Part shown: piece by piece, positions 1 through 64,000 of the stretch
Position numbering within the stretch: the first letter of the stretch is position 1
Layout: each line of letters starts with the position of its first letter
Assembly (NCBI GenBank): GCA_963788395.1
Contig: CAWBGV010000031.1
Coordinates: 73,094 to 137,093, forward strand
Source: Candidatus Doudnabacteria bacterium
GTDB lineage: Bacteria > Patescibacteriota > Doudnabacteria > UBA920
Direction: 5' to 3'
Length of the DNA stretch: 64,000 nucleotides
The notes under the pieces: model-generated
Database searches by the model: none
Told to the model about the DNA's origin: nothing
Seen by the model: the letters and a program-made list of their open reading frames with translations, nothing else
Program-made: the position numbers and the translations under genes

Positions 1-362
1 CCAAAAATGATCCGGCCGCGGGAGCGGCTAAAATTTCGATTGTCGAAAAACCCTGGGGGTTCGAAATCTGGCTGGCTTATACCGACCATTACGCCATGAA
101 ATTTTTAATAGTCAACCAGGGTAAGCGTTTTTCATTACAAAAACACCAGCAGAAGGAAGAAAGCTGGTTAATTCAGGCCGGCCACCCCGAAATCTTTTTG
201 AACAATCAAACAATTCAAGCCAGCCCCGGAGATGCATTTCATACGCCGGCCGGAACCGTGCATCGGGTAACCGCGGCTAAAGACGACGTGGTTATTTTAG
301 AAGTTTCAACTGCCGAACTTAACGATGTAGTCCGGTTGGAAGATGATTTTGGCCGCAATTAA
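1..362 (+). CDS. Cupin-domain protein (mannose-6-phosphate isomerase type II C-terminal-like), 5' end outside the window
   Basis: Frame 3 is open from position 3 and reads ...EKPWGFEIWLAYTDHYAMKFLIVNQGKRFSLQKHQQKEESW..HRV, the classic cupin WG.E.W / SLQ.H motif set. The ATG at 96 is internal, and the stop is at 360-362. Confidence 0.6.
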   Translation, partial: KNDPAAGAAKISIVEKPWGFEIWLAYTDHYAMKFLIVNQGKRFSLQKHQQKEESWLIQAGHPEIFLNNQTIQASPGDAFHTPAGTVHRVTAAKDDVVILEVSTAELNDVVRLEDDFGRN

Positions 363-1141
363 TCAAGATCAAGTTTTTGAACCTCGGTCAGTAATTTTTT
401 ATGCAACCCGCTGCCGCTGGCCAGCAGGTTTTTTGATTCTAAGGTAAAAGGCTGGCCGTCCCAGGTCGTGGCTTTGCCGCCGGCTTCGGTAACCACCAGG
501 CCGGCCGCGCCTACGTCCCAAATGTTGACGCTGGCCTGGATAAAATAATCGTACGTGCCGTCTGCCACCAAACAGGTTTCCCAGGCCGAGCTTCCCAGCG
601 TGCGGGTTTTTTTCATTTTGGTCACGAATACCGGCAGAATTGTGGCTGCAGATTTAGTATTTCTGCCCCAGCCTACGCCGCCGTAGGATTGCTCCAAAGC
701 AACTACAGAAGATGCCTTGATTTTTTGAGCATTTTTATAGGCGCCGCGGCCCCGAACCGCATGGTAGGTAACAGCGGTGGCCGGATTGTACACTACTCCC
801 ACGAGCGGTCCCTGATTATCCCACAGCGCAATGGAAATACAGCATAGGGGTAAGCCTTGGATAAAATTGGTCGTACCGTCGATCGGGTCAATAATCCAAA
901 ACCAGTCTTGGTCCTTTATGGATTTATCCCATCCGCCTTCTTCACCGATAATTTTGTGCGTGGGAAAGTGTTGCAAGATCCGCCGCCTGATCAATTTTTC
1001 TATCCGAACGTCAACTTCCGTGACTAAATCCCGCGGGTTGCCGCCTTTGGATTTTATGTGTTTGGGTTTTCCAAAATTTTGGCGGAATGTTTTGCCGCCT
1101 TCCCGGGCGGCTTTCAAGGCAACAGTCAGGTATTGGTCCAT
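359..1141 (-). CDS. Inositol monophosphatase family protein (SuhB/IMPase-like)
   Basis: 260 aa with the WIIDPIDGTTNF metal-binding motif and the second WDVGAAGLVV.EAGG motif typical of the IMPase/FIG family. Confidence 0.85.
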   Translation of the reverse strand: MDQYLTVALKAAREGGKTFRQNFGKPKHIKSKGGNPRDLVTEVDVRIEKLIRRRILQHFPTHKIIGEEGGWDKSIKDQDWFWIIDPIDGTTNFIQGLPLCCISIALWDNQGPLVGVVYNPATAVTYHAVRGRGAYKNAQKIKASSVVALEQSYGGVGWGRNTKSAATILPVFVTKMKKTRTLGSSAWETCLVADGTYDYFIQASVNIWDVGAAGLVVTEAGGKATTWDGQPFTLESKNLLASGSGLHKKLLTEVQKLDLD

Positions 1142-1262
1142 GAGGATTGGTGGTATAATTAGTCTAGTTTCGAAAACCGCTATAAATCGAATCTACGAAT
1201 AACTGCGAATCCACGACTAGAAAGCACTGGATTCGTAGATTCGATTTATATCCGCTCCCCCC

Positions 1263-2528
1263 ATGAGAATCATAGCAGACCTGCAAATTCATTCCAAATA
1301 TTCGCGCGCTTGTTCGCAAGATCTGGTCCCTAAAAATATTGCGGCCTGGGCGCACAAAAAAGGCATCGGGGTTATTGGTACCGGTGATTTTACGCATCCC
1401 CGCTGGCTGGCTCAGTTAAAAGAAGAACTGCAAGAAACTAAACCGGGCCTGTATCAATTAGTCGATAAAACTTCGCCGGTTGATTTTATGCTGACCGCGG
1501 AAGTATCGTCTATCTATAAACAGGATGATAAAGTCCGGCGCGTGCATAATATGATTTTCGCGCCCAACTTTGCGGCTGTTGATAGCATTGTCAGGGGATT
1601 GGAAAAGCAAAACGCCAATTTAAAAGCTGACGGCCGTCCTATAATGGGTATTCATTGCGATGAGCTGGTTAAAATCGTCAAAGAGGCGGACGAGCGCAAC
1701 GAAGTTATTCCCGCCCACGCCTGGACCCCGCACTTTGGATTATTTGGTTCACTATCGGGATTTAATACTATTGAGGAAGCGTTTGGCAGTCAGTCCAAGT
1801 ATATTTTTGCCATTGAAACGGGCCTGTCCAGCGACCCAAAAATGAACTGGCAAATTTCTAAGCTCGATAGCTTGTCGTTAGTTTCTAATTCCGACGCCCA
1901 CAGTCTGCGTAAAATCGGGCGCGAAGCCAATGCTTTTGAAATTGATCCCGAGCGACTGTCGTACAACGAAATTTTCAGAATTATTCGTGAAAAAAATCCG
2001 GCGGAATTTTTGTTCACCATCGAGTTTTTTCCGGAAGAAGGCAAGTACCATCTCGATGGCCATCGCGATTGTAAATTTTCTTGTCTGCCGGCGGAAACCA
2101 GGCGCCGGGGAGGGGTTTGCCCAGTATGTGGTAAAAAGTTATTGGTCGGTGTGTTAAGCCGGGTGGATGATTTGGCTGATAGAGAATGGGGGTTTGTGCC
2201 GCCGCGGGCGGTGCCGTTTAAAAACATTATTCCTTTAGAAGAAGTTATTGCCGACACGTTGGAGGTCGGGGCAGGCAGTAAAAAAGTGGCGGCACTCTAT
2301 GACAAAATGACCGTTCAAAAACCGGAGTTTGAAATTTTGCTTGATTTGCCTGAATCTGAACTTGCCACAATTGGTTCTTCTGACGTGGCGCGGGCAATTA
2401 TGCGGGTACGGGAAGGGAATGTCCACGTCGAAGGCGGCTACGACGGAGTCTTCGGCAAAATTCATATTTTTGAGGAAGCTGAACGGGAAAAATTATTCAA
2501 AAGGCCTAAACAAACGAGCCTTTTTTGA
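1263..2528 (+). CDS. Endonuclease Q-like PHP-domain nuclease (TIGR00375 family)
   Basis: 421 aa. ADLQIHSKYS, GTGD, RRVHN, PAHAWTPHFG, SNSDAHS, GKYHL, CPVCGKK zinc ribbon and a C-terminal KQTSLF all parallel Pyrococcus EndoQ as I recall it. Confidence 0.7.
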   Translation: MRIIADLQIHSKYSRACSQDLVPKNIAAWAHKKGIGVIGTGDFTHPRWLAQLKEELQETKPGLYQLVDKTSPVDFMLTAEVSSIYKQDDKVRRVHNMIFAPNFAAVDSIVRGLEKQNANLKADGRPIMGIHCDELVKIVKEADERNEVIPAHAWTPHFGLFGSLSGFNTIEEAFGSQSKYIFAIETGLSSDPKMNWQISKLDSLSLVSNSDAHSLRKIGREANAFEIDPERLSYNEIFRIIREKNPAEFLFTIEFFPEEGKYHLDGHRDCKFSCLPAETRRRGGVCPVCGKKLLVGVLSRVDDLADREWGFVPPRAVPFKNIIPLEEVIADTLEVGAGSKKVAALYDKMTVQKPEFEILLDLPESELATIGSSDVARAIMRVREGNVHVEGGYDGVFGKIHIFEEAEREKLFKRPKQTSLF

Positions 2529-2539
2529 ACCAATTATAA

Positions 2540-2570
2540 AGACGCCAACGTAGCTCGGGCGTCTCTTGTA
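2540..2570 (+). terminator. Hairpin downstream of the EndoQ-like gene
   Basis: AAGACGCC-(11 nt loop)-GGCGTCTT followed by an A/T-rich tail. Confidence 0.4.
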
Positions 2571-2613
2571 ATTATTAACCTATGTGGTACACTATCCGGG
2601 AAAGGAGGCTTTT

Positions 2614-2793
2614 ATGATCGGAACGCTATGTTCTTGTCTTTTATTGGCGGCCATGCTGTTTGTGCTAGGCCATGGTCCTCACGAGTTCGTAGATGTTCGT
2701 CTGGCGAATATGGGTTGCGGATTTTTTTTGATCTTAGCCGCTATTTGCGGAGCTATCTGCGTCATCCTGTGGCCCTGGAAGAGAAAAATATGA
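2614..2793 (+). CDS. Small two-helix membrane protein (hypothetical)
   Basis: A strong SD (AAAGGAGG) sits 8 nt before the internal ATG at 2614. The product is hydrophobic (MIGTLCSCLLLAAMLFVL...ILAAICGAICVILWPW). Confidence 0.4.
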   Translation: MIGTLCSCLLLAAMLFVLGHGPHEFVDVRLANMGCGFFLILAAICGAICVILWPWKRKI

Positions 2794-2880
2794 TGCCGTG
2801 TCGGGCCGTAATCGCATAATTTCGGCTCCAAAGCAAGTTTTGAAACTGCTTCTAGTTCCCTCAGCTTTGCCGCCGGGGGA

Positions 2881-4149
2881 CTATTTTTTATACCAGACGA
2901 TAAAATCGGAAACATTGGCCTCGGTCGGTCCGGTAAAAATTAATTCATGCCCGAGTTTTTCAAAAAAATCATAGCCGTCAAAATTGGCTAAGTATTCCTG
3001 TAAGGGAAGTTCCATGGAGGTGGCTCGGTAGAGCGAAGTAGTATCCAAAATTACGCCGGCGCAGTCGGAATTATCTAATCCATCCGAAGCCATGGCGGCT
3101 ACCACATCGTTTTCGCCAAGGTAACGAAAAGCTTTCATGCCAAAATAACAATTGCGGCCGCCTTTACCGCCGGGTTTATCAACAATTAAATTAATCTCAC
3201 TGCCGCCCAGTATTACCGTTCCCGGTTTGGCGGCGGTAGATATTTTTTTTAGCGTTTCATCGGCTGTTTCAAATAATTCCGCCGACAAAATACTTGACTC
3301 CAGGTCCAGGTCTTTGGCGCACTGGGCCATGGCCTCCAGTGCGATCATGTTGGAAACTATAGGCACATTATGGACACGTTCAAACAATTTTGGATCCTTA
3401 GGTGTTTCGGTCAGAAAAAATTTTCCCAAAGAGTACTTATCTATAATCGCTTGAGCATCGGCAATGGTTGAAGCATCTAAATAAGTCGGGCCGCTGTCTA
3501 CAAAGTGGTAATTATTACCGGCTACATCGGAAAAAATTAAGCTAATGACCGTAGCCGGGTAGAGCATTTTTGCCAAACCGCCGCCCTTAACCTGCGAAAG
3601 GTGTTTGCGAACCGTATTAAGGCCTTTAATATCATCGCCGGTTCTTAAATAATTTTGATACAACCGCACGCCCTGTTCGCGTTCATCGTCCGTCCAGCAC
3701 AACAGGGCGCTGCCGCCGCCGGAAATTAAATTAATCACCAGATCATCTTCGGTGATATCAGCAATCAGAGCAGCCATTTTGTTGGCTATAGCCACATTTT
3801 GCTCGGAGGGCAGCGGGTGTGTTCCAATAAACGTTTGGATAATTTTAGTCGGCGCTGCGGTAATGCCAATAGCTACGCCGGCGGTAATTTTGTCACCCAA
3901 AATATGTTCCAGGACCAGCGCCGCCCGTCCGGAGGCCTTGCCAAAGGCCAGGACAAAAAGGCGTTTAAACCGACTCAGGTCAAACGTTTCGCCTTTGACG
4001 GTCAGGGTCTTGCCATTGAGCTGGACTGAAGATTGCAGCACCATTTTGGTATCTATGGCGTTATACCCCGCTTCGACAATTTTTAAAACCGTTTCCCGTT
4101 CCGGCGTGGTGGCAACAGCTTGAATATTCTGTATCCAGGTTTTTAGCAT
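2881..4149 (-). CDS. Glycerate 2-kinase (MOFRL family, GckA/TtuD-like)
   Basis: 422 aa with the ISGGGSALL and GGKGGRN motifs and the DUF4147+MOFRL architecture. Confidence 0.8.
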   Translation of the reverse strand: MLKTWIQNIQAVATTPERETVLKIVEAGYNAIDTKMVLQSSVQLNGKTLTVKGETFDLSRFKRLFVLAFGKASGRAALVLEHILGDKITAGVAIGITAAPTKIIQTFIGTHPLPSEQNVAIANKMAALIADITEDDLVINLISGGGSALLCWTDDEREQGVRLYQNYLRTGDDIKGLNTVRKHLSQVKGGGLAKMLYPATVISLIFSDVAGNNYHFVDSGPTYLDASTIADAQAIIDKYSLGKFFLTETPKDPKLFERVHNVPIVSNMIALEAMAQCAKDLDLESSILSAELFETADETLKKISTAAKPGTVILGGSEINLIVDKPGGKGGRNCYFGMKAFRYLGENDVVAAMASDGLDNSDCAGVILDTTSLYRATSMELPLQEYLANFDGYDFFEKLGHELIFTGPTEANVSDFIVWYKK

Positions 4150-4154
4150 GAAAT

Positions 4155-5174
4155 TTATTTAACCAGATTTTTTATTTCGCCTTTCATGAATCCCGCAATA
4201 TTATCTACAGAGGTCTGCAATATTTCCCGTTTGGCTTCGGTTGAATAAAAGGCAATATGGGGAGTATAGGCCACCTGAGGTAAATCAATTAAAACATGGT
4301 CTTCCAACAGGGTCTTAATTTGTTCCTGATGAGCGGTTGGGTCGGCTAGCAGATGCCACTCATCCTGTAATTGATGTTCGCCTTCAATAACGTCCATACC
4401 CACCGCGGCTAATATGCCATGCTCAATGCCGTAAAGCACGGCTTCAGTCTCGGCGACTTCTCCGCGGGATGTATTAATCAGAATCGAGCCTTTTTTAAAT
4501 TGGGTTATATTTTGTTGGTTAATTAAATGGTGGGTATCTTTGTTGTAGGGGACGTGGAGCGTAACAATGTCGGATTGAGAAAGTAATTGTTCAAGCGGCA
4601 CATAGGTAAAGCCAAGTTTGGCGGCTGCTTCCTGGTTGGGGAAAGCATCAAAACCCAGCAATTTCATATCAAAGCCTTTAGCGATTTGGGCCACGTTCTG
4701 GCCAATTCGCCCGGTGCCGACAATGCCCAGAGTCTTGCCCTGTAAATTAAACCCTTCAAATTGTGAAATATCAAAATTATGGGTGTCTTTCATCTGGCGG
4801 TAGGCGCTTAATGCTTTGCGCGACAAGCCAAGCATAAGCGCAAAAGTATATTCTGCCACTGTCCGTGAACCGTAGGCGGGCACGGTGGCCACGGGAATGT
4901 GTTTCGACTGGGCATGAGCTAGATCAATGTGATCAAAACCCGTGGAGCGGGTTTCAATAAATTTAAGATTCGGCAGCGTATCTATAATTTCTTTAGTAAG
5001 CGGGGAATTAATAAACACCGAAATTGCTTCGGCGTCTGAAAATTGGGATGCGTTTTCCGCAGTTAATTTTTCGGGCAGGTACTTTGCCTGAGCAGCCGGC
5101 AGGTCGGCTTGGGCCACCAGTTCGGGCAGGACTGCTTGGTCTTCTTCGCTGCATTCAAAAAAATACAATACCAT
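4155..5174 (-). CDS. D-isomer-specific 2-hydroxyacid dehydrogenase (glycerate/hydroxypyruvate reductase or D-lactate DH-like)
   Basis: 339 aa with the NAD-binding GIVGTGRIGQ motif and a catalytic R..E..H arrangement. It is adjacent to and co-directional with glycerate kinase. Confidence 0.85.
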   Translation of the reverse strand: MVLYFFECSEEDQAVLPELVAQADLPAAQAKYLPEKLTAENASQFSDAEAISVFINSPLTKEIIDTLPNLKFIETRSTGFDHIDLAHAQSKHIPVATVPAYGSRTVAEYTFALMLGLSRKALSAYRQMKDTHNFDISQFEGFNLQGKTLGIVGTGRIGQNVAQIAKGFDMKLLGFDAFPNQEAAAKLGFTYVPLEQLLSQSDIVTLHVPYNKDTHHLINQQNITQFKKGSILINTSRGEVAETEAVLYGIEHGILAAVGMDVIEGEHQLQDEWHLLADPTAHQEQIKTLLEDHVLIDLPQVAYTPHIAFYSTEAKREILQTSVDNIAGFMKGEIKNLVK

Positions 5175-5202
5175 AAAATAGGTCCTTTGTGGCCTCTGGG
5201 GC

Positions 5203-6463
<1,261 letters not shown>

Positions 6464-6866
6464 GTTCAAGAGTTTAATATACCTATATTTTAGCATTTTT
6501 TTATCTTTTCTTCAATAAATCTTCAGGTGGTATGTGCTATGGTGCTATTACTAAGTAAAATGTATGGAAATAAATTTTTTTAATAGACGGACTCAGATTT
6601 TTTTTGAGTCTTTAGAATTGTCCGTACGGCCAAGAGTAGTAGGCACTTTCGAACTCCTGGAACACTTTGGGAATGCATTAGGCATGCCGCACAGTAAGGC
6701 CTTAGGGAGGGGATGATTTGAGCTGCGAATTGTAGGCGTGATCAATATTCGTTTTATATATACATTTTTTGGAGGAAAAATTTGGATACTGCACGGATTC
6801 GTTAAAAAAACAAACCGCACCGCGGATCGGGACACTGCATATGCAGGGAACCAACTCAAAATGCTC

Positions 6867-6895
6867 TTGCAATAATATAACGTATGCGGTATACT
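6867..6895 (+). promoter_or_regulatory. Sigma70-like promoter (TTGCAA-17-TATACT) for the XRE regulator
   Basis: -35 TTGCAA at 6867-6872, a 17-nt spacer, -10 TATACT at 6890-6895. The ATG at 6902 is only 6 nt downstream, implying a leaderless or near-leaderless start. Confidence 0.45.
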
Positions 6896-6901
6896 GGTAA
6901 T

Positions 6902-7192
6902 ATGAAGAAATTAGATCGAAAACAATTCCAAACCTTCAGGCAAATCCATCGGAAATGGCAGAAAGGGAAAAAATACAAAAAAGCTTACCAGCAGCTTAAT
7001 TTAGAATTTAGCCTTATTGCCGCGCTTATAGAGTGCAGGCTGCAAAAAGGTCTGACCCAGAAGCAGCTTGCTGAGCGGGCCGGTACCCGACAGTCTTCCA
7101 TTGCCCGTTTCGAATCTGGTTCATACAACCCAACTTTGGCATTTGTCCAAAAACTTGCTACGGCCTTGGATGCCAAAATCAGGCTTGCATAA
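6902..7192 (+). CDS. XRE-family helix-turn-helix transcriptional regulator
   Basis: HTH_3 signature LTQKQLAERAGTRQSSIARFESG. The start is more likely MKKLDRK at 6902 than the ORF-track start at 6884, which overlaps the -10 box. Confidence 0.7.
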   Translation: MKKLDRKQFQTFRQIHRKWQKGKKYKKAYQQLNLEFSLIAALIECRLQKGLTQKQLAERAGTRQSSIARFESGSYNPTLAFVQKLATALDAKIRLA

Positions 7193-7231
7193 TAATAGTC
7201 TAAAAAGAGAAAAGTTGGTATACTATAGTAT

Positions 7232-8626
7232 ATGAAAAAGACAAAAATTATTTGTACGCTCGGTCCGGCTTCTCAGGACGTTAAAACTATAACCGAAATG
7301 GTCAAAAGCGGCATGAACGTGGCCCGGCTGAATTTTTCTCACGGCGACCACGAAAATCACCAGCTGCTCATTAACAATATCCGTAAGGTTTCCGCCAAAC
7401 TTGGCGTGCCGATCGCTATTATTCAAGATTTGCACGGCCCAAAAATTCGGGTCGGCAAAATGAAGCAACCCTTCATTCAGGTTAAAATTGGCCAACAAGT
7501 CGTGATTGGTGAAGATTTTATGCTCGATCTCGATGTTTTAAAATCCATCCGACCAAAACAGAAGATCTTAATCGAAGACGGTCTGATTGAGCTCGAAGTC
7601 GAGAAAGTCAAAGGAAAAAAAGTGTATTGCGTGGCGCTGAGCCCGGGCAAAATTTTGCCGAACAAAGGAATTAATTTACCCCGGACTAAATTGAAAATTC
7701 CAATTTTAGGGGAAAAAGATATCTTTGATTTAAAGTTTGGCTTGCAAAATGATGTAGATTACGTGGCTTTGTCGTTTGTCCGCACAAAACAAGACGTTAT
7801 ACGGTTGCGGGAATTGATTAAGAAGTATAACCCTAAAAACCTGACGCCGCCCAAGATTATTGCCAAAATTGAAAAACCCGAAGGAGTAGACCATTTTGAC
7901 GGCATTTTGCGCGAGACTGATGCGGTAATGGTAGCTCGCGGCGATTTAGGCGTGGAGATGCCGGAGTCGCAGGTGCCGATTATCCAAAAGACTATTATTC
8001 AAAAATGTTTAAACGCCGCCAAACCGGTAATTGTCGCAACTCAAATGCTGGATTCCATGATCCGCAACCCGCGGCCAACGCGCGCGGAAGTCAGCGATGT
8101 GGCGAATGCGGTTATCGACCAAGCCGACTGCGTTATGCTTTCGGGAGAGAGCGCGTTTGGCCGATATCCCATTAAAGCTGTTGCGCAAATGAATAAAATA
8201 ATCGAGACTACTGAAAAGTCATCTTTTTTGCCGCAACATAAACATTTGACCGATAAAGTTGTCAGCAAGACCGAAGCAATTGCCGAAACCGTTTTTGATT
8301 TAGCGTCTCATATTCACGCTAAGGTTATAGTCGGCGCCACCGAATCCGGCTTCACGGCTCAAGAAGTTATTCATAAGCGCCCCTATCAGGCGCGCGTGCT
8401 CATGCTCACCCCGCGTTTAAAAGTCCATCGTCAAATGTGCCTGCTCTGGGGCGTGGAAAGTTTTTTGGTTCCGGAGGTGGATAATTTTGAAGAGTTAATG
8501 CAGGTAATGTTAAGCACCGTTCGCAAAGCAAAATTGGCTAAAAAAGGAGACAAGGTGGTGGTTGTCACCGGCGAACCGCTGGGACAGCGGGAGAATTTGA
8601 ATCTGGTGGAGATAAAAACAATATAA
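7232..8626 (+). CDS. pyk: Pyruvate kinase
   Basis: 464 aa: MKKTKIICTLGPAS..., MVARGDLGVE, and the full barrel, lid and C-terminal domains. Confidence 0.9.
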   Translation: MKKTKIICTLGPASQDVKTITEMVKSGMNVARLNFSHGDHENHQLLINNIRKVSAKLGVPIAIIQDLHGPKIRVGKMKQPFIQVKIGQQVVIGEDFMLDLDVLKSIRPKQKILIEDGLIELEVEKVKGKKVYCVALSPGKILPNKGINLPRTKLKIPILGEKDIFDLKFGLQNDVDYVALSFVRTKQDVIRLRELIKKYNPKNLTPPKIIAKIEKPEGVDHFDGILRETDAVMVARGDLGVEMPESQVPIIQKTIIQKCLNAAKPVIVATQMLDSMIRNPRPTRAEVSDVANAVIDQADCVMLSGESAFGRYPIKAVAQMNKIIETTEKSSFLPQHKHLTDKVVSKTEAIAETVFDLASHIHAKVIVGATESGFTAQEVIHKRPYQARVLMLTPRLKVHRQMCLLWGVESFLVPEVDNFEELMQVMLSTVRKAKLAKKGDKVVVVTGEPLGQRENLNLVEIKTI

Positions 8627-8648
8627 ACTTTACGGATTACGGATTCAA

Positions 8649-8698
8649 ACGAATATACTAATTACGAACAACCAAAGATTAGTAATTAGTATATTCGT
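8649..8698. repeat. 17-bp perfect inverted repeat (ACGAATATACTAATTAC / GTAATTAGTATATTCGT) with a 16-nt spacer, preceded by the TACGGAT-TACGGAT tandem
   Basis: Read directly from the sequence immediately after the pyk stop. Confidence 0.6.
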
Positions 8699-8736
8699 AT
8701 AGATAAGTAATTCGTAAAGTCCCAGAAGCTCTAGAA

Positions 8737-8766
8737 GCTCGAACTTTAATACTTCGGGCTTTTTTA
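8737..8766 (+). terminator. Rho-independent terminator after pyk
   Basis: GCTCGAA-(9 nt)-TTCGGGC stem (with a G-U pair) followed by TTTTTTA. Confidence 0.55.
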
Positions 8767-8789
8767 TGTCGAATTCGAAAAAAAATATA

Positions 8790-8817
8790 TGACAAATTCG
8801 CTAATGAGCGCTATACT
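8790..8817 (+). promoter_or_regulatory. Sigma70-like promoter for ppsA (TGACAA-16-TATACT)
   Basis: -35 at 8790-8795 and -10 at 8812-8817, about 50 nt upstream of the ATG at 8868. Confidence 0.45.
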
Positions 8818-8867
8818 ATAGACATAAAATAACATCAATTAGGAAATCAAAATTAAAAATCAATCAT

Positions 8868-11369
8868 ATGCCTAACGGGGGACAAAAAGAAAACGCATTT
8901 ATATTGTGGTTTGACGAGATATCAAAGGACGACATTCCGTACGTGGGCGGCAAGAACGCCAACTTGGGGGAAATGTACCAAAAGTTGACGAAAACGCCAA
9001 GCTCAATTTTTAAGGGAGAAAAAATTTCCGTCCCCTATGGTTTTGCGGTGACTGCTGCGTCGTACCGCTATTTTATTGCCGCTAATAAATTGGATGTTAA
9101 AATCAGCGATATTTTAAAAGATTTAAACACCAAAGACATTAAACAGCTGGAGGATTGCGGCCAAAAAGTACGGCAACTTATCTTAGCTGCCATCTTCCCC
9201 AAAGATTTAGAAGCCCAAATTCGCAGTGCCTATGTTAATTTGGCAACCAAGCTAAAGTTAGACGTGGCCGGGCTCGATGTGGCCGTCCGATCTTCCGCCA
9301 CTGCCGAAGACCTGCCCAATGCATCGTTTGCGGGCCAGCAGGAGTCGTACTTAAATATAAAAGGCGAGTACGCGCTCTTGGAAGCCATTAAAAAATGCTT
9401 TGCCTCGCTGTTTACTAATCGCGCTATATCGTATCGTGTTGACCAGCATTTTGACCATTTTAAAATTGCCCTCTCTGCCGCCGTTCAAAAAATGGTTCGT
9501 TCCGACCGCGGCGCCAGCGGGGTTATGTTTACGCTCGATACTGACAGCGGCTTCCGCGAAGTCGTCCTGATTAATGCGGCCTACGGTTTGGGTGAATTTG
9601 TCGTTAAGGGAGTGGTAACCCCAGATGAGTATATGGTCTTTAAGCCTACATTAAAACAAGGTTTCGCCTCTATTATTTCAAAACAGCTTGGTTCCAAAGA
9701 GAAAAAATTAATTTATGCCGGTGAGGGCATTAGCCCGACCAAAGAAGTCCCGGTGCCGGAGCATGATCGCCATCAATTCGTGTTGGATGACGCCAAAGTC
9801 CTACAGCTCTCGCGCTGGGGCGTAATTATTGAAGAGCACTATAATCGCCCAATGGATATAGAATGGGCGTATGACGGTACCACCAAGGAATTATTTATTG
9901 TCCAAGCCCGTCCGGAAACTGTCCAGGCCAGAAAAGATGGGACGATTTTGGAAGAATATGTGTTATTAGAAAAAGGTAAAGTAGTCTTAACCCACGGCGC
10001 CGCTGTTGGCGCGAAAATCGGCCAAGGAAAAGCGCATTATATTAAAGATGCTTCGCAGATTTCGGAATTTAACCAAGGCGAAGTTCTGGTTACGGAAATA
10101 ACCGATCCTGACTGGGAGCCGATTATGAAAATGGCTTCGGCTATTGTGACCAATGCCGGCGGCCGTACCAGCCACGCGGCCATAGTTTCGCGCGAACTCG
10201 GGATTCCGGCCGTCGTGGGCTGTGGCGACGCCACCAAAGTTATTTCGACCGGAATGCCCGTAACCGTCAGCTGTGCCGAAGGCGAGACCGGCAAAATCTA
10301 TCAAGGCATGCTTAAGTTTAAAGTCAATCGCCATGATTTAACTAATTTTCAGCAGCCGAAAACGGAAATTAAAATGATTGTGGCCGATCCGGAACTGGTG
10401 TTCGGGTATTCTTTTATTCCCAATCGCGGCGTGGGCTTGGCGCGGGAAGAATTTATCATTTCCAATTATATTAAAGTTCATCCGAACGCCCTGCTGCATT
10501 TTAACCAACTGAAAGATCCGGCAGTCAAAAAACAAATCGAAGACATTACGGTTGGGTACGAAAATAAACTCGATTTTTATGTCCACAAATTGGCTTACGG
10601 TATTGGAATTATAGCGGCTGCCTATTACCCGCACGAAGTAATTTTGCGCTTTTCCGATTTTAAAACCAACGAATATGCCAACCTCATCGGCGGTAAGGAT
10701 TTTGAGCCCAAAGAGGAAAATCCCATGATTGGCTGGCGCGGCGCTTCGCGATATTACGACGATAATTTTAAAGACGCGTTTGCCTTGGAGTGTCAGGCGG
10801 TTAAAAAAGTCCGCGAAGAAATGGGTTTGTGGAATTTAAAAACTATGATTCCGTTCTGTCGCACGCCGGAAGAGGGCGCCGCGGTGTTGCAAGAGATGGA
10901 GAAGAATGGACTCTCGCGGAAAAAAGCTTCAAAAAGTCAATTAGGAAAAATCAAACAAGATCCGAAAGCTAAAGCTCCAACCCTCAAGCCTGAGCTGGAA
11001 GTCTGGGTTATGGCCGAAATACCTTCCAATATATTGCAGGTGGAGGAGTTTGCTGCCTTGTTTGACGGATTTTCTATCGGCTCGAACGATTTAACCCAAC
11101 TGACATTGGGACTGGATCGCGACAGCAAATTAGTTGCGCACATCGGCAATGAACGCAATAAATCGGTGCTTATTCTGATCCATAATCTTATCCAGCGCGC
11201 TCACCAGGCCGGGCTGAAAGTCGGCATCTGCGGCCAGGGACCGTCGGATTTCCCGGACTTGGCGGAATTTTTGGTGCACGAGGGAATAGACTCGATTTCT
11301 CTTAATCCGGACACGGTGCTCAAAGCAACCCTTAATATTAAGGCGGTGGAAGAAAAAATGGGGAAGTAA
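8868..11369 (+). CDS. ppsA: Phosphoenolpyruvate synthase (pyruvate, water dikinase)
   Basis: 833 aa with an N-terminal ATP-grasp region, the mobile domain GGRTSHAAIVSRELGIPAVVGC (catalytic His), and a C-terminal PEP-utilising TIM barrel. Confidence 0.9.
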   Translation: MPNGGQKENAFILWFDEISKDDIPYVGGKNANLGEMYQKLTKTPSSIFKGEKISVPYGFAVTAASYRYFIAANKLDVKISDILKDLNTKDIKQLEDCGQKVRQLILAAIFPKDLEAQIRSAYVNLATKLKLDVAGLDVAVRSSATAEDLPNASFAGQQESYLNIKGEYALLEAIKKCFASLFTNRAISYRVDQHFDHFKIALSAAVQKMVRSDRGASGVMFTLDTDSGFREVVLINAAYGLGEFVVKGVVTPDEYMVFKPTLKQGFASIISKQLGSKEKKLIYAGEGISPTKEVPVPEHDRHQFVLDDAKVLQLSRWGVIIEEHYNRPMDIEWAYDGTTKELFIVQARPETVQARKDGTILEEYVLLEKGKVVLTHGAAVGAKIGQGKAHYIKDASQISEFNQGEVLVTEITDPDWEPIMKMASAIVTNAGGRTSHAAIVSRELGIPAVVGCGDATKVISTGMPVTVSCAEGETGKIYQGMLKFKVNRHDLTNFQQPKTEIKMIVADPELVFGYSFIPNRGVGLAREEFIISNYIKVHPNALLHFNQLKDPAVKKQIEDITVGYENKLDFYVHKLAYGIGIIAAAYYPHEVILRFSDFKTNEYANLIGGKDFEPKEENPMIGWRGASRYYDDNFKDAFALECQAVKKVREEMGLWNLKTMIPFCRTPEEGAAVLQEMEKNGLSRKKASKSQLGKIKQDPKAKAPTLKPELEVWVMAEIPSNILQVEEFAALFDGFSIGSNDLTQLTLGLDRDSKLVAHIGNERNKSVLILIHNLIQRAHQAGLKVGICGQGPSDFPDLAEFLVHEGIDSISLNPDTVLKATLNIKAVEEKMGK

Positions 11370-11375
11370 CTAAAT

Positions 11376-11409
11376 AAGACCTATGGGACCAATTGGTCCT
11401 ATAGGTCTT
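11376..11409. terminator. Bidirectional terminator between convergent ppsA and glnII
   Basis: 15-bp stem AAGACCTATGGGACC / GGTCCTATAGGTCTT (one G-U pair) with a 4-nt loop AATT. Confidence 0.65.
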
Positions 11410-11421
11410 ATTGAAATTAGG

Positions 11422-12573
11422 TTACAAGTTCATCTTTTGCGTATCGGAATTTACCGGAGGCTGCGGCAGCGGGGTGCTTTTGCCGTTTTGGATAATCAGA
11501 TATTTTTCATCATGAAATTCAAAGTTGCTCCAGCCATATTTATCCGGGTCAAAGCCTTCCCCGCAAGTGGTTTCAATTAAGGCAGTACAAATTTGGTAAG
11601 GGTCCAGGTTGGCTGCCGGACGGCGGTCTTCCAAATAGCCGCGGCCCTTGTTGGCCGTATCCATGGGAATGCGAATACTGGCGCCCCGGTCGGAAACTCC
11701 GTAGCGGAAATCATAAATGCTGCAGGTTTCGTGCTTGCCGGTGAGGCGTTTGTCGTTATCCGCGCCATACACCCGCATGTGCTGCTTGTGGAACCGGCCT
11801 AATTTTTCGCAGGTTTTTTTAATGTATTCCAGTCCGCCGGTTTCGCGCATAGGGCGAGTCGAAAAGTTGGTGTGCCCGCCCGCGCCGTTCCAATCACCGC
11901 TCATGGGCTTAGGATCGAGTTTGGCATAGGCGTTATGTTCTTCACCCAAGCGGTATAGTAACCAGCGCGCCAGCCACATTTGGTCCGATATTTCTAATGG
12001 TCCGCCGGCGCCCACTTGAAATTCCCATTGCGCCGGCATTACTTCGGCGTTAATTCCGGAAATCATAATTCCCGCGTCCAAGCAGGCTTTGGCGTGAGCT
12101 TCTACTAATGGCCGGCCATGGACTTCGTCGTAACCGACGCCGCAGTAGTAACGGCCTTGCGGTGAAGGATATCCTTTTTCCGGCCAGCCTAACGGCCAGT
12201 CTTTATCATACAAAGTGTATTCTTGTTCAAAACCAAACCAGGGTTCCTGATCTTTAAATTTTTCCGCTACCTTTGCCAAAACGTGCCGGGTGTTGGAAAT
12301 GTGAGGTGTGCCGTTGGCGTTTAAGACTTCGCACATGACCAAAATATTCGGGTCGCCGTTGATGGGGTCGTTGATATAGTAAACCGGTTTGAGCATGCAG
12401 TCGCTAAAGTGCCCTTCGGCTTGTTCGGTAGACGAACCGTCAAAGCCCCACATGGGGATGTCTTCTATTTTTCTGACCGGGCCATCGATAATTTTTGTTT
12501 TAGAGCGTAACTTGGCCGTGGGCTTTCTGCCGTCCGTCCAAATATATTCCGCCATAATTTTGTTGTTTGGCAT
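11422..12573 (-). CDS. glnII: Glutamine synthetase type II (eukaryote-like GSII)
   Basis: 383 aa. The N-terminus MAEYIWTDGRKPTAKLRSKTKII matches the GlnII AEYIWIDG...AKLRSKT signature, and length fits GSII rather than the 470-aa GSI. Confidence 0.85.
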   Translation of the reverse strand: MPNNKIMAEYIWTDGRKPTAKLRSKTKIIDGPVRKIEDIPMWGFDGSSTEQAEGHFSDCMLKPVYYINDPINGDPNILVMCEVLNANGTPHISNTRHVLAKVAEKFKDQEPWFGFEQEYTLYDKDWPLGWPEKGYPSPQGRYYCGVGYDEVHGRPLVEAHAKACLDAGIMISGINAEVMPAQWEFQVGAGGPLEISDQMWLARWLLYRLGEEHNAYAKLDPKPMSGDWNGAGGHTNFSTRPMRETGGLEYIKKTCEKLGRFHKQHMRVYGADNDKRLTGKHETCSIYDFRYGVSDRGASIRIPMDTANKGRGYLEDRRPAANLDPYQICTALIETTCGEGFDPDKYGWSNFEFHDEKYLIIQNGKSTPLPQPPVNSDTQKMNL

Positions 12574-12637
12574 ACCGTTGTTCCTTTTGGCTACCGTTTA
12601 CCGGGGGTAAATGCAGCGCATAAATTAATGGTAAAAT

Positions 12638-12668
12638 GAAAACCCCGGCCTGAAGCCGGGGGTTTTGC
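12638..12668. terminator. GC hairpin plus T-tract in the divergent glnII/GNAT intergenic region
   Basis: AAAACCCCGGC-CTGAA-GCCGGGGGTTTTG. The position, between two start codons, is odd for a terminator; it may be an attenuator or regulatory hairpin. Confidence 0.35.
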
Positions 12669-12823
12669 TAGAGATTTTGCGGTCGGAATGAGGGTGTAAA
12701 TTCGGTGGGTGTTGGGAGTGCGTTAGGTATCAACATATAGCCAATATAGCAGAGGGTAAAAAAACGCGCAAGTAGTGAAATACAGCAGAAGACAGTTCCG
12801 TAATAGTTTGTTACTATGATGGT

Positions 12824-13252
12824 ATGAAAATGAGAGCTATTAAGCCGAGCGACATCAAAGCCGCGGCTAAAATTATCGAATTAAATTATGCCTCGCAATA
12901 TCGCTGGCTGGACAGGGAAAATATAACGGCGATGTTTAATAATTATATTGGGAAGCCCAAGTATTTAGTGGCCGAAGAAAAAAGTAATATGGTTGGATTT
13001 GCCGGCTATATTGAAACCTGGATGGATTATAGCGTCTACAATATTTTTTGGGTTAATGTAGACCCGGCCCATCAAGGGCAGGGGATTGGGCGGGCCTTGG
13101 TGACAGCAGTGATCAAAATAATCAAAAAGAAAAAAGCCAGCCTGGTCTTACTGACCACTAACCAACCACGTTTTTACAGACAGTTTGGTTTTAAGACGGT
13201 TATGAAGTTTGGGAAAAAAGGATATCTACTCATGGTTCTAAAATTAACTTAA
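12824..13252 (+). CDS. GNAT-family N-acetyltransferase
   Basis: 142 aa with the acetyl-CoA-binding motif QGQGIGRALV in a GNAT fold layout. Confidence 0.8.
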   Translation: MKMRAIKPSDIKAAAKIIELNYASQYRWLDRENITAMFNNYIGKPKYLVAEEKSNMVGFAGYIETWMDYSVYNIFWVNVDPAHQGQGIGRALVTAVIKIIKKKKASLVLLTTNQPRFYRQFGFKTVMKFGKKGYLLMVLKLT

Positions 13253-13277
13253 AGAAATTCTAAACCAAACTGTAACA

Positions 13278-13309
13278 AACAGGGTACCCCTTTAAAGGGG
13301 TACCCTGTT
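13278..13309 (+). terminator. Palindromic terminator hairpin (13-bp stem, TTTAAA loop)
   Basis: AACAGGGTACCCC-TTTAAA-GGGGTACCCTGTT immediately after the GNAT stop. Confidence 0.55.
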
Positions 13310-13333
13310 GTGGGTTGACAATGATTTTTAAGT

Positions 13334-13361
13334 ATGCTACCTTTATATAGCAAGGTAGCAT
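13334..13361 (+). promoter_or_regulatory. Putative PadR operator: 10-bp perfect inverted repeat ATGCTACCTT-N8-AAGGTAGCAT overlapping a TATATA -10-like box
   Basis: Read directly, 14 nt upstream of the PadR start. PadR regulators bind dyad sites and autoregulate. Confidence 0.5.
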
Positions 13362-13374
13362 TTACTACAATCAT

Positions 13375-13698
13375 ATGGAAATAAGAGATAAATTTAGCCC
13401 AATTCGCAAAGGATTGCTGGAACTAGCAGTTTTGCAGGTTATTTCAGTAAAAAAGGTTTATGCGGCGGATATTCTTGATACTCTTAAAGATACTGAGTTT
13501 GCGACCCAGGAAGGCACCCTGTATCCGCTTTTGAGCCGTTTGCGCCAGGAAAAGGCTGTGGATTATGAATGGGTTGAAAGTGAAGCCGGGCCGCCCCGAA
13601 AGTATTACCGATTGACTGATGAAGGCCGGGAACAACTTCGTCAGCTGCAAGAGTATTGGAAAACAATAAATTTAACTATTAAAAATCTGGGAAAGTGA
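13375..13698 (+). CDS. PadR-family transcriptional regulator
   Basis: 107 aa: winged HTH with the TLYPLLSRLRQEKAV recognition helix and wing, and YYRLTDEGREQL. Confidence 0.85.
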   Translation: MEIRDKFSPIRKGLLELAVLQVISVKKVYAADILDTLKDTEFATQEGTLYPLLSRLRQEKAVDYEWVESEAGPPRKYYRLTDEGREQLRQLQEYWKTINLTIKNLGK

Positions 13699-13749
13699 GT
13701 AGTTTATGGTTAGTAATACTACAAACTACCCACTATAAACTAAACACCT

Positions 13750-14814
13750 ATGAACAAAGTTATCACCATCAACTTAAATGGCCGCGCCTATCAAGTTGAA
13801 GAAGAAGGTTACAATAAATTGCGCGACTATCTCCAGTCGGCCGGCGAAAAATTATCCAACGACCCTGGCAAAGAAGAAATTATGAGTGACTTAGAGCAGG
13901 CCATGGCCGAAAAGTGCGATCAATACTTGCAAAAGAATAAAACCGTAGTCACCAACAGCGATGTTGAATCGATTATTTCACAGTTGGGGCCGGTCCAGGG
14001 TCAAACTTCGTCTGCCGAGGCCTCGTCAGACGCCGCTCATGAAAGTCCTAAAAACACTGCGGAACCAAAGCGTCTGTACCGGATTGCCGAAGGCGCTATG
14101 TTCCGCGGCGTCTGTACCGGATTGGCAGCTTATTGGAATGTAGATGTGACCTTTATTAGAATCGGTTTTGTAATTCTCGTCTTAATAACTCACGGATTTG
14201 GGATTTTGCTGTATCTGGTCATGATGATTGTTATTCCACCCGCAACTACCTCGGCCCAAAAAGCCGCGGCCAGTGGCGCGCCATTTACCGCCCAAGAATT
14301 TATTGACCGCGCCCGCCAGGAGTACGAAAAATTTTCCAATCGTGAAGACTGGAAGAATTGGAAGCGCGAATGGAAAGCTAAGGCTCGCCAGGAAAAGTGG
14401 GAATGGCGCCAGCAGCGCCGCGCCAGCTGGAATCCGGTTTCTCCATTTTTGGGCCTGTTAGTAGCTGTTTTGTCTATCTTATGGCTGTGGGGCCTGGTTA
14501 TGATCATAAGTCGAGGTATGATTTTTGGTTGGTTGCTGCCGGCTACTATTCCGATTTGGGTGATAATTCTGATATGGCTCTGCGTCTACAGTTTTGTGAT
14601 GTGGCCGCTGAAAGCCGCCCGCTGGTCGATGGCCTATCATGATCCCGATTACCACCACCATTACCACAACGGTTTTGCCGAAACCGTGGTCTGGTTGGCC
14701 TTTATAGCTATAATTATTTGGGCAGCCTGGCAATACATTCCGTCTTCCCACCATGCCTTGGAACAGGCGCGCGTATGGGGGCAGCACCTCACACAAAAAT
14801 TACGAATCCATTAA
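13750..14814 (+). CDS. PspC-domain membrane protein (LiaF/PspC-like stress sensor)
   Basis: PspC domain LYRIAEGAMFRGVCTGLAAYWNVDVTFIRIGFVILVL, several transmembrane helices, a charged W/K/E-rich linker and a His-rich tail. Confidence 0.75.
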   Translation: MNKVITINLNGRAYQVEEEGYNKLRDYLQSAGEKLSNDPGKEEIMSDLEQAMAEKCDQYLQKNKTVVTNSDVESIISQLGPVQGQTSSAEASSDAAHESPKNTAEPKRLYRIAEGAMFRGVCTGLAAYWNVDVTFIRIGFVILVLITHGFGILLYLVMMIVIPPATTSAQKAAASGAPFTAQEFIDRARQEYEKFSNREDWKNWKREWKAKARQEKWEWRQQRRASWNPVSPFLGLLVAVLSILWLWGLVMIISRGMIFGWLLPATIPIWVIILIWLCVYSFVMWPLKAARWSMAYHDPDYHHHYHNGFAETVVWLAFIAIIIWAAWQYIPSSHHALEQARVWGQHLTQKLRIH

Positions 14815-14816
14815 GT

Positions 14817-15581
14817 ATGACTAACGAAGTTTTGTTAAGCGTAAAAGATTTAAAAAAGAAGTATGACAACGGCTACGAAGCGGTAAAGGGCGTTAGTTTT
14901 GAGGTGCATAAAAGCGAAGTCTTCGGAATTTTAGGCCCCAATGGCGCCGGTAAAACCACAACTTTAGAAATGATAGAAGGTCTAAGATCAATTACCAGCG
15001 GGGCGGTTATTTTAGATGGGCTCGACGTCCAAAAAAGTCCTTACGCAGTTAAAGAACGCATTGGGATTCAATTACAAGCGTCGGCTTTTTTTCCCAACCT
15101 CACGCTGGTTGAACTTCTGCAAATGTTCAGTGATCTGTATGGCCAATCAAATGATCCCGTTGAACTCTTGCGTGAAGTCGGGCTGGAACAAAAAGCCGGC
15201 AGCTACGCTAAAGATTTGTCCGGCGGCCAGCGCCAGCGGTTTTCAATCGCGACGACTCTGGTCAATAAGCCGATCATGGTATTTTTAGATGAGCCGACGA
15301 CCGGACTTGATCCGCAAGCGCGCCGGAATTTATGGGAGCTCGTCCAGCAAATTCAAAAAAAAGGCACTACTGTTATTTTAACCACGCACTATATGGATGA
15401 AGCTCAAATACTCTGCGACCGGGTGGCAATTATGGACGAAGGGAAAATTGTAGCGCTGGATACGCCAAATGTACTCATTGAACAGCTGTTATCGCGCGGT
15501 TTCAAAGCTCACACCGTGGTGCCTCCCGCTACATTGGAAGATGTTTTTATAGATTTGACCGGAAAAGAACTCAGAGATTAA
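14817..15581 (+). CDS. ABC transporter ATP-binding protein
   Basis: Walker A GPNGAGKTT, signature LSGGQRQR, Walker B VFLDEPTTGLD. The ATG at 14817 lies 2 nt after the PspC stop, so the ORF-track N-terminus from 14718 is an upstream read-through. Confidence 0.9.
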   Translation: MTNEVLLSVKDLKKKYDNGYEAVKGVSFEVHKSEVFGILGPNGAGKTTTLEMIEGLRSITSGAVILDGLDVQKSPYAVKERIGIQLQASAFFPNLTLVELLQMFSDLYGQSNDPVELLREVGLEQKAGSYAKDLSGGQRQRFSIATTLVNKPIMVFLDEPTTGLDPQARRNLWELVQQIQKKGTTVILTTHYMDEAQILCDRVAIMDEGKIVALDTPNVLIEQLLSRGFKAHTVVPPATLEDVFIDLTGKELRD

Positions 15582-15659
15582 ATAAAATTCACAAATTTAT
15601 AAATTAAGTAAAATTTAATGTCAACCCAGTAATTTTATTTAACTTGTAAATTTATTTTT

Positions 15660-16759
15660 ATGCAAAAATTCTTTATTTCCCTGAAAGCCCTCACCGTTGC
15701 CTCGTTTAAAATGTATTTCCGAATCGCGGAGCGGTTATTTTTACGTTAATTGTTCCGCTGGCACTGTTGGCAGTATTTGGATTTTTGTCTAAAGGCGGCG
15801 CAACTACGATCAAACTCGATGTTACCGATTATGCCCAAACTCAGCTTTCTCAAAATTTTCTAAAGGCGCTTCAAAATGTTTCGGTCTTTAAGGTCCAGCA
15901 AGTCTCGGAAAATCAGGCAGGTTCTGATCTGGGAAAAGGCAATATTGATCTGGAAGTAGTTATACCTAAAAATTTTGGGCAAGCGGGCGCCGCCGGCCAG
16001 CCTAAACCTGCCAGTATTAAAACGTATTATAACCAGGCTAATCCGGCCAACGGGCAAATTGGAAACTTAATCATTACTCAGATTGTTGACGGTATTAATT
16101 CCCAAATTTCTGACGTCCCGCAAATCGTTTCAGTTCAATCTACCGGCGTCCAAACCAACAATTTGGGGTACTTTGATTTTATCTTGCCCGGCATTTTAGC
16201 CATGATCATCATGCAGTCCGGATTGTTTGCCGTGGCTTTTGCCTTTGTTTCGTTTAAAGCCAGCGGGGCTTTGCGCCGTATCCAGGCCACACCGGTACAT
16301 CCGCGAAATTTTATTATTGCTCAAGCAATTACCCGTTTAGTCATGACTTTGATTACCGTGGCAATACTCATCGGTTTCGGCGTAAAGTTTTTTAGTTTCC
16401 ACATGCTGGGGAGTTATTGGGATTTTACCCTTGTGGCAATTTTGGGAATTTTGATATTTTTGGGTTTTGGTTTCGCGATTGCCGGCTATGCCAAAGATGA
16501 AAATCAGGTTGCGCCGCTGGCCAACGTTATCCAGTTGCCCATGCTTTTACTTTCGGGCATCTTTTTTCCGCGCGACGATTTTCCTCACTGGCTGCAAACG
16601 GTGACTAATTATTTTCCGTTAACGTATTTAAGCGATGCCATGCGCCACATTGCTAACGAAGGATTGCACTTGACGCAGATAATGCCGGATTTATTGGGAC
16701 TGATTATTTGGTGCGTTATAGTCTTTGTGATTGCGATTAATTTGTTCCGGTGGGAGTAG
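15660..16759 (+). CDS. ABC-2 family permease, interrupted by a 1-nt frameshift near 15720
   Basis: ATG 15660 gives MQKFFISLKALTVASFKMYFR, then the frame changes (A-run CGAAT at 15720-15724) into NRGAVIFTLIVPLALLAVFGFL..., the first transmembrane helix of ABC-2 permeases. The ORF-track TTG start at 15767 would truncate that helix. Confidence 0.7.
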
Positions 16760-17009
16760 GGGAGGGATGAAACATGAAGCATGCTGTACGGGATTTGGGA
16801 GCTGAATTTTATGACGGATTTAGAGAGGTTGAAGAAAATTTTATATAAGCGACGAAAAAAGCGAATTCCTGCACGGGTCTTAAACCAGCTTAAAGCATTA
16901 CTGTTTCATCCGCTGTTTTGGCCGCCCTTGCCGGCACCGATTTATAAACGTAAATAGGGATTAAAAAAACTCTCCACTGCCGGAGCGTTTATTGATTGGT
17001 ATATTTTAC

Positions 17010-18478
17010 TTATAGAGCTGCCAAATCTATGGTTTGATCAATCCGGACCTGGGCAACAAAATCCGGAACGTGGGAGACCATAAGCAGGGCGCTTTGGTAA
17101 TCACTGAGGGCTTGGGCAATAATAGGTAAATGTCGGAAGTTAATATGATTAGTGGGTTCGTCCAGAATAAGCAGTCCGGGTTGTAGCAAAACCAGCCGAC
17201 AAAACGACAGGAGTCCTTTTTGGCCTTCCGACAGAGCCGCAATGGGTTGATCCAGGAGTTTGCCATCCAGTAAAAAACCCGCGGCGGTGGAACGCAAAAT
17301 GTGCTCATCGAATTTTTGCATAACTTCCTTGAGGGCATCAAAAGCTTTTTGGTCAAAGTTAAAATTGGAGAAATCTTGTTTGTAGTAGCCTATGAGGATG
17401 TCTTTGGCCACTGTAAAACCTTGTCCGGAACCGGCAGTGATTTTTTCCAGCAGGGTGCTTTTGCCGATGCCGTTTGGGCCGGTAATAATTACGTGGGTAT
17501 TTTTTCGTATCGTCATGTCTAGGTCTTTACTGACTACTCCATGTTCACGGATAGCGGAAAGAGAAGAGAACGTTAAAATTTTTCCATCAAAAAATGGGTC
17601 AAATTCTTGACAGGGGATGGTAAATTCGCGGATGGTCTTGTCTTCCCGCCGAACTTCTACCACGCTTTCTTCCGCTGCTTCCGCCGCTTCCCGCATGCGC
17701 TTGGCTACGGCGCGCAGTTTGCCGCCTTTGTGGGCGAAGACTTCGGCTTGGGAACGCTTCTCTTTAATTTCCATTTGCATGCGGGCGTTTTGCAAATTTT
17801 CCCGTTCAATCCGGTTTTTAATTTCTTCGACTACGTCGTAATAGTTCCCGGAGTATTGTTCAATTTTATGGGTAAAGACATCTAAATATAAGACACCATC
17901 GGAAAAGGCGTTGAGAAAATCGGCATCGTGGGAAATAACCACGACAGTTTTTTCGTACATCATCAAAAAGCCGGTCAAATGTTCTATGCCTTGTTGGTCA
18001 AGATTGTTTGTAGGCTCGTCCAAAAGTAAAATATCAGGATTTTGGATAAGCGCGTGCGCCAATAATAATCGCGCCTGCTGTCCGCCGGAAAAATGTTTAA
18101 CGGTTTTTTCTAAAGGCAGATCTACATTTACGACTTCAAACACGTCGCGGATTAACTTATCCAGATTATATTTTTTTTCAGCAAAAGCCGTGGCAAAATA
18201 ATCCCGGACCGATAATTCGGCAAGGTCTTTTGGCATAACTTGTCTGGCGATAGCAATTGAAGCGTCTTTGGGAGTAATCAATATTTCCCCTTAAGTTAGG
18301 TTTGATCTCGCCGGTAATCATTTTTAAAGAGTGTGGATTTTCCCGCGCCGTTCTGTCCCATAAGCGTGACTCTGCTGCCGCTGCGAACGCTAAAACTCGC
18401 CTCTTCCAAAACAGGTTTGTTGTGCCCGTACTCAAACGTGACGTTTGAGAATCTTAAAATAACGTTATCGTTAGCCAT
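17010..18478 (-). CDS. ABC-F family ATPase (EttA/Uup/YheS-like, tandem ABC domains), two frameshifts near the N-terminus
   Basis: Three ORF pieces (18296..18478, 18178..18435 and 17010..18281) read GQNGAGKSTLFK | MITGEIKPNLR | GEILITPKDASIAIARQVMPKDLAELSVRDYF... The breaks are at a TTTTT run (18321-18325) and a CCCC run (18287-18290). There is a second Walker A ITGPNGIGKST and signature FSGGQQARL. Confidence 0.85.
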
Positions 18479-18854
18479 ATAGTAAAAAAGAAACCCCGCT
18501 GATGGGGTGAAAAACTATATTGATTGTAGCAGCTTAACCGCCTCCGGTCAATCAAAATAAAACCCGCCACAAAGAGGGGTTTTTGGTCACAGTAGGCCAC
18601 AGCTTGACTTAAATATCGTAGCACATTGGTTTTTTATGTCAATATCTGGTGGACAGCATAGCTTCCGAGTTAAATCATATCTGGGACTACGTTTGGCGTT
18701 GGTATCCTTGGGTCAAAGAGTTAGAAACGGCCAATGTTGCTGGGTAATTTGGCGTGTTTAGGTCACACATGCCAGTATTTAAACGCTAAAATTTAGGCTT
18801 TTAATGCTTCTGTGCCGACTTTTTCTATAAGTCTTATAAATTTTTGCGCAGCTT

Positions 18855-20022
18855 CTAGTCCTGTTCAGCATCTTCTTTCTTGAATTGCTCCCATTGGTGA
18901 ACCCCCGCGTTTCTTTTCTTTCTCACAAGCAGTTTCCAATTTTTATGCTCTTCCGCGCCATCAAATGTTACGATCGGTAATTTCTTTTTTTCTCGCAAAA
19001 TATTAATATTTTCCTGCAACCTCAAAATTCTGCTGCCAGTTGTTAAAAATCCTTTCTTTTTGCGAGCAAGCTTTTGAGCTTTGGTAGAGTCTTCATCTAG
19101 CATTTCTTCAATTTCGCTTGCCTTTATACCTTGCAATTCCAAAGCGCCAACTTGATAACAAGTTAGAACGGCCATTTCCACAGCAGTGTCAAAATCAACA
19201 ATGCAAATTCTATAATCTTTATCCATTGCTATTCTTTCTAATCCGGCTAACAAAATCTGATTAAATATTCAATGCTATAAGCGCCTGCACCACCAGCAAC
19301 TAGAGACATAAGCCCATCAGCAGGAATTATCAGCTTTTACATTCATTAAAAGCGGAGAACTGATTCGTCCTTGGACAAGAGGTATGGCATCTTGTTCCAT
19401 ATTCGGAACCATGGGGAAAGGTTGAAATTTTCTTTGTGATATTAACTTTGGTGACAAAAGTTCAATTGTTGATTTGGTTTTATCATCATCACTAAATACA
19501 CTGATATAAACACAAGTATAAAAGGTTAAATCACTGTCTTCCGACAAAAATTTGTTATAGTAATCATGAGATGTGTGTTTGTATGCCAACAAAAATTTGT
19601 TAAAAAAATTTATTGTAGTAGTTCTTAAAAATTAGCTATTGGTTGGGTTAGACCAGGCCGAATCTATGTCATTGATGGAAAAAATAATAGCAATTTCTGA
19701 AAAAAACCATGGGTAAAAAACTTTACCAGCTTCTCCAGCAATGATATGGAATATTGGCTGATCACATCCTCCCCGGATCCGACTAACTCCGCATTTTTTG
19801 AATTTTTTGGAGTAATAGGTTCAAGTGCAATGCGTTGTTGAGCACTGTCAGTTCTCTCGCTTCTTAATAAATTGCTTTTATCAAAAATCTGATTTTTCCT
19901 TCTTTCGATAAGATCTGCACCAAGCCTACTTCCTCGGCACCAACGGCAACAGGATAAAATCCATCGGGAACACCGATGTGAAATGGATAGTCGAAAACTA
20001 TTTTGACAAAGCCTGGTCTCAT
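18855..20022 (-). pseudogene. Degenerate SLOG/LOG-like (Rossmann-fold, PGGxGTxxE-type) gene in several frame-shifted pieces
   Basis: Pieces read MRPGFVKIVFDYPFHIGVPDGFYPVAVGAEEVGLVQILSKEGKIRF... | ...LLRSERTD...HGFFQKLLLFFP | ...DAIPLVQGRISSPLLMNVK | LIIPADGLMSLVAGGAGAYSIEYLIRF | LLAGLERIAMDKDYRICIVDFDTAVEMAVLTCYQVGALE... The ADGLMSLVAGGAGAYSIEYL..LAG...MDKDYRICIVD segment parallels the LOG-family DaFIaLPGGfGTlEEl...qLg.h.kP..llN motif. Breaks are at A4/T4 runs (19251-19254, 19336-19339). Confidence 0.3.
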
Positions 20023-20174
20023 AAAATTTATATATAAAGAATAGCTCTTATTTAAGAGAAAGTAAAAGGCTTGTGGAGTTAATTGTGTTTAAAATACCAA
20101 TATTTCTGTAAATTTGACAGGATTTTTACGTCTGCTATAATATAACAAAATTGTTATATTAGTAAACAAAACTA

Positions 20175-20547
20175 ATGTCAGCGTTGGAAACATCCTTCAA
20201 AGTAGAGTTTTTTACAACTGCTGCCGGCAATAATCCAGTTTGGGGAGTCTACAGAAGATTTACCTCCCGAAGAATTTAAGTATTTTGATCGCGCTATTAC
20301 GCGCTGTCAGACGTTACCTTTGTCTAACCTGTTTAAATGTGGTTACTTGGAAAAAATGTCAGGCTTTGATTTGTATGAACTTCGTATAAGTGTTAAAAAC
20401 AAAATTTACCGAATACTGTGTGTAATAAAAGACGCAGTTATTTGGTTTTTAAATGTGTTTCAAAAGAAAAGTCAAAAAATTAAACAAAAAGAAATAAATA
20501 CGGCCCTCGAGCGTTTTAAGCAATTAAAACTATTGGGACAATACTAA
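20175..20547 (+). CDS. HigB-like (Gp49/DUF891 RelE-ParE superfamily) toxin, 1-nt frameshift at a GGGG run
   Basis: ATG 20175 gives MSALETSFKVEFFTTAAGNNPVW, then a shift at GGGG (20242-20245) into ESTEDLPPEEFKYFDRAITRCQTLPLSNLFKCGYLEKMSGFDLYELRISVKNKIYRILCVIKDAVIWFLNVFQKKSQKIKQKEINTALERFKQL, the Gp49-like ...YRI.y..dg..iilLh.F.KK.QKtP..EI..A..R motif. Confidence 0.6.
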
Positions 20548-20548
20548 T

Positions 20549-20815
20549 ATGAACTACAATGAACTGAAAAATAAAATATTGAGCAAGCCTGCTTTTAAAG
20601 ATTCTTTAAAAGCTGATTTAGATTTTGAAATAAGCCAAATGATTATTGATGCACGTCTAATGAGAGGTCTTACCCAAAAACAATTAGCCGGTATTGTAGG
20701 AACAAAGCAACCTAGTATCGCAAGAATTGAAAGTGGCTCTTTATTGCCATCCCTGAGCTTTTTAGAAAAAATCGCGAAAGCCTTAGAAACTAATTTAATT
20801 CCCCCCAAAGTTTGA
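20549..20815 (+). CDS. HigA-like XRE-family HTH antitoxin
   Basis: 88 aa: LTQKQLAGIVGTKQPSIARIESG. It starts 1 nt after the toxin stop, the toxin-first order typical of higBA. Confidence 0.7.
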   Translation: MNYNELKNKILSKPAFKDSLKADLDFEISQMIIDARLMRGLTQKQLAGIVGTKQPSIARIESGSLLPSLSFLEKIAKALETNLIPPKV

Positions 20816-20985
20816 ATTAACTGAAAATTTAAAAGTAAAAACAACTTCAATTACTCCTCAAGCTATTCAGGCATTCCCAACCCCTGTGCAGATTAATTAT
20901 TACCTTTTGGTGATACCAGAAATTCGTTCTGTAAGGCAAGTTGAGAGAAAAGTGTTGTTTTTTAATCCTAATTAAACTATATTTT

Positions 20986-21363
20986 ATGAAAAAAATTGAT
21001 AACTTTGGAATAAAACATATTTGGACTATTCTTTGCTCAAACAGTAGCATTGATCAAAACACTAACAATGTTTCTTTGTTTAATGTTATTGAGCAAGTAG
21101 AATTACAAGCATTCGATAAGAAAAAAATCAATGAAAAACAAGAGAAAGGAATACCTTTAAATTGTGAACTTATATCCTTATGGAATAGAAAAGATAATGC
21201 CAAAAAAGGTTATGAAGAAAAGGTGGAATTTGTAGATCCAGCCGGGGCAATTTTAAACACTATCGAAACCCCATTAAAAATACCTGATAATATCCAAAGC
21301 TTTAGAATGACCTTTCGAAATTATGGGGTTAAAAGTCACTACTGCTGGAGAATATTGTTTTAA
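20986..21363 (+). CDS. Hypothetical protein (AT-rich orphan)
   Basis: 126 aa from MKKIDNFGIKHIWTILCSNSS.... It has no recognisable motif, and its codon usage matches the AT-rich island. Confidence 0.3.
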   Translation: MKKIDNFGIKHIWTILCSNSSIDQNTNNVSLFNVIEQVELQAFDKKKINEKQEKGIPLNCELISLWNRKDNAKKGYEEKVEFVDPAGAILNTIETPLKIPDNIQSFRMTFRNYGVKSHYCWRILF

Positions 21364-21811
21364 AATTAGCGCTAGAGAGAACAAGAAGGATAGTTTCATT
21401 GAAGTTGCCACCTTGCCTCTTAGGATTGTTATAAAATAATTTAAATTTAAAACACGTCTGTAACATGGCTAGTTTTTGGTATGTGTTTGTATGGTGAAAA
21501 TAGTTAATGAAATCACCATTTCGCTTGAAAATATAAGACTTATTCGAAATTTGCTGAAATCCAAAACCATACAAAAACATACACTTTTTGCGTTACATAT
21601 AAATTTTCTGAGTGTGTTGTGGGTCGGTTCCGGAAGTTCCTATTTTCCTTACAAAAAATGAGGTTTAAAGGAATTTTGGCAAAATCTAAAACGACACAAA
21701 AAAACACACTTTTACCATGGTAGCACACTAAATTCTTGGTTTTTCGCTATGGACTTTTCCTCAAATTTTTGTTAAAGTATTGAGGCACAGAAAAAGGAGG
21801 ACTAGAACCGA

Positions 21812-22666
21812 ATGTCACGTCGTAATAAGGACAAACGCGAAAAAAGTCAGCATCAGAAAAAGCAGGCTGCGGTAATGAACACAGCGGCTAGTGAGCTTGT
21901 TGTGAATATGCTGAGCGGTGCTAGCAATCCTTTGGTTGCTATCACTCTCATTGGACCAAGACCCACCGTGCAAGGCATCCCACTCAGTCGTTCCATGGGC
22001 TGTGTTGTGGAACGGCAAAACAACGGACTTCGTTTGGTAATGACCTGTCGTCATGCTTTCGAGAACTTACGCAATGGCTACAGGCTCTCGTTGCAATGCA
22101 AGGCCCAAGTCGGCTGCCAACACCGTTGGAGGTGATTGGTCAGCCCATTGAAGATACGGAGCCGGAGAGCGATGTAGCTTTTCTGCTAGTCAGGGATCGT
22201 TTGAATTTGCCCACACGGCCATTTGTGGTCGAGCAGGTAGATCCCGAATTTCATGACATGCAGATTCTCTACAATGCCGCTAACCGTTGCGACCCACTGT
22301 CACGCGTGTATGATGTTTTCGTTGCAAGGCAGGGGGTGAAAGAGCGGGCACCGATGTTTTTGCAAGATGTCAATCAGAACCACAGAAATCGTTCCCGCAG
22401 AGGACACGACGAAGCAAGAAGATTTACGGCATCAAGGCTGGATTTCTTGCCGGATGTTTCAGATGCACAGCCGGAGTGGTTTCTCGGGCAGCCCGGTATG
22501 GGACGAACAACTCCGACTCTACGGAATGGATGTGCGGGGAACCTCTCCTGGCGACGGAATGCATGCCACAATGGGTGACGTCCTTATTTGTCTGCCAACG
22601 AGCGAGCTGCATGCTGCGCGTCAGAGAGTGGAGCCTCAACTCCAACAACTGCTTGCTTCATTGTGA
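21812..22666 (+). CDS. Trypsin-like (S1 family) serine peptidase, split into three frames
   Basis: Strong SD AAAAAGGAGG before ATG 21812. His box MTCRHAF (ORF 21812..22135), Asp box ESDVAFLLV (ORF 22096..22578) and Ser box GFSGSPVW (ORF 22367..22666) form a chymotrypsin-fold catalytic triad in the right order. The N-terminus is basic (RRNKDKREKSQHQKKQ). The coding region is visibly more G+C-rich than the flanks. Confidence 0.55.
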
Positions 22667-22689
22667 TCGCCATTTCGGTTTCAACTTTG

Positions 22690-22723
22690 GTCACCGCTGC
22701 TTTACTGGGCGGTGACTTTTTTA
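22690..22723 (+). terminator. Rho-independent terminator after the protease gene
   Basis: GTCACCGC-(11 nt)-GCGGTGAC followed by TTTTTTAT. Confidence 0.7.
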
Positions 22724-23100
22724 TCCCCAAATCGTTCAGTTGATTTAGAATTTTATAACTTATATTCTTGTAATAGGTTTCTTTTCAAACTTTATAGTTT
22801 AGTCTGATTTGTTCTCAATAGGACTACTTTACGCAAACTCTTTGCGTGGGTAGTCCTTTTTATTTTAGGCAATAACGCAATGGGTAATAAAGTCCGTTTT
22901 TTGCTCGGCAGGTTGCCAATACCCATTGCACCTGTCTGGCCAAGAGCGGATTTTTAAATTAAAACACAAATTTATGTTAACAATTGAGCAATGTCGGGAA
23001 ATAATTGGCAATACTGCGATATCCGACAGCGAACTTGAACAATTACGCAATAGCCTGTATAGTATCGCCGATTTGATAATTAAACGCACTGTGGGCGAAG

Positions 23101-24690
23101 ATGCCGAAGAAAGTTCAAACCATAATTGAATATAAGCGTGCGTTAATTTATTGCCGGGTTTCCAGTGAGCGGCAGGTTAACGAAGGCCATGGTCTTGATA
23201 GCCAAGAGCAGCGGTGTATTCGCCGTGCTTCAGATATGGGTTTGGAAGTGGCAAAAGTGTTTCGGGACGAGGGAGTATCCGGTGGTTTGTTTGACCGGCC
23301 GGCAATGCAGCTGCTTATAAAGTATCTGGATGCACGTCTACACGAAAATTTTATTATTATCTTTGACGACTTAAGCCGTTTTGCAAGGGATGTGCAAGTT
23401 CACATACAACTTAAAAGCGAACTCATTTCCAGAGGCGCAAAACTGGAGTGTTTAAATTTAAAATTGGAAGATACGGCAGAGAGTGAGCTGGTAGAAATTA
23501 TTTCCGCAGCTACGGCGCAGTATCAACGCAAGACCAATAAAAGGCAAGTTATTCAAAAAATGAAAGCCCGGCTGGAAATGGGCTATTGGACATTTTGTCC
23601 GCCACCAGGCTTAAAGTTCTGCAAAGACGCGGCCAAGGGGCAAATTTTGCGCCCCCATGCGCCACAATCTGTAATCTTTAAGGCTGCAATAGAGAAATAC
23701 CGCGACTTTGAGTTAAATACGCTTGAGGAGATTCAGCAGTTTATAATTGCGCAATATCGGCTTAACGGGCTTAATAAATCTATTTCTATAAGTGGCGTTA
23801 AAAGGCTGCTTACCAATGTTTTATATGCCGGCTGTGTGGAATACGAGCCGTGGGGTATTCCGCTTGTAAAAAATGTCCATGAAGGCTTTATTTCCTACGA
23901 AACTTTTCTTGCAGTGCAGGATCGGCAAAATAATGCGAGTAAGCCAAGAATCCGTAAAGACCAGAACATGGATTTTCCTTTACGTAATTTATGTTATTTG
24001 CGAAAGTTGTAAGCATCCTTTTACCGCGGCGTGGTTTAAGGGTAGAAAAGAAATTTATGGATATTATTTATGTAAGCAGCAAGGTTGCTCCCTTAAAAAT
24101 AAAACAATTAATGCGGATATTGTTGAAGCTGACTTTGTTAAATTGCTAAAACGAGTGTCACCAAGCCCGGAAGTTCTAAAATTGGCTGAAAAAGTTTTGG
24201 TAGATTTATGGGAAAGCCAAAGGAAAAACGAAGGACAGGTCAAAGCGGCATTTTAGCGCAGCTGAGTAAACTAGAAACTCAAAATAAAACTTTGGTGGAA
24301 AGAATTGCAAAAGCTACCGCTGACGGCTTGGTTGCTGAATACGAAAAGACTATTGCGCAAAACGTGGCAGAAATTAAAAACCTGCAAAAAGAACTCGATA
24401 AAACAAAATACTCCCAGGACGGGTTTCAAACCGCAGCGGGAGCAGTATTCGAATATCTTTCAAAACCGTTAGAACAGTGGCAAACCCGCGACTACGCAGG
24501 CAAACGGCTGTTACTCGGTATGTATTTTGAGCAGAAAGTTGCTTATAACCGTGAATTTGGTTTTCAAACCGCTCAAATTCCTTTTGTCCTTGCGACAATC
24601 CAGCAAGAACACGTGTCTAAAAATCATCTGGTGGACCGGACGGGAATTGCACCGCAAACCATGATGTCAAGCTGTGGTCCGTCACTGTGA
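23101..24690 (+). CDS. Large serine recombinase (resolvase/invertase catalytic domain + recombinase domain + zinc ribbon + coiled coil), two frameshifts
   Basis: ORF 23101..24012 has ALIYCRVSSERQ...GHGLDSQ (catalytic Ser), ORF 23873..24256 has CESCKHPF...YGYYLCKQQGC (zinc ribbon), and ORF 24208..24690 has the coiled-coil tail. Together they make about 530 aa. Breaks are at T runs (about 23975-23990, and TTTT at 24251-24254). Confidence 0.85.
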
Positions 24691-24863
24691 CCCGGCCCAT
24701 GTAGTAATATCGTAATACAACGACACCAAAGAAATTTTTAAAAAAAGATAAATTAGACTTTATCTTTTGTGGATAAGCTCAAAGGAGTCTACCTTAAGTG
24801 AAAAATATTTACGGATCGAGGAAAAAGCGCTATACTAAATTTAGAAATATTAAAAAAATTACT

Positions 24864-25406
24864 ATGGAAACCAAAGATAAAGAGTGCTGCGGGCATGACT
24901 GCTGTCATAATCATAACCATCACAGCCCGGTGTGGCGATTAATTAAGGCTTTTACAGCCGTGATTGTTATTTTATTTGTACTTCTAATTGGTGTGGCAGT
25001 TGGCCGCAAGAGTTCTGAGTGGAGCGGGAATATGAGCGTAAGCATGTATAAAAATGGTGGCATGACCGCGACCAGTATGGGTGTCCCGCCGGCAAACATG
25101 CTCTATCTGCAGGGAAATCTCGGGCGGATGGCGACCAGTACCGCGACCCCGGTTATGGGCTACCAAAAAATAGACCCAAACGCCACTGAAGTGGCCGGAG
25201 TTATTGATTCGGTAAGCGGGACAGAAATAACATTAACGGACAATGGCGGCAGTCAGCAAATGATATATACTTCTGGTTCCACTATTATAACCGCTGCCAG
25301 CGGCGAAATACCGGTCTCGGCCCTCAAAACCAAGGAATTTATTGTAGCTATGGTTACCGCCGCCGACGGCAAGAGCACTGCAGAAACCATTCAAGTTCAG
25401 CCTTAA
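24864..25406 (+). CDS. Membrane-anchored protein with a Cys/His-rich N-terminal metal-binding-like motif (hypothetical)
   Basis: METKDKECCGHDCCHNHNHHSPVW, one transmembrane helix (LIKAFTAVIVILFVLLIGVAV), then a Thr/Ser/Gly-rich extracytoplasmic domain. Confidence 0.4.
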   Translation: METKDKECCGHDCCHNHNHHSPVWRLIKAFTAVIVILFVLLIGVAVGRKSSEWSGNMSVSMYKNGGMTATSMGVPPANMLYLQGNLGRMATSTATPVMGYQKIDPNATEVAGVIDSVSGTEITLTDNGGSQQMIYTSGSTIITAASGEIPVSALKTKEFIVAMVTAADGKSTAETIQVQP

Positions 25407-25617
25407 ATTTTTTAACAAACAATAAAAGACTTCTTCCGGGAAGTCTTTTATTGTACCCAGAAGGATATCAATGGCCACAACAGTCAGTAATTTTTTTAGC
25501 ATCTATGAATGTTGAGGGTTTTGGATGCGGTGGAAAGTAGGGACAAAGCTAATGTAAAGTTAACTTGACACATGCGGATTCGTCGTATATACTAAAGTTA
25601 CTAAAGAAAGGAGCTTT

Positions 25618-26016
25618 ATGAGCGATACAAAAATGTCAGTGAACGAAGAAGAATTAAAGAAAAAGCTAACACCGGAGCAATATCATATTTTACGCGAAAA
25701 GGGCACAGAGGCGCCGTTTACCAGTCCGTTGGTGGATATGCATGAAAAAGGGATGTTTACTTGCGCGGTTTGCGGTAATCAATTATTTGCTTCCGACGCT
25801 AAATTTGATTCCGGTACCGGCTGGCCAAGCTTTGACCAGGCTATCCCCGGCGCCGTAGAATTGCACGACGATAGCTCTATGGGGATGCACCGGACCGAGG
25901 TCACTTGCGCCCGCTGCGGCAGCCACTTGGGACATGTCTTTGACGATGGCCCTTCGGAAACTACGGGACAGCGGTACTGTATTAATGGGGCGTGTTTAAT
26001 TGTAAAGAAGGAGTAA
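25618..26016 (+). CDS. msrB: Peptide-methionine (R)-S-oxide reductase
   Basis: 132 aa with two CxxC pairs (CAVCGNQL..., CARCGSHLGHVF) and the catalytic RYCINGA motif. Confidence 0.9.
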   Translation: MSDTKMSVNEEELKKKLTPEQYHILREKGTEAPFTSPLVDMHEKGMFTCAVCGNQLFASDAKFDSGTGWPSFDQAIPGAVELHDDSSMGMHRTEVTCARCGSHLGHVFDDGPSETTGQRYCINGACLIVKKE

Positions 26017-26145
26017 AGGTAAAGATACGAAATTCGAAATACGGAACAAATTTCAAATTTCAAATTTCAAAAGTGGTTTTAGATTTATTATTTAATATTT
26101 AAACATTGTTTAGGATTTCGTATTTCGATATTAATTATTCATTCT

Positions 26146-27849
26146 ATGCTCCAAATTCTCTTTGCCTTTCTTGCGGGTATCCTGACTATTGCCGCCCCTT
26201 GCATTTTACCAATGCTTCCCATAATCCTCGGCGCTTCTGTCGGTCAGCAGAACCGCCAGCGACCATTGTTAATAGTAGCCGGTTTTATTGTTAGTTTTGC
26301 GGCCGCGAGTTTATTATTATCGGCTTTAGTCACTCACCTTAATCTTTCGCCCAATGTTTTACGGGATGTAGCCGTAATTTTGCTGCTGATATTCGGTCTG
26401 TTGATGGTTTGGCCGGGTCCGTTTGAACGCTTAACCGCACTGTTTAACGGTTCGATTAATAAAGCTAACGCGCTTGGCGGCGGCCAAGGTAATTGGGGTG
26501 CTTTGGTTTTAGGGCTGGTTTTAGGAATTGTTTAAAGGCCCTGCGCCGGTCCAATATTAGGAGCAATTTTAACCCTTATAGCTACTCAAGGCTCTACAGC
26601 CCATGCTTCGGTTTTGCTCATTGCCTATGCTATTGGCGCCGGGGTACCTATGCTGATTATTGCTTACGGCAGCCAGTGGATTACCACCAAAGTTCGGGGC
26701 ATAGCCCGATATTCGGTTCGGTTACAGCAAATTTTTGGAGTCTTGGTTATTTTATTGGCCGTGGCTATGTTTTTTCAATACGACACCAGAATTGAATTGG
26801 CTCTAACCGCCGCGTTTCCTCAATCAAGCTTAGAAGACCAGCTGGTGCAGAAAAAGCTAATCCTTTTGCAACTAATACTCCGCCGCCGTTGCCGGCAACT
26901 CCGGCGTCTACAATGCGGCGACCGGCCAACTGTCGGCGCCGCAGCACTGTTGAGCAAATTCCACTCCAGAATTATGGGAAAGCGCCGGAATTCACGGGGA
27001 TTGACCACTGGCTCAACTCTCCGCCGCTGACTATGAGCCAGCTGAAAGGTAAAGTCGTGCTGGTGGATTTTTGGACGTACTCTTGCATTAATTGTATTCG
27101 AACTTTGCCGTATGAACCACGTGGTACAACAATTATAAAGATGATGGCCTGGTAGTGGTCGGCGTGCATACGCCGGAATTTGCTTTTGAAAAAGATACCG
27201 GCAATGTCGAAAATGCCATCAAACAATTTAATATTTTGTATCCGGTGGCTCAAGATAACGAGTACGGGACTTGGAACGCCTTTAATAACGAATATTGGCC
27301 GGCGGAGTACCTGATAGACCAAAACGGCAATATTGTCTACGAACACTTTGGCGAAGGGGAATATGATCATACTGAAAACGCCATTCGCGAATTGCTGAAT
27401 ATGACCCCGAACGTCGCGCCCAATAACGGCCAAAACCTTTCCGGAGTGGAATCGCCGGAAATGTACTTTGGAACTGACCGGGTCCAGTATCTCACTCCGG
27501 CTCAAACCCCCTCCGCTGCGGCCCAAACGTATACGTTACCGGGCAGTTTGGCTTTGAATAATTTTGCCCTGGGTGGTTCCTGGGAATTTAACTCCAGTAT
27601 GCCCAGTTAGCCGGCGATCAGGGCACGGTGGAGCTGCATTTTCATTCTGGCCAGGTCAATATGGTAGCCGCCAGCAGCGGGGCGCCGGTTACTTTAAATA
27701 TAGTGGTTGACGGCAAAACTCAGCCCTCTGTTACCGTCCAAGCCTCGCAACTCTACACTCTTTTTAATTCTCAAGATTATTCTGATCATACTATAGAAAT
27801 TTCCATCCACGGCCAGGGCTTCCAAGCCTTTACCTTTACGTTTGGCTAA
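26146..27849 (+). CDS. DipZ-like fusion: CcdA/DsbD transmembrane domain + TlpA-like thioredoxin domain + C-terminal beta domain, with 5 reading-frame lesions
   Basis: CcdA motifs APCILPMLP and (after an in-frame TAA at 26533-26535) RPCAGPILGAIL. A Pro/Thr-rich linker is reached by a shift at an A5 run (26851-26855). The thioredoxin core is LKGKVVLVDFWTYSCINCIRTLPY (CxxC), followed by WYNNYKDDGLVVVGVHTPEFAFEKD after a shift near 27112-27125. The tail ...QYAQLAGDQGTVELHFHSG... is reached by a shift at a CC run (about 27593-27596). Confidence 0.7.
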
Positions 27850-27885
27850 TTTGGGGATTAATGATAGCATGGTAATGGACGACGT

Positions 27886-28086
27886 ATGGCCAATTTACAG
27901 AATCAAATTAAAAAAATGCGCAACGAAAAAAATATCACCCAGCAGGATTTGGCTGACGCTGTGGGGGTTTCGCGGCAGACGATTGTGGCCATCGAAAAAG
28001 GCAACTACATTCCTTCCTTGGTGCTGGCTATGCAATTAGCTGGTTTTTTTAAGGTCAGCGTCGAAAAATTATTTTATATCTTATGA
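27886..28086 (+). CDS. XRE/Cro-type HTH transcriptional regulator (YozG-like)
   Basis: 66 aa: [23 protein letters not shown]. Confidence 0.75.
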
Positions 28087-28442
28087 AAATTATCGTCTAC
28101 TATATTCTCTTGCTTGTTTTTGTGGCCCTTCTGACGGGCTATATTTTGCAGCCGCACAGTTCGCCTATGAGCATGAAGCAGATGGTTTCTATTTCACTGC
28201 TGCTTGGAGTATATGTGGTAGGCATGTCGCTGGCGGGAGAAGGGAAGACGGCCGATGAGCGCGAAGTTCAACACCGGTATATCGCCAACCGGATGGCGTT
28301 GCTGGCCGGGACAATTGTTATTTCGGCCGGGGTCTTGGTAGAGTTGTTCACTCACCATCTGGATCCCTGGCTGCTGGCCGGACTGATTGCCATCAATTTA
28401 GTGAAAATTGTGAGTTTAATCTATTCTAATTATAAAAATTAA
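28083..28442 (+). CDS. Small membrane protein (DUF2178-like partner of the YozG-type regulator)
   Basis: 119 aa with 3-4 transmembrane helices, translationally coupled (ATGA overlap) to the HTH gene. Confidence 0.5.
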
Positions 28443-28447
28443 ATTGT

Positions 28448-29071
28448 ATGGACCAGCAATCAATACATATATTAGTTTTGAATGCTTCATTGAAACACGG
28501 CCCGACCCTTTCTAACACCGAAGAGGTGGCGCAAATGGTGGTAGATAATATGAAGCGGGAGGGGGTAATTACTTCGGAATTTATCCGGCTTTCCGATAAA
28601 AATATCCCCGTTGGTTTGGGTTTTAAAGAGAGCGACGATGACGAGTGGCCGGACATAGTCAAAAAAATTATCGCTGCGGATATTGTTTTATTTGCTACTC
28701 CAATTTGGTGGGGCGGCCGCAGCAGTTTGATGCAGCGGGTGATTGAGCGCATGGATGCTTTTGATGAAGAGGTAATTCACGGCGGCCGCAGTGTTCTGCT
28801 TAATAAAGTCGCCGGCGTAGTCATTACGGGCAGTGAAGATGGCGCCCAGGCAGTATTGGCTTCGATTATGGAAGTCCTGACGTTCTTAAATTTTACCTTG
28901 CCGCCGCAATGCTGCACTTACTGGGTCGGTGAGGTCGGTATGAACCCGGCTACCGACCGGCAGCGGCGCCTTAACAATCCGGCGGTTGAACATATGGCTA
29001 AAAACACTGCGCATAATCTTATGTACTATGCTCAATTGCTTAAACAACATCCGCTTTCGCCGGCAGGATAA
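28448..29071 (+). CDS. NAD(P)H-dependent FMN reductase / flavodoxin-like fold protein
   Basis: 207 aa: ILVLNASLKHG...ADIVLFATPIWWGGRSSLMQRVIERMD, typical of the NADPH-dependent FMN reductase family. Confidence 0.75.
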   Translation: MDQQSIHILVLNASLKHGPTLSNTEEVAQMVVDNMKREGVITSEFIRLSDKNIPVGLGFKESDDDEWPDIVKKIIAADIVLFATPIWWGGRSSLMQRVIERMDAFDEEVIHGGRSVLLNKVAGVVITGSEDGAQAVLASIMEVLTFLNFTLPPQCCTYWVGEVGMNPATDRQRRLNNPAVEHMAKNTAHNLMYYAQLLKQHPLSPAG

Positions 29072-29161
29072 GATTTTTTAGGCTAAATTTTCACTAAAAT
29101 ATGATATAATATGGGCATGTAACTAAAAAGAAGCTCCGGAAGCTCAAGGACGAAACAAATT

Positions 29162-29392
29162 TATGCCATATAAAATAAAATCTGATACTATAGTAACAAA
29201 AAACTCCCCATTTTTAACGGTATTTTTAATACATAGCGCTGATTGCCCAGTTGGCAGTCGGCTTTTTTGTAGTACCGGCCAAAATTGCCAAAGCCTCAGG
29301 TGCCATCTATTACGTTGATTCCGTAGGCGGTAGTGATAGCAACAATGGCACCTCTAGCACAACTCCGGGAGTGACTGACACCAATGTTTAGA
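29162..29392 (+). pseudogene. Remnant of the N-terminus of a secreted beta-helix / surface protein (signal peptide + YYVDSVGGSDSNNGTS motif), truncated and frameshifted
   Basis: MPYKIKSDTIVTKNSPFLTVFLIHS... then, in another frame, LAVGFFVVPAKIAKASGAIYYVDSVGGSDSNNGTSSTTPGVTDTNV and a stop. There is no downstream body. Confidence 0.3.
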
Positions 29393-29454
29393 TATGCTAT
29401 AATAGTTCTATTGAGTTTAAACAGTAACTTTTTGGTTCGTATTAACAGAAATAT

Positions 29455-30066
29455 ATGATGCCTGAACAAAAAAACCATTGGTTTGTGTGGTGCATGTGCG
29501 CGATTGTAACTACTCTTATTTGCGGCTTAGTCTATGCCGCCGTCCAGCAGAATTACCGGCAATCGGCCAACAACCCGCAAATTCAAACGGCGGAAGATGT
29601 TGCCACCAGTTTAAAAGGCCAGCAAGTCCCTCCGTTTACCGGCCAGCAAATCGATATGAGTCAGAGCCTCTCCACATTTATTTTAGTTTATGACGCCACA
29701 GGTACACCGATTACCGGCACGGGCCAGCTCAATAACACCACTCCAACCTTGCCAGCAGGTGTGTTCCAAGCTACTAAAACGAAAGGCGAGGACCGTATTA
29801 CCTGGATGCCTAGTCCCGGTTTACGCTTTGCCATGGTCGTAGTACCAATTCCCGGTAATACCGGTTACATTGCAGTCGGCCGTTCCCTCCGCGAAATAGA
29901 AAAGCGGGAAACCTCGCTCGAAATAATGTCTGCCCTGGCTTGGCTGATAACTCTCCTGCTCACTGCGCTTTTAACGTGGTGGTTCGACTCCCAATCCCGA
30001 CGTCCTGTTGAACATACTCCCGAGACTCCCCATGAGCACACCGGCGATCATCACCAGGCTCAGTAA
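29455..30066 (+). CDS. Hypothetical membrane protein (two transmembrane helices flanking a periplasmic-type domain; sensor-like)
   Basis: 203 aa: an N-terminal helix, about 110 aa extracytoplasmic, a second helix (ALAWLITLLLTALLTWWF), and a His-rich tail. Confidence 0.4.
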   Translation: MMPEQKNHWFVWCMCAIVTTLICGLVYAAVQQNYRQSANNPQIQTAEDVATSLKGQQVPPFTGQQIDMSQSLSTFILVYDATGTPITGTGQLNNTTPTLPAGVFQATKTKGEDRITWMPSPGLRFAMVVVPIPGNTGYIAVGRSLREIEKRETSLEIMSALAWLITLLLTALLTWWFDSQSRRPVEHTPETPHEHTGDHHQAQ

Positions 30067-30077
30067 AGGTAAATGCA

Positions 30078-30112
30078 CAAAACCCTCCGCCCCGCGGGGG
30101 GTTTTTAAATTT
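30078..30112. terminator. Bidirectional GC hairpin plus T/A tracts between convergent genes
   Basis: AAAACCCTCCGCCCCGCGGGGGGTTTTTAAATTTT. Confidence 0.5.
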
Positions 30113-30174
30113 TGTCGGAGGCGTTAAAAATTGTTAAATCGAACCCATTACAGATAACTTTACCAAAGATTTAG

Positions 30175-31610
30175 TTATATAGGAAATTCAATCGTAAAAA
30201 CCGTACCTTGGCCACGCGAACTTTTGACTGTTATAGTTCCTTGCAATTCTTTTTCCACGATGGACTTAGTTGTTGCTAAGCCCAGGCCAGTGCCCCGCTC
30301 AATGGTTTTTGTAGAAAAAAAAGTTTCGAATATTTGGCTGAGATGCTCTGGTAAAATTCCTATTCCCTCGTCTGTCACTTCCAAAATCGCTATACCGTCT
30401 TTAGACTTCAGTTTAATCAGAATACTTTTATGATCCCGAGTAACTTCGTCGTACGCATCAATCGCATTCGAAAGTAAATTTGTAATAACCTGATAAAATT
30501 TAAGAGGGTTGCCAAAGTAATCAACCTGTTGCGTCTCCAAAAAGACGACCTCAATTTGTTGGGTGAGGGTTTTATAATGAAACAGCTGTATTACCTGATA
30601 AATTTCCTGATTAAGCGAAAATAAAAATTTGACGTTTTGATGATTAAGCTGTTTGCGCACCGCCTCAATAAATTCCTGCATTCGTTTACTGATGATTACC
30701 GCGCGTTCAAGTTCAGCTTGGGTGGTTGCAATATCGGGATGATCGGTTTTTAACTTTTTTATATTGAGAGACAGGGCGGTGGGGTATTCATCAAGTCGTG
30801 GAACGCTCCGCTGGCTAGTCGGCCGAACTCCGCGAACCGATCTAATTCCGTAACCTTTTCTAATTGAGCCTGTTTTAGGGCTTGCGTGCGTTCTGCAATT
30901 TTAATTTCCAGCAAGTCCCGTTCGTTTTTCAGTTCTTGTTCCGATGTTTGGGCGCGGCGAAGCGATTTAACTATTTCACGATTGGCGAGCCAAGACACCA
31001 CGGTTAAGAGTATAAAAATAGCAGCAAATTCCAGCGTATCCAACACTTCGAGCGGTTTGTTTTTCCAGTGCAAAATGGGTAATGAAGGTGCAGCGCTTTC
31101 TTTTAGGCCGGCAGGGATTAAAACCGTGATTATAACTAAGGTGATAATAAAGCTAAAGCCAGTCCCGATTAAAATACTCGACATAGTGATAACTAAGGCG
31201 TCGGCCAGTAAGGCTGTGGGTTCGTCGGCTCCCCAGATACATTCTGTGTAAATAGTAGCAGCCAAAAACAGAACAATAAAAATGTAAGCCGAAAATTTAT
31301 AATACCCTTTGCGTGATAGGTAATAAAGGGCAACAAATAAGAACACTAAAGCGCAAAAGATTAACGGCGGAACTCCTCGATAATCAGTTTGCAGATGGTC
31401 GTGATTATAAAAAATAACTGCCGTGAGCAGGCCTACTATCAGCAAATTTCCGCAAAGTAAAACATTTAAAATGAGTTCTCTGCGGCGTTCGTCTTCTAGG
31501 TGGGCGCGGGGACGCAAAAAATGTTGATATAAAAAATATACCCCTTTCTTGCTCAAGCCGTGCAATCGGTGGAGACTGGAAAAAGAATTTTCCAAAGAAC
31601 CGGTGCCCAT
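30175..31610 (-). CDS. Sensor histidine kinase (membrane domain + HisKA + HATPase_c), 1-nt frameshift at the H-box
   Basis: The N-terminal ORF (30759..31610) has 5-6 transmembrane helices, a coiled coil and ...SGAFHDLMNTP. A frame change at a GGGG run (30781-30784) continues TALSLNIKKL... into ORF 30175..30681, which has the N box LLSNAIDAY and the G boxes GTGLGLATTKSIV. Confidence 0.8.
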
Positions 31611-31651
31611 ATGCGAGTTTTAATGTTTTACAATCAGTCGATTAATAATTC

Positions 31652-32671
31652 TTAGTGTTCGCGGGAAACGATAAATTGCAAAGATGTAAAAATTGCTTTT
31701 TTTGCCGTGGTGTCCAGTAAATTTGTGGTGGTTTTTAGAAAATTTTGCTGGGCGGTGCCGGCCAGCTTTTTGGCGGTTTCTTGCACGTAGGTAACACTGC
31801 CGTATTTTTTCATTAATGAGACAATGAGCTTTTTTTCCTGCCAGCTTTTTTGCTCTCGCGGTTCCGAATAAATTTTATTTATTAACCGCCGTTCAGCCGG
31901 GGTACATTGTTTTAGAAGGTGAATAAGCAAGAGGGTGCGCTTGCCTTCGGAAATATCGCGGTATAATTCTTTGGAAGAATTTTTGGCTGTCAAAATATCT
32001 AAAACGTCATCCCATAGCTGGAAAGCTAAGCCGGCCGGTTTGCTCCAGGTTTCTATCTTAGCCAATTCTTGGTCCGGCTGTCCGGCAATAATTGCGCCTA
32101 ATTGTAGCGGCGCAGTAATGCTGTAGTAGGCGCTTTTTCGGCCGATCATGTCAAAATAATCTTTTTCAGAAATAAGCAGCTGCTGCTTATCTGTCCAGGA
32201 GAGGTCTATAAATTGGCCTTCTATTGTAGTAGAAAGCACGTCTATCATTTTATCGTAGACCTTCCACCCGCGTTCTGGACCTAATAGACGAACATTGTCG
32301 CCTAAGATTTTCCACATTATAATGTGCAAACCGTCGCCGGCATTCAATGCCAGTTCGGGACTATAGAGAATGCTGAGCGCGGGTTTGGAGCGGCGCAGGA
32401 GTGAATGATCTTCCACGTCGTCGTGAATCAACAGCCAGTCTTCGGCAGTTTGTAACGCGGCAGCGGTTAGCAGTGAATCGGCGTCTTTGCCGCCATACAT
32501 TTGTGCCGCAAGTATAACCAGCGCAGGTCGCAAATACTTGCCTTGACGCCGGGGATAATCCGCAATCATTTGGTAATGCCTGTGGGGATCTTTTGCCGGC
32601 AGGTACTTTTGGATAACTTCCCAAACTTGAGGCTTGAGCCGCTGTAGTTCTTTTAAAAAAGTTGTCGGCAT
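31652..32671 (-). CDS. Polyprenyl diphosphate synthase (GGPP/FPP synthase family)
   Basis: 339 aa with the first Asp-rich motif LIHDDVEDHSLLRR and the second QLWDDVLD. Confidence 0.85.
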   Translation of the reverse strand: MPTTFLKELQRLKPQVWEVIQKYLPAKDPHRHYQMIADYPRRQGKYLRPALVILAAQMYGGKDADSLLTAAALQTAEDWLLIHDDVEDHSLLRRSKPALSILYSPELALNAGDGLHIIMWKILGDNVRLLGPERGWKVYDKMIDVLSTTIEGQFIDLSWTDKQQLLISEKDYFDMIGRKSAYYSITAPLQLGAIIAGQPDQELAKIETWSKPAGLAFQLWDDVLDILTAKNSSKELYRDISEGKRTLLLIHLLKQCTPAERRLINKIYSEPREQKSWQEKKLIVSLMKKYGSVTYVQETAKKLAGTAQQNFLKTTTNLLDTTAKKAIFTSLQFIVSREH

Positions 32672-32740
32672 ACTTTGGTTCGTTAAAAAATTTTGGAATG
32701 AATTTTTTGTATAGCTTGAACTTTAAGCTTCCCAAATACA

Positions 32741-33412
32741 TTAACCCTCATCGATCTTATAACCGCGTCCGGACACGGTATGAATCAGCTTCACGCTGTG
32801 GCCGCGGTCTATTTTACGCCGCAAATTCAGAATGTGGGTTTCTATGGTATTCGAAAAGGGGTCGGCATTCATATCCCAGACATGTTCCATAATCAGCCCG
32901 CGAGAGACTACATTACCTTGGCGTCTCATTAAAAATTCCAATAATGCCAGTTCTTTTCTGGTTAAGTGAATTTCTTTATCGCCGCGCTTCACTAAATGTT
33001 TTTTGCTGTCGAGGGTCAGATCAGAAACTAACAAGACTTCCTTTTCCATTCCCGATGGCCGTCTCAGGATGGCATTGATCCGGGCCAATAGTTCGTCAAA
33101 CTGAAATGGTTTGGTTATGTAGTCGTCGGCTCCTTCGTTCAGGACGGTTATTTTTTGACGCACTTCAGCCTGCACAGAAAGCATAATAATAGGCATCGTT
33201 TTGCCGGCTTGCCGCAGCTCCCGGCAAACTTCTGTGCCGGTTTTTTTGGGAAGTATATTATCCAAAATCACCAGATCGTAAGTGTGAATTTTTCCCAAGA
33301 TTAATCCATACTCCCCATCGGTGGCCAGATCTACGGTGAAGACCTCGGATTCTAAAGCATTTTTAAGATGCAGGCCTAAATCAATATCGTCTTCAATGAG
33401 TAATAAGCGCAT
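32741..33412 (-). CDS. Response regulator, OmpR/PhoB winged-helix family
   Basis: The receiver domain has the acidic DD pocket (LLIEDDIDL), phospho-acceptor Asp (LVILDNILP) and conserved T and K. The C-terminal trans_reg_C has ...VWDMNADPFSNTIETHILNLRRKI. Confidence 0.9.
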   Translation of the reverse strand: MRLLLIEDDIDLGLHLKNALESEVFTVDLATDGEYGLILGKIHTYDLVILDNILPKKTGTEVCRELRQAGKTMPIIMLSVQAEVRQKITVLNEGADDYITKPFQFDELLARINAILRRPSGMEKEVLLVSDLTLDSKKHLVKRGDKEIHLTRKELALLEFLMRRQGNVVSRGLIMEHVWDMNADPFSNTIETHILNLRRKIDRGHSVKLIHTVSGRGYKIDEG

Positions 33413-33632
33413 AGGATTTGTCTTATTTCGTAATCAGTATAAGTAAGTTTTGGATGAGGCGCAAACGATAATCTTTATAAATATTTTATCTTTTTTTGAG
33501 AATTCGTTTTGAAGAGTTTTAGCCAAAAGTAGGAAACTCCAATAGAATCGGGAGCTTTAAGAGTATTTTTAGCATTTAAAATTAAAATAGTTTATCCACA
33601 GACAAAAAAATAATCTCGGCCAGAGGCCAAGA

Positions 33633-34148
33633 TTATGGGTTTAAGGTCTTAATAATTGATGGTAAACAAGTTTTGAGCCAGAACGTGTATAGTTCCGGAT
33701 GGGCCGATAATTCTTTTTCCAGGCTCGCAATATCTATCCAGCGTAATTCACTGACTTCTTGGGGATTAGGATGTCCTTCAGTTTCAGTAGCTCCAAAGAG
33801 GACGTGATCAAATTCATATTCAGTCAGGCCGTTGCTGAAAGATGCTTGGTAGACAAAAGTGAACTTTTCTGCCAGTGGACAATCAAAACCAACCTCTTCT
33901 TGCAGCCTGCGGTGAGCGGCGGCCAAGGTGGTTTCGCCGGGGCGTTGGTGACTGCAGCAGGTGTTGGTCCAAAGGCCGCCAGAGTGGTATTTGTGAAGCG
34001 CGCGGCGCTGGAGCAGAAGTTGACCTTTATTATTAAATACAAAAACAGAAAAAGCCCGGTGCAGCTTGCCTTCACGGTGAGCCTGCATTTTTTCCATAGT
34101 GCCGATTTGGTTGTCGTATTCGTCAACGAGGATTAGTAATTCCGGCAT
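33633..34148 (-). CDS. idi: Isopentenyl-diphosphate delta-isomerase, type 1 (Nudix)
   Basis: 171 aa: HREGKLHRAFSVFVFN, WTNTCCSHQRPGE (catalytic Cys) and EYEFDHV motifs. Confidence 0.85.
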   Translation of the reverse strand: MPELLILVDEYDNQIGTMEKMQAHREGKLHRAFSVFVFNNKGQLLLQRRALHKYHSGGLWTNTCCSHQRPGETTLAAAHRRLQEEVGFDCPLAEKFTFVYQASFSNGLTEYEFDHVLFGATETEGHPNPQEVSELRWIDIASLEKELSAHPELYTFWLKTCLPSIIKTLNP

Positions 34149-34666
34149 TAGATAGATTTTTTATAATAATTGAACACTGCTTGGGTTCCCCAGGATTTTA
34201 GATCGGCGGGGGAGAAGCCGAGTTTTGCCGCATATTGTTGGAGCGTCTGTTCGTCCGGGGCTTCAATTTCCAGAAAGGTCGGCAAGTCGGGATAGGTGTC
34301 GAATTCAAAATGCACGCCGTCGAGAAGGTAAGAAGTGCGGTGTTTTGTTGACGCCTGGTATTTGGGACGCAGCCCAAGGCCAAGTAATATTTTTTTCATC
34401 GTATCAAAATTACTGACGGTAACTTCAAGCTCTTCCGATACTTTGGCTTTTTCAGTGCTTAATAATTTTTTGTAGGTAAGTTCTACCTGATCACCTTTAA
34501 TGCGTAACCTAATGAGTGTTTCATTTTTGGACAGACTTTGATCCGCAAAATCAAAACCTGTGGCCGCAATTTGGCCATCAAAAGACATTTTTGCGCCTAA
34601 AGCCAGGAGCTTTTTTATGATTAACGAGCTGTTGATCTCTAAAATTTTTGCTTCTATTTCGCGCAT
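34148..34666 (-). CDS. CYTH-domain protein (class IV adenylate cyclase / triphosphatase-like)
   Basis: 172 aa with the N-terminal EIEAKILEI (ExExK) signature and beta-barrel spacing of basic residues. Confidence 0.7.
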   Translation of the reverse strand: MREIEAKILEINSSLIIKKLLALGAKMSFDGQIAATGFDFADQSLSKNETLIRLRIKGDQVELTYKKLLSTEKAKVSEELEVTVSNFDTMKKILLGLGLRPKYQASTKHRTSYLLDGVHFEFDTYPDLPTFLEIEAPDEQTLQQYAAKLGFSPADLKSWGTQAVFNYYKKSI

Positions 34667-34769
34667 ATTTCTTAGTATATCAGACGTTTAACCGCAGGGT
34701 CAACGCTCGCAGTTTTTTAACTTAAAAAGCCACCTTAGAGGTGGCTTTTTAAGTTCTACTGTTGAGGTA

Positions 34770-36173
34770 TTAGGTAGGCGTTGGGATAGGGGTCGGGGTG
34801 GGAGTGGGTGTGGTGTTTGCCGGAGTAGTTGGTTTTTGGTAAGTCTGCGACATATCTTGGACCCGGGTAGCGGTAATGTTGGTGGATCCGGTTACCATGG
34901 TACCCCAGACCTTAACTTGATCATTCGTTTGAAGAATGGAAATTGTGCCCTTGCGGCCGTTTTTGTAGTAGAAGTTGGCTTTGCTGGCATCGATGGTATA
35001 AGTGGTGCTGCTGGCCGTAACAACAGTTAAGCTCGTGCCGCTGACAGACTGCAGCGTACCGGTGATAACACTGCTGCTGACTTTAATCGTAATGCGATTA
35101 GCCGTGACATTGCTTTCGGTCCGGTCCCAGACGCCGCTAACTGTGGCGGTTTGGCCTTGGGCTAGGCTGGTAAAGCTGCCGGTTTGTGAGCCTACCCGAA
35201 ATACGGTCGTGCTGGCAATATTAATGGTTTGGGTACCCCGGGCTTTGCTTTGGAGTGTAAAACTGGAATCGCTTACTGCGGTGATTGTCCCCACAAAAGT
35301 TCCATTATATGCCTGCAAAGATTCATCACGGATAGTTTTAGCAGTAATGTTGGTGCCATTTATGGTACCGGTAACTGCCAGATTATCGCCGCTTTGTGCA
35401 TCACCCATGCCCATGGCCGCGCCGTAGCGGCGAATCCATTTGGCGCTGGAAGCATCAACCGTATAAGCGGAGCTCTTGCCGGTTAAAGTAAAGCTGGGGC
35501 CATTGGCCGAACCAAAGGTACCGCTCGTGGTACCATTTTTGACAATTATAGTGACTTTGCTGGCCGCGATAGTATTATTTGTGCTATCCCAAACACCGCT
35601 TACCGTGACATTTTCTCCAGCAGTAACGTTGGTGATGCTGACACTGGTTTGGCCGCTCTCTTTGAAAGTTGTTGAGCTGGTAGTGTTAACTGTCTGGGTG
35701 CCGTGGGCGGAAGTAGTAATGGTAAAGCTGGGAGCATTTATCGATTGTACGCTGCCGCTCATGGTAGCATCTCGTTGCTGCTGCGATTCGTCGCGAATAG
35801 TCTTAGCGGTAAGATTACTGCCGCTGACGGTGCCTACAATTTGCAGACTATCGCCATTTTGGATGTCGCTGGCCTGCATAGTCGCTCCGTATTTTCTGAC
35901 TATCTTAGCGCTGGAGGCGTCGACCGTATAAGTCGTACTGCTGGTTGTAACGGTAAAGCTGGTCGAGCCGGCGCCGCTGACCGTACCCGTAATTAAGGTG
36001 GGTTTGGTGCTTGATGCCGTGCTTTGATTAACACCGTGAGTTATGGACATCCCTGTGCGAATATGGCTTCGCAGAGAGGTCGTACTGGGCGGTGTAGTGG
36101 TTTGGGCTAAAGCTATAGCCGGTAACAGTAAGGAGAGGGTGAGAATCCCTGCTGTTGTGTGTAGGTTCTTCAT
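34770..36173 (-). CDS. Secreted Ser/Thr-rich repeat protein (three DUF5666-like about 95-aa repeats, TPTPTP tail)
   Basis: Signal peptide MKNLHTTAGILTLSLLLPAIALA. The internal repeats are YTVDASSAKIVRKYGATMQASDIQNGDSLQIVGTVSGSNLTAKTIRDES, YTVDASSAKWIRRYGAAMGMGDAQSGDNLAVTGTINGTNITAKTIRDES and YTIDASKANFYYKNG...ITATRVQD. Confidence 0.6.
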   Translation of the reverse strand: MKNLHTTAGILTLSLLLPAIALAQTTTPPSTTSLRSHIRTGMSITHGVNQSTASSTKPTLITGTVSGAGSTSFTVTTSSTTYTVDASSAKIVRKYGATMQASDIQNGDSLQIVGTVSGSNLTAKTIRDESQQQRDATMSGSVQSINAPSFTITTSAHGTQTVNTTSSTTFKESGQTSVSITNVTAGENVTVSGVWDSTNNTIAASKVTIIVKNGTTSGTFGSANGPSFTLTGKSSAYTVDASSAKWIRRYGAAMGMGDAQSGDNLAVTGTINGTNITAKTIRDESLQAYNGTFVGTITAVSDSSFTLQSKARGTQTINIASTTVFRVGSQTGSFTSLAQGQTATVSGVWDRTESNVTANRITIKVSSSVITGTLQSVSGTSLTVVTASSTTYTIDASKANFYYKNGRKGTISILQTNDQVKVWGTMVTGSTNITATRVQDMSQTYQKPTTPANTTPTPTPTPIPTPT

Positions 36174-36315
36174 AGACCTTTTGTTTCTTAATGGTTATTT
36201 ATTTAATTATACCACTCAATATCTTATAATAGCCAATTTTAAAGAAATTTTTTATTTTTCTGTTTAAGTTGAGCGCATTTCCGGCAAATATTTTCTTTTG
36301 CTATACTAAGTGAGT

Positions 36316-37775
36316 ATGAAAACCGCGCTTTTGTCTGTGTATAACAAAGAAGGAATCGTAGAGTTTGGACGGTCTTTAAAGGACTTGGGGTGGAATATTA
36401 TTGCCAGCGGCGGCACGGCAAAAGTGCTGGTCGAGGCTGGTCTGGAAGTGACGGACACCGCCGCCTTAGCCGGCCAAGCTATACTGGGCCATCGGGTGGT
36501 GACGCTTTCGCGGGAAATTCACGCGGCTTTATTGGCGACCGATTCTCCTGAAGATCAAAAAGAACTAGCCGAATTAGATATTCCAAGAATAGATTTAGTT
36601 TGTGTAGATCTCTATCCGCTGGCGGAAGAAATTTCCCGTCCCGGCTCGACCGCCGCTTCGGTGATTGAAAAAACGGATATTGGCGGTCCGACTATGCTGC
36701 GCAGCGCGGCCAAAGGACGGCGGATAGTCATTTGCGATCCGGCCGACCGGACGGCAGTTATCGAGTGGTTAAAGAACGGATCGCCGGAAGCAGAAAAATT
36801 TATTTCCGCTTTGGTGGCTAAAGCAGAATATTATATTGCCGATTATTGTTTGCTATCCGCTCGGTATCATAGTGCTGGTCTGTATGACGGATTGCTGGGC
36901 GAGCAGGTTCAAGTCTGTGGGTATGGAGAAAATGCCTGGCAGCAACCCGCGGGTTTGTTTAAAAATCGAAGCGTTGACGAACTGGCTTTGAATGATTTCC
37001 AAGTAGCAGTTGGGGCAGCCCCCAGTTACAATAATTGGTGTGATGTTGACCGGCTGTTGCAGACTATAACTCATATAGCAGCTGCTTTTGATGTTCATTA
37101 CGGCGCAGTTCCTTGGATTGCGGTGGGGGTAAACACGGCAATGCTTGCGGCGCTGCTGTCTCGAAAACACCTCAGGAAGCCGTAACAAAAATGCTGGAAG
37201 GAGACTTACGGGCAATTTTTGGGGGACTGCTGATTGTTAATTTTGAGCTCACCGACCAATTGGCCGAAATTTTATTGACTAATAAAATGCCTACCGGCCA
37301 GCGCCGGCTGTTGGATGGTATTATAGCGCCGGCAATTACCGAAAGCGCCGTAACTATGCTGAAACGAAAGGGCGACAAATGCCGCATTTTTATAAATCCG
37401 GCTTTGGCGCGCCTTAATCGTTCATCATTAGACTCTGCCATGCGCTTTCGCTACGTGCGTGGCGGATTTTTGCGTCAGCCAAACTACACTTTTATTTTTG
37501 ATTTTTATGACGGGCAAATTCAGAACAATAAAACTGTGGATGAAAATCAAGAACAAGACTTGTTGTTGGCTTGGGCCATAGGGTCGACTTCGAACAGTAA
37601 TACCGTGACCTTGGTTAAAGATGGGATGCTAATTGGTAACGGCGTCGGCCAGCAAGACCGGGTCGGCGGCTGCGAGCTGGCCATTAAGCGCGCTGCTTCC
37701 AGCGGACACAACACGCATAAAGCCGCGGCCTATAGCGACAGCTTTTTTCCGTTCGTCGACGGTCAAAAGTTCTAA
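36316..37775 (+). CDS. purH: Bifunctional AICAR transformylase / IMP cyclohydrolase, 1-nt frameshift at a GGGGG run
   Basis: The MGS-like N-terminus is MKTALLSVYNKEGIVEFGRSLKDLGWNIIASGGTAKVL. After GGGGG at 37125-37129 the frame changes into GKHGNACGAAV...QDRVGGCELAIKRA...AYSDSFFPFVDG, the AICARFT domain. Confidence 0.9.
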
Positions 37776-37920
37776 TTGAACATGGTATCCAGACTATTTT
37801 GGCTACCAGTGGTTCAGTCCGCGATTCAGAAATTAAAGATTACTGCGACCAACAAAACGTTGCGCTCTATTTAATTCCCGACAGAGCCGGGCGAGGTTTC
37901 TTTGGACACTAGTCACAAAC

Positions 37921-37955
37921 ACAGGGGACCCCTTCAAAGGGGTCCCTGTGTTTTT
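37921..37955 (+). terminator. Palindromic terminator after purH (sibling of the 13278 hairpin)
   Basis: ACAGGGGACCCC-TTCAAA-GGGGTCCCTGT followed by GTTTTT. Confidence 0.65.
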
Positions 37956-37975
37956 AGATCTGTTTGAGGATTTCT

Positions 37976-38461
37976 TTATTTTTGGACGTCCAGTTGGGCG
38001 GTACCGCCGCCATCGCAAGTGATGTTGTACTTGCCGAGCGTAGAAGCGGTAGCAATAGCAAAGCTGTAGGGTTTGAGGATATAGGTTTGTGATTGGATCC
38101 TTATGGTATCAGTGGCGTTATCGCGATTATCTAACATAAATTGGTCGCCTTGTCGTATGGCCAGCGTGCCGGGATCGCCATGGCAACTGGAAAACTGAAT
38201 CCGATAGACATATTTTTTGAGGGCCGCGTTGTAAGCAATATTGCTGCTGCTGGAACCATGAAGCGCGGAAGCCGGTGTAGAAGTCGGCGTGGAGGTGGCT
38301 TGACCCGCGCCGGGATTAGCGGAAAGTACGGGGCTGCGTCCTGAACCTAAGCTTCCTGCTGACTCGTTATTCGAGCGGGAAAGTAGGTACCAGGAAGCGC
38401 CCGCAATGACTACTATAGCCACAATTCCAATTATAACCGTTGTTTTGTTACTCATATGCAT
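37976..38461 (-). CDS. Membrane-anchored secreted protein (hypothetical)
   Basis: 161 aa: an N-terminal transmembrane anchor, a Ser/Thr/Gly linker, then a small Cys-containing domain (CHGDPGTL...NITCDGG). Confidence 0.4.
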   Translation of the reverse strand: MHMSNKTTVIIGIVAIVVIAGASWYLLSRSNNESAGSLGSGRSPVLSANPGAGQATSTPTSTPASALHGSSSSNIAYNAALKKYVYRIQFSSCHGDPGTLAIRQGDQFMLDNRDNATDTIRIQSQTYILKPYSFAIATASTLGKYNITCDGGGTAQLDVQK

Positions 38462-38515
38462 AAAGGGTTTAATTATTTTCCCTTCTAATAAGACGAAAAT
38501 AGAGGCTAAAACTGT

Positions 38516-39901
38516 CTAAAGTTCTCCCAGCTTATTGGCTAAGCCAATATAGTTTTCCGGGGTGACTTTTTTTAATTCCGCTTTTACTGCCTCGGAAATT
38601 TCCAATCCGTCTATGAAGGTGCGTATATCTTCGATTGTCAGTTGTTTGCCCCGCGTCAGTTCTTTGAGTTTTTCATATGGCATAGCCAAGCCTTCCCGTC
38701 GTAAAATCGTCTGGATAGCTTCGGCAATAACCTCGGGATGGCGGCGTAAATCTTCGGCTGTTTTTATTTGATTGACAGATATTCTCCCTAGTTGATTATT
38801 GAGATACGCAAAACCAATAAGGCAGTAGCCAAACGCGCTTCCGATATTCCTTAAAACGGTTGAATCCGAAAGGTCTCTTTGGAGCCGAGAAACCGGCAAT
38901 TTTGCCCCGAAGTAATTAAACAGGGCGTTGGCCATCCCTAAATTGCCTTCACTATTTTCCAAAAACCAAGGATTAATTTTATGAGGCATGGTTGAAGAGC
39001 CGACTTCGCCTTCGACCGGCTTTTGGGTAATCCAGTCGTCACTAATATAGCGCCAGACGTCCTGATTGAAATCTATCAAAATGACATTGATTCTCCGCAT
39101 GATATCGAATAGCTCAACATAGCTGTCGTGAGGTTCAATTTGGGTAGTGAGCAAATTTGGCTCCAGGTTGACGTTTCGTTGAGAATTGAGCTGCTTGATA
39201 AAATTTTTAGAAAAATTTATCCAATCTACGCCGGGGTAAGCTGCCGTTAGTGCATTATAATTGCCGGTAGCGCCATTTAATTTTGCTTGCAGCTGATGCT
39301 CGGTCAAAAGCGTGCATTGACGATTAAGCCGGGCATGGAAAATTTTAAATTCTTTTCCAAACGTGGTAGGCGAAGCTGGTTGGCCATGAGTGCGGGCCAG
39401 CATGGGGATGTTTTTACTTTCCAGAGCCAAGGCTCCAATTTTATCTATTAGATTTTGCAGCGCGGGCAGATATACGTCCCGCAGACTCTCGCTGATCATT
39501 AAGGCATAAGCTATGTTGCTGGCGTCTTCCGAGGTCAGCCCAAAATGCACCCATTCTAAACAGTCTTGCAGCGACGTTACAGCCAGCTTATCTTTTATAT
39601 AATACTCAATGGCCTTAAAATCGTGGTTGGTGGCTTTAATGTTTTTGTAGCCTTTGAGTTCAATATCGCTGATAATTTGCGCGTCAGCGTCGGTCAAAAG
39701 ATACATGCTCCTGACAGAACTTTTCTCTTCGTCAGAAAATTGCCGAAGCTTGGTTGCTTGCGACTCGCTTAAAGCGATTAAATATTCGCCTTCCATAATA
39801 ATTTTGTATTTCATGGAAGCCGCTTCGCTAAAATAGGGAACGAGCGGGGCGGTATATTTTTGGTAGCGGCCGTCGATGGGGGAGATTGAAGAGAGAGGCA
39901 T
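38516..39901 (-). CDS. purB: Adenylosuccinate lyase
   Basis: MPLSSISPIDGRYQ... N-terminus, about 461 aa fumarase/ASL family. The ATG at 39899-39901 is the more likely start than the TTG four codons upstream. Confidence 0.9.
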   Translation of the reverse strand: MPLSSISPIDGRYQKYTAPLVPYFSEAASMKYKIIMEGEYLIALSESQATKLRQFSDEEKSSVRSMYLLTDADAQIISDIELKGYKNIKATNHDFKAIEYYIKDKLAVTSLQDCLEWVHFGLTSEDASNIAYALMISESLRDVYLPALQNLIDKIGALALESKNIPMLARTHGQPASPTTFGKEFKIFHARLNRQCTLLTEHQLQAKLNGATGNYNALTAAYPGVDWINFSKNFIKQLNSQRNVNLEPNLLTTQIEPHDSYVELFDIMRRINVILIDFNQDVWRYISDDWITQKPVEGEVGSSTMPHKINPWFLENSEGNLGMANALFNYFGAKLPVSRLQRDLSDSTVLRNIGSAFGYCLIGFAYLNNQLGRISVNQIKTAEDLRRHPEVIAEAIQTILRREGLAMPYEKLKELTRGKQLTIEDIRTFIDGLEISEAVKAELKKVTPENYIGLANKLGEL

Positions 39902-39902
39902 A

Positions 39903-40867
39903 TTACAATCCAAACGGGATTAGGTTATTTTTGATTCTGTCCGCAATCGGCGTTTCTAAATCGGTTTCGAACTTATTGCCGGTAATCTGTTCGTAAATCC
40001 GGATGTAGCGGGAAGAGAGTTCCGCGACCATGTCGGGCGGGGCAGGAGGTAAAACTGGATCGTTATAGGGATCGGAATTTTCTTTAAACCATAACCGGAG
40101 GAATTCTTTATCAAAATTTTCCGGTTCCAGTCCTTGGTCGATGCGCTGTTGGTAGGAATCTGCTTGCCAATAACGGGATGAGTCGGAGTATGGATTTCGT
40201 CTATTAATATTAGTTTGTCGTTTTGATCCAGGCCAAATTCGTATTTAGTGTCTACTAAGATAAGTCCGCGCTGCAGGGCAATTTGTTGGCCGCGCTTGAA
40301 CAGCTCGAGCGTTGTGTCCGCCAGTTCCAGCCATAGTTGTTCCGGGACGATACGTTCTTCTATGATTTCCCGGCTGGTCAGCGGCCGGTCGTGTTCTTCC
40401 GATTTCGTGGTAGGAGTGAGCACGGGATGTTCCAGTTTTTGGTTTTTGCGCATACCGTCTGGCAATTTAAAATCCCCAAAATCCCGCAGTCCTTTTTGGT
40501 AAAGGGTCCACAATGAGGTTCCGGTTACGCCGGTCATGTATCCGCGGACAACCATTTCAAGAGGGATGGTTTTGCATTTTTTGACAACGACCACATTCGG
40601 GTCCGGCGAACTGATAATGTGGTTTTGGATAATGTCTTTCGTTTGCTCAAACCAAAACCGGCTGGTTTGGGTTAAGACCTGTCCTTTAAAAGGGATTAAT
40701 GCCAGGTTACGGTCAAACGCCGAATATCTATCGGTTGCGACCAAAATAATTTTATCGTCCTGAGTATAAATATCCCGCACTTTCCCCTGGCGGCGTTCGC
40801 CAAGGTTTTTTAAATTCGTTTTTTCCAAAACTCGATCCAGATGCTTTTCTACTATAGTTTTATCCAT
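39903..40867 (-). CDS. purC: SAICAR synthetase (long, eukaryote-like form), 1-nt frameshift near 40180-40190
   Basis: GKVRDIY...IILVATDRYSAFD, then after ...DEIHTP the frame changes into DSSRYWQADSYQQRIDQGLEPENFDKEFLRLWFKENSDPYNDPVLPPAPPDMVAELSSRYIRIYEQITG. The stop at 39903-39905 lies 1 nt from the purB start. Confidence 0.85.
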
Positions 40868-40905
40868 AATTTTTAATTTGGCATTTGTTATTTGAAATTT
40901 TAAAC

Positions 40906-42024
40906 TTATTCCCCCGGCGGTCCCAAAATTATATTCTCCGGCCCAAACACAACTTCGCGCTTGCCTTCCGTTATTTCGCCTGCGTCCATCATATCATACC
41001 CCGCCTGCGTACCTAAGGCAATAATTTGTTCAACTTGGTCAGCGGGAGCGTATATATAGTAGCCGGCGCCCCAGTTAAATGTCTTGAGGCAATCTTTTAA
41101 CGGTACGCCGAGTTGTTCTTTAAAATATTCCATAAGTGGCGGGACGCGGAGCCAGGAGTGGATTTTGTAGGTATAGCTGCGCTTATCAAATGCAATTTTC
41201 CCTACGCCGTCGCCGGTGCCGGGGAGCAGGGCATGAATGTTAATGTGATGTCCAAGTAAAGTCTCGATGAGTGCCACATATGAGCGTGTCGGAATAAGGG
41301 CTTCTTGGCCCAGTGTGCGCCCGTTAGGCAGTTTGGTTAAAAAAGCGTCCGGAAGTTCCATGGCCTTTTTAATAACTAGCGATACGCCGTTGGCGTGCAG
41401 CCCAGAAGAGGCGACGGCAATAATATGGTCACCGGCCTGGAGTTTGCGGCCGGTAATCAGCCGTTCTTTGGGGGCGATAATACCTGTGGTGCAGCCGCTG
41501 AGCGTGGCGATAGTTTTGACTGGCGGCGCGGGGTGGACTACATATTTTACCGATGCGGATTCACCCGCGGGCATAGCCATACCCACTTCTTCGCAGATTT
41601 TTAAAAATCCTGCGGCCAGGTCTTGTGCTCGCTTGGGGTCGGAGTACCAACTGCTGTCGGAGGCTTCAATCTGGTCGGTAAAAACCACCGGCAACGCGCC
41701 TTGGGCGATTACGTCGTTTACGGTCATTAAGGCGGTATCAATAGCAATGGTATCGTAATAAGTCTTACCAATGCCTTCGTTTTCATACATCCATTCGGCA
41801 ATCCAGTTTTTATTGCCCAGGTCCTCCTGGGTCTTGCACCAAATATGATTTTGCCGCCCGCGGTATTCAAACACCGCGCCATGGGCATGCGTGGCTTCGG
41901 TGTTAATAAAAACTTCCCGCTTTTCCGGAAAGTGCAAGGTCTGCTTGCCGGCCTCGATCATAGCCATTTTAAAAGGCTCCATTTGGGAATAATCGACACC
42001 GGATTTGGCGTATTCAGAGGGCAT
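40906..42024 (-). CDS. purM: Phosphoribosylformylglycinamidine cyclo-ligase (AIR synthase, PurM-type)
   Basis: 372 aa: the N-terminal GVDY...ALMTVNDVIAQGALPVVFTD and C-terminal ...IAVASSGLHANGVSLV motifs of the PurM superfamily. Confidence 0.7.
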   Translation of the reverse strand: MPSEYAKSGVDYSQMEPFKMAMIEAGKQTLHFPEKREVFINTEATHAHGAVFEYRGRQNHIWCKTQEDLGNKNWIAEWMYENEGIGKTYYDTIAIDTALMTVNDVIAQGALPVVFTDQIEASDSSWYSDPKRAQDLAAGFLKICEEVGMAMPAGESASVKYVVHPAPPVKTIATLSGCTTGIIAPKERLITGRKLQAGDHIIAVASSGLHANGVSLVIKKAMELPDAFLTKLPNGRTLGQEALIPTRSYVALIETLLGHHINIHALLPGTGDGVGKIAFDKRSYTYKIHSWLRVPPLMEYFKEQLGVPLKDCLKTFNWGAGYYIYAPADQVEQIIALGTQAGYDMMDAGEITEGKREVVFGPENIILGPPGE

Positions 42025-42048
42025 AATGGTAATGACAAATTTTAAATT

Positions 42049-42564
42049 TCAAATGTCAAAAGATTCATAACCGTTCTTTTTTAGCTGCGACGCTTTTTGT
42101 TTTACCGAGGTTTCCATGGTTTTTTTGTAGGCAGCAAGCTTTTTGTTTAGTCTTGCGTCAAACGCCGCCAGAATTCCCACTGCCAGTAGCCCCGCGTTTT
42201 TTGCTGCGTTAATGGCCACGGTCGCTACCGGAATTCCGGGCGGCATTTGGGCAATAGAAAGCAGAGAGTCGAGACCTTTTAGAGTTTTGGTTTCAACAGG
42301 GACGCCAATCACCGGTAAAGTCGTAATCGCCGCCGTCATCCCGGGCAAGTGCGCTGCGCCCCCGGCGCCGGCAATAATTACTTTTAGTCCGCGGTTCGCG
42401 GCCGTCGACGCATATTCAAACATCCGTTTGGGCGTCCGGTGAGCGGAAACAATGGTAATTTCATACGGCACTTTAAATTCTTCCAAGATTTCTGCCGCCT
42501 GCTTCATAACCGGCAGGTCGCTGTCGGAGCCCATGATAATACCTACAAAGATTTTTTTTGACAT
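42049..42564 (-). CDS. purE: N5-carboxyaminoimidazole ribonucleotide mutase
   Basis: 171 aa: [13 protein letters not shown]...[15 protein letters not shown]. Confidence 0.9.
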
Positions 42565-42570
42565 AGCTGT

Positions 42571-43794
42571 TTAAATTTCTATCAGCTTTCTAATTTCCTC
42601 TCCTGTCCGCAGCGCGCTTTCAATATCGTCGGCGACGATGGTAATATGTCCCATTTTTCGTTCCACTCTTGTTTCTATTTTACCATAAATATGAACAAAA
42701 ATCTGCTCTACCGATGGTGCGGGAATTGCTGTTGAAAGATGATTTTTGGTTGCGAATTCCGTCCAATCCTCGTCAAAGCCTTCTAAGAGCGCCGGGCCGT
42801 TGCGCTCACCTAAAATATTAACCATGACCGCGGCCGGCACGGTCATGTCGGTGGGTCCCAAATCCATGCCGGTAATCGCCCGAATGTGCTGTTCAAACTG
42901 CGAAGTTTGGTACCCTTCGATGGTAAGATGGCCGGCATTATGGACGCGCGGAGCGATTTCGTTGATCATGACCACGCTACCTGTTTTATCCGGAAGATCA
43001 TTGGGATCTAGGGTCGGATACAATGGCTCGGAATAGAACATTTCTATACAAAAGACGCCCACACCTTTGAGTTGTTCCAGAGCCCGAATCGCTAGGTCAT
43101 GTGCCTGTTTTCTGGCCGCGTCGTCAATTCGCGCCGGGGCGATGACGGTGTGACAAATGTGATTTTGGTGAATAGTTTCAAATACGGGATAGACCGCAAT
43201 GGTTCCATCCACACTGCGCGCGGCCACAACAGATAGTTCTTTTTCAAAAACCACGAATTTTTCCACATATAGTTCGCGCCCCTGTAATTTTTTCATCGCC
43301 AGATCAATTCCTGTTTCATCTTCAATCAGTGCATTGCCTCTGCCATCGTAAGCTTCATACTTAGCTTTCAGGACAATCGGATAATCAAATTCCGCCGCCG
43401 CTTTAATAATCTCGTCTTTCGACGCCGCTTCCATAAAATCCGCGACGGTAATATGCGCTTTGCGCAGGAATTGTTTTTGGCCAAATTTATTTTTGATAAT
43501 ACTAAGCGTTTGCGGCGAGGGATGAATGATTTTCCCTTGCGCTTGCAGCTCTTCTAAGATAGTGCTGTTGGCCGACTCAATCTCGAACGTTAAAAAATCA
43601 CTTGCTCGCGCCAGCTCTTTTATTTTGTCTGGGTCTGTAAAATTACCAAGCAGGTGCCGGTCGGCCACTTGGGCCGCGGGAGAGTTTGGCGTGGGGTCGA
43701 GCACAGTCACGGTATACCCCAGCTTATGGGCCGCCTGGGCCAGCATTCTGCCCAATTGTCCGCCGCCGACGATGCCGATGGTTTTATTTGACAT
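42571..43794 (-). CDS. purK: N5-carboxyaminoimidazole ribonucleotide synthetase (ATP-grasp)
   Basis: 407 aa: GIVGGGQLGRML N-terminus and an ATP-grasp core. Confidence 0.9.
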   Translation of the reverse strand: MSNKTIGIVGGGQLGRMLAQAAHKLGYTVTVLDPTPNSPAAQVADRHLLGNFTDPDKIKELARASDFLTFEIESANSTILEELQAQGKIIHPSPQTLSIIKNKFGQKQFLRKAHITVADFMEAASKDEIIKAAAEFDYPIVLKAKYEAYDGRGNALIEDETGIDLAMKKLQGRELYVEKFVVFEKELSVVAARSVDGTIAVYPVFETIHQNHICHTVIAPARIDDAARKQAHDLAIRALEQLKGVGVFCIEMFYSEPLYPTLDPNDLPDKTGSVVMINEIAPRVHNAGHLTIEGYQTSQFEQHIRAITGMDLGPTDMTVPAAVMVNILGERNGPALLEGFDEDWTEFATKNHLSTAIPAPSVEQIFVHIYGKIETRVERKMGHITIVADDIESALRTGEEIRKLIEI

Positions 43795-43922
43795 ACATGG
43801 TTAGTAGAGGGTTATAAGTTATAGCCGCCAGTATAGGTATAGGGTATAAGTGATAAGGTTTTTTACTTACAACTCATGACTTAAACCCAGACTGGCCGCC
43901 ACAACTAATACCCTATTACTAT

Positions 43923-45194
43923 TCAGCTTAATGATTTCTTCCCAATATCCGTTCGAAATTGCATCCCCTCAAAATGTATCAGTTTAACTGCACCATACGC
44001 TTTATCCAAGGCTTCCTGCAAGCTGTCTCCAATTGCCGTTACTCCCAATACTCGTCCGCCATTGGTCACAAGCTTACCATCTTTTATGACGGTACCGGCG
44101 TGAAAAATTATGATATCGGGCAAACTTTCCGCGGCCGCAATGCCGGTAATCTCTTTCCCTTTTTCGTATTTGCCGGGGTATCCTCCACTGGCTAAAACGA
44201 TGCAGCAGGCGTATTTGGGCTCCCATTCAATTTTGATTTTAAGCAATGTTTGCTGAGCGCAGGCTTCGAACACGTCCAGCAGGTCCGTTTTCAGCAGCCG
44301 CAGGTAACTTTGGCACTCGGGGTCGCCAAAGCGGGCGTTAAACTCGATGACCGAAGGCCCGCCTCCGGTCATCATTAGTCCGGGATAGAGCAGCCCGCTA
44401 AACGGACTGCCAAGTTTTTTTAACCCTTCCAGGGCGCGGTAGACTATATGGTTTTTTACTTCGAGCATATCGTCTTGGGTAATCCACGGCAGGGGAGCAA
44501 TCGTACCCATGCCGCCCGTGTTAGGGCCCCGGTCGCCGTCGAAAGCGCGCTTGTGGTCTTGTGACGGCGGAAACATCTGGAAACTTTTGCCGTCACAAAT
44601 CGCGTGAGTAGAAAATTCTCGGCCGGCTAAATATTCTTCTATTACCACTTCACTGCCGGCTTCACCGTGGATTTTATTGAGCATACTGTCGCGAAGAGCT
44701 TGCTCGGCTTCATCTAAAGTTTGGCAAACACTCACACCCTTACCCAAAGCAAGTCCTGAGGCTTTAATGACCGTGGGCAAGCCGGAGCTTTTAATGTACT
44801 CAAGCGCCTGGTTATAGTCGGTAAAAGTTTTATATTTGGCCGTGGGAATGTCGGCCTGATCCATAAAATGTTTGGCAAACGATTTGGAAGCTTCGATTTT
44901 GGCAGCCGCTTTGGTTGGTCCAAAAATCTTAAGGCCTTTCTCTAAAAAAGCATCAGTGATCCCCAAGGCCAGGGGATCATCAGGCCCGACAACGGTTACA
45001 TCGATATTTTTTTTCAGCGCGAATTGAACCAGGCCGCCAACATCTGTTGCCGGAATCGCGACCGCTTCCGCCAGTGCGGCCGTGCCCATGTTCCCGGGCG
45101 CTATGTATATTTTTTGCACGCGCGGTGACTGCGCCAGCTTCCAAACCAACGCGTGCTCCCGACCGCCGCTGCCAATAACCAGAATTTTTTTCAT
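43923..45194 (-). CDS. purD: Phosphoribosylamine-glycine ligase
   Basis: 423 aa: MKKILVIGSGGREHALVWKL and the ATP-grasp motifs. Confidence 0.9.
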   Translation of the reverse strand: MKKILVIGSGGREHALVWKLAQSPRVQKIYIAPGNMGTAALAEAVAIPATDVGGLVQFALKKNIDVTVVGPDDPLALGITDAFLEKGLKIFGPTKAAAKIEASKSFAKHFMDQADIPTAKYKTFTDYNQALEYIKSSGLPTVIKASGLALGKGVSVCQTLDEAEQALRDSMLNKIHGEAGSEVVIEEYLAGREFSTHAICDGKSFQMFPPSQDHKRAFDGDRGPNTGGMGTIAPLPWITQDDMLEVKNHIVYRALEGLKKLGSPFSGLLYPGLMMTGGGPSVIEFNARFGDPECQSYLRLLKTDLLDVFEACAQQTLLKIKIEWEPKYACCIVLASGGYPGKYEKGKEITGIAAAESLPDIIIFHAGTVIKDGKLVTNGGRVLGVTAIGDSLQEALDKAYGAVKLIHFEGMQFRTDIGKKSLS

Positions 45195-45251
45195 AAAATG
45201 AAGTGTCTAAGATTTTAACGATAGTTAAAATCTTAGACAGATTGATATATG

Positions 45252-45848
45252 TCAGGCCGTTAGTTTTTTAAGCGCTTTGGTATAGAGTTGGTTTTCTTTA
45301 GCTTTTAATCTTGTGTAGAGCGAGTCTACGGTATCGCCAGGCAAGATAGCTTCAAATGTGCGCCCAAGTACCGGGCCGAAATCAAAATCTAAAGTCAAAA
45401 AATGAATCGACGATCCGGCATAGGTGGCGCCCTGGTCCAAAAAATTTTGGACAGCTTTGGCTGCAAGCATGCCTTGATTCCACAGCCCGTCAGTGCCGTC
45501 GGGGTTTTTTACCGTACCATCTTGGGTATCGGGAACAAGGCCCGGGTGGAGGTTTAAAATTTTGTTTGGAAATTTCAGAATTACGTCGTCGGGAATAAAT
45601 TGCTTCCATCCCGCCAGGCAAATAAAGTCAGGGTTTAAGTTTTGCAATAGCGGTAACAACGCTGCTTTTGTGGGGCAAATTTCAATCGGTATGGCATGTC
45701 GCTTTGCCCGCTCCAAACCCGGTGCAGCGGGAGTGTCCGAGACAACGGCCGAAATTCGGGCTTTAATTTTGCCAGCGGCTACAGCGTCTATAATTGCCTG
45801 GAGGTTAGTTCCGATTCCGGTATTAGAAATGAGGACGACAATGTTCAT
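45252..45848 (-). CDS. purN: Phosphoribosylglycinamide formyltransferase
   Basis: 198 aa: MNIVVLISNTGIGTNLQAIIDA..., HPGLVP and the formyl-transferase fold. Confidence 0.85.
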   Translation of the reverse strand: MNIVVLISNTGIGTNLQAIIDAVAAGKIKARISAVVSDTPAAPGLERAKRHAIPIEICPTKAALLPLLQNLNPDFICLAGWKQFIPDDVILKFPNKILNLHPGLVPDTQDGTVKNPDGTDGLWNQGMLAAKAVQNFLDQGATYAGSSIHFLTLDFDFGPVLGRTFEAILPGDTVDSLYTRLKAKENQLYTKALKKLTA

Positions 45849-45850
45849 AA

Positions 45851-47266
45851 TTAAAACAGTGTTCCCGGAGTCTTTACCTCGGAATAAATCGGTTGATGCA
45901 CTTCTTCGGCGCGTTCCAGTAAATCTATGGGATAATTGCCTGTAAAACAGGAAGTGTTAAAAACCTTTTCCGGCAAGCCGGTGGCGTGGATGAGTCCCGG
46001 CAAAGATAAAAAGTACAAACTGGTCGCGCCTAAAAATTGTCGCACCTCTTCCACCGTTTTATTGGCAGAAATCAAGTTTTGCTGCTTGGGAGTATCAATT
46101 CCATAAAAGTCAGGATAGACAACCGGCGGTGAACTAATCAGCAAATGGACCTCTTTGGCGCCGGCTTCAAAAATCATTTTCACCAGTTGTTTGGAAGTGG
46201 TGCCGCGGACTATGGAGTCGTCCATGACCACGATTTTTTTACCGGCCAAGACTTCGGGCAGGGGTGTTAGTTTAAGCCGTACGCCCAAATCGCGGCTGTG
46301 CTGTTCGGGTTGAATGAACGTGCGGTGGATGTAGCGATTTTTGACCAGCGCCATTTCGAACGGTAAATTTAAAGCTTTGGCGTACCCGCTGGCCACGGGA
46401 ATGGCCGTTTCCGGCACGGGAACGACCATGTCGGCCGCCACCGGAAATTCTTCGGCCAGCCGCGTGCCGCAATTGTGGCGGACTTGGTAGACGGATTGCC
46501 CCAGTAAGTTACTATCGGGTCGGGCAAAATAGACAAATTCAAAAATATCCAGTTTAGGATTTGGTTCGGCAATTTGGATGGAGGTAATTCCATGGCTATT
46601 TATAATTACCATTTCTCCCGGCTTAATCTCACGGATAAATTCCGCGCCCACAGTATGGAAGGCGCAGGTTTCGGAAGCAATCACATAGCCTCCGTTAAGT
46701 TTTCCTAAAACCAGCGGTCTGATTCCGTAACTGTCACGGACAGCCACTAAACTATCTTGTGTTAAAAGTGTTAGTGAAAAAGCGCCCGTAAACAGGGGAA
46801 AACTTTTTTCGACGGCTTCGGCAATCGAATGGTCGTGGTCCAGGTAGTAGGCAATGGCTTTGGCCATAAGTTCGGAGTCGCTGCAATCTTCGGTTGGAAT
46901 GTCTTTGCCTTCCAGAAAAGTTTTGAGCGCGGTTATAGAAGGCAAATTTCCGTTATGAGCCAGGGCGACTTGGCCGTTTATTACAATGGGCTGGGCGTGT
47001 TTTAAGTGGGAGCCTTCAGAGGTAGAATAGCGGTTATGGCCAATGGCAATATCGCCTTTTAAACTTTGGATAGTCTCTTCGTTATAGACGTGGCTGACCA
47101 GCCCCATATTTTTGTAGCAGTCAAGGTGGTGGCCGTTGGATACCGCAATCCCGCTGGATTCCTGCCCGCGGTGCTGCAGTGCGAACAATGCAAAAAACGC
47201 CAGACGGGAAACGTCGAGTCCTTTGCCGTAGATGCCGAAAACCGCGCATTTTTCGTTTAGGTGCAT
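45851..47266 (-). CDS. purF: Amidophosphoribosyltransferase
   Basis: 471 aa: CAVFGIYG (N-terminal nucleophile Cys) and the PRTase motif VVMDDSIVRGTT. Confidence 0.9.
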   Translation of the reverse strand: MHLNEKCAVFGIYGKGLDVSRLAFFALFALQHRGQESSGIAVSNGHHLDCYKNMGLVSHVYNEETIQSLKGDIAIGHNRYSTSEGSHLKHAQPIVINGQVALAHNGNLPSITALKTFLEGKDIPTEDCSDSELMAKAIAYYLDHDHSIAEAVEKSFPLFTGAFSLTLLTQDSLVAVRDSYGIRPLVLGKLNGGYVIASETCAFHTVGAEFIREIKPGEMVIINSHGITSIQIAEPNPKLDIFEFVYFARPDSNLLGQSVYQVRHNCGTRLAEEFPVAADMVVPVPETAIPVASGYAKALNLPFEMALVKNRYIHRTFIQPEQHSRDLGVRLKLTPLPEVLAGKKIVVMDDSIVRGTTSKQLVKMIFEAGAKEVHLLISSPPVVYPDFYGIDTPKQQNLISANKTVEEVRQFLGATSLYFLSLPGLIHATGLPEKVFNTSCFTGNYPIDLLERAEEVHQPIYSEVKTPGTLF

Positions 47267-47283
47267 GTAGTATGTATCGGGTA

Positions 47284-47673
47284 TTATGTATTATGTATAC
47301 TGCGGTTGGTAACGGTTTTCATCAATCCGTGAATAAGCTTACTCACTACTATTGTCTGATTTGCTGTCTCTAAAAAAACTTCCTTTGTTACATAACCCAG
47401 ATCTTTCGCAATCAGTAACTGATTTTGTACTTCTGTCAGTGAGCCGAGCGCGATAGCATAAAATTGCATTTTTTCTTTTGCAAAATTTCGGCTGAAACCC
47501 TCGGCAATATTGGAAGAAATTGAGACAACAGCGCGGCAAATCTGTGAGATTAAACGAAATATTTCTTCTTTTGGAAAAGATTTGGTTATTTTATAGACCA
47601 TCAAGACTAATTTATGAGCCTCTTTCCAAGCCTTAAGATCAGTAAAAGATTTGATTTTAGTATCCATACCCAT
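47284..47673 (-). CDS. Four-helix-bundle protein (TIGR02436 / bAvd-like, 'rRNA intervening-sequence protein' family) inserted within the pur operon
   Basis: 129 aa: ...EIFRLISQICRAVVSISSNIAEGFSRNF.... It is flanked by 13-bp inverted repeats GTATTATGTATTA (47281-47293) and TAATACATAATAC (47691-47703). Confidence 0.7.
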   Translation of the reverse strand: MGMDTKIKSFTDLKAWKEAHKLVLMVYKITKSFPKEEIFRLISQICRAVVSISSNIAEGFSRNFAKEKMQFYAIALGSLTEVQNQLLIAKDLGYVTKEVFLETANQTIVVSKLIHGLMKTVTNRSIHNT

Positions 47674-47702
47674 ACATTATACACGATACTTAATACATAA
47701 TA

Positions 47703-48473
47703 CTAGGAGAGAAAGTAGCCGACTGCGTTTTGGAATATTTTGAAACCTGGACCATATTGGGGGAGTTTTTTACCGCTGCGCGACAATTTTTCTTTTAGGT
47801 ATGTCCAGTGCGGCAACTGGGTAAAGAATACGGCCCGTTCGGGATGGGGCATCATGCCCAGAACCCGGCCACTGGAGGCAGTGATAGCGGCAATATCTGC
47901 GATCGCACCATTGGGGTTGGCTTCGAGGTTTTGAAATTTTGAGACTTCCCCTTTTGTGTAGGTCAGCGTTATGGCTTTGTCCTTTTTGAGATTTTTAAGC
48001 CCTGCGTTGTCTATATAATAGTTGCCTTCGCCATGGGCGATGGGTAATGAGAAAGATGATAATCCTTTGAGCCACGGAGAAATCCCAGTGGTGGTGAGAT
48101 CTACCCACCGATCAAGATAGCGAGCTTTTTTATTTGAGGTTAAGGCTCCGGGCAGTAATCCGGCTTGCGTTAATATTTGAAATCCATTACAAATCCCAAT
48201 TACAAGTTTATCTTTGCTGATAAATTGTTGCAGTTGGCTGGACAAATGATTTTTGAGTTTGTTGGCGTAAGCTTTGCCGCTGCCGGTGTCATCTCCAAAA
48301 GAAAATCCGCCAGGCACGGCTAATATTTGGTAGTTGGAAAGTTTTTTCTCTCCGGCTACTAAATCATTAATATGGACAATGTCCGCCCGCGCGCCAGCCA
48401 GCTCAAAAGCGAACTTGGTTTCGTCTTCGCAATTAAGGCCGTAGCCAGAGAGTATAAGAACTTTTGGTGTCAT
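47703..48473 (-). CDS. purQ: Phosphoribosylformylglycinamidine synthase, glutaminase subunit
   Basis: 256 aa: a class-I glutamine amidotransferase (GICNGFQIL, and His in GMMPHPER). Confidence 0.9.
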   Translation of the reverse strand: MTPKVLILSGYGLNCEDETKFAFELAGARADIVHINDLVAGEKKLSNYQILAVPGGFSFGDDTGSGKAYANKLKNHLSSQLQQFISKDKLVIGICNGFQILTQAGLLPGALTSNKKARYLDRWVDLTTTGISPWLKGLSSFSLPIAHGEGNYYIDNAGLKNLKKDKAITLTYTKGEVSKFQNLEANPNGAIADIAAITASSGRVLGMMPHPERAVFFTQLPHWTYLKEKLSRSGKKLPQYGPGFKIFQNAVGYFLS

Positions 48474-48537
48474 TTAATAAAATAAATTAATTAATGTGCA
48501 TTGCCACGTGAGTCCGCAGGTTGGACGCGGAAAGAGG

Positions 48538-51420
48538 TCAATAATTCTGTAAAGGTTTTTTATAAACCTGCTCAAGAGTTTTAACGGGAATGTCCATAAT
48601 TTTTTTACCGTCAGTGCCAGCTACCGTCAAAGATGATCCTTTTATTATCCCGATTTCCGTTACCGCGATGTTTTTCATTAGGGCTTCGAATTGTTTTTTT
48701 AGTTTTGGATTAATGCTGACCAGAATTCGTCCCTGACTTTCAGAGAAGAGGGCGGTTTGGTGGTCGGGAACTTGGCCGGGTAGGTTTTTGACGGTCACCG
48801 ACGCGCCCAAGTTGCCGGCAATGCACATTTTTGACAGCGCCGCAGCCAGGCCGCCGCGGCCGACGCTGATGGCGGAGGCTAACAGTTTTTTTTGTACAGC
48901 TTTGTAAAAGGCCCGGTAGAGTCGGAGATTTTTAGCGGCGTCAACGTGTGGTACCGTCCCGGCGCTTATTAATTCGCTGCCGCCAAATTCGGGAAAAGTT
49001 TCGCCGAGCAAATAAATGCTGTCGCCGGCAGCTTTTGCGTCGAGCGTGACTGTCTTGGTAACATCTGGAATTACTCCTACAGTAGAGATAAGCAGCGTCG
49101 GCGGAATGGAAATTTTGAGCGGCTGGCCGGATTCGTCAAAACCTTTAAAATCGTTAAACATGCTGTCTTTGCCGGAAATAAAAGGCGTGCCAAAGGCGGT
49201 GGCGTAATCGTAGCAGGCTTTCACGGCTTGTTTTAACTGGCCTAAACGTTCCGGTTCGTTGGAACTACACCAGCAAAAATTGTCGAGCAGCGCCAGTTCG
49301 TCGATGTTTGCCCCGGCAGCTACGGCCGCGCGGATGGCGCTGTCGATGCTGCAAGCAGCGGATCGGTAAGGGTCTAATTCTGCGGCTTTGGGGTGCAGCC
49401 CCAATGACAGTATGATCCCTTTATCCGACGTGAGGACTGGCCTCATTACTGCAGCTTCGGCATTAACGCGTCCTTTGCCTTGGAGCGGTTTGGTCACGGA
49501 CGTACCTTGTACTTCGTGGTCATATTGCTGCGAAATAAATTCGTAGCTGCAAATGTTGAGCGCACAAAGTAAATTGAGGGTTGTTTGATTGTAGTCGATG
49601 CCGAGATTATGAGAGACTGGCGAGTTCATCACCGTCACCGGTTTGCTTTCGAGATGTTTAATCGGCACGCCGTCATGCAAAAAATCCATTTGCATGTCCA
49701 TGACTTTTTGTTTTTGGTATTTGACCACGCAGCGGCCGGTGTTGGTGAATTTTCCAATTACCGTGGCCTCGACGTCGCGCTGCTTCATGAGCCGCGAAAA
49801 ATCCTTCCACTTATTTTTTGGCACGGCCAAGGTCATGCGCTCCTGCGATTCGGAAATCCAAATTTCCCAGGGCTGCAGGCCGGGGTATTTTAGGGGCACT
49901 TTATCTAAATAGACTTCGCAGCCACCGGACTCTTTGGCCATTTCCCCCACGGAGGACGAGAGTCCGCCGGCGCCGTCATCGGTAATGCTGGTATACAAAT
50001 TCTTTTGCCGTGCTTCGCGGATAATTGCGTCGCTAAGTTTTTTCTGGGTAATCGGATCGCCAATCTGCACGGCCGTGGCAGGGGAGCCGCTGTTTAAGCT
50101 TTCGGAAGAAAATGTGGCGCCGTGGATGCCGTCTTTACCCACGCGTCCGCCAGCCATAACAATGTAGTCGCCGGGGCGCGCTTTTTTAAGGTGCGAAAGG
50201 CGGCTGCCGATTTTACGGGGAATGAGCCCCACGGTACCGGCAAAGACTAAGGGTTTGCCGCGGTAGCGAGGGTCGAAAAACACAAATCCCAGCGGCGTGG
50301 GAATGCCGCTGCAATTGCCGCCGTTGTTAATTCCCGCCACCACGCCCTGCATAATGCGCTCAGCGGAAAGCATTTTTTGGGTTTTGTCTTGGTCGCGATA
50401 GAGCTCGGTGGTATCGGCAGGGTCGGCTAAGCAAAAACCATAAAAGTTGGCAATGGGTTTGGAGCCTAAGCCAAAACCTAAGGCGTCGCGGTTAACACCC
50501 ACGATTCCCGTGACTGACCCGCCAAAGGGATCGAGCGCGGATGGGGAGTTGTGGGTTTCGACTTTGTGGGTAATGAGATATTCGTCGTCAAAAGCAATGG
50601 CCCCGGAATTGTCGGTAAAGACGGAAACGCAGCAGTCATCTTTTCCTTTTGCTCGACGGATGGTTTCGGTCGCGCCTTTAATGTAGGTTTTATATAATCC
50701 TTTCTCCAGTTCGTCGAGCGGTGAGGCAAAAATGGTGTGCTTGCAATGTTCGGACCAGGTTTGGGCCAGACTTTCCAGTTCAAGATCGGTCGGCTGACGT
50801 TTTTGCAAAATAAAATAATCGCGGATAGCGCGCATGGCGTCTAAATCTAAAGCCAGCGGTCCGCGGCGTTGGCCGGAAGAGTCGGGAATGCCTTGTTTGC
50901 CAATGGCAGCCAGTTCTTCGTCGGTAATATTTAAATTTATTTTTAAAGTTTTGCGGCTGCCGGTAAGTTTAACGCGGGGAATGGTTAAAGGCACGCCGCT
51001 GATTTTGATTTCCGCGGCCGGAATGATTTTTGCGCGCTGAATCAGAGGATTGTAGAGACTGTCGGCAATGGTTTGAAGATCAGCGGCGGTAAGTTTGCCG
51101 GAAATAAAGAAAACAGCCGAGGAATAAGTATTCTGGCCGTCTTTAAATTTGTGTTTGAGCCCGTCGGCAATGGTTTGGCGCGCGGTGGCGCCTACGTTGT
51201 CCGTGACTCCGGGTAAAAAACCTATTTCTATGGCCGCAGTGAAATTTTTTGGTCCGCGGTAAGGCAGGTCGGCTTGCTCAATAACCGGATTAGTCAGGAG
51301 GGCGGCTGCTTTTTGAATATCTTTGGCCGAGAAGTTTCCGTCTAGGATGTAACTGTCTGCTACTTCCACGGATCCCAGGGAACCGCTCAGCCCCAAATTA
51401 TGAAATTGTTTTAAACGCAC
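48538..51420 (-). CDS. purL: Phosphoribosylformylglycinamidine synthase II with a fused N-terminal PurS-like domain (PurSL)
   Basis: 960 aa, uninterrupted. There is an about 200-aa N-terminal extension before the PurL AIRS/AIRS_C duplicated core. GTG start. Confidence 0.85.
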   Translation of the reverse strand: MRLKQFHNLGLSGSLGSVEVADSYILDGNFSAKDIQKAAALLTNPVIEQADLPYRGPKNFTAAIEIGFLPGVTDNVGATARQTIADGLKHKFKDGQNTYSSAVFFISGKLTAADLQTIADSLYNPLIQRAKIIPAAEIKISGVPLTIPRVKLTGSRKTLKINLNITDEELAAIGKQGIPDSSGQRRGPLALDLDAMRAIRDYFILQKRQPTDLELESLAQTWSEHCKHTIFASPLDELEKGLYKTYIKGATETIRRAKGKDDCCVSVFTDNSGAIAFDDEYLITHKVETHNSPSALDPFGGSVTGIVGVNRDALGFGLGSKPIANFYGFCLADPADTTELYRDQDKTQKMLSAERIMQGVVAGINNGGNCSGIPTPLGFVFFDPRYRGKPLVFAGTVGLIPRKIGSRLSHLKKARPGDYIVMAGGRVGKDGIHGATFSSESLNSGSPATAVQIGDPITQKKLSDAIIREARQKNLYTSITDDGAGGLSSSVGEMAKESGGCEVYLDKVPLKYPGLQPWEIWISESQERMTLAVPKNKWKDFSRLMKQRDVEATVIGKFTNTGRCVVKYQKQKVMDMQMDFLHDGVPIKHLESKPVTVMNSPVSHNLGIDYNQTTLNLLCALNICSYEFISQQYDHEVQGTSVTKPLQGKGRVNAEAAVMRPVLTSDKGIILSLGLHPKAAELDPYRSAACSIDSAIRAAVAAGANIDELALLDNFCWCSSNEPERLGQLKQAVKACYDYATAFGTPFISGKDSMFNDFKGFDESGQPLKISIPPTLLISTVGVIPDVTKTVTLDAKAAGDSIYLLGETFPEFGGSELISAGTVPHVDAAKNLRLYRAFYKAVQKKLLASAISVGRGGLAAALSKMCIAGNLGASVTVKNLPGQVPDHQTALFSESQGRILVSINPKLKKQFEALMKNIAVTEIGIIKGSSLTVAGTDGKKIMDIPVKTLEQVYKKPLQNY

Positions 51421-52149
51421 TCCCCCCGCGCGTCTGGAATTTTACTATGAACGTCGATGCGAACGGCCATGGAAAATGGGGTGAATTGATAGGGTAATTA
51501 TAGCCGAAAGTGGCTAAAATCACAAATAAAAAGAACCCATCCTGAGGCCCTTATGTTTTGGAGGCTTTTGCCAACATCAGGAGTTGCGCAAAAGTTGAAC
51601 ACGAGCCGAAGGATGGGTTAAATTGGTGGCGTTTATCGAACACGAAGCGGTGGGCAATGTAGCCCAGACTAGCGCTTTACCGAGACCTGATTTTCACCAT
51701 GATATTGCGAGCATCTTGATGAGGATTGCAGGGGGGTCTCGGAACGGTCTCCGTCGAGGACGAATCCGTAGTTGTGTGGATTAACTCTATAATACCTCCT
51801 GTGATTGGTGTTTACCGTATCCGAAATTCGGGCGGCTAAGTCTGGAAACGGTGAGTTCCCATTGGTGTGGTGGGCGAGTGGAGTAAGTACTCCGGCGAAA
51901 AAATTCTTAGCTCTGTTATGCGCATAGTATTTGCACATCGATGCGTTGAGCTTAGAACTGCGTCGTGAACGCGAATAGCCATTTTCTAAAATCAGCCATG
52001 GCAGTTACAGAATAAAGCTTTATAGTGAGATTGTCAATAAAGAGGGGATCCGCCTTCGTCCATATTAAGATATTTAGTTGGTTGGAATGTTTTGTAATAC
52101 TACCAAGAGATGTGAAAATTTTATAGGCGGCTATGGCGGATTAATTTCT

Positions 52150-52186
52150 ATAATATTAAATTAAAGCAATTAAAAAAGCGCCCGAG
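52150..52186 (-). terminator. GC hairpin plus T6 downstream of the 52244..52723 gene (minus strand)
   Basis: The minus strand reads CCCGGCATCTGGCACCCTCGGGCGCTTTTTT. Confidence 0.45.
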
Positions 52187-52243
52187 GGTGCCAGATGCCG
52201 GGTTAACGGACAAATGGCGCCCCAGGGCGTAGACAGGACGGAA

Positions 52244-52723
52244 CTACACTTCAGCAGACCTGTTCAGCTCGTTGGTGGTCCATGTAATTGGACCGGAGCG
52301 TGCGACCTGATGAACAGCAACCGTTGGAGTGTTGGTGTGTGCCGGCGCCGCGTTGGCGCTTGCATTGTTTTGGTTCTTCGCAGGAATTGGTTTGCCGTGG
52401 TTTGCCGCAGTAGTAATAATATCGCGCGCGGTTACCTCGGGAACCGGAGTCCTGGAATTGACATTGGCGACAATGTTACGCGAGTTAGTAGCTGCGGCAA
52501 TGGCAGACAACGTGGTCTCGCGTAACGACGTGGTTACAGCGTTTGTGGCTTGGGGCGCGTCCGGCGTATTGGTGGGCGCATTAGCCAGGTTAGCGGTTGA
52601 GCCGACGATAGCAACCGAGTTAGTTGCGTTTGCGGCGTTGTTAGTCGCTGCCATACCGATAGTTGCGGTAAGAAAAAGCAGCGCGCAGACAGCCAAGGCA
52701 ATACCGAAGAAGTGTCGCTTCAT
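52244..52723 (-). CDS. Secreted low-complexity Ala/Asn/Thr-rich protein (hypothetical)
   Basis: Signal peptide MKRHFFGIALAVCALLFLTATIGMA followed by AxN/T-rich repeats. The region is locally G+C-rich. Confidence 0.4.
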   Translation of the reverse strand: MKRHFFGIALAVCALLFLTATIGMAATNNAANATNSVAIVGSTANLANAPTNTPDAPQATNAVTTSLRETTLSAIAAATNSRNIVANVNSRTPVPEVTARDIITTAANHGKPIPAKNQNNASANAAPAHTNTPTVAVHQVARSGPITWTTNELNRSAEV

Positions 52724-53032
52724 TCAGTTATCCTCTTTTTTTTGTGTCTAAACAGACGAACCTACCCCAAAGGTAAAATTCAGATTCGCTCGTGCGAAAT
52801 CATATGGCAATTTTAAGGATCCAAGCGGAATTTGTCAAATTTTGGCATTGTTGATAACTAGAGGAGGGCGAAGCATGAAGCATGAAGCACGCAACATGGA
52901 GCGTACTCTTACCATCCTTTACATTTATCCCGAAGGAAATGATCCCGAAGGAAGTATAGACAAAAGGATGCTTCTATGATATAGTAAGATGTCGTAAAGT
53001 TAAAAAACGAACCGACAAAATATCCAGAAGGA

Positions 53033-53281
53033 GTGAAGATGAACAGCGTAGAATTTAACGTAGTAATCAAGATAAAGAAATGGTTGCTCCAAACGATTGA
53101 GGCAGGATTTATCCTCGGTCTCATAGTTGCCGTTAACGTTGAGGTAAACCCTCTGATAACCTACGAGCATGTAAAATTCGCCGTCGCTTTAGGGATGATG
53201 TTTTGGGCAATCATAGGGGTGATTGTCTGGGCCTCCCATCATGACCGCAGGAGCAAAAGAGCTCAAAGAACCTGTTTTTAG
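53033..53281 (+). CDS. Small membrane protein (hypothetical)
   Basis: 82 aa with two predicted transmembrane helices. Confidence 0.3.
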   Translation: MKMNSVEFNVVIKIKKWLLQTIEAGFILGLIVAVNVEVNPLITYEHVKFAVALGMMFWAIIGVIVWASHHDRRSKRAQRTCF

Positions 53282-53475
53282 ACTGAAGCTTACTCGCCAA
53301 AATCGATCTTTGGCACAAGCTGCCTGTTCATCAAAATCGTAAAATTCAGACAGAACTCGAGACTGGCTGAATTCATCAAGGCGCGGAACTGTTTGCCGCG
53401 CCTTTTCTTTTGCCCAAAATTAAAAAAAGGGCTAAACTAGGGGTAAGAGTAGAATGTAAAATATCTCTAATTACC

Positions 53476-53821
53476 ATGAATTCATTGGATAAAATGACTA
53501 AGGATATTATTGCCTTTCGCGACCGGCGGGATTGGAAGCAGTTTCATACGCCCAAAGAGCCTATCACTATCAATAATGCTTGAGGCGGCGGAGGTGGGGG
53601 AGCATTTTCAGTGGAAAAATCCGGAAGAAATTAACGCCTATATAAAAAAGAATAAAGACGCGATTGGTCAAGAATTGGCAGACGTATTGCAGTATTTGTT
53701 TTATTTGGCCTACGAACTACATGAGATTTTAGAAAAAGCTTTTTATCAAAAGTTAAAGAAAAACGAAAAACGCTTTCCGGTAAAAAAGATCAAAGGAAAA
53801 CACACCAACCATTATAAATAA
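53476..53821 (+). CDS. MazG-like nucleotide pyrophosphohydrolase (all-alpha NTP-PPase), 1-nt frameshift at an AAA run
   Basis: MNSLDKMTKDIIAFRDRRDWKQFHTPK | SLSLSIMLEAAEVGEHFQWK...ELADVLQYLFYLAYEL, the EE..E/D motifs of MazG-like proteins. Confidence 0.65.
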
Positions 53822-53826
53822 TTGAT

Positions 53827-54519
53827 ATGGCCAGAATTTCCAGAAAAAAAATTAAATTACTATTTTCGATATCGATGGCACTATTTTCCGCTCCAGCTTA
53901 GTTATAGAGCTGATTAATGGCATGGTTGAGATGGGCGTTTTTCCGCAATTGGCAAAAAAAGAAATGGAAAAAGAATACCTGGCGTGGCTGGATCGCAAGG
54001 GTGATTATGAGCATTACATTAAAAAAGTTATTCAAATCCATTTGCGCTATATCGCCGGCAAAACCAGCGCGCAAGTTGATGCCGTGGCTAAACTGGTCGT
54101 TCAAAATTTAAAAAACCGTGTCTACCGGTATACCCGCGGACTCATCCGCGATTATGAAAAGCAGGGCCATCACCTTATGGCCATTTCCGGTTCACCCACC
54201 TATTATAGTGTCCCGTTTCGCCAAACTTTGGCATTTCGACACCTACTTTGGCAGCGTTTACGAGGTCAAAGACGGGATTTATACCGGGGACGTTTTAAAC
54301 CTAGATACCGTTAATAACAAGCACAAAGTCCTCCATGGCTACCTTACCGCCCATCATTTAAAAATTGATTTTGCCAAAAGCATCGCCGTGGGTGATACCG
54401 ACAGTGATGTCTCTATGTTGGAACTCGTGGGGCATCCTATTGCCTTTAATCCCAACCTGGCTTTAGCAAAACGGCCAAAAAAAACCACTGGCCTCATAGT
54501 CGTAGACGCAAAGACGTAA
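53827..54519 (+). CDS. HAD-superfamily hydrolase, subfamily IB (phosphoserine-phosphatase-like), two frameshifts
   Basis: MARISRKKIKLLF | FDIDGTIF (motif I, after the TTTT run 53864-53867) ...GHHLMAISGSP | IIVSRFAKLWHFDTYFGSVYEV (after CCC 54195-54197) ...GDTDSD (motif IV). Confidence 0.7.
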
Positions 54520-54628
54520 TTTACAAACTGCAAAATTACCAATTCCTCGAACCGTCTTGATTTAAAATTTAGCAGGAATTTATCGACGGTAGTTTATAAT
54601 ATGCTTACTAATTAGTAAGCATATTATT

Positions 54629-55288
54629 ATGTCCATAAAACATATTCATCCCGTGGATCAGCCGCGGGAAAAGTTGGAAAAGTATGGCGGAAAATTAAGC
54701 GATGTCGAACTGCTGGCGATTATCTTGCATACTGGCCCTAAAGGCAGCAACGTCCTGCGCCTGGCCACCGCTTTGTTGCGTGATTTTAAAGGCACCAGCT
54801 TGGCCAATGCCGGACGGGAAGAATTAAAACAAATCCGCGGCTTGGGCGCTAAGGTTGCCGAAATCCTGGCCTGTTTTGAGTTAGGGCGCCGTTTACTGCG
54901 CGACAAAAAAAGTTCCTTACTGCTTTCGCCGCGGCAGGTTTGGGAAGAAATGAAGGATATCCGCGGGCATAAGAAAGAGCACTTTGTTACGTTTTTTCTG
55001 GATACCCAAAACCAGGTTAATCATAGAGAAGTTATCTCAGTTGGCACCCTCAACGCCAGCCTAATCCATCCGCGGGAGATCTTTGAACCGGCTATAAAAT
55101 ATTTAGCCGCCAACGTCATTATTTCCCATAATCATCCTTCGGGCAGCCTTGAGCCTTCGGCGGAAGATTTGCAAGTCACCCGGCGCCTTCAGGATGCCGG
55201 CCGCAGTGTTCTGGGGATAGAGGTTTTGGACCACGTTATAGTTACGGCAGAAAAATTTTTTAGCTGGAAAGAGCAAAATTTACTCTGA
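54629..55288 (+). CDS. radC: RadC-family JAMM/MPN+ domain protein
   Basis: 219 aa, intact: HhH N-terminus, HNHPSG and SLEPSAEDLQVTRRL JAMM motifs. Confidence 0.9.
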   Translation: MSIKHIHPVDQPREKLEKYGGKLSDVELLAIILHTGPKGSNVLRLATALLRDFKGTSLANAGREELKQIRGLGAKVAEILACFELGRRLLRDKKSSLLLSPRQVWEEMKDIRGHKKEHFVTFFLDTQNQVNHREVISVGTLNASLIHPREIFEPAIKYLAANVIISHNHPSGSLEPSAEDLQVTRRLQDAGRSVLGIEVLDHVIVTAEKFFSWKEQNLL

Positions 55289-55693
55289 GCGCGAACTTAA
55301 ATTTTTTCTAAAGTCCTGGTGGATAACCCGGTTGACGGTCGCGGGCATGTACGTTATTATGTACATATAGTTTTTAAGAAACCGTCATGCCGCGATTAAT
55401 AAAATTTCAAATTGAAGTCTATTATGCATGGCATGCCCAATAAAATTAATTTGGGAACCGTGAATATTTACGCCGAAAACGCGGCTCAGGCTTTGGAATT
55501 GGCCAAAGAACAAATGGAGAGCGGCGCGGTTAGTTCAAGGCCGGAACTTTGTAAGACGGTTCCAACAAAGTTGGCCTAAAAATTTAAAAGCCCCCTGGGT
55601 TACAACATTGACGCAAGTGGTAATTTGAGGTACAGTACGAATCAGAGTAAAAACACCTGCTGCTTTAAATGAACTTTGTCCCCAAGGAGCTTT

Positions 55694-56059
55694 ATGAATT
55701 CTAAAACAACGCTGCCAATTTCCGAGGCCCGTAAAAAAATTTTTGAGCTGGCTGAAGAAGTTCAAAAACCGGGCCAGTACTATGTTCTTACGGAGAAGGG
55801 GCGCGCTAAGGCAGTACTGCTTTCGGCAGATGAGTTTGCTTCGTGGCAGGAAACGCTCGAAGTCATGAAAGATTTTCCGGAGTTAAAATTTGACATTCAG
55901 CAGGCCGAGGCGGATTTTCAGACGGGTAAATTTACTACTTTAGCCGGATTATTGGCTCGCCAAGGCTTTGTCCTGGCTGAAAAAGAAAAAAAGACTTATG
56001 CGGCATCGCGTCATCATTCCCAAAAAGGTAGAACTGGAACTCGAAAACGCAAAGCCTGA
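55694..56059 (+). CDS. Phd/YefM-family antitoxin (3' end uncertain)
   Basis: SD AAGGAG before ATG 55694: MNSKTTLPISEARKKIFELAEEVQKPGQYYVLTEKGRAKAVLLSADEFASWQETLEVM. The ORF continues 60 nt into the toxin gene through an A7 run (55986-55992), so the true stop is probably earlier. Confidence 0.6.
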   Translation: MNSKTTLPISEARKKIFELAEEVQKPGQYYVLTEKGRAKAVLLSADEFASWQETLEVMKDFPELKFDIQQAEADFQTGKFTTLAGLLARQGFVLAEKEKKTYAASRHHSQKGRTGTRKRKA

Positions 56060-56237
56060 ACACAAGGCCAGGATTTTAGCTGCTTTGGCTGCACTCTCCG
56101 CCGACCCGCTTGCCGGCCAAAAACTTAGCGGGGCTTATACCGGAACTTATTCCTACCGGGTTTGGCCGTATCGGATTATCTACAAAATTAAGGGCCGGGA
56201 AGTCCTGGTTCTATTAATAAAAATTTCACAAAAATAA
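55998..56237 (+). CDS. RelE/ParE-family toxin
   Basis: MRHRVIIPKKVELELENAKPEHKARILAALAALSADPLAGQKLSGAYTGTYSYRVWPYRIIYKIKGREVLVLLIKISQK, the canonical RelE layout. Confidence 0.7.
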   Translation: MRHRVIIPKKVELELENAKPEHKARILAALAALSADPLAGQKLSGAYTGTYSYRVWPYRIIYKIKGREVLVLLIKISQK

Positions 56238-56260
56238 AATCCCCTGTGGATTTCTTATAA

Positions 56261-56295
56261 AAAAGTTTCCTTTGAATAAGGAAACTTTTTTTGAT
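56261..56295 (+). terminator. Rho-independent terminator after the TA pair
   Basis: AAAAAGTTTCCTTT-GAAT-AAGGAAACTTTTTTTG. Confidence 0.6.
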
Positions 56296-56588
56296 TTGAT
56301 AGAAACTTTATCTTTTCTTTTAAGAATCTTGAGGGTGGGTTTGGTAAGATTGTACAAACACAATTAAAAAATAATCCATGGATAGTTTAAGTGAATATAA
56401 TGCTCTTAAGGAGCGCGCTCGGTATTGTTATAGACAGATTGAAAAAGTTCGCTGCCCTGCTCTTAATTATGAACTTGTCTTTTTTACCTCTGAAGGATTT
56501 AATATTATATTATACATTCAAAATTTGTCAACTTTTTTACTAAGGACCTAGTTCTGTAGAATTAGGAAAGTTAAAAAAATAAAATTCG

Positions 56589-57065
56589 ATGAAATTTACT
56601 AACCAACAATATCAAACTATTATTAACGCTTTATTAATTGCGGGTATGGTCCATTGGGTAGTGGGAGAAGTGAAAACAGGCGAGCCGGAAAATCAGCCCC
56701 AGCAGCTGCACGAAGTAATTGTTTATATGTTACATTTTGCCGCAGAGCATGATTTTGAAAACTGTGTAGACAAGATCGACGGTAAAATCATGGTTAACCG
56801 CAAATATTTTGAGCAAGCCATGAGCGAATTGGATGAATACGAAGAGTTTATCTTTTGGCAAAACCTGGCCCGTAAATTGGCCGAGCGTGATTTTTACCGG
56901 ATTTTTACCCAGGAACAAATTAAAAAGATGGACCAAATAAAATGGATGGAAAGTCGGATGGCTCTGGAGCTAGCCTATTTTAATGAATTCAAAGACCATC
57001 GATTAGAACGGCTGGAGGTGCAAAAAGAATTTTTCTCAGAGAATAAAAAAGTCGGGCAGGAGTAA
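56589..57065 (+). CDS. Hypothetical all-alpha protein
   Basis: 158 aa with no secure motif. HEVIVYMLHFAAEHDFE is vaguely MazG/HD-like. Confidence 0.3.
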   Translation: MKFTNQQYQTIINALLIAGMVHWVVGEVKTGEPENQPQQLHEVIVYMLHFAAEHDFENCVDKIDGKIMVNRKYFEQAMSELDEYEEFIFWQNLARKLAERDFYRIFTQEQIKKMDQIKWMESRMALELAYFNEFKDHRLERLEVQKEFFSENKKVGQE

Positions 57066-57082
57066 TCCTACCCGATTTGACA

Positions 57083-57695
57083 CTAGTGTCCGGGGTGGCG
57101 AGTGGTAATCGTCACGATGTAGCGCTTAATGCCTGTTTTATCATTCAGTTCCGTAACTACGTGGCCGGAGGCTTCATGGCTCCTGGGCTCCTGGAACTGT
57201 AAGTAAGCTCCTTCGTAGACTTGTCTGCCAAATACGGTAATTTGCTCCGAGCCGATTGGCCGGGTCAAAAAACCAGTTTTGGGGGTAGTAATGGGGAGCC
57301 GAACTGGTCATAAACCTAATGGCCGGTTGGGGTTCCGAAACCATTTCACCGTTTGCGTCACTGATGCTGCGCGGTTGTACCCAGGTTTTGGTGTATTTGC
57401 CGGGTACATTCCAGAAAATTCCGGCAAACGAATCTGGCTTGGTGGCGGTAATGTTGATGTCATACAGCAGGCTGATGGTGCAATTGGGACAATCTATGCG
57501 AGGCATCTTTTCATTTTTCATGGCATCAAGGCCATTTTGCAACATAGCAGTCAGGGCGGCGGGGGTGGGAACATAACAATCAACTTGGTTTTGTTCCGGG
57601 GGCCAGATTTGGGCGGGCGGGGTGGTTTGTGGTTGTGCATATGTTCCAATCATGGGCAGGAACACTGCGAAAAACATCGTGACCTTTGGGGTCAT
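57083..57695 (-). CDS. Secreted hypothetical protein, frameshifted near the C-terminus
   Basis: Signal peptide MTPKVTMFFAVFLPMIGTYAQP and Cys-containing motifs DCYVP...DCPNCT. The C-terminus continues in ORF 57083..57268 (...ITTRHPGH). Confidence 0.4.
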
Positions 57696-57819
57696 CTGGT
57701 GTTGCCTCCTTGTGAAAAATATATTATACCATATTGCCGGACGGTTTTCTCTGGCGCGGATTTTTCTGCTATAGTTATGGTAGTCAATCAATTGCTCCAG
57801 AAACCTAGAAACAAAAACC

Positions 57820-58536
57820 ATGGCCAGAGTTTATGGGCGAAAAAGCGCTTACTTAGAACAACGCGATATCCTTTATTATGTTTTATCGGCAGCCTTTCCA
57901 GTGCTGGTCTTGGCGGTGCTCTATGGAATTCTCAAAATTTTTGGGAAAGACAACGATATTGTTCTCTTAATCGCCATAGCGGTTTTAATTATATTAGTTA
58001 TTGTATTTGAACCTGTAGAAAAACTCTGGGGCCGCAGAGCCGGAAAATATTCTAGAGGATTGCACGGAGAAATGGCGGTGGCTAAAATGTTGAAAGATCT
58101 GCCGGACACTTTTGCCGTATTTGAAGATGTAACCATTGGGAAGAATCGCGGCAATATAGATTTTATAGTTGTCGGGCCGCCCGGTATTTTTTTATTGGAA
58201 GTGAAAAGCCACGGCGGGATCATTGGTTACAACGGCTTTGGGCTGACTCTGAACGGGAAAGCTATTCGCGATAAAGATTTTTTCCGACAAATTCACGGAG
58301 AAGTTTGGGCCTTAAAAAATTACTTACTCATGCAGCTTGGCCACAGTCCTTACATTCACCCGGTCTTGGTTTTTGCCAATGACTACGCCATAACTCACTT
58401 TGGTTACCGTCCGCTTCGGAATGTGTTTATTATCCAGAAGGAAGAATTACCAGCATTGTTTGTGCACTTTCCGGCAATGCAGTACATTACGCCTCAGCAG
58501 AAAATTGAACAGGTTTTGGCTAAGGTTGTGAAGTAA
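57820..58536 (+). CDS. NERD-domain (nuclease-related) membrane-anchored protein
   Basis: 238 aa, intact: two transmembrane helices, then GEMAVAKMLKDLPDTFAVFEDVTI...GNIDFIVVGPPGIFLLEVKSHGG. Confidence 0.8.
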   Translation: MARVYGRKSAYLEQRDILYYVLSAAFPVLVLAVLYGILKIFGKDNDIVLLIAIAVLIILVIVFEPVEKLWGRRAGKYSRGLHGEMAVAKMLKDLPDTFAVFEDVTIGKNRGNIDFIVVGPPGIFLLEVKSHGGIIGYNGFGLTLNGKAIRDKDFFRQIHGEVWALKNYLLMQLGHSPYIHPVLVFANDYAITHFGYRPLRNVFIIQKEELPALFVHFPAMQYITPQQKIEQVLAKVVK

Positions 58537-58628
58537 GAAGTGCTTACTGATAAGCAATTTTTAGTTACTCAAAGCGTCAAAGCATATATATGCGCCAAAA
58601 AAATTTATAAAACTCATAAACAAAACAT

Positions 58629-59375
58629 ATGAATAAAAATATCACCATCAACAAGAATAACCATGATTTTCCGGCTTATTTGAGCTATCCCGAAAATCCG
58701 GGCAAGACGCCTGCCATAATTTTAATCCACGAAATTTGGGGACTAACTGACCATATTAAAGACGTAGCTAACCGATTGACCAAAGAAGGCTATGCAGTTT
58801 TGGCTCCGGATTTACTTTCTGGTACGGGTGTAACTGACAAAATCGACCAAGGTATCATGAAAGAAATAGCTGATCCGGCCACTCGCGACGAAGCCCAAAA
58901 AAAGATGCGCGAAGCTTTAACGCCTATCCATTCCCCGGAATTTGCCAAAGAAACTTTGGATAAATTGCAAGTATGCTTTGATTATTTATTGGAAGATGAT
59001 AGGGCGAGTGAACAAATTGGAGTAATCGGGTTTTGTTTGGGGGGTACCTATGCGTTTGACTTGGCAGTAAATCAGCCATCATTGGCTCTAGCCATAGCTT
59101 TTTATGGCCATGCTCCGTTGGAAGAACAAAAGTTGGCGAAAATTAATTGTCCGGTCTTGGCTTTTTACGGTGAAAAAGACGAGCGGCTTATGGCTCAAGT
59201 GCCGGAATTGGAAAAAACCATGAATAGATTGGAAAAAGATTATGATTTTGTGGTCTATCCGAATACTGGCCATGCTTTTTTTAACGATACTAATCCGGTG
59301 ACCTATAATCAAGAAGCGGCAGAAGATGCCTGGGCTATGGTCTTGGCGTTTTTAAAAGAGCATTTTGAGGTTTGA
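58629..59375 (+). CDS. Dienelactone hydrolase family protein
   Basis: 248 aa: PAIILIHEIWG, nucleophile GFCLGG, and C-terminal Asp and His. Confidence 0.85.
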   Translation: MNKNITINKNNHDFPAYLSYPENPGKTPAIILIHEIWGLTDHIKDVANRLTKEGYAVLAPDLLSGTGVTDKIDQGIMKEIADPATRDEAQKKMREALTPIHSPEFAKETLDKLQVCFDYLLEDDRASEQIGVIGFCLGGTYAFDLAVNQPSLALAIAFYGHAPLEEQKLAKINCPVLAFYGEKDERLMAQVPELEKTMNRLEKDYDFVVYPNTGHAFFNDTNPVTYNQEAAEDAWAMVLAFLKEHFEV

Positions 59376-59437
59376 TTTTTAGCCCACAATCCGGTGGCTT
59401 GATTTGTGTTTTGGGTATATACTGGAAGGGTAAATGT

Positions 59438-59614
59438 ATGTTACCCCACGACGATAATTCGGAGGGCGAAGAGCTTAGCGATGAGCAGCGTCTCCAGCAG
59501 GACGAACAAGGCCTAAAAGCTGAGTTGGCGGAAGAATTGTTGAATGGTAATACCGATGATGCTATCCACCGCATGGAAGATCTGGGACTGACCACGGACG
59601 ACCTGGACTTGTAA
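59438..59614 (+). CDS. Small acidic protein (hypothetical)
   Basis: 58 aa, very Asp/Glu-rich. Confidence 0.25.
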   Translation: MLPHDDNSEGEELSDEQRLQQDEQGLKAELAEELLNGNTDDAIHRMEDLGLTTDDLDL

Positions 59615-59688
59615 GCTCAAGCTGTAACTTGCCGATACAGTAACCGGCTTGTTTTCGTACTTTGTCTTTATAAATCCAAAACTCTAAT

Positions 59689-59714
59689 CCGGCTTTTAAA
59701 TAAGCCGGTTTTTT
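59689..59714 (+). terminator. Rho-independent terminator
   Basis: CCGGCTT-TTAAAT-AAGCCGG followed by TTTTTT. Confidence 0.7.
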
Positions 59715-59933
59715 GTTATGGTATAAATGTACGTGCTAGTGTACATAAAAAATATTTTTTATTGATTTGTGGATAAAAATATTAAATTTGATTAAGAAGT
59801 TGGACATTTTTATAAAACTTATCCACTTTTTTAGAATATTATTATTAAATATTTAAATATTTTTAGGCTGCAGTATTGTATGCTTAAAAAACCAACCTAG
59901 TCTAAAAATTAAGAGAGTCATAAAAAGCATTAT

Positions 59934-60293
59934 ATGAATCAAAAACAAAAAATCTGGTTAGTCATTTTTGCAAGTTTGTTTTTAGTTCCGGAAATTCTTT
60001 GGAGCCCGGTAGGCAATTTTGTTTACTCTTTGGCGATGCCATTAAAAAATGGGGGCGCTCAGACTTTGCGACCCAATTTTTTACTTGATGGTGCCAATGC
60101 CAATGTATATAGTACTATTTTGGGTCTTCAATTAGCAGGAATACTGCTGGTTATTATATTTTTAATATACAATCGTAAAGTTTTCAAAAACAAAATAGTA
60201 TTATGGTTTGGATGCCTTATATTAGTTTGTTTTGCAGCAGCAGTTTTTTATCTGTTTGGTTTTTCTATTACCTTACGACACATAGGATTCTAA
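59934..60293 (+). CDS. Membrane protein (hypothetical, 3-4 transmembrane helices)
   Basis: 119 aa, hydrophobic. Confidence 0.35.
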   Translation: MNQKQKIWLVIFASLFLVPEILWSPVGNFVYSLAMPLKNGGAQTLRPNFLLDGANANVYSTILGLQLAGILLVIIFLIYNRKVFKNKIVLWFGCLILVCFAAAVFYLFGFSITLRHIGF

Positions 60294-60481
60294 TTTTTAG
60301 AGTAATAAATTTTAGTTACCTCCTTTATTTTTGAGCATTAGTGCCCAGTCGAGGCATTGTCATTGCGAGGAGGCAGGAAGCTAAGGCTGATACTTGAGCA
60401 GTATGGCCAAAGAGCGTTTTTGTTGTGGCCAAAATCGGCCAAGCCCAGTTATTTGTAAGCATAAAAATTAATTTTAAAAGT

Positions 60482-63192
60482 ATGAAAAAGATCTTCTTAT
60501 GTTTTAGTGCGATTATGCTTGCGGTTATACCGCTTGCGACGCAAGCGGCGGCTATCGCCCCCTATCATTATTTAAAAATCATAACAAATACTTTGGGTGG
60601 TGACGGGACTTTTATGTTTACTGTCGCGAATTATGAATTATCAGAAAGTTTTTCTAATTCTATCGATATCAGCACGCAGAGTGGCACCGGCCAGTATACA
60701 TATAGTCCGCCAAATGTTGGTTCGGGGAACCACTACTTTTTTACCGAAAGTTTACAGCCAGGATGGAGTAGGCAGGGTATTGTATGCACCAATGATCAAA
60801 ACGGTCCGGTGGGTTTGCCCTTAAACGGCGGCATGGTGCTTCCGTACTATTCCTATACCACCACTACCTGTATAGTTACAAACCAAAAAACTGCAACTCT
60901 GAACCCGATATTGATTGTGCCGGGGATCATGGGCACGGAAATAGACAAAGGGACTGAATTATTATGGCCGGATCTGGCCAGAATGGCGAACCCGTTTCAT
61001 TCCGATGATTTTATGGACCCTTTGTCTTATCAGTCTAACGGGCTCCCTGTGGATACAAGCTTAAGTATTGGCAGTGTCTTAACAAATCCTGATCAGGTTT
61101 TTGATTACTCCGAAAAGTTACAAAGCGATCTTATTGCGGCAGGGTATGTCCAGGGTCTAAATCTTTTTACCTTTCCCTACGATTGGCGGCGGGATATTCA
61201 GCAAGTTGCTGAGCAGGATGATCCTCAAATGCTCAACCCCAGTTTGCGGCAAACCATAGACAATATTTTAGCCTCTACTGGAGCGCAAAAAATTAGTATT
61301 ATAGCCCATAGCCAGGGTGGGTTGGTTGTTAAGCGGTTGTTAATGGACGTTCCGCAATACCAAAGTAAAATAGATAAATTGGTGTTTGTAGGCGTCCCAA
61401 ATTTAGGCGCGCCCAAGGCCGCCAAAGTTTTGCTTTATGGCGACGATATGGACGTAAATTTTGCAGGTTTGGGATTAGATCCGCTGGAAGTCCAAAAAAT
61501 CGCGCAAAATATGCCGGCAGTCTATCAGTTGTTACCCGGTTCAGAATATTTTAATCACGCCGCCGGGTACATCGCCAAAGGCCAGCCGGTGAGTCCGGAC
61601 ATTCCTGTGCTACACATTACCAATTTGAGTGCCACAGCTACCGTTGAATATTTGAAAGATCAAAATTTAAACAGCGCCTTGATTGATGACGCTAATAACT
61701 TCCATTCCGAAAGTTTTGATAATTTCGACTTGAGCACTACCGGTATCACCGCATATAACATTGTAGGCTGCCAGGCCGGGACTTTAGGAAAAATAATTAG
61801 CAAGCCCGATGGAGATTATAATCTACAGATTGTGGCGGGGGACGGAACCGTTCCGCTGATTTCTGGCGTTCATATTCCCGGGGCGGCAACCTATTATGCT
61901 CTGCAATCCAGCCACGGGCTAATGCTAACTCAGGATGGCATTCGTAAACTAATAGTTAATGTCATGACCGGTGGCGTGGCTGCCAATAACAGCAATATTA
62001 GCCAGAACATTTCCGATTGCAAATTTAACGGTACTGCGGTTTCCGCCCATAGCCCGGTACGTTTAGATGTCTACGACAGCCAGGGACGGCACCTTGGCCC
62101 CGTCTCCGGCGGGTTTGATTCCCAAATTCCCAATGCCGATTACGAAACCATAGGCCACGACAGTTTCGCCTATTTGCCGGACGGGGGAATATATACGGTT
62201 CAGCTCACCGCCACTGGAGCCGGAAATTTCAGTTTTGACGCTTCCATATTCAGGATGGTCAAGTCATCAGTACGGCCTACTATGACCACGTACCAATTAC
62301 GGCCAGTTCAACTGCCCAAATTAATTTAAATTCGGAGAATAACCAGACGATTCAGTTAGATATCAACGGAGACGGAGTAGTTGATAAATCGATTGCACCT
62401 TCGGCCGAACTGGATGCTAATCAGTCGCAGGATACCGCGCCTCCGGTTACCGCCGCGGTCCTGAGCGGCACGCAGGGGCAGACAGGGTTTTTCCGGAGCG
62501 CGGTAAACCTACTGTTTACGGCGCACGATCCGGTGGTTGCGGGATTAGAAGGCCAGACCTCCGGGGTCCTGGCCACAAGATATAATTTAGATGGCGGCGG
62601 TGACCAAACATACAGTTCTTCTCCACCGGTGATAGTAACCGCCGAAGGTAATCACACCGTTACTTTTTTTTCGACCGACCGGGCCGGCAATAACGAGCCG
62701 ATACAATCAATTCAATTTGTTATTGATAAGACCCCGCCGGAAGCCGAAGTAACATTTGACCCTCTCAAAAAAGATATTGTCTTTAGCGGCCTTGATAATC
62801 TCTCCACCTCGTCAGGTATGACTATACAGGATGCCGATGATCTCGTAGTTTTAACCGATCAAGCCGGAAACACCACCACCCTGACCCTGAAAGACAAAGA
62901 CCGAAAACGCTCGCTGAAAGCAGAAATAAAATCGCTAGCATATAATGGCCAAGCCGTTGATTTGAGTAAGAATCTTCTGCATTTTGATTGGTTGTTCAAC
63001 GCCAAAGGTATCTTACAAAGGTTAAATCAGCAAGTCGAGTCTAAAAAAGGTTTAAACGCGCTGGCACTGTATACGCTGGGAAAAACATTAATTACCGGGA
63101 AAGATGCCGCAGGCCAGGTTAATCAAATTTTAGACGGTTTAGTTTTGCTTAAAATTGTAACCAATAAAGGTGATTTGTGGTGGAAATATTAG
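60482..63192 (+). CDS. Large secreted lipase/esterase (LCAT/PGAP1-like alpha/beta hydrolase) with C-terminal Ig-like repeat domains, 1-nt frameshift near 62250
   Basis: Signal peptide MKKIFLCFSAIMLAVIPLATQAAA, an N-terminal beta-rich domain, the lipase core with the nucleophile elbow ISIIAHSQGG, then ...GNFSFDASIF | QDGQVISTAYYDHVPI... and repeated ...DRAGNNEP...TPPEAEV Ig-like modules through to 63192. Confidence 0.7.
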
Positions 63193-63290
63193 CAGAAGCT
63201 ACAAAGACGTCCGTGACCAAAAGTTCGGAACTTAACTTAACTTGTTCGCTTAAAGGTCGAAAATTTATTATTAATACAATTTTACTTTGT

Positions 63291-63521
63291 ATGCCAGAAC
63301 CACATACCCCTCCAGTTTTTTCCAGAAACCTAAAAGCCGGCGCTAAAACATTTTATTTTGACGTCCGGACTTCTAAGAACGGAAAAAATTATGTTGCCAT
63401 TACCGAGCTGCGCACCGCGGCCGATGGCCAAAAAGTTCGCAACAGCCTATCGATTTTCCAGGAGCAATTGGCTGAGTTCACTCAAGCTCTGGAAGAAACC
63501 GTTGAAAAAGCCAAACAGTAA
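63291..63521 (+). CDS. Pur-alpha-like nucleic-acid-binding protein (DUF3276 family)
   Basis: MPEPHTPPVFSRNLKAGAKTFYFDVRTSKNGKNYVAITELRTAADGQKVRNSLSIFQEQLAEFTQALEE matches a single PUR repeat. Confidence 0.55.
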   Translation: MPEPHTPPVFSRNLKAGAKTFYFDVRTSKNGKNYVAITELRTAADGQKVRNSLSIFQEQLAEFTQALEETVEKAKQ

Positions 63522-63526
63522 AGTTT

Positions 63527-63565
63527 TTGCAAGGTCTCCTTTGGATACCCTGAGGAGACCTTGCT
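63527..63565 (+). terminator. Hairpin after the Pur-alpha-like gene
   Basis: GCAAGGTCTCC-(loop)-GGAGACCTTGC 11-bp stem with a weak T-tail. Confidence 0.4.
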
Positions 63566-63620
63566 AAAATCGGCCGCCCGTTACCGTGCCTGATTTTTTT
63601 GTTTGTTATATAATAAAGAC

Positions 63621-64000
63621 ATGAGCCGTTTGAACCAGTTACAATTAGAGTTAAAAAGTTTAGCAGACCGGAAAAAAGGCTGCCGGTTTGGCTTGGTTTT
63701 TTAAAACTGGCAAAGGACAGTACGGCGAAGGCGACAAGTTTTTAGGCATTACTGTGCCGGCCCAGCGGCTGGTGGCGAGACGTTACTTGCTACTTAGTTT
63801 AAAAGAAATTGAAGCGTTGTTAAAAAATAAATATCACGAATTTCGTTTGACGGGTTTAATAATATTGACCGAGCAATTTAAACGCGGAGATGAAAAAGCC
63901 CGGTACCCGAATTTTTAAGTTTTATGTAGCCCAGGCACCGCACGATGTTTCGATCGAGCAGCGAATTCATTTTGGCGATAATGCGGGCGGGACGGCCGCG
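63621..64000 (+). CDS. DNA alkylation repair protein (AlkC/AlkD-like HEAT-repeat glycosylase), frameshifted, 3' end beyond the window
   Basis: MSRLNQLQLELKSLADRKK | AAGLAWFFKTGKGQYGEGDKFLGITVPAQRLVARRY... The break is at an A6 run (63672-63677), and a further frame change is likely near 63910. Confidence 0.5.

Follow-up and report, generated by a model that had tools for sequence, protein, structure and literature searches.

Most reading-frame breaks in a 64-kb Patescibacteria sequence are probably consensus errors, not all of them on homopolymer runs

Many genes in the 64-kb window (the whole stretch of DNA that was analysed) are split by reading-frame breaks, which raises the question of whether these are genuine gene lesions or faults of the assembled sequence. 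A sequence-only reading of the same DNA had counted at least 25 breaks in about 16 genes. By Pfam and homologue mapping across the window we found 23 gene-disrupting lesions in 14 genes (Table 1); the breaks themselves stand, in smaller number than claimed. There is one lesion each in eno, higB, purC and the ABC-2 permease, histidine kinase, MazG-like and lipase-like genes, two each in purH and the ABC-F, DUF4145-like, serine recombinase, HAD and alkD-like genes, and four in DipZ. Insertions and deletions make up about half of the lesions each, and substitution clusters are also present. Most of the coordinates given earlier were right or off by a few bases; in eno, purH and the recombinase the lesion lies on a short run beside the run that had been named. 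ppsA and pyk are both intact, as had been stated, and so is the purM-to-purL stretch of the pur cluster. Overlapping ORFs at 57219-58533 (NERD), 28053-29068 and 33636-34687 were considered as breaks and rejected, being ordinary overlapping or coupled genes.

Table 1. Gene-disrupting lesions, intergenic differences and the mobile island, in window coordinates (a base followed by a number denotes a run of that length)
Feature	Positions	Strand	Observation
eno	5620..5623	-	One extra base; sole position where both frames can join
ABC-2 permease	15721..15722	+	Lone C missing between G15721 and A15722; no homopolymer
ABC-F	18293..18294	-	AA in window, C in Logan contig L085; substitution plus insertion
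ABC-F	18321..18325	-	T5 in window, T4 in L085; true run-length insertion
Strain-variable mobile island	18656..24640		About 6 kb; recombinase at right end
DUF4145-like	19252..19255	-	Base missing, A4 where A5 expected; frame logic only
DUF4145-like	19335..19338	-	Extra base, T4 where T3 expected; frame logic
higB (Gp49-like)	20242..20245	+	Extra G, G4 where G3 expected
Large serine recombinase	23988..23990	+	Extra T, T3 where T2 expected; relatives read DFPLRNYVICE
Large serine recombinase	24247..24248	+	G missing, GG where GGG expected
DipZ	26533..26538	+	In-frame TAA and Arg for invariant W-T; substitution cluster, no indel
DipZ	26851..26855	+	A missing, A5 where A6 expected; repair LVQKKANPF fits homologue NP motif
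DipZ	27113..27120	+	Base missing; best fit T between G and A (YVTTW), else AA to AAA
DipZ	27589..27597	+	Base missing, C or CC
Histidine kinase	30782..30787	-	Two substitutions and one deleted base inside 6 nt
Intergenic	33491..33497		T7 in window, T6 in independent contig
Intergenic	33525..33528		A4 in window, A3 in independent contig
purH break 1	37131..37133	+	A3 where A4 expected; same in independent contig L002
purH break 2	37765..37768	+	A4 where A5 expected; not in the sequence-only reading
Intergenic	37944..37946		C3 in window, C4 in independent contig
purC	40184..40186	-	One base short: CCC expected for CC, or on the coding strand GG for G
MazG-like	53551..53556	+	Extra base in CCC or AAA; ATG 53494 and domain in different frames
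HAD hydrolase	53863..53866	+	T missing, T4 where T5 expected; repair restores LLFFDIDGT
HAD hydrolase	54195..54217	+	Extra base; best fit TTT 54215-17, over CCC 54195-97; approximate site
Lipase-like surface protein	62239..62262	+	Base missing; approximate site; one edit gives 922-aa ORF
alkD-like	63672..63677	+	Extra A, A6 where A5 expected; repair gives RKKAAGLAWFFKTGKG
alkD-like	63870..63918	+	Second frame change; approximate site, near window end 64000

Repair leaves each of the 14 genes with a full-length conserved ORF, that of the alkD-like gene being partial. A one-base edit had been said to restore a conserved motif every time; small edits do repair the genes, but 18293-94 and 30782-87 are multi-base sites. 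For the ABC-2 permease, ABC-F and the histidine kinase the repair was taken from Logan contig sequence (see below), and homologues of purH, purC and eno were taken from a scan of genome contigs, in which the best relative reached 74%. Internal stops are absent from the 11 edited genes, which Pfam or homologues back. The repaired products comprise 430 (eno), 187 (DUF4145-like), 121 (higB), 529 (recombinase), 568 (DipZ), 534 (purH), 321 (purC), 108 (MazG-like), 230 (HAD) and 922 (lipase-like) residues.

The two eno frames meet between stops at 5618-20 and 5623-25, and the repaired enolase aligns with a homologue without gaps; a lesion in the A5 at 5615-19 was excluded because shortening that run keeps an in-frame TAA. 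Similarly, the second ABC-F lesion had been placed at the C4 of 18287-90, which is the wrong site, the change being AA for C at 18293-94. The window's recombinase shares a 90%-identity cluster with two intact relatives, P0010 and P0011, with 97% identity over the first 296 residues. At the second break these relatives read QVKAGILAQL and QIKTGILAQL, respectively, with G-I-L in both, and a break at TTTT 24251-54 was rejected because repair there creates two mismatches. DipZ homologues read GI(V/I)WTPCAGP at the TAA site in 30 of 30 cases and LPYVTxWY around 27113..27120, and four residues separate the F of their WQF motif from the next conserved A; repaired DipZ spans 100% of its homologues, with 70% identity to the closest. 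Alignment to more than 70 homologues places the purC frame switch exactly at base 40184, and repair restores TPDSSRYW and gives 100% homologue coverage at 80% identity. No identical intact purC copy was found with the repaired gene as query, the best match being 81%. In higB, the ATG at 20175 and the Gp49 domain lie in different frames, and repair lifts the Pfam score from 49.8 to 61.4 bits. After repair the HAD hydrolase has a single Pfam match covering 1-189 of 189, and the alkD-like match extends to profile positions 2-85. Two edits placed by frame logic, without a close homologue, give the DUF4145-like ORF; this gene had been labelled LOG-like, an identity that we dropped since Pfam shows a weak DUF4145 match alone.

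We compared the window with independent sequence, the Logan k-mer contigs of run ERR11630400, which come from the same organism and sample; the run appears to hold accurate, independent short-read data. The Logan protein set keeps complete genes only (PMC12424806). Seven Logan contigs span 30,672 bases of the window and are identical to it bar seven isolated SNPs and seven indel sites, four in genes and three intergenic. About one indel per SNP between sequences this similar is a far higher ratio than natural divergence produces. This comparison took in 5 of the 23 coding lesions; purH break 2 lies outside it, as contig L087 ends 160 bp before that site. In this check against a second assembly, which had been proposed, four of the five covered breaks (15721, 18293-94, 18321 and 30782-87, which are the four in-gene indel sites) are absent from the Logan contigs, and purH 37131-33 alone is present. 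L085 reads ccgCaat within an intact 366-aa ABC-2 permease gene and carries an intact ABC-F of 488 aa, although its ABC-F differences could in principle be strain differences. Across the histidine kinase break, L083 reads HDLMSPLTAL (the HisKA motif), in an ORF without a stop as far as the contig extends. Natural polymorphism could account for the three run-length differences between genes. Because the same genes are intact in independent contigs of the same sample, we conclude that nearly all of the breaks are probably uncorrected consensus errors of the assembly, likely of a noisy long-read kind, and not biology.

The lesions had been described as lying on homopolymer runs in every case. This fails at 15721, 18293-94, 30782-87 and 26533-38 and at eno 5620-23, and of nine lesions for which the true sequence is known, six are run-length changes (in runs of 2-7) and three are non-run changes or multi-base garbles. 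Enrichment of lesions near runs is real, at about 2-fold over chance. However, 29% of random positions have a run of at least 4 no more than 4 nt away, and 61% have a run of at least 3 at that distance, so that being near a run is weak evidence. Differences per run show an upward trend with length, at one event per class: 0.08% for length 3, 0.2% for length 4, 0.6% for length 5 and 0.9% for length 6 or more. Runs of at least 6 in the compared 30.7 kb are the same in both assemblies in 105 of 106 cases. Flow chemistry (454 or Ion Torrent), which had been named as a cause, is a poor fit. It would account for some lesions in which a run of 4-6 gains or loses one base (18321, 26851 and 63672), but its errors scale with run length and include neither isolated-base loss nor multi-base garbling, whereas runs of 7-8 are right here. 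A noisy long-read consensus fits the lesion spectrum better. Thus, of the claim that the breaks are homopolymer miscalls and not decay, the artefact survives comparison with Logan contigs that are intact at four of five sites, and a run-length mechanism in every instance does not.

Residual indels are known to fragment genes in long-read-only bacterial and metagenome assemblies (PMC9262707, PMC8812927, PMC12007338). The window is like such assemblies in that single-base indels break conserved genes, are enriched at mononucleotide runs, appear to vanish with accurate reads and would have a density tied to coverage; it is unlike them in that one third of the known-truth lesions are not run-length changes and that runs of at least 6 are nearly all right. 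The window is part of a metagenome-assembled contig of 144,954 bp from a bacterium of the Patescibacteria (candidate phyla radiation, CPR). We infer that noisy long reads went into this contig, whose consensus would carry roughly one error per 2.5-4.5 kb. Most errors would be single-base indels in runs of 2-5, together with non-run deletions and a few multi-base garbles, and by shifting or stopping frames they would cause gene callers to output fragments. Around the island, fewer or mixed reads behind the consensus would make the errors denser. Such an explanation is of value for quality control and not as biology; consensus noise of this type would be ordinary. Anyone relying on the record as it stands would count too many pseudogenes, conclude falsely that enolase, purH and purC are lost, score completeness too low and draw mistaken conclusions on the metabolism of an uncultured CPR bacterium. 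Two practical lessons are that, where DNA is AT-rich, proximity to a homopolymer is poor evidence and that k-mer assemblies of the original run are a quick independent test for a suspect consensus.

We also considered whether the breaks are true mutations, with a minor island-bearing strain decaying or hypermutating and the broken genes being real pseudogenes. Strain microdiversity and a strain-specific island exist, mobile-element genes such as the recombinase and higB are often pseudogenes, DipZ holds four lesions with an in-frame stop among them, and the purH break at 37131-33 occurs in both assemblies. Yet the 23 disabling lesions in 64 kb strike genes that are essential or belong to operons (eno, purH, purC and ABC-F), with otherwise no decay: in comparison with homologues, no extra stops, deletions or raised divergence were found in the broken genes. 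Segments after the breaks hold full homologue-level identity, as high as before them (60-83% in the purC tail), and the out-of-frame middle segment of the recombinase, 87 residues from one break to the other, still matches P0011 at about 89% identity. SNPs amount to about 0.03%, and at least two of the seven are synonymous (in glnA and purF), yet there are as many indels; moreover, spontaneous mutation does not typically produce multi-base garbles. The window resembles pseudogene-bearing reductive genomes in its numerous split genes and in its small-genome, symbiont-like lineage, but the breaks here come without downstream substitutions, stops or deletions, and intact alleles occur in the same sample. 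True mutation is an improbable general explanation.

It is extremely unlikely that the breaks reflect slipped-strand phase variation or programmed frameshifting. As at contingency loci, some frame changes are on mononucleotide tracts, and a G5 precedes the purH break. However, the runs concerned, at 1-6 bases, are too short compared with the at least 7 typical of contingency loci, housekeeping enzymes are the wrong class of genes, no tract is found in two states and homologues are all single-frame. Programmed frameshifting at purH was rejected on the last of these grounds and because the downstream fold is not stable (z = -0.87) and no Rfam element was found; a slippery heptamer is absent as well.

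At purH break 1 homologues read IAVGVKHGN, which places the change in AAA 37131-33 and led us to reject the G5 at 37125-37129. Logan contig L002 shows A3 too, with the purH product cut to 289 aa, and this agreement at one of five sites weighs against a pure artefact. The sequence-only reading had cautioned that some breaks might be real, and this one, shared by both assemblies, may be genuine. The C-terminal 57 residues of purH sit in a third frame, and repair of break 2 gives FPFVDGQKVLIEHGI. It is possible, if somewhat doubtful, that purH alone is truly frameshifted in the dominant population, by a recent loss of function, and that the remaining breaks are artefacts. L002 repeats both the A3 and the truncated product, the Logan contigs look accurate and every other complete gene on them is intact. 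On the other hand, ERR11630400, if long-read, could share a systematic miscall at G5 then A4, and the remaining pur operon is under purifying selection. We consider it highly improbable that the frameshift is genuine in the dominant population and still decoded. If true, this would make purH in this Patescibacteria lineage a recoded gene, for example through -1 slippage in the P site at the GGGGG just before the break, which may give IAVGGKHGN; a less exotic version, recent inactivation, would leave an otherwise intact purine operon without its last step.

The breaks are uneven, as had been suspected. The pur cluster is free of indels over 10,153 bp aligned to Logan contigs, whereas lesions cluster around the strain-variable island, with 11 of the 23 in 18.3-27.6 kb (p ~0.01). 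The edges of the island are marked by L085, which parts from the window at 18656, and by L088, at 24635. Local coverage or strain mixing probably lies behind the clustering. A metagenome scan for the recombinase gave matches to its 3' tail only. Near the island, L085 represents a slightly different strain, with four SNPs before it continues into other cargo.

To locate lesions, we searched the window by tblastn with translations of every ORF from 80 related loci; sites in the recombinase and DipZ were set by intact recombinase relatives and 30 DipZ homologues. We counted 23 lesions that disrupt a gene, spread over 14 genes; the sequence-only reading had a similar tally, at least 25 breaks in about 16 genes. 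In eno, ABC-F, the recombinase, DipZ, the histidine kinase, purH, purC, HAD and the alkD-like gene, adjacent ORFs in different frames hold consecutive parts of one domain by Pfam profile coordinates. One small edit per lesion yielded full-length ORFs with no internal stops, whose products resemble unbroken members of their families (DipZ, PurC and HAD were checked against homologues or Pfam). Repaired PurC has 321 aa and 80% identity to homologues, repaired DipZ has 100% homologue coverage and 70% identity, and repaired HAD spans Pfam positions 1-189 of 189 in a single piece. The second breaks in HAD and the alkD-like gene, and those in the lipase-like and DUF4145-like genes, are putatively placed by frame logic. 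The DipZ linker translates as Arg/Cys-rich MRRPANCRRRS and the next frame is more linker-like YNAATGQLSAPQH; this linker, which is not conserved, may hold a further compensated pair of indels.

We used intact window proteins as look-up queries and recovered seven Logan contigs of the same organism (run ERR11630400), spanning 30,672 bases of the window. Logan contigs are assembled per accession, out of 31-mers with two or more occurrences (PMC12424806). Four of the seven (20.3 kb) match the window without indels and with no more than one SNP apiece; among them is the 10,153-bp contig that runs from purM to purL. The remaining differences in genes lie exactly at window breaks, and three intergenic sites differ in run length. 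Five of the 23 lesions are spanned, and four of these are absent from the Logan contigs. The fifth, in purH, is identical in both assemblies and is the sole remaining candidate for a genuine frameshift. We infer that the Logan run is accurate, because all its other complete genes are intact and its long runs agree with the window (105 of 106 runs of at least 6 in the compared sequence). One contig ends at palindromic, terminator-like hairpins, a de Bruijn graph effect and no genome feature.

Coordinates of lesions and other features in the window
Feature	Position	Observation
eno	5609-5622	Enolase homologue changes frame (tblastn)
Hairpins	8678; 13280-13309	Ends of Logan contig L001
glnA SNP	12081	Synonymous
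ABC-2 permease	15721/22	Lone C absent; Logan intact, 366 aa
SNPs	16954-18279	Denser towards island boundary
ABC-F	18293-94	AA for C in Logan
ABC-F	18321-25	T5 for T4 in Logan; Logan gene intact, 488 aa
Mobile island	18656-24640	DUF4145-like gene, HigB/HTH pair, large serine recombinase
Recombinase	23988-90	T3, T2 expected
Recombinase	24247-48	GG, GGG expected
DipZ linker	26900-26960
Histidine kinase	30782-87	Two substitutions and one deletion; Logan reads HDLMSPLTAL (HisKA motif), frame open
Intergenic runs	33491; 33525; 37944	Length differs from Logan
Purine operon	36310-51420	purH, B, C, M, E, K, D, N, F, Q, L
purH	37131-33	Homologues change frame; Logan has the same truncated gene (289 aa)
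purH	near 37766	Homologues change frame again
purC	40184	More than 70 homologues change frame at exactly this base (tblastn)
purF SNP	46298	Synonymous
bAvd-like gene	47284-47673 (- strand)	Between purF and purQ
Phd/ParE pair	55676-56237	Toxin-antitoxin
NERD-domain gene	57820-58536

Genuine decay of the broken genes is unlikely, because similarity to homologues is fully kept downstream of the breaks, the lesions strike essential genes, the two sequences differ by SNPs at about 0.03% yet by equally many indels, and intact alleles are present in the same sample. Phase variation or programmed frameshifting would call for features that these breaks fail to show: the runs are short, the targets are housekeeping genes and homologues are all in one frame. 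For programmed frameshifting, purH also lacks a stimulatory structure (z = -0.87), and there is no Rfam element. The breaks are probably errors of the consensus, which most likely came from noisy long reads, unpolished or partly polished. Such a consensus belongs to a well-described class of artefact (PMC9262707, PMC8812927, PMC12007338).

The sequence-only reading had placed every break on a homopolymer run, which did not hold. In eno, the frames can be joined only within 5620-5623, between stops at 5618-20 and 5623-25, and shortening the proposed A5 leaves TAA in frame. The base missing from purH belongs to the AAA beside the proposed G5, because homologues read IAVGVKHGN; the second purH switch had been overlooked. 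The TTTT assigned to the recombinase merely neighbours the actual GG, and DipZ has an in-frame TAA and Arg where 30 of 30 homologues have Trp-Thr (three substitutions within four bases). A nearby run is often a chance find, since 29% of random window positions have a run of at least 4 no more than 4 nt away, and 61% have a run of at least 3 at that distance, although an approximately two-fold enrichment of runs of at least 4 remains at lesions. Insertions about equal deletions, mostly in short runs, with some isolated-base deletions and multi-base garbles; this spectrum fits a noisy long-read consensus better than homopolymer miscalls of flow chemistry.

The lesions are clustered, 11 of 23 lying within 18.3-27.6 kb (p ~0.01, simulation); the 13.4-kb break-free gap is not significant on its own (p = 0.11). 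The lesion-rich region surrounds a mobile island at a strain-variable integration site adjoining ABC-F. Logan contig L085 tracks the window to 18655 and then carries other cargo (a 261-aa protein, DUF3644, Vsr and a Dcm-like fragment; L085 5455-8159), and a JGI contig matches the recombinase 3′ end up to 24635 and diverges beyond. The assembled haplotype therefore has a strain-specific island of ~6 kb. A poorer consensus could plausibly have come from reads that were fewer or mixed over this stretch. The synonymous glnA and purF SNPs indicate real microdiversity and, with those near the island, point to recombination there as well. Intact recombinase relatives fall in the same 90%-identity cluster, and unrelated metagenomes contain near-identical ones (97% across the first 296 residues).

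The window (~45% G+C) encodes glycolytic eno, pyk and ppsA, glnA, a DipZ-type thiol-disulfide protein, a two-component system, toxin-antitoxin pairs and the large serine recombinase; no tRNA genes or Rfam family matches were found across it, and its mononucleotide runs do not exceed 8 nt in the 64 kb. Exact-sequence look-ups tie its gene products, the fragments among them, to a single 144,954-bp contig. ORFs overlap in the ordinary way at the Phd/ParE pair and the NERD gene and do not mark frame breaks there. By PurB, the nearest genomes (73-74% amino-acid identity) are Patescibacteria metagenome-assembled genomes (Nomurabacteria, Doudnabacteria, Paceibacterota). The de novo purine biosynthesis operon is complete, and its layout is common to ~80 related metagenome-assembled genomes. 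Inside it lies a gene for a 23S rRNA-intervening-sequence/bAvd-like four-helix protein, identical in its Logan contig copy.

Follow-up and report, generated by a model that had tools for sequence, protein, structure and literature searches.

The gene at positions 1263 to 2528 of the window (the whole 64-kb stretch of DNA analyzed) probably encodes a stand-alone bacterial endonuclease Q (EndoQ) that would make an EndoQ-like incision while docked on the sliding clamp by a C-terminal QTSLF peptide, the nick being processed by separate partners (probability of approximately 0.8). This reading rests on the conservation of the EndoQ fold, active site and lesion pocket, and of an unstructured, selected C-terminal motif. 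In the ORF listing of the window, the gene is a single open reading frame on the + strand whose product of 421 amino acids starts with MRIIADLQIHSKYSRA and ends with EREKLFKRPKQTSLF directly before the stop codon. KRPKQTSLF, the ending that had been described in the initial annotation of this DNA, indeed forms the C-terminal end of the product. The features referred to below are the following:

1151..1159, + strand: extended -10-like element TGGTATAAT, putative promoter upstream of endoQ (read by eye from the sequence)
1181..1250, no strand assigned: perfect 20-nt inverted repeat with arms 1181-1200 and 1231-1250 (repeat search)
1263..2528, + strand: endoQ-like gene, 421 codons plus stop (ORF; PfuEndoQ match, E 6.6e-46; TIGR00375, E 8.7e-47; fold, TM 0.79-0.84)
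1263..2030, + strand: PHP catalytic domain, approximately residues 1-256 (residue mapping onto PfuEndoQ; defining residues from PMC5961232)
1284..1286, + strand: codon 8, CAA (Gln), where the PHP H-x-H motif has its first His (alignment to relatives)
2031..2228, + strand: zinc-binding domain, approximately residues 257-322, with ligands H267, C270, C286, and C289 (aligned to Pfu C249, C252, C268, and C271)
2229..2495, + strand: C-terminal helical domain, approximately residues 323-411, with K340 and the GGYDGVFG loop (alignment to Pfu 304-391; helices and strands of the model)
2496..2510, + strand: short basic linker FKRPK, residues 412-416 (beyond the segment aligned to the crystallized Pfu core)
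2511..2525, + strand: QTSLF pentapeptide, residues 417-421, putative β-clamp-binding motif (low pLDDT; conservation; PMC4858679 Suppl. Fig. S1)

Family membership, distribution and gene context

A phmmer search against all PDB sequences matched only P. furiosus EndoQ (PfuEndoQ; entries 5zb8 and 7k30-33), with a best E-value of 6.6e-46. The alignment extends over residues 3-411 of the window protein and 3-391 of PfuEndoQ, and the 2 proteins are approximately 28% identical. The NCBIfam profile TIGR00375 (a hypothetical equivalog), which had been proposed as a check of the initial annotation, matched over the full model (2-374, E 8.7e-47), but with 160.3 bits against a curated cutoff of 326.6. 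This score of about half of the cutoff indicates that the protein is a clear homologue outside the curated equivalog core. When an AlphaFold2 model of the protein (38 sequences in the alignment, pTM 0.81) was searched with Foldseek, PfuEndoQ (5zb8/7k30) was the sole full-length match (TM 0.79-0.84), whereas other PHP enzymes (histidinol phosphatase, Pol X or Pol III PHP, RNase AM, YcdX) matched only the PHP domain of the model (TM 0.30-0.36, 12-15% identity). The best match is thus not another PHP family, and the three-domain layout of EndoQ (PHP, zinc-binding, and C-terminal helical domains) is present. Judged from its sequence and predicted structure, the gene encodes an ordinary, stand-alone member of the EndoQ family from a Doudnabacteria-like (Patescibacteria/CPR) lineage, in agreement with the homology first assigned to it; the lineage is deduced from the names of relatives and from synteny.

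A protein search with the window protein gave hits in no fewer than 8,000 clusters built at 90% identity. The best 120 of these are 67-77% identical to it and, where their source is named, are "endonuclease Q family protein" entries of Candidatus Doudnabacteria or Patescibacteria; the identical protein sequence is already in NCBI and ENA. An exhaustive search of representatives yielded 3,491 clusters at 50% identity (E ≤ 1e-3), and with two short peptide patterns alone a relative was detected in at least 596 GTDB species representatives. The carriers include many Patescibacteria lineages, Desulfobacterota, Myxococcota (Sorangium), Binatia, Latescibacterota, Methylomirabilota, Chloroflexota, Clostridia, and others. 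These numbers contradict the initial annotation, which had held EndoQ to be rare in bacteria, and they correct the picture in the literature of an enzyme found in "limited groups" of bacteria: Patescibacteria have EndoQ in abundance, and many other phyla carry it as well.

The endoQ gene is monocistronic, with an inositol-monophosphatase (IMPase) gene divergent from it (359..1141, - strand) and a glycerate-kinase-like gene convergent with it (2881..4149, - strand). In the ORF calls and GTDB loci from which the context was taken, the genes follow the order IMPase / endoQ / pyruvate kinase / PEP synthase across the clade, which argues for a vertically inherited housekeeping gene. We found no conserved repair partner and no adjacent UvrD-like or other helicase gene near endoQ, the neighbors being glycolytic or gluconeogenic, and Rfam and tRNA scans of the window gave no matches. 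Neither a uracil-DNA glycosylase (UDG) nor DnaN was present among the window ORFs scanned with Pfam (most ORFs of at least approximately 120 amino acids). The absence of a UDG from the window had been remarked on before and holds for these ORFs, but it is uninformative on the organism because 64 kb is a small part of the genome. A scan for two-hexamer consensus promoters gave no + strand site upstream of endoQ. The extended -10-like element at 1151..1159, which also occurs upstream of three relatives (L006, L007, and L014), is a putative promoter of endoQ. The inverted repeat (1181..1250) sits between this element and the endoQ start codon and could possibly act as a leader hairpin or as an operator; relatives also have leader repeats, but of different sequence.

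Metal site, lesion pocket and zinc site

The two metals of PfuEndoQ are coordinated by His8, His10, Glu76, His84, His139, and Asp193 (PMC5961232). Five of these 6 ligands are kept in the window protein (H10, E80, H95, H152, and D211) and are invariant, together with H213, in 121 relatives. The sixth position, that of Pfu His8, is occupied by Gln8. Hence, of the two His metal-binding motifs reported in the initial annotation, SNSDAHS (residues 208-214) is present as described, but ADLQIHSKYS contains a Q-x-H instead of the His-x-His motif. The GKYHL motif was also correctly identified (EEGKYHL, residues 258-264). Gln is found at position 8 in 120 of the 121 close relatives and His in 123 of 125 deeper representatives; by this comparison, the H8Q change is private to the clade of the window protein. 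Q8 is always accompanied by H157, the residue that aligns with Pfu Trp144. Because H157 is also found together with H8, it predates Q8, and the search for a compensating co-substitution identified no specific one. Trp144 was rejected as a defining wedge residue, since the EndoQ-DNA co-crystal work, as it is summarized in PMC11354406, finds base flipping without a side-chain wedge. His8 is a Zn ligand in PfuEndoQ, and the H8A mutant keeps about half of its activity (PMC5961232). In view of this and of the fixation of Q8 in the clade, catalysis or metal preference may differ in the window protein.

The pocket that holds the deaminated base in PfuEndoQ consists of His139, Thr142, Glu167, Leu168 (main chain), Gly169, Leu170, Asn191, and Asp193 (PMC5961232). 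The corresponding residues of the window protein are H152, T155, E185, T186, G187, L188, N209, and D211. All of them except T186 are identical to those of PfuEndoQ and invariant in the 121 relatives, and the position of T186 (Pfu Leu168) contributes main-chain atoms only. The zinc ligands align as H267-x-x-C270 ... C286-x-x-C289, an arrangement of the type HxxC...CxxC and not C4, His being in the place of Pfu Cys249. Therefore, the CPVCG half of the zinc ribbon initially annotated as CxxC...CPVCG is there (residues 286-290) and the upstream CxxC is not. His is the first zinc ligand in 121 of 125 representatives of the bacterial branch, and the alignment predicts that the four-ligand zinc site of PfuEndoQ takes the form of His-Cys3 in the window protein. 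Among the basic residues, K340 (Pfu K320) is conserved, and the DNA-contacting R251 and K276 of PfuEndoQ correspond to D269 and L294.

The C-terminal QTSLF peptide

In the AlphaFold2 model, the tail is unstructured after a short helix, with pLDDT values below 50 for residues 418-421. The pattern Q-x-x-L-F occurs at the homologous site in 117 of 120 close relatives, nearly always as the final five residues, and is found elsewhere in these proteins 0 times in 48.5k residues. The motif is thus retained in the orthologues, and in the 117 proteins that bear it Q, L, and F are fixed while positions 2 and 3 vary freely. In the 122 stand-alone proteins with a terminal Q..LF, the second residue is M, T, K, S, or A, and the third is mostly S or G. 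The conservation extends to deeper representatives: in 76 of 148, Q..LF closes the EndoQ module, also where this end is internal to the protein (0.004 expected per protein). QTSLF has the Q-x-x-L-F pattern at the terminus, but its Thr at position 2 departs from the Leu of the strict QL[SD]LF consensus, and the affinity for the clamp may therefore be modest. It is not a PIP box (Qxxhxxaa, eight residues with aromatics at positions 7 and 8), as the protein ends at the fifth residue from the Gln. The initial annotation had also attributed a QTSLF ending to archaeal EndoQ. This is incorrect, the published PIP boxes being QRTLLQYI in P. furiosus and QRSITEFL in T. kodakarensis (PMC4858679). Deduced from the primers in the same paper, the archaeal tails read ...KPK-QRTLLQYI and ...KPK-QRSITEFL, and comparison with ...KRPK-QTSLF of the window protein places the Gln at the equivalent position.

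In many other bacteria the EndoQ module is part of a larger protein. Of the 150 best representatives, 109 are at least 900 amino acids long and carry the module fused to a UvrD/PcrA helicase (PF00580 and PF13361); in a few mid-length representatives, the EndoQ genes are interrupted by LAGLIDADG inteins at catalytic motifs. The N-terminal module of the fusions (approximately 1,000-1,250 amino acids) is 45-52% identical to the window protein and alike in its catalytic residues, and many fusions keep Q..LF at the module end, which is homologous to the C-terminus of the window protein. Unlike the window protein, which has no helicase domain, they have an SF1 helicase as their C-terminal part and end in another, canonical QL[SD]LF. 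This second motif, with a Q-L-[SD]-L-F-like logo, was detected in the last 12 residues of 67 of 125 fusions (0.001 expected). Leu at position 2 of the motif is dominant (46/70) only at the C-termini of helicase fusions.

A sub-branch with both kinds of tail was found around L022, a bacterial-type EndoQ that is 51% identical to the window protein, ends, like other archaeal members, in a PIP-spaced tail (QKSLDEFF) and is encoded next to an Orc1/Cdc6 gene on its contig. We analyzed the tails of its 120 closest relatives, all at least 56% identical to L022: the spacing is that of a PIP box in 37 and that of the clamp motif in 79. Where the source is named, all 9 tail-bearing archaeal proteins are PIP-spaced and all 3 bacterial ones are clamp-motif-spaced. 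The match between tail spacing and the named host domain indicates that, in this sub-branch, the tail follows the clamp of its host. Both this switch of spacing and the QL[SD]LF termini of the fusions favor the β-clamp-like character originally ascribed to QTSLF. Altogether, these sequence comparisons indicate that the QTSLF tail is a selected short motif, and that it very probably hooks the window protein to the bacterial sliding clamp.

Taken jointly, these observations allow a broader and distinctly tentative reading. The peptide at the end of EndoQ might be a clamp adaptor that can be swapped while its homologous site (...KPK-Q...) stays fixed. Its spacing would have been repeatedly retuned between PCNA-type (Q-x-x-L-x-x-aromatic) and β-clamp-type (Q-x-x-L-F) with each passage of the gene from archaea to bacteria or back, also inside a single sub-branch common to Micrarchaeota and Patescibacteria. 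On the same tentative terms, the internal and terminal motifs of the fusions would let one polypeptide engage both protomers of the β-dimer, and the clamp-tethered stand-alone enzymes of the H8Q clade would be the main route for the repair of deaminated bases in these reduced genomes.

Alternative readings, proposed mechanism and known systems

Could the protein be a generic PHP phosphoesterase (histidinol-phosphatase-like, related to the Pol X or Pol III PHP domains, or RNase AM-like) that merely resembles EndoQ? The local copy of Pfam yielded only a sub-threshold PHP_C match and no PHP family above threshold, and the TIGR00375 score lies under the cutoff. However, the alignment with PfuEndoQ runs end to end and includes the EndoQ-specific zinc-binding and helical domains, the Foldseek TM is 0.79-0.84 to EndoQ versus approximately 0.3 to other PHP proteins, and the relatives are assigned to the precomputed Pfam family PF27218 and named "endonuclease Q family protein" by NCBI. 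The full-length sequence alignment and the Foldseek match effectively refute this identity, and we give it a negligible probability. Less remote, although still unlikely, is an EndoQ nuclease with a functional clamp tail whose chemistry has shifted through H8Q, together with H157, D269, and L294. Such an enzyme might have a different metal or a one-metal site, and narrower or different substrates (e.g., AP sites alone, or nicks and flaps) compared with the archaeal enzyme. The clade-wide presence of Q8 in place of a Zn ligand whose mutation to Ala halves the activity of PfuEndoQ would fit this idea, as would the lack of conservation of the basic DNA contacts R251 and K276. Yet every residue of the base-reading pocket is invariant, although the pocket could drift freely if only AP sites were cut. 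In PfuEndoQ, the G169A mutant loses dI cleavage and keeps AP cleavage, indicating that the pocket is specific for the base (PMC5961232), and the amide oxygen of Gln can still ligate a metal.

The role of the tail can be questioned as well, since its binding to the clamp is argued from comparison and the stand-alone clade lacks Leu at position 2. QTSLF could instead be a structural C-terminus, a degradation tag, or a dock for a helicase or polymerase, and the internal copy at the fusion junction might be part of the structure of the module. Against this, the motif lies outside the segment aligned to the crystallized Pfu core and has low confidence in the model, and Q, L, and F alone are fixed, a pattern that marks the Q-L-[SD]-L-F clamp motif. 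Moreover, the fusions end in an additional, canonical QLSLF or QLDLF, and archaeal members of one sub-branch have PIP-spaced tails, which would be puzzling if the partner were anything but a sliding clamp. A tail with a function other than clamp binding is therefore quite improbable.

The preferred reading, a stand-alone EndoQ docked on the clamp, suggests the following mechanism. By analogy with characterized homologues, uracil, hypoxanthine, or an abasic sugar would be flipped into the pocket, and the phosphodiester bond immediately 5' of the lesion would be cut, leaving a nick. For the EndoQ family, the characteristic incision is directly 5' of dU, dI, dX, and AP sites. The comparative evidence suggests that QTSLF, held on a short basic unstructured tether, would dock into the hydrophobic cleft of the β clamp (DnaN). 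Docking would bring the enzyme to clamp-loaded DNA at or behind replication forks and probably stimulate it there, in the way that PCNA acts on archaeal EndoQ. PCNA binds T. kodakarensis EndoQ via its C-terminal PIP box with a KD of 55 nM and stimulates cleavage (PMC4858679), and the EndoQ of B. pumilus is active on dU, dI, and AP sites (Shiraishi et al. 2017, as cited in PMC5961232 and PMC8438529). Processing of the nick would then involve strand displacement or removal of a 5' flap, followed by ligation, and presumably a helicase, polymerase or flap nuclease, and ligase encoded by other genes. The fusion of a UvrD-type helicase to the EndoQ module in many other bacteria points to helicase-assisted removal of the nicked strand; the helicase partner of the window protein would have to be encoded separately.

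The closest characterized system is archaeal EndoQ (PF1551 of P. furiosus, PDB 5ZB8 and 7K30-33; TK0887 of T. kodakarensis), with which the window protein shares the three domains, the lesion pocket, 5 of the 6 metal ligands, and a clamp-adaptor peptide at the extreme C-terminus that follows a ...KPK linker and has its Gln at the equivalent position. It differs from archaeal EndoQ in having Q8 for H8, His for the first zinc Cys and His for W144, in scoring below the TIGR00375 cutoff, in its five-residue QTSLF compared with the eight-residue PIP box, and in its host, which is bacterial and mesophilic-looking. Functional analogy only can be drawn with EndoMS/NucS, which has an unrelated fold and makes double-strand cuts at mismatches. 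NucS binds the clamp through a C-terminal peptide. The titles of two 2018 NAR papers in the reference list of PMC8438529 describe EndoMS/NucS as a clamp-activated repair endonuclease of archaea and bacteria, an analogous logic.

β-clamp consensus motifs at the C-termini of bacterial EndoQ homologues were described by Shiraishi et al. 2016 (PMC4858679). Their Suppl. Fig. S1 lists stand-alone CPR proteins ending in QKSLF (Parcubacteria, KKP93828), QVGLF (Daviesbacteria), and QQALF (Woesebacteria), in addition to Dictyoglomus, Geobacter, and others, and accepts variants without Leu at position 2; the forms of approximately 1,000-1,240 amino acids end in QL[SD]LF. These stand-alone homologues are the same kind of protein as the window protein (approximately 405-465 amino acids) with the same terminal motif, but the window protein falls within a Doudnabacteria-like subclade, to which H8Q is private. 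The clamp-motif idea of the initial annotation is thus not new, being tabulated there with CPR members included. No new kind of system is described here: the EndoQ family, the activity of a bacterial member and the proposed clamp motif have each been published. In the searchable literature, we found no paper testing a bacterial EndoQ with DnaN and none linking EndoQ with Patescibacteria. The additions to Shiraishi et al. 2016 are refinements: how widely EndoQ occurs in bacteria, the H8Q change confined to one clade, the internal motif that fusions have kept, and the alternation of PIP and clamp-motif tails within one branch.

Binding of the tail to DnaN would add EndoQ to the lesion-specific nucleases that bacteria couple to the replication clamp, mirroring the PCNA-EndoQ pair of archaea, and would make it a clear example of a repair enzyme whose clamp adaptor is exchanged from one domain of life to another. 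The analysis also flags a clade of EndoQ proteins with an altered metal ligand (H8Q).

Tail types, helicase fusions and inteins among EndoQ relatives

One sub-branch of bacterial-type EndoQ proteins is common to Micrarchaeota (DPANN archaea) and Patescibacteria. We sampled this sub-branch as the EndoQ of the relative locus L022 (L022 2407-3672), whose gene adjoins an Orc1/Cdc6 gene, together with its 120 closest relatives (P0272-P0391). Among the members with source-given names, the archaeal proteins carry PIP-spaced C-terminal tails (QKSLDEFF, QSSLSKFL, QSSLGDF), and the bacterial proteins carry QxxLF at the C-terminus. Many of the proteins in which an EndoQ module is fused to a C-terminal UvrD/PcrA helicase (P0128-P0271) contain 2 clamp-type motifs. 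The internal one is a Q..LF at approximately residues 417-430, where the EndoQ module ends; the C-terminal one is a canonical QL[SD]LF. Using a strict pattern, both motifs were detected in 33 of the 125 EndoQ-UvrD fusions. A supplementary table published in 2016 (PMC4858679 Suppl. Fig. S1) gives a single motif position per protein.

LAGLIDADG inteins were found inside the EndoQ homologues P0124, P0127, P0135, P0164 and P0192, affecting 3 catalytic sites (residue numbering of the window protein):

Approximately residues 152-157: intein site 1, at the ligand His152
Approximately residue 189: intein site 2, at the pocket G187-L188-S189
Approximately residue 215: intein site 3, at SNSDAHS

Leader region of the window endoQ gene

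Two elements were read upstream of endoQ:

1151-1159: extended -10-like element TGGTATAAT, read from the sequence
1181-1200 and 1231-1250: arms of a perfect 20-nt inverted repeat with a 30-nt spacer, downstream of TGGTATAAT

The endoQ start codon lies 12 nt past the end of this repeat and has no obvious Shine-Dalgarno sequence ahead of it. TGGTATAAT and leader inverted repeats occur also in the relatives L006, L007 and L014; the sequences of their repeats differ from that of the window, and the core CGAATCTACGAAT is common to L006 and the window leader. The inverted repeat could be a leader hairpin or operator.

Purine cluster and other features of the window

Many biosynthetic pathways are generally described as absent from Patescibacteria/CPR-like genomes, and the near-complete de novo purine biosynthesis cluster of the window (36310-51420) is therefore unusual for such a genome. 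Its order is a short PurH-like gene followed by PurB, C, M, E, K, D, N, F, Q and L, with an additional ORF between purF and purQ. This ORF and the remaining features are:

47284-47673, - strand: 23S rRNA-intervening-sequence protein family ORF (PF05635, bAvd-like)
5618-6496 and 5203-5604, - strand: enolase gene in 2 ORFs, junction near 5604-5620
Within 30175-31610, - strand: 168-aa ORF with histidine kinase HATPase_c as its only domain, after a 283-aa ORF
32741-33412: response regulator gene adjoining this ORF pair
23101-24012: serine recombinase gene (Resolvase and Recombinase domains) adjoining a low-GC stretch with short ORFs

Removing one T from the run GTTAAAAATTTT at approximately 5620 restores an intact enolase of approximately 430 aa, and the gene is unbroken in the relatives L003 and L014 (420-427 aa). 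Either the split comes from a frameshift or an assembly error, or the gene is a pseudogene. The 283-aa ORF gave no Pfam match, and together with the 168-aa ORF it may represent a split or divergent sensor kinase. At approximately 18000-24012 the GC content falls to 33-39%, versus approximately 46% elsewhere, and the short ORFs of this stretch had no Pfam match; with the serine recombinase gene, it may constitute an integrated mobile element.

What the first reader, a model, noticed from the sequence alone, without database searches (positions are those of the whole stretch)
18480..24720. AT-rich island of about 6 kb bounded by a large serine recombinase, carrying TA, protease and SLOG-like genes
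Base composition drops abruptly after the ABC-F gene and recovers after the recombinase. Within it lie:
- a multiply disrupted SLOG/LOG-like gene
- an intact-looking HigB/HigA pair
- an orphan 126-aa ORF
- a repeat-rich leader
- a G+C-rich trypsin-like protease gene with its own strong SD and terminator
- a roughly 530-aa large serine recombinase at the edge

This is the architecture of a small integrative element or defence island: recombinase at one end, addiction module, candidate anti-phage effectors. The SLOG-like protein plus the protease is not a combination I can assign to a named defence system, so it may be undescribed.
Basis: partly seen in the sequence, partly recalled or inferred. 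Interest (0 to 1): 0.7.

Follow-up and report, generated by a model that had tools for sequence, protein, structure and literature searches.

The report
Small serine-recombinase island with defence cargo
This is a roughly 6-kb mobile-looking insert in a Doudnabacteria-like (CPR) genome, carrying a large serine recombinase, a toxin-antitoxin pair, a HEPN-type RNase (not a SLOG protein) and a stand-alone HtrA-like protease; it is an ordinary kind of genomic islet and nearly all its genes are frameshifted as read.

Summary

- **Composition.** Only 18.75-21.8 kb is AT-rich (31-36% GC against 45% overall). The protease gene is 52% GC and the recombinase 42.6%.
- **Disruption.** HigB, the 126-aa ORF, the protease and the recombinase are all frameshifted. 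Only HigA and a small ORF upstream of the recombinase are intact.
- **Cause of the frameshifts.** The flanking host genes (ABC-F, CcdA-thioredoxin) are broken too, often at homopolymers, so poor sequence quality is the likelier cause. This is unresolved.
- **Integrative-element reading.** Supported in outline. The block is bracketed by a unique 24/27-nt inverted repeat plus an 11-nt direct repeat. The recombinase is a phage-integrase/Ccr/XisF-type large serine recombinase. A full-length homologue in another CPR contig ends inside a tmRNA gene. The same HEPN family rides on such recombinase islets and sits in a type I R-M operon elsewhere.
- **"SLOG + protease" system.** Not supported. The two genes never co-occur elsewhere.

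Verdict: new member of a known kind, modest interest.

The parts
17010..18478 (-). Left flank: host ABC-F ATPase gene, broken by two single-base insertions (about 18325 and about 18292)
   Evidence: Pfam ABC_tran x2. 84% identical to intact Doudnabacteria orthologues. The nucleotide alignment shows two +1 insertions.
18493..18555 (-). Host ABC-F promoter (TTGACC-17-TACAAT, 18551-18523) and 5'-UTR hairpin with T-run (18508-18493). Marks the minimum extent of host DNA.
   Evidence: Promoter and terminator scan. The same promoter-plus-hairpin layout occurs upstream of ABC-F in L001-L003.
18585..18608 (.). Left arm of the bracketing inverted repeat, GGTCACAGTAGGCCACAGCTTGAC. Candidate attB half-site or element terminus.
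   Evidence: 12-nt perfect core, 24/27 overall, unique in the window.
18644..18654 (.). Left copy of the 11-nt direct repeat ATCTGGTGGAC. On the minus strand this reads GTCCACCAGAT, resembling the 3' end of an acceptor stem plus CCA.
   Evidence: exactly two perfect copies in 64 kb; direct matches of 11 nt or more occur in 4.3% of control flank pairs.
18793..20022 (-). Disrupted gene for a beta-rich N-terminal domain plus HEPN protein (about 410 aa). It has 5 frame changes (about 19895, 19770, 19330, 19262, 18860) and one in-frame TAA (about 19632).
20114..20159 (+). higBA promoter (perfect TTGACA-16-TATAAT with a TG extension, 20114-20141) overlapping the palindrome ATATAACAAAATTGTTATAT (20140-20159), a likely HigA operator.
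   Evidence: 12 of 12 promoter match. The palindrome was read.
20176..20547 (+). HigB-like toxin gene (Gp49/DUF891, RelE/ParE superfamily) with one frameshift near 20240.
   Evidence: phrog_2523.
20549..20815 (+). HigA-like XRE-HTH antitoxin gene, intact, 88 aa.
   Evidence: HTH_3, E=9e-13. (Y4mF and HipB-type antitoxin models, weak).
20986..21439 (+). Small ORF of unknown function: 125 aa plus about 25 aa in another frame, with a frameshift near 21335.
   Evidence: Only sub-threshold DUF6941 (E=0.039). Nothing in PADLOC, PHROGs or NCBIfam.
21441..21794 (+). No evidence of function.
21795..22714 (+). Autonomous protease cassette: Shine-Dalgarno AGGAGGA (21795-21801), ORF 21812-22666 (285 aa after repair; frames +2/+1/+2 with a -1 near 22092 and a +1 near 22347), and a terminator-like hairpin 22695-22714.
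22974..23129 (+). Small intact ORF overlapping the recombinase start. A homologue precedes each of the related recombinases in L092 and L096. Candidate accessory or directionality factor.
   Evidence: L096 ORF 5513-5731, similar ITVDQARKILG motif. (L092 10781-10963, E=1e-7).
23101..24690 (+). Large serine recombinase gene: 529 aa after repair, frames +1/+2/+1, with shifts near 23988 and 24245. Catalytic motif YCRVSSERQ.
   Evidence: Resolvase, Recombinase, Zn_ribbon_recom..
24626..24660 (-). Right copy of the 11-nt direct repeat (24626-24636) plus a stretch resembling the 3' end of a tRNA or tmRNA gene (T-loop, acceptor, CCA). It encodes the recombinase C-terminal 'VDRTGIAPQ'.
   Evidence: 18 of 26 nt identical to the tmRNA 3' end that the L092 recombinase overlaps. 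No intact tRNA or tmRNA.
24666..24692 (.). Right arm of the bracketing inverted repeat, GTCAAGCTGTGGTCCGTCACTGTGACC. It contains the recombinase stop codon.
24798..25406 (+). Right flank: host gene for a Cys/His-rich membrane protein, followed by msrB (25618-26016).

Best explanation
Window 18.6-24.7 kb is a small (about 6.0-6.1 kb) integrative islet of the large-serine-recombinase type. It sits in an intergenic site of a Doudnabacteria-like CPR genome, between the ABC-F promoter and a membrane-protein gene.

**Mobility module (right end).** It consists of a small conserved ORF (22974-23129) and a 529-aa serine recombinase. The recombinase reading frame runs into the junction.

**Lineage (inferred).** The element belongs to a lineage that targets the 3' end of tmRNA or tRNA genes. 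Here it sits at a secondary site that shares only 11 nt with that target. The bracketing 24/27-nt inverted repeat is most simply the two halves of a palindromic host site (attB-like half-sites).

**Cargo: four unrelated, self-contained modules of different base composition**
1. A single-gene HEPN RNase with a novel beta-rich N-terminal domain. By analogy with RAZR, ApeA and AbiJ, I infer an N-terminal sensor that unleashes RNA cleavage and aborts infection.
2. A higBA toxin-antitoxin pair with a consensus promoter and a palindromic operator. I infer island maintenance or abortive infection.
3. A 150-aa unknown protein.
4. A cytoplasmic HtrA-like serine protease without a PDZ domain. It travels as a cassette running from its Shine-Dalgarno site to its stop codon.

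The HEPN protein and the protease are not partners.

**State of the genes.** As the sequence reads, every module except HigA and the small ORF is frameshifted, so the element is inert. The same indel pattern also breaks conserved host genes on both sides. I therefore think a stretch of low-quality sequence (about 60%) is more likely than real decay (about 40%).

**Shown:** gene identities, the HEPN fold and motif, the protease fold and catalytic triad, the recombinase type, the repeats, and the contexts of homologues.

**Inferred:** mobility, the attachment-site assignment, the defence role, and the cause of the frameshifts.
For: **Recombinase**
- Pfam Resolvase E=4.8e-23, Recombinase E=2.4e-5, Zn_ribbon_recom E=1e-4.
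- It aligns over residues 13-499 to phage serine integrases.
- XisF, CcrB and CcrC are the best NCBIfam models.

**Related recombinases elsewhere**
- The L092 recombinase (10987-12585) is a full-length homologue. It overlaps the 3' end of a tmRNA gene (12493-12897) next to smpB. Its C-terminal VEMGGIEPP is the translated tmRNA T-arm, and the window has VDRTGIAPQ at the same place.
- The L090 recombinase ends inside tRNA-Gly.
- A small ORF is conserved upstream of the recombinase in L092 and L096.

**Boundaries**
- Unique inverted repeat 18585-18608 / 24666-24692 and direct repeat 18644-54 / 24626-36. Both occurring together has an empirical chance of 0.27%.
- The host ABC-F promoter and hairpin are conserved in relatives up to about 18555.

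**HEPN protein**
- 17 full-length homologues.
- RNxxxH is invariant.
- Weak Csx1/Csm6-HEPN, DUF4145, Swt1 and RiboL-PSP HEPN hits.
- Contexts: after hsdS in a type I R-M operon; in recombinase islets; beside Shedu SduA_C and DUF4238.

**Protease**
- Foldseek probability 1.0 to Deg/HtrA/DegS.
- His, Asp and Ser aligned; Asp and Ser invariant, His missing from one member through a deletion.
- Solitary in its other contexts.
- Nucleotide homology is limited to 21795-22660.

**Other**
- No island gene lies near ABC-F in 80 relatives.

**Literature**
- DUF4145 is a HEPN family linked to R-M systems (PMC3710099).
- RAZR is a single-gene abortive-infection RNase with a DUF4145 HEPN domain (PMC13017515).
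- ssrA-specific islands in Dehalococcoides are moved by a CcrB-like 540-aa serine recombinase (PMC3146451).
Against: - No empty site, no second copy of the element and no excision junction could be found, so mobility is unproven.
- No intact tRNA or tmRNA lies at either end. This held even after trying every single-base edit. The link to tRNA and tmRNA gene ends therefore rests on 30-35 nt and on a protein motif.
- The inverted repeat and the direct repeat give boundaries that differ by about 40 nt on each side. I cannot say which marks the crossover, and neither is overwhelmingly significant alone (1.3% and 4.3%).
- The recombinase is broken as read.
- The defence role of the HEPN protein is by association only. 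PADLOC has no model for it.
- Nothing indicates what the protease or the 150-aa ORF does.
- The compositional mosaic could equally come from stepwise accretion at a hotspot without element mobility.
Confidence: 0.6

Rival explanations
1. Decayed remnant. The frameshifts are real, and the islet is a dead, non-mobile relic whose recombinase, toxin, HEPN RNase and protease have all been inactivated. This is a variant of the best explanation, differing only in the state of the genes.
For: - At least 11 frame changes and one in-frame TAA lie within 6 kb.
- The rest of the window carries long intact ORFs of up to 967 codons, so errors are not uniform.
- Toxic cargo such as HEPN RNases and HigB is commonly inactivated.
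Against: - Highly conserved host genes on both sides are broken in the same way. ABC-F has two insertions 30 nt apart while being otherwise 84% identical to intact orthologues. CcdA-thioredoxin has at least 4 frame changes.
- 8 of 13 located shifts fall at homopolymer runs of 4 or more.
- Correct frames stay open and conserved (60-75% identity to homologues within shifted segments). There are no larger deletions and only one nonsense codon. That is unusual for real decay.
Confidence: 0.4
2. Variable defence hotspot, not an element. The genes accumulated piecemeal at a recombination-prone intergenic site. The recombinase is a leftover of an unrelated event, and the bracketing repeats are a host terminator palindrome plus chance.
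For: - The composition is a mosaic: 31-36%, 52% and 42.6% GC.
- The protease travels as a single-gene cassette.
- The HEPN family also occupies an rplS-to-3D-domain-gene hotspot with or without a recombinase (L090 against L093/L094).
- Joining the two inverted-repeat arms gives a strong hairpin.
Against: - The recombinase ORF ends exactly inside the right repeat arm.
- Its homologues sit at tmRNA or tRNA junctions.
- The direct and inverted repeats co-occur at the two edges (0.27%).
- The same recombinase plus small-ORF module recurs in other islets.
Confidence: 0.2
3. One reading: the disrupted gene (as a SLOG-like sensor or nucleotide-binding protein) and the trypsin-like protease form an undescribed two-gene anti-phage system.
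For: - Both lie in the same islet.
- Neither matches a PADLOC model.
- Each family is rare: 17 homologues of the disrupted gene and 9 of the protease among 5.8 billion proteins.
Against: - The SLOG assignment fails. There is no Pfam hit, the GGAG motif is not conserved, the N-terminal domain is all-beta, and the C-terminal domain is HEPN.
- The genes are on opposite strands, 1.8 kb apart, with higBA and another ORF between them.
- They never co-occur in the 5 plus 4 other contexts examined.
- They differ by 16 points of GC.
Confidence: 0.03
4. Prophage remnant. The recombinase is a phage integrase and the protease a phage (prohead-type) protease left after deletion of the rest of a prophage.
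For: - The closest characterised relatives of the recombinase are phage serine integrases.
- Gp49-type HigB and XRE repressor-like genes are common in prophages.
Against: - There are no structural, replication or lysis genes.
- PHROGs gives nothing for the protease, the HEPN protein or the 150-aa ORF.
- Neither family is found in IMG/VR contigs.
- The protease fold is HtrA-like rather than a prohead protease fold.
Confidence: 0.07

Closest known systems
ssrA-specific genomic islands of Dehalococcoides, moved by the CcrB-like large serine recombinase DsiB (PMC3146451), and more generally SCC elements (CcrAB/CcrC)
   Same: - A recombinase of about 530-540 aa with resolvase, recombinase and zinc-ribbon domains sits at the edge of a small cargo island.
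- A full-length homologue of the window recombinase (L092) is integrated at the 3' end of ssrA next to smpB.
- CcrB and CcrC are among the best NCBIfam models.
   Different: - No ssrA gene is present at the window element. Only a fragment of about 35 nt resembling a tRNA or tmRNA gene end, and an 11-nt repeat, are there.
- There is no second small serine recombinase (DsiA/CcrA). A 52-67-aa ORF precedes the recombinase instead.
- The island is far smaller (6 kb), and the host is a CPR bacterium.
- All matches are far below the equivalog cut-offs.
Phage-type large serine integrases (A118, TP901-1, Paenibacillus phage integrases)
   Same: Domain order and length. The alignment covers residues 13-499 at about 24% identity, and the catalytic serine motif is present.
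   Different: - There is no phage around it.
- Attachment sites were not determined.
- The ORF is frameshifted twice as read.
Single-gene HEPN abortive-infection proteins: RAZR (zinc finger + DUF4145 HEPN; PMC13017515), ApeA and AbiJ (N-terminal domain + HEPN; PMC3710099)
   Same: - A variable N-terminal domain is followed by a C-terminal HEPN domain with Rx4-6H.
- The gene stands alone.
- It is found in R-M operons and defence islands.
   Different: - The N-terminal domain is a beta-rich domain of about 260 residues with no Pfam, PADLOC or PDB match.
- The HEPN part does not reach the curated threshold of DUF4145 or of any other HEPN Pfam family.
- No activity or phage phenotype is known.
- The window copy is disrupted.
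HigBA type II toxin-antitoxin modules (Gp49/DUF891 toxin + XRE-HTH antitoxin)
   Same: - Toxin-first gene order, with a one-base gap between the genes.
- A consensus promoter with a palindromic operator.
- Pfam Gp49 and HTH_3 hits.
   Different: The toxin gene carries a frameshift near codon 22 as read.
HtrA/DegP/DegS family (S1C) serine proteases
   Same: Chymotrypsin fold (Foldseek probability 1.0, TM about 0.5), an aligned His-Asp-Ser triad (Asp and Ser invariant) and a GxSGSP motif.
   Different: - No PDZ domain and no signal peptide or membrane anchor. There is a basic helical N-terminal extension instead.
- About 15% identity to the structural matches.
- The family has only 9 known members, all in CPR-like metagenome contigs.

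Membership tests
Large serine recombinase (phage-integrase / Ccr / XisF type) | N-terminal resolvase catalytic domain with the serine nucleophile | tested here: met
   PF00239, E=4.8e-23, residues 14-162. Motif YCRVSSERQ.
Large serine recombinase (phage-integrase / Ccr / XisF type) | Recombinase domain followed by a zinc-ribbon domain and a long C-terminal region, 450-700 aa in total | tested here: met
   PF07508, E=2.4e-5 (above its cut-off). PF13408 scores 23 bits against a cut-off of 25.3 (just below). 529 aa after repair. Aligns over 13-499 to phage integrases.
Large serine recombinase (phage-integrase / Ccr / XisF type) | Uninterrupted reading frame | tested here: not met
   Frames +1/+2/+1, with shifts near 23988 and 24245. 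May be a sequence error.
Large serine recombinase (phage-integrase / Ccr / XisF type) | Defined attL and attR with a shared central dinucleotide; recombination activity | not testable with these tools
   Only candidate repeats were found.
SLOG / LOG (Rossmann-like nucleotide-binding) superfamily | Three-layer alpha/beta Rossmann-like fold with a conserved glycine-rich GGxGT-type motif | tested here: not met
   No Pfam hit at E<=1. The GGAG of the window copy aligns with GSGG, LSGP and similar in homologues. The model has an all-beta N-terminal domain and a helical C-terminal domain.
HEPN superfamily | Four-helix up-and-down HEPN core | tested here: met
HEPN superfamily | Rx4-6H catalytic motif | tested here: met
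   R373, N374 and H378 are invariant in 17 homologues and present in the window copy as RKKRNAGVH.
HEPN superfamily | RNase activity | not testable with these tools
   No experiment was possible.
Pfam DUF4145 (one HEPN family) | Score above the curated gathering threshold (23.1 bits) | tested here: not met
   The window fragment scores 20.6 bits (E=4.7e-4). Only 1 of 17 homologues hits, at E=0.083. The family is a divergent HEPN clade, not a DUF4145 member by Pfam's rule.
HigBA type II toxin-antitoxin | RelE/ParE-superfamily toxin (Gp49/DUF891) encoded upstream of an XRE-HTH antitoxin in one operon | tested here: met
   PF05973, E=4.4e-13. PF01381, E=9.2e-13. Genes are 1 nt apart. Promoter at 20114-20141.
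HigBA type II toxin-antitoxin | Intact toxin reading frame | tested here: not met
   The frame changes near 20240. The ATG at 20176 runs into a stop after 35 codons (read directly).
HtrA/DegP (S1C) proteases | Chymotrypsin fold with a His-Asp-Ser triad | tested here: met
   Foldseek E about 1e-7, probability 1.0. H in TCRH, D119 and S226; D119 and S226 invariant, the His segment deleted in one of nine members. Pfam Trypsin_2 scores 26.7 bits against a cut-off of 27.6.
HtrA/DegP (S1C) proteases | One or more C-terminal PDZ domains and export to the envelope | tested here: not met
   283 aa ending right after the protease domain. No PDZ hit. The N-terminus is basic and helical, not a signal peptide. 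So it has the fold of HtrA but is not a family member in the strict sense.
Genomic island integrated into a tRNA or tmRNA gene (Islander type) | Intact tRNA or tmRNA gene at one junction and its displaced 3' fragment as a direct repeat at the other | tested here: not met
   No tRNA or tmRNA in the window by ARAGORN or Rfam, even with relaxed thresholds and all single-base edits. Only an 11-nt repeat and a fragment of about 35 nt resembling such a gene's 3' end are present. The homologous element in L092 does meet this feature.
Any named anti-phage system in PADLOC 2.0 | Match of the HEPN protein, the protease or the 150-aa ORF to a system model | tested here: not met
   only weak matches to the HEPN region of Csx1/Csm6 (best E=1e-4, 7 of 17 members). 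Nothing for the protease.

The most novel reading that the evidence does not exclude
The beta-rich N-terminal domain plus HEPN family (about a dozen 50%-identity clusters among 1.84 billion representatives, so far seen only in metagenomic contigs, the identifiable ones CPR-like) is a new single-gene abortive-infection RNase. Its N-terminal domain would be a previously unseen sensor. It would spread among ultra-small CPR bacteria on miniature serine-recombinase islets that target tmRNA and tRNA genes, and by insertion into type I R-M operons.
Probability: 0.35. Interest if true: 0.45.

Novelty: new member of a known kind. Interest (0 to 1): 0.3.

Why it matters
Mobile elements and defence systems of CPR/Patescibacteria are poorly catalogued.

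**What this locus and its relatives show**
- 6-kb islets driven by a large serine recombinase, some sitting in tmRNA or tRNA genes, ferry defence-type cargo in these reduced genomes.
- A rare, unnamed HEPN family is singled out that would be a reasonable candidate for a new single-gene abortive-infection protein.

**What is ordinary**
- The islet architecture itself is a known kind.
- The specific hypothesis that made the finding look exciting, a SLOG plus protease system, does not hold.

**Practical lesson**
The window contains a 12-kb stretch (about 15.6-27.9 kb) dense in single-base indels. Calls of 'pseudogene' or 'intact' there cannot be trusted without the reads.

Tried and rejected
1. 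**Empty-site comparison.** I fetched 80 ABC-F loci from GTDB species representatives, with 10-kb flanks. None shares neighbours with the window beyond ABC-F itself, so attL and attR cannot be defined that way.
2. **Other copies of the element.** The metagenome scan with the recombinase gave one 68% relative (L096). It is cut inside the recombinase and has different cargo.
3. **Source contig.** Exact-protein look-ups of window proteins failed. Cluster look-ups gave no accession.
4. **Hidden tRNA or tmRNA at either edge.** ARAGORN at relaxed thresholds, all 3,056 single-base edits, and Rfam at E<=10 on the two edges found nothing. I rejected my own attempt to fold 24629-24707 as a tRNA-like molecule.
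5. **Recombinase att-type symmetry.** I looked for a second, inner inverted repeat (P and P' arms). Only a weak AAACCA/TGGTTT pair turned up, off-centre by 7 nt, which is not convincing.
6. **'Leader' RNA upstream of the protease.** No Rfam hit, z=-1.75, and no conservation in L081-L083.
7. **N-terminal domain of the HEPN family.** Foldseek against PDB gave nothing below E=0.08. The AFDB library was unavailable.
8. **Phage origin of the cargo.** There are no relatives in IMG/VR and no PHROG hits.
9. **Att repeats around the L090 and L092 recombinases.** This was meant to calibrate core length. Nothing above chance was found.
10. **The MsrB homology search.** It only served to place the organism and used one of three searches.

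Full report
**Organism and setting.** The window is 45.1% G+C.
- Its ABC-F protein is 84% identical to that of Candidatus Doudnabacteria MAGs.
- Its MsrB is identical to a protein from a 144,954-bp NCBI/ENA contig, and the next relatives are Patescibacteria.
- So this is a CPR (Patescibacteria) genome. No tRNA, tmRNA or Rfam family is detected anywhere in the 64 kb.

**Checking the observation: composition.**
- Low G+C (31-36% in 1-kb windows, more than 2 SD below the mean) is confined to 18,751-22,000.
- By segment:

| Segment | G+C |
|---|---|
| Disrupted minus-strand gene | 36% |
| higBA | 34% |
| Small ORF | 31% |
| Spacer | 33% |
| Protease gene | 52% |
| Recombinase gene | 42.6% (close to the genome average) |

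- The 'AT-rich island of 6 kb' is therefore a compositional mosaic. Only the left half is AT-rich.

**Checking the observation: gene integrity.** Almost nothing here is intact as read.
- The minus-strand gene 18793-20022 passes through frames -2/-1/-3/-1/-3/-2 and has one in-frame TAA.
- HigB changes frame near 20240.
- The '126-aa ORF' continues in another frame to 21439.
- The protease runs +2/+1/+2. The recombinase runs +1/+2/+1.
- Only HigA (20549-20815) and a small ORF (22974-23129) are uninterrupted.

**The same damage affects the host genes on both sides.**
- ABC-F carries two single-base insertions 30 nt apart, where four relatives are intact.
- The CcdA/DsbD-thioredoxin gene at 26146-27849 is spread over at least four frames.
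- Elsewhere the window has long clean ORFs of up to 967 codons.
- Eight of thirteen located shifts lie at homopolymer runs of four or more.
- Within shifted segments the correct frame stays open and 60-75% identical to homologues.
- This pattern fits a stretch of poorly polished sequence covering about 15.6-27.9 kb better than it fits decay of an island. I put that at about 60:40. It can only be settled with the reads.

**The 'SLOG-like' gene.**
- I stitched the frames into a 394-aa protein. It found 17 full-length homologues of 387-438 aa, 32-45% identical, none with a Pfam domain.
The invariant positions are FDYPF, YPW, FN..L..YR, YIS.F, R.F..YP, LL..LER, DY..I..FDTAV and W....R..RN...H.
- An AlphaFold model built from the 17-sequence alignment (pLDDT 77, pTM 0.67) has an all-beta N-terminal domain (residues 8-120), a mixed middle region, and a helical C-terminal domain.
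- The invariant R373-N374-x3-H378 is the HEPN Rx4-6H motif.
- Sequence methods see only sub-threshold HEPN signals: DUF4145 at 20.6 bits on the window fragment, plus Swt1-HEPN, RiboL-PSP-HEPN and the HEPN part of Csx1/Csm6.
- Foldseek finds nothing for the N-terminal domain.
- A profile search of 1.84 billion cluster representatives finds 19 proteins at E<1e-10, about a dozen of them full length. Some 70 weaker hits mostly match only the C-terminal (HEPN) part.
- The SLOG assignment is rejected. The gene encodes a member of a rare, unnamed HEPN family with a novel N-terminal domain.

**Contexts of that family.**
- L084-L089: directly after hsdS in a type I R-M operon (hsdR, hsdM, AAA ATPase, hsdS).
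- L090: in a small islet with a 491-aa serine recombinase, between rplS plus a tRNA array and a 3D-domain gene.
- L093/L094: at the same rplS-to-3D-domain-gene site, without a recombinase.
- L092: in an island with two serine recombinases, a Shedu SduA_C protein and DUF4238, next to tmRNA and smpB.
- L095: among cell-wall genes.
- No neighbour is conserved, so it behaves as a single-gene module of defence islands.
- This matches what is described for HEPN/DUF4145 genes (R-M association, PMC3710099) and for RAZR, a single-gene abortive-infection RNase with a zinc finger and a DUF4145 HEPN domain (PMC13017515).
- The mechanism I infer is an N-terminal sensor releasing HEPN RNase activity. That is analogy, not evidence.

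**The protease.**
- The repaired 285-aa protein has only nine homologues, typically 283 aa, with a best identity of 70%.
- The His (TCRH), Asp (ESDVAF) and Ser (GFSGSP) of a chymotrypsin-type triad are aligned; Asp and Ser are invariant, while one member (P0124) has a deletion across the His segment.
- The model (pLDDT 85) matches Deg/HtrA/DegS proteases with probability 1.0.
- There is no PDZ domain and no signal peptide. The N-terminus is a basic helix.
- In other contigs the gene is solitary among housekeeping genes. One copy sits next to tRNA-Glu. None lies near the HEPN family or a serine recombinase.
- Nucleotide homology between copies runs only from the Shine-Dalgarno site to the stop codon (21795-22660). 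Each copy has its own terminator hairpin. In all three other loci examined the gene is 2 to 6 points more G+C-rich than the contig fragment that carries it.
- It is thus an autonomous single-gene cassette. Its function is unknown.
- The 370-nt 'leader' upstream is not conserved, is barely repetitive, and does not fold better than shuffles.

**The recombinase and the edges.**
- The repaired 529-aa protein has Resolvase, Recombinase and zinc-ribbon domains.
- It aligns over residues 13-499 with phage serine integrases. XisF, CcrB and CcrC are its nearest NCBIfam models. It is not a housekeeping resolvase.
- A 68% relative (L096) and a more distant full-length homologue (L092, 10987-12585) are each preceded by a homologue of the small ORF 22974-23129.
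- The L092 recombinase overlaps the 3' end of a tmRNA gene by 93 nt. Its C-terminal VEMGGIEPP is the translated reverse complement of the tmRNA T-arm.
- The window recombinase has VDRTGIAPQ at the same position. It is encoded by a sequence 18/26 identical to that tmRNA end and finishing in ...GTCCACCA on the opposite strand.
- The L090 recombinase ends inside tRNA-Gly.
- Serine-recombinase islands at ssrA are known from Dehalococcoides (PMC3146451).
- In the window, however, there is no intact tRNA or tmRNA at either edge.

**Repeats at the two edges.**
- An 11-nt direct repeat, ATCTGGTGGAC, lies at 18644-18654 and 24626-24636. These are the only two perfect copies in the window.
- Outside them lies a unique imperfect inverted repeat: 18585-18608 GGTCACAGTAGGCCACAGCTTGAC and 24666-24692 GTCAAGCTGTGGTCCGTCACTGTGACC. 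It has a 12-nt perfect core and 24/27 overall.
- In 3,000 control pairs of flanks 6 kb apart, a direct match of 11 or more occurred in 4.3%, an inverted match of 12 or more in 1.3%, and both together in 0.27%.
- Host sequence extends at least to 18555, because the ABC-F promoter and 5'-UTR hairpin are laid out as in relatives.
- Joined together, the two inverted-repeat arms would form a long hairpin. I read them as the halves of a palindromic host site. I read the 11-mer as the short identity with the element's usual tRNA or tmRNA gene target. I cannot decide which marks the crossover.
- The insert is therefore 18609-24665 or 18655-24636, about 6.0 kb either way.

**higBA.**
- A perfect TTGACA-16-TATAAT promoter (20114-20141) overlaps the 20-nt palindrome ATATAACAAAATTGTTATAT (sequence).
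- It is followed by the Gp49-type toxin gene and, one base later, the XRE-HTH antitoxin gene.
- This is a standard autoregulated HigBA layout, apart from the toxin frameshift.

**Comparison with relatives.**
- None of the 80 ABC-F loci contains a homologue of any island gene. The block is therefore not a conserved part of the locus.
- Their other neighbours differ too, so no empty site can be shown.
- Neither cargo family occurs in IMG/VR contigs. PHROGs recognises only HigB and HigA. A prophage remnant is unlikely.

**Verdict.**
- The locus is best explained as a small serine-recombinase islet carrying independent cargo modules: a HEPN RNase, higBA, an unknown ORF and an HtrA-like protease.
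- It is a new member of a known kind of element.
- What remains mildly interesting is the rare HEPN family with a new N-terminal domain, and the picture of miniature recombinase islets at tmRNA and tRNA genes in CPR genomes.
- Interest 0.3.

Noticed in passing
window 15600-27900: Single-base frameshifts are concentrated in this 12-kb stretch. They hit host genes as well as the island: ABC-F 17010-18478, CcdA/DsbD-thioredoxin 26146-27849 in at least 4 frames, and possibly the N-terminus of the ABC-2 permease at 15767. Most of the other 50 kb has long intact ORFs. This suggests a locally low-quality or poorly polished part of the assembly.
   Followed up: partly
window 18493-18555 (minus strand): The ABC-F gene has a promoter followed by a G+C-rich hairpin and a T-run immediately before its start codon. 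The same layout occurs in Doudnabacteria relatives (L001-L003). It looks like a transcription attenuator of the kind that regulates antibiotic-resistance ABC-F genes.
   Followed up: partly
window 51400-60750: A second accessory stretch with low coding density: MazG-like (53510-53821), RadC (54629-55288), Phd/YefM antitoxin (55676-56059) with an overlapping ORF, NERD nuclease (57820-58536), dienelactone hydrolase (58629-59375), and an AT-rich segment at 59250-60750 (34% GC). Some adjacent ORF pairs (53922/54118, 57279/57820) may be frameshifted as well.
   Followed up: partly
L092 10715-12897: A CPR metagenome contig holds a small ORF plus a 532-aa serine recombinase whose last 93 nt overlap the 3' end of a tmRNA gene next to smpB. 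The recombinase C-terminus (VEMGGIEPP...) is encoded by the tmRNA T-arm and acceptor on the opposite strand. The same contig has a second recombinase, a Shedu SduA_C gene, DUF4238 and the HEPN family member P0132.
   Followed up: partly
L090 3837-10160 and L093/L094 (rplS to 3D-domain gene): The interval between rplS (followed by a tRNA array) and a 3D-domain gene is a variable hotspot in two related CPR genomes. Both carry the HEPN-family gene. One has a serine recombinase, an HTH gene and small ORFs. The other has GIY-YIG, HTH_SB and a 358-aa ORF.
   Followed up: no
L083 4197-5262: One protease homologue (P0124) lies 170 nt downstream of a tRNA-Glu gene, in a gap otherwise free of genes, between transporter genes and the mraZ-ftsI cluster. 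This is consistent with the protease cassette being inserted DNA there too. P0124 has a deletion across the catalytic-His segment.
   Followed up: no
window 24864-25406: The gene right of the island encodes a protein with a Cys/His-rich N-terminus (CCGHDCCHNHNHH), one transmembrane helix and a weak DUF5666-like C-terminal domain. It is followed by msrB and the CcdA-thioredoxin gene, a possible metal or redox-stress cluster.
   Followed up: no
window 19535-19609: A 45-nt-spaced imperfect duplication inside the HEPN-family gene corresponds to the repeated protein motif NKFL...NKFL. This motif is conserved in homologues, so it is a feature of the protein and not a DNA repeat element.
   Followed up: yes

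Follow-up and report, generated by a model that had tools for sequence, protein, structure and literature searches.

A broken copy of a rare gene with a beta-rich N-terminal region and a probable HEPN domain on a fossil mobile island

The window, by which we mean the whole 64,000-nucleotide stretch of DNA that was analysed, contains a low-G+C island of ~6 kb (about 18.6-24.7 kb), in which G+C falls to 0.34-0.39 against ~0.46 around it. A single pseudogene on the minus strand, 18793-20022, lies at the left end of this island; repair of its five frameshifts and one TAA restores a reading of ~409 codons. The features of the pseudogene and of the island genes to its right are as follows.

18793-19265, minus strand: C-terminal HEPN-like helical domain (IFNQILLAGLER ... 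FDTAVE ... W..RKKRNAGVH ... AAQKFIRLIEKV), from invariant residues, the helix order of model mc03c497ad676 and sub-threshold HEPN-clan matches
18853-18863, minus strand: frameshift FS5 (CAGGACTAGAA; CAGG|ACTA), between ...EDAEQ and (A)LEAAQKFIRLIEKVGTEALKA*
18897-18914, minus strand: codons for R-N-A-G-V-H, the putative catalytic Rx4H motif, intact in the pseudogene
19260-19273, minus strand: frameshift FS4 (ATTGAATATTTAAT), between ...AYSIE and (I)FNQILLAGLER
19266-19335, minus strand: variable linker with 'GGAGAYS', between FS3 and FS4 and in a frame unlike that of both flanks
19331-19340, minus strand: frameshift FS3 in an A4 run (GTAAAAGCTG), between ...LLMNVK and LIIPADG...
19336-20022, minus strand: N-terminal and middle region (~aa 1-228), from the homologue alignment and the AlphaFold model of homologue P0001
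19631-19633, minus strand: in-frame TAA (NS*FL), a base substitution with no indel; homologues carry K, D, E, Q or R
19758-19771, minus strand: frameshift FS2 (GAGGATGTGATCAG), without a long homopolymer, between ...GSGED and DQPIFHIIAG...
19889-19899, minus strand: frameshift FS1 in an A5 run (GGAAAAATCAG), between ...LSKEG and QIFDK...
20175-20547, plus strand: Gp49/HigB-like toxin gene, split by frameshift into 34-aa and 75-aa pieces (Pfam Gp49 E 4.7e-13; joined reading)
20549-20815, plus strand: intact XRE-type HTH gene of 88 aa, an antitoxin-like cognate partner (Pfam HTH_3 E 9.2e-13)
21812-22666, plus strand: trypsin-like serine peptidase gene (GFSGSPVW) with two frameshifts (Trypsin_2 E 1e-5, slightly short of the Pfam cut-off)
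23101-24690, plus strand: large serine recombinase at the right end of the island, in three ORFs through two frameshifts (Resolvase, Recombinase and Zn_ribbon_recom domains in order)

The window copy is the broken remnant of one gene of ~410 residues. A sequence-only reading of the minus strand at 18855-20022 had already joined the pieces found there in three frames, and all of them do belong to one gene: the joined translation matched 18 protein clusters of 391-438 aa with 99% query coverage (E 1.6e-92 to 3.7e-31), and the intact homologues tile the pieces in order across the three frames by tblastn. The possibility that the pieces came from different unrelated genes is answered by the same 99% coverage. 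The gene is longer than had been proposed, as the stop at 18855-18857 is false and arises from FS5; beyond it the reading continues as ...LEAAQKFIRLIEKVGTEALKA* and ends at the TAA at 18793-18795. Repair of FS5 in this way agrees with a relic, P0029, that reads 'AEQALNAAQKF'. The earlier joined translation was correct for the N-terminal string (MRPGFVKIVFDYPFHIGVPDGFYPVAVGAEEVGLVQ) and for most of the C-terminal string, but two stretches had been placed in the wrong frame. After FS2 the protein reads ...GSGED-DQPIFHIIAGEAGKVFYPWFFSEIAIIF... rather than GSGEDVISQYSISLLEKLVKFFTHGFF, and after FS4 it reads ...AYSIE(I)FNQILLAGLER... rather than AYSIEYLIRFLLAGLER. The number of lesions accordingly rises from the four first counted to six, namely five frameshifts and one nonsense TAA. 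The corrected protein has 409 aa and is 44-47% identical to its best homologues.

Our analyses indicate that the homologues form a rare, undescribed family of two-domain proteins, ~400-420 aa when intact, in which a beta-rich N-terminal region is followed by a C-terminal HEPN-like domain. Only ~16-20 of the 1.84 billion representative proteins searched cover most of the length of the family, and just 3 of 185,579 GTDB species representatives encode it. Relatives were not found in IMG/VR viral contigs, INPHARED phages or PLSDB plasmids, and no model for the family is present in Pfam, NCBIfam or PADLOC. The hosts belong mostly to uncultivated lineages (Saccharibacteria, Gastranaerophilales, Bdellovibrionales). 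Invariant motifs in the N-terminal and middle region are FDYPF, FDK, YPW, FN..L..Y(R), Y...Y.SE and R.F..P. For P0001, AlphaFold predicts the N-terminal ~230 aa to form an eight-strand all-beta unit, a long helix and then a small mixed part, with residues 8-119 all-beta and 256-410 all-helical. The N-terminal region is unfamiliar, with no significant match in Pfam, PDB or BFVD and none to a known family or fold. Foldseek comparison of both models with PDB and BFVD gave no significant match, and PDB searches with full-length, C-terminal and distant-relative sequence profiles gave chance matches only and no solved relative.

The C-terminal ~160 aa are most likely a HEPN RNase domain, judging from conserved residues and a predicted structure. 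R-K-x-R-N-x3-H is invariant in the family, with R-N-x-x-x-H in all 18 members, and thus agrees with the Rx4-6H motif of the HEPN superfamily. A set of 72 distant relatives shares only this domain; the R and H of Rx4H are the sole fully invariant columns in their alignment, with an E and a W near-invariant. The acidic residue expected in helix 2 of a HEPN domain is also present in the predicted model, where F-D-T-A-V-(E/D), its D invariant in the family, falls in the second long helix. Helix 1 of the domain model (pLDDT 85) is followed by helix 2 with the FDTAVE acidics, then by an inserted helical segment, by helix 3, at whose end RNxxxH lies, and by helix 4; this order appears to agree with the published description of HEPN (PMC3710099). 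Profile matches of members and relatives were sub-threshold, none reaching a curated HEPN cut-off. They include DUF4145, HEPN_Swt1, MAE_28990, HEPN_Apea (1.5e-4), HEPN (8e-4), HEPN_RiboL-PSP in 17 of the 72 relatives (best 6.9e-6) and, over the HEPN part, PADLOC Csx1/Csm6 models in 5 of 18 members (best 1.1e-4). Almost all of the recurring matches are to HEPN families, and any competing family appears in two sequences at most. When the 72-sequence alignment was used in a second, word-indexed search aimed at Pfam-annotated HEPN relatives, only 9 proteins came back, all unannotated. From this strong but sub-threshold evidence we infer HEPN membership.

The island as a whole is decaying: apart from the small HTH gene, every sizeable gene on it is broken. 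Being compositionally distinct and having a recombinase at one end, it shows the arrangement of a serine-recombinase mobile island, and the trypsin-like peptidase gene has a higher G+C than the left part of the island. We found no convincing attachment-site or flanking repeats, and a tRNA integration site was not found, because Rfam and tRNA scans of the window gave no matches. A relic of the same island, left by deletion, is found on a metagenome contig of independent origin (L012). This relic retains only the last 84 codons of the gene (69% aa identity), fused to the 3' end of the recombinase (76% nucleotide identity).

In other genomes, the intact relatives occupy the usual setting of single-protein abortive-infection RNases. 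At three loci (L009, L015, L016) type III Mod and Res flank the gene, at three more (L003, L013, L008) it comes after HsdS in a type I operon, and at L017-L019 it stands before an Mrr_cat nuclease. It adjoins large serine recombinases at L001, L007, L017 and L018, and a Shedu-type SduA_C gene lies nearby at L007. The loci have no partner gene in common, and the gene therefore behaves as a single-gene module. Its place in the conflict or defence repertoire is supported, since the domain is of HEPN type, the relatives sit in restriction-modification (R-M) operons or beside serine recombinases, and the decay appears to be true. The sequence-only reading had also assigned the gene to a conflict system, but on other grounds.

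Those other grounds were a degenerate Rossmann-like domain of the SLOG/LOG family, and the first alternative to be weighed is a divergent nucleotide-binding or -processing domain of this type. All that speaks for it is a visual likeness of LVAGGAGAYS...ICIVDFD to the PGGxGTxxE...llnvdg hallmark, and we consider it barely credible. Pfam, NCBIfam and PADLOC, searched with the repaired protein at E<=10, gave no LOG/TIGR00730, SLOG, YpsA or DprA match, and there was none for the 18 intact homologues (E<=1 for Pfam and PADLOC, <=0.1 for NCBIfam). The sequence-only reading had itself named the lack of a significant SLOG/LOG profile match as its refutation, and by that standard the assignment is refuted. 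The AlphaFold model is all-beta and then helical, with no beta-alpha-beta alternation anywhere and so no Rossmann fold. 'GGAGAYS' is not conserved, as the family has AGGAGIFS, HGSGGMYE, IGKGGLIKG or KCLSGP-E with one near-invariant G, and it falls within a predicted disordered loop of pLDDT < 50 in both models. The stretch that had been aligned to 'DafIalPGG...' corresponds to the linker and the first two helices of the C-terminal domain, and 'ICIVDFDTAVE' is part of a long conserved helix in the domain model. A HEPN-like module that is not an RNase toxin, and that perhaps modulates the adjacent R-M enzymes as an accessory subunit binding nucleotides or proteins, is a more serious alternative, although an unlikely one. 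In its favour, some domains of the HEPN clan lack catalytic activity, such as those at the C-terminus of nucleotidyltransferases (PMC3710099). The gene is also closely integrated into its operons, between Mod and Res or following HsdS, and it has no conserved antitoxin-like partner. Against this, Rx4H and the helix-2 acidic residue are invariant across the family and its distant relatives, as they typically are in active HEPN RNases; at L001 and L007 the gene stands without R-M genes nearby; and the R-M-embedded HEPN proteins that have been studied (PrrC/RloC, ApeA) are RNases.

Marginally less probable again is that the gene is intact in the organism and encodes a functional effector, the lesions being assembly or sequencing errors in an AT-rich stretch. 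FS1 and FS3 could be such errors, since they fall in A5 and A4 runs and housekeeping genes of the window show homopolymer indels. About four lesions were confirmed in the 58 kb outside the island: one in purH (G5 run) and two in an ABC-F gene (A5 and G4 runs), all resembling homopolymer errors, and one in a HAD gene, inferred from Pfam coverage only. An ORF pair at 57.3-58.5 kb is a fifth candidate. The ORF overlap at 13750-15581 was left out of the count because it represents two separate genes, PspC and an ABC ATPase. The repaired protein also retains 52 of 56 invariant family positions, Rx4H among them, and the public protein collection holds the same fragments as the sole version. Elsewhere in the window, positions 8678-12369 are matched at 99.97% identity by a Logan contig from run ERR11630400. 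However, at least three of the six lesions lie outside homopolymer runs >=4 (the TAA substitution and the indels FS4 and FS5), and FS2 most likely does too, its alternative site in a G4 run 3-6 bases upstream being less likely. The lesion density, six in 1.23 kb of gene and ~11 in 5.9 kb of island, is well above the window average, as had been noticed at the outset. Scaled by homopolymer runs >=4, the background predicts 0.1-0.4 lesions in the gene against the 6 observed (Poisson P < 4e-6 even with a background count of 15, three to four times the lesions found outside the island). The large neighbouring island genes are all broken too, one invariant E of the family is replaced by V, and the related island in L012 was independently reduced to a relic. 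The window copy thus appears to be dead and truly decaying, as the sequence-only reading had suspected.

We therefore prefer, with a probability of roughly 0.7, to read the locus as the dead remains of a gene, stranded on a fossil island, whose rare family combines a beta-rich region with a probable HEPN domain and for which an RNase-based defence mechanism can be proposed from sequence, models and analogy. The gene travels as cargo of R-M operons and large-serine-recombinase elements. The mechanism is drawn from characterised single-protein HEPN defence effectors. In such a scheme the intact protein would dimerise via the HEPN domain, thereby building a composite R...H active site, and would be kept inactive by its N-terminal region, until phage infection, or a breakdown of the neighbouring restriction system, acted as trigger. 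The activated protein might then cleave cellular RNA (tRNA, rRNA or mRNA) and abort the infection. In the window, the element is an immobilised fossil, because the recombinase, the Gp49/HigB-like toxin and the trypsin-like protease are also broken, and the HEPN gene has been inactivated by its five frameshifts and one nonsense mutation. For the family, we infer RNase activity, a role in defence and a sensor role of the N-terminal region. That the intact relatives constitute a previously undescribed single-gene defence module, with a HEPN RNase joined to a new beta-rich N-terminal sensor fold, acting as an abortive-infection back-up to restriction and responding to a trigger new among HEPN effectors, is a tentative proposal to which we give slightly less than even odds.

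As a finding in the window, the locus is ordinary: the defence or toxin gene and the mobile island that carries it are both fossils. Its main value lies in the corrected annotation, HEPN-type rather than SLOG/LOG, together with the exact positions of the lesions. The family is of modest wider interest, as it recurs inside R-M operons of poorly studied bacteria, CPR lineages included. If an intact member were an infection-triggered RNase, the single-protein HEPN effectors, whose activation is only now being worked out, as for ApeA, would gain a new sensor in the unfamiliar N-terminal region.

Comparison with known systems places the family closest to HEPN effectors. To LOG/SLOG proteins (the SLOG of ThsA, TIGR00730) the likeness consists only of a short glycine-containing string in one sub-clade and of conflict-related loci, whereas the profile match, the Rossmann fold and the conserved glycine motif are all missing from the family. 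Csm6 and Csx1 resemble it in placing a C-terminal HEPN effector behind a sensor domain, provided that the N-terminal region of the family does act as a sensor, and TIGR02672 matches one member in addition to the weak PADLOC matches. A CARF-type sensor was considered and rejected, as the N-terminus is all-beta and the PADLOC match, at aa 243-404 in P0001, is confined to the HEPN part. No CRISPR-Cas genes were found within ~4.5 kb of the gene at the 19 homologue loci examined, and a family with neither a CARF (Rossmann-like) domain nor CRISPR-Cas linkage does not belong with Csm6/Csx1. RiboL-PSP-HEPN, DUF4145 and Swt1-like HEPN are the most frequent matches of members and distant relatives and have Rx4H, the helix-2 acidic residue and, on the predicted model, apparently the helical topology in common with them; the scores lie below curated cut-offs, and the partners described for those domains bear no relation to the present N-terminal region.

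ApeA, a single-protein HEPN anticodon nuclease of abortive infection, is often found within R-M operons, is activated by infection and cuts tRNA (PMC3710099; bioRxiv 10.64898/2026.01.26.701840), and one of the 18 family members has a weak, below-cut-off match to HEPN_Apea (E 1.5e-4). ApeA is a mainly alpha-helical protein of ~580 aa with N-terminal and Mid domains that resemble catenin and PafA fragments, while the present family, at ~410 aa with an all-beta N-terminus and no match to the ApeA N-terminal-domain profile, falls outside it. PrrC and RloC are HEPN RNases, specifically anticodon nucleases, encoded inside R-M operons that serve as a second line of defence (PMC3710099). They carry an N-terminal ABC-ATPase domain, in contrast to the present family, which is without a P-loop or ATPase signature, but its position inside type I and type III operons is analogous to theirs.

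Open stretches occur in three frames on the minus strand between 18.8 and 20.0 kb when the window is read for ORFs. When these were joined and translated for a protein search, 18 clusters of 391 to 438 aa matched (E 1.6e-92 to 3.7e-31; 99% of the query aligned), in none of which a Pfam domain was found. The fragments thus belong to a single gene, as the sequence-only reading had proposed, and not to different genes; intact copies of it exist elsewhere. Its anatomy was fixed by tblastn with the intact homologues and codon-by-codon reading:

18793-20022 (-), whole pseudogene
within 19889-19899 (-), frameshift FS1
within 19758-19771 (-), frameshift FS2
19631-19633 (-), in-frame TAA substitution
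within 19331-19340 (-), frameshift FS3
within 19260-19273 (-), frameshift FS4
within 18853-18863 (-), frameshift FS5

The gene is real and degenerate, as first read, while its coordinates, two reading frames and the lesion count (six, comprising five frameshifts and one TAA, not four) had to be revised, and about 20 C-terminal residues (LEAAQKFIRLIEKVGTEALKA) were absent from the earlier translation. The corrected protein of 409 aa is 44-47% identical to its nearest homologues and keeps 52 of the 56 residues invariant in the family; the other four carry R→K, E→V, L→M and F→L substitutions. Since conservation is still high, the decay is probably recent.

The same reading had assigned the C-terminal half to the SLOG/LOG family, an assignment that we reject. 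Even at E ≤10, the repaired protein had no match to profiles for LOG/TIGR00730, SLOG, YpsA and DprA (Pfam, NCBIfam, PADLOC), nor had the 18 intact homologues at E ≤1 (Pfam, PADLOC) or ≤0.1 (NCBIfam). The glycine string on which that reading relied varies across the family alignment (AGGAGIFS, HGSGGMYE, IGKGGLIKG, KCLSGP-E) and sits in a loop of pLDDT <50 in the models. In the AlphaFold model of the homologue P0001 (mean pLDDT 79.8), eight beta-strands (residues 8-119) are followed by a long helix (129-154), a small region of mixed structure and an all-helical C-terminal domain (256-410), and beta-alpha-beta alternation is absent throughout.

We place the probability that this C-terminal domain belongs to HEPN at about 85%. 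HMMER, run in full against 1.84 billion representative proteins, gave 93 matches; 20 of them had E ≤1e-10, several of these being short fragments. The similarity of most others is confined to profile positions ~230-405, and W..(Y/R)..RNxxxH(x)G is present in every one of this group. Family-invariant residues include E-R in helix 1, D-Y..I..F-D-T-A-V-E in helix 2 and W....R-K-x-R-N-x3-H; when 72 distant relatives with the C-terminal domain only were aligned, only the R and H were fully invariant, with an E and a W nearly so. A domain-only model (pLDDT 85.2, pTM 0.81) contains:

25-39, helix 1
43-68, helix 2, with the acidic residues
73-117, inserted helices
129-148, helix 3, ending in RNxxxH
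154-179, helix 4

This helix order agrees with the HEPN description of Anantharaman et al. (PMC3710099). The HEPN profile matches are all sub-threshold, yet convergent: DUF4145 for the window protein (E 0.008); HEPN_Swt1 in three, DUF4145 in two, HEPN_Apea (1.5e-4) and HEPN (8e-4) among the 18 homologues; the HEPN part of the PADLOC Csx1/Csm6 models in five of these 18 (best 1.1e-4) and NCBIfam TIGR02672 Csm6 in one of them; HEPN_RiboL-PSP in 17 of the 72 distant relatives (best 6.9e-6), with Apea, Swt1, DUF4145, HEPN and MAE_28990 also among the latter. No significant Foldseek match to the models was found in PDB or BFVD, the top suggestive rows being a CARF-truncated Csx1 (E 1.1) and a phage MAE_28990-like HEPN (E 0.16). 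Separately, phrog_1305 ('DNA binding protein') weakly matched 10 of the 18 members in the family alignment (best E 3.5e-4).

In the same HMMER search the N-terminal region occurred only with the family's HEPN-like domain. Its invariant motifs are FDYPF, FDK, YPW, FN..L..Y(R), Y...Y.SE and R.F..P, and it had no match in Pfam, PDB or BFVD. ApeA-NTD1 and MAE_18760-NTD1 are beta-rich N-terminal domains that occur in fusion with HEPN families other than this one (PMC3710099). A 45-nt-spaced direct repeat (…CAACAAAAATTTGTTA…) at 19529-19609 (-) encodes a repeated N-K-F-L motif (FFNKFLLAY / YYNKFLSED) present in all family members, a hint of internal duplication in this region.

The pseudogene lies at the left end of an island in which G+C falls from ~0.46 to 0.34-0.39 between ~18.6 and 22 kb:

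18793-20022 (-), HEPN pseudogene
20175-20815 (+), frameshifted Gp49/HigB-like toxin gene and intact 88-aa XRE-HTH partner
20941-21363, unassigned 140-aa ORF
21812-22666 (+), trypsin-like serine peptidase gene (GFSGSPVW) with two frameshifts
23101-24690 (+), gene for a large serine recombinase, broken into three ORFs

The antitoxin-like gene directly 3' of the dead toxin gene is kept; the pair is divergent from the pseudogene. The island may be a mosaic, since the G+C of the peptidase gene is clearly above that of the left part. A related island on an independent metagenome contig (L012 755-1365; JGI 3300020842, Ga0207147_1018) is a deletion relic. There a recombinase 3' end, 76% identical in nucleotides to that of the window (24478-24648), is joined directly to the final 84 codons of the HEPN gene (69% aa identity; P0029, 92 aa). 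A Logan contig carries this 92-aa ORF too (P0109), and a HEPN_AbiV gene lies 1.2 kb from the relic. Elsewhere in the window, a second low-G+C stretch (0.39-0.40 at ~58-61 kb), near a PhdYeFM-type antitoxin (55676-56059 +) and a NERD nuclease-related gene (57820-58536 +), could mark a further small mobile or defence island.

Sequencing error could account for part of the damage. The housekeeping gene purH (MGS plus AICARFT/IMPCHase; 36310-37775 +) is broken into two ORFs by one frameshift in a G5 run near 37120-37130 (GTGGGGGT), which points to indel errors left in the assembly. The ABC-F type ATPase gene beside the island (17010-18478 -) has two frameshifts within ~40 nt, one falling within an A5 run (TTTAAAAATG), the other close to a G4 run (TTAAGGGGAA). 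Two overlapping ORFs at 53922-54519 (+) are probably one frameshifted HAD hydrolase gene, because the second holds only the C-terminal part of the domain by Pfam coverage; a frameshift may also hide in the two overlapping ORFs at 57.3-58.5 kb (57279-58536), the fifth candidate. The background lesions resemble sequencing errors at homopolymers, and the same cause may therefore apply to FS1 and FS3. Confirmed lesions outside the island are far fewer than inside. The TAA, FS4, FS5 and most likely FS2 fall outside homopolymer runs of ≥4. Scaled by the number of these runs, of which the gene has 38 and the sequence outside the island 1435, the background predicts 0.1-0.4 lesions in the gene against six observed, in line with the excess over the window average noted at first reading (Poisson P <4e-6 even if 15 background lesions are assumed). 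Given these off-homopolymer lesions, this excess and the L012 relic, we consider it very likely that the decay is real.

Nineteen loci of homologues were inspected. The gene is flanked by a type III Mod methylase and Res helicase-nuclease in L009 (Saccharibacteria MAG), L015 and L016, follows HsdS in a type I operon also holding an AAA_15/AAA_21 ATPase in L003/L013 and L008 (Gastranaerophilales MAG), and lies upstream of an Mrr_cat nuclease in L017-L019. Large serine recombinases adjoin it in L001 (Bdellovibrionales MAG), L007, L017 and L018, and a Shedu-type SduA_C gene is also close by in L007. In the L003/L013 operon (4202-6884), the ATPase and two unannotated genes stand between hsdM and hsdS, which makes it a multi-gene defence cluster. 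No neighbour is common to all nineteen loci, and the gene therefore behaves as a self-contained module. The family is encoded in only 3 of 185,579 species-representative genomes, and no member was found in the viral, phage and plasmid collections (IMG/VR, INPHARED, PLSDB).

The first reading is thus partly confirmed: a decaying conflict-system effector is supported, but by the HEPN-like domain, restriction-modification (R-M) context and lesions instead of SLOG. The locus itself is ordinary, and modest interest attaches to the family as an unnamed HEPN variant. An intact protein would probably dimerise through its HEPN domain to form a composite R/H active site, and its N-terminal region would probably restrain it until an infection-linked cue; once released, it would cut cellular RNA and abort infection as a back-up to the adjacent restriction system. 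None of these steps is open to the window copy. The family loci share the classical genomic setting of the R-M-linked HEPN abortive-infection RNases PrrC, RloC and ApeA, but the family is distinct from ApeA, given that the structures solved for ApeA are far larger and predominantly helical.
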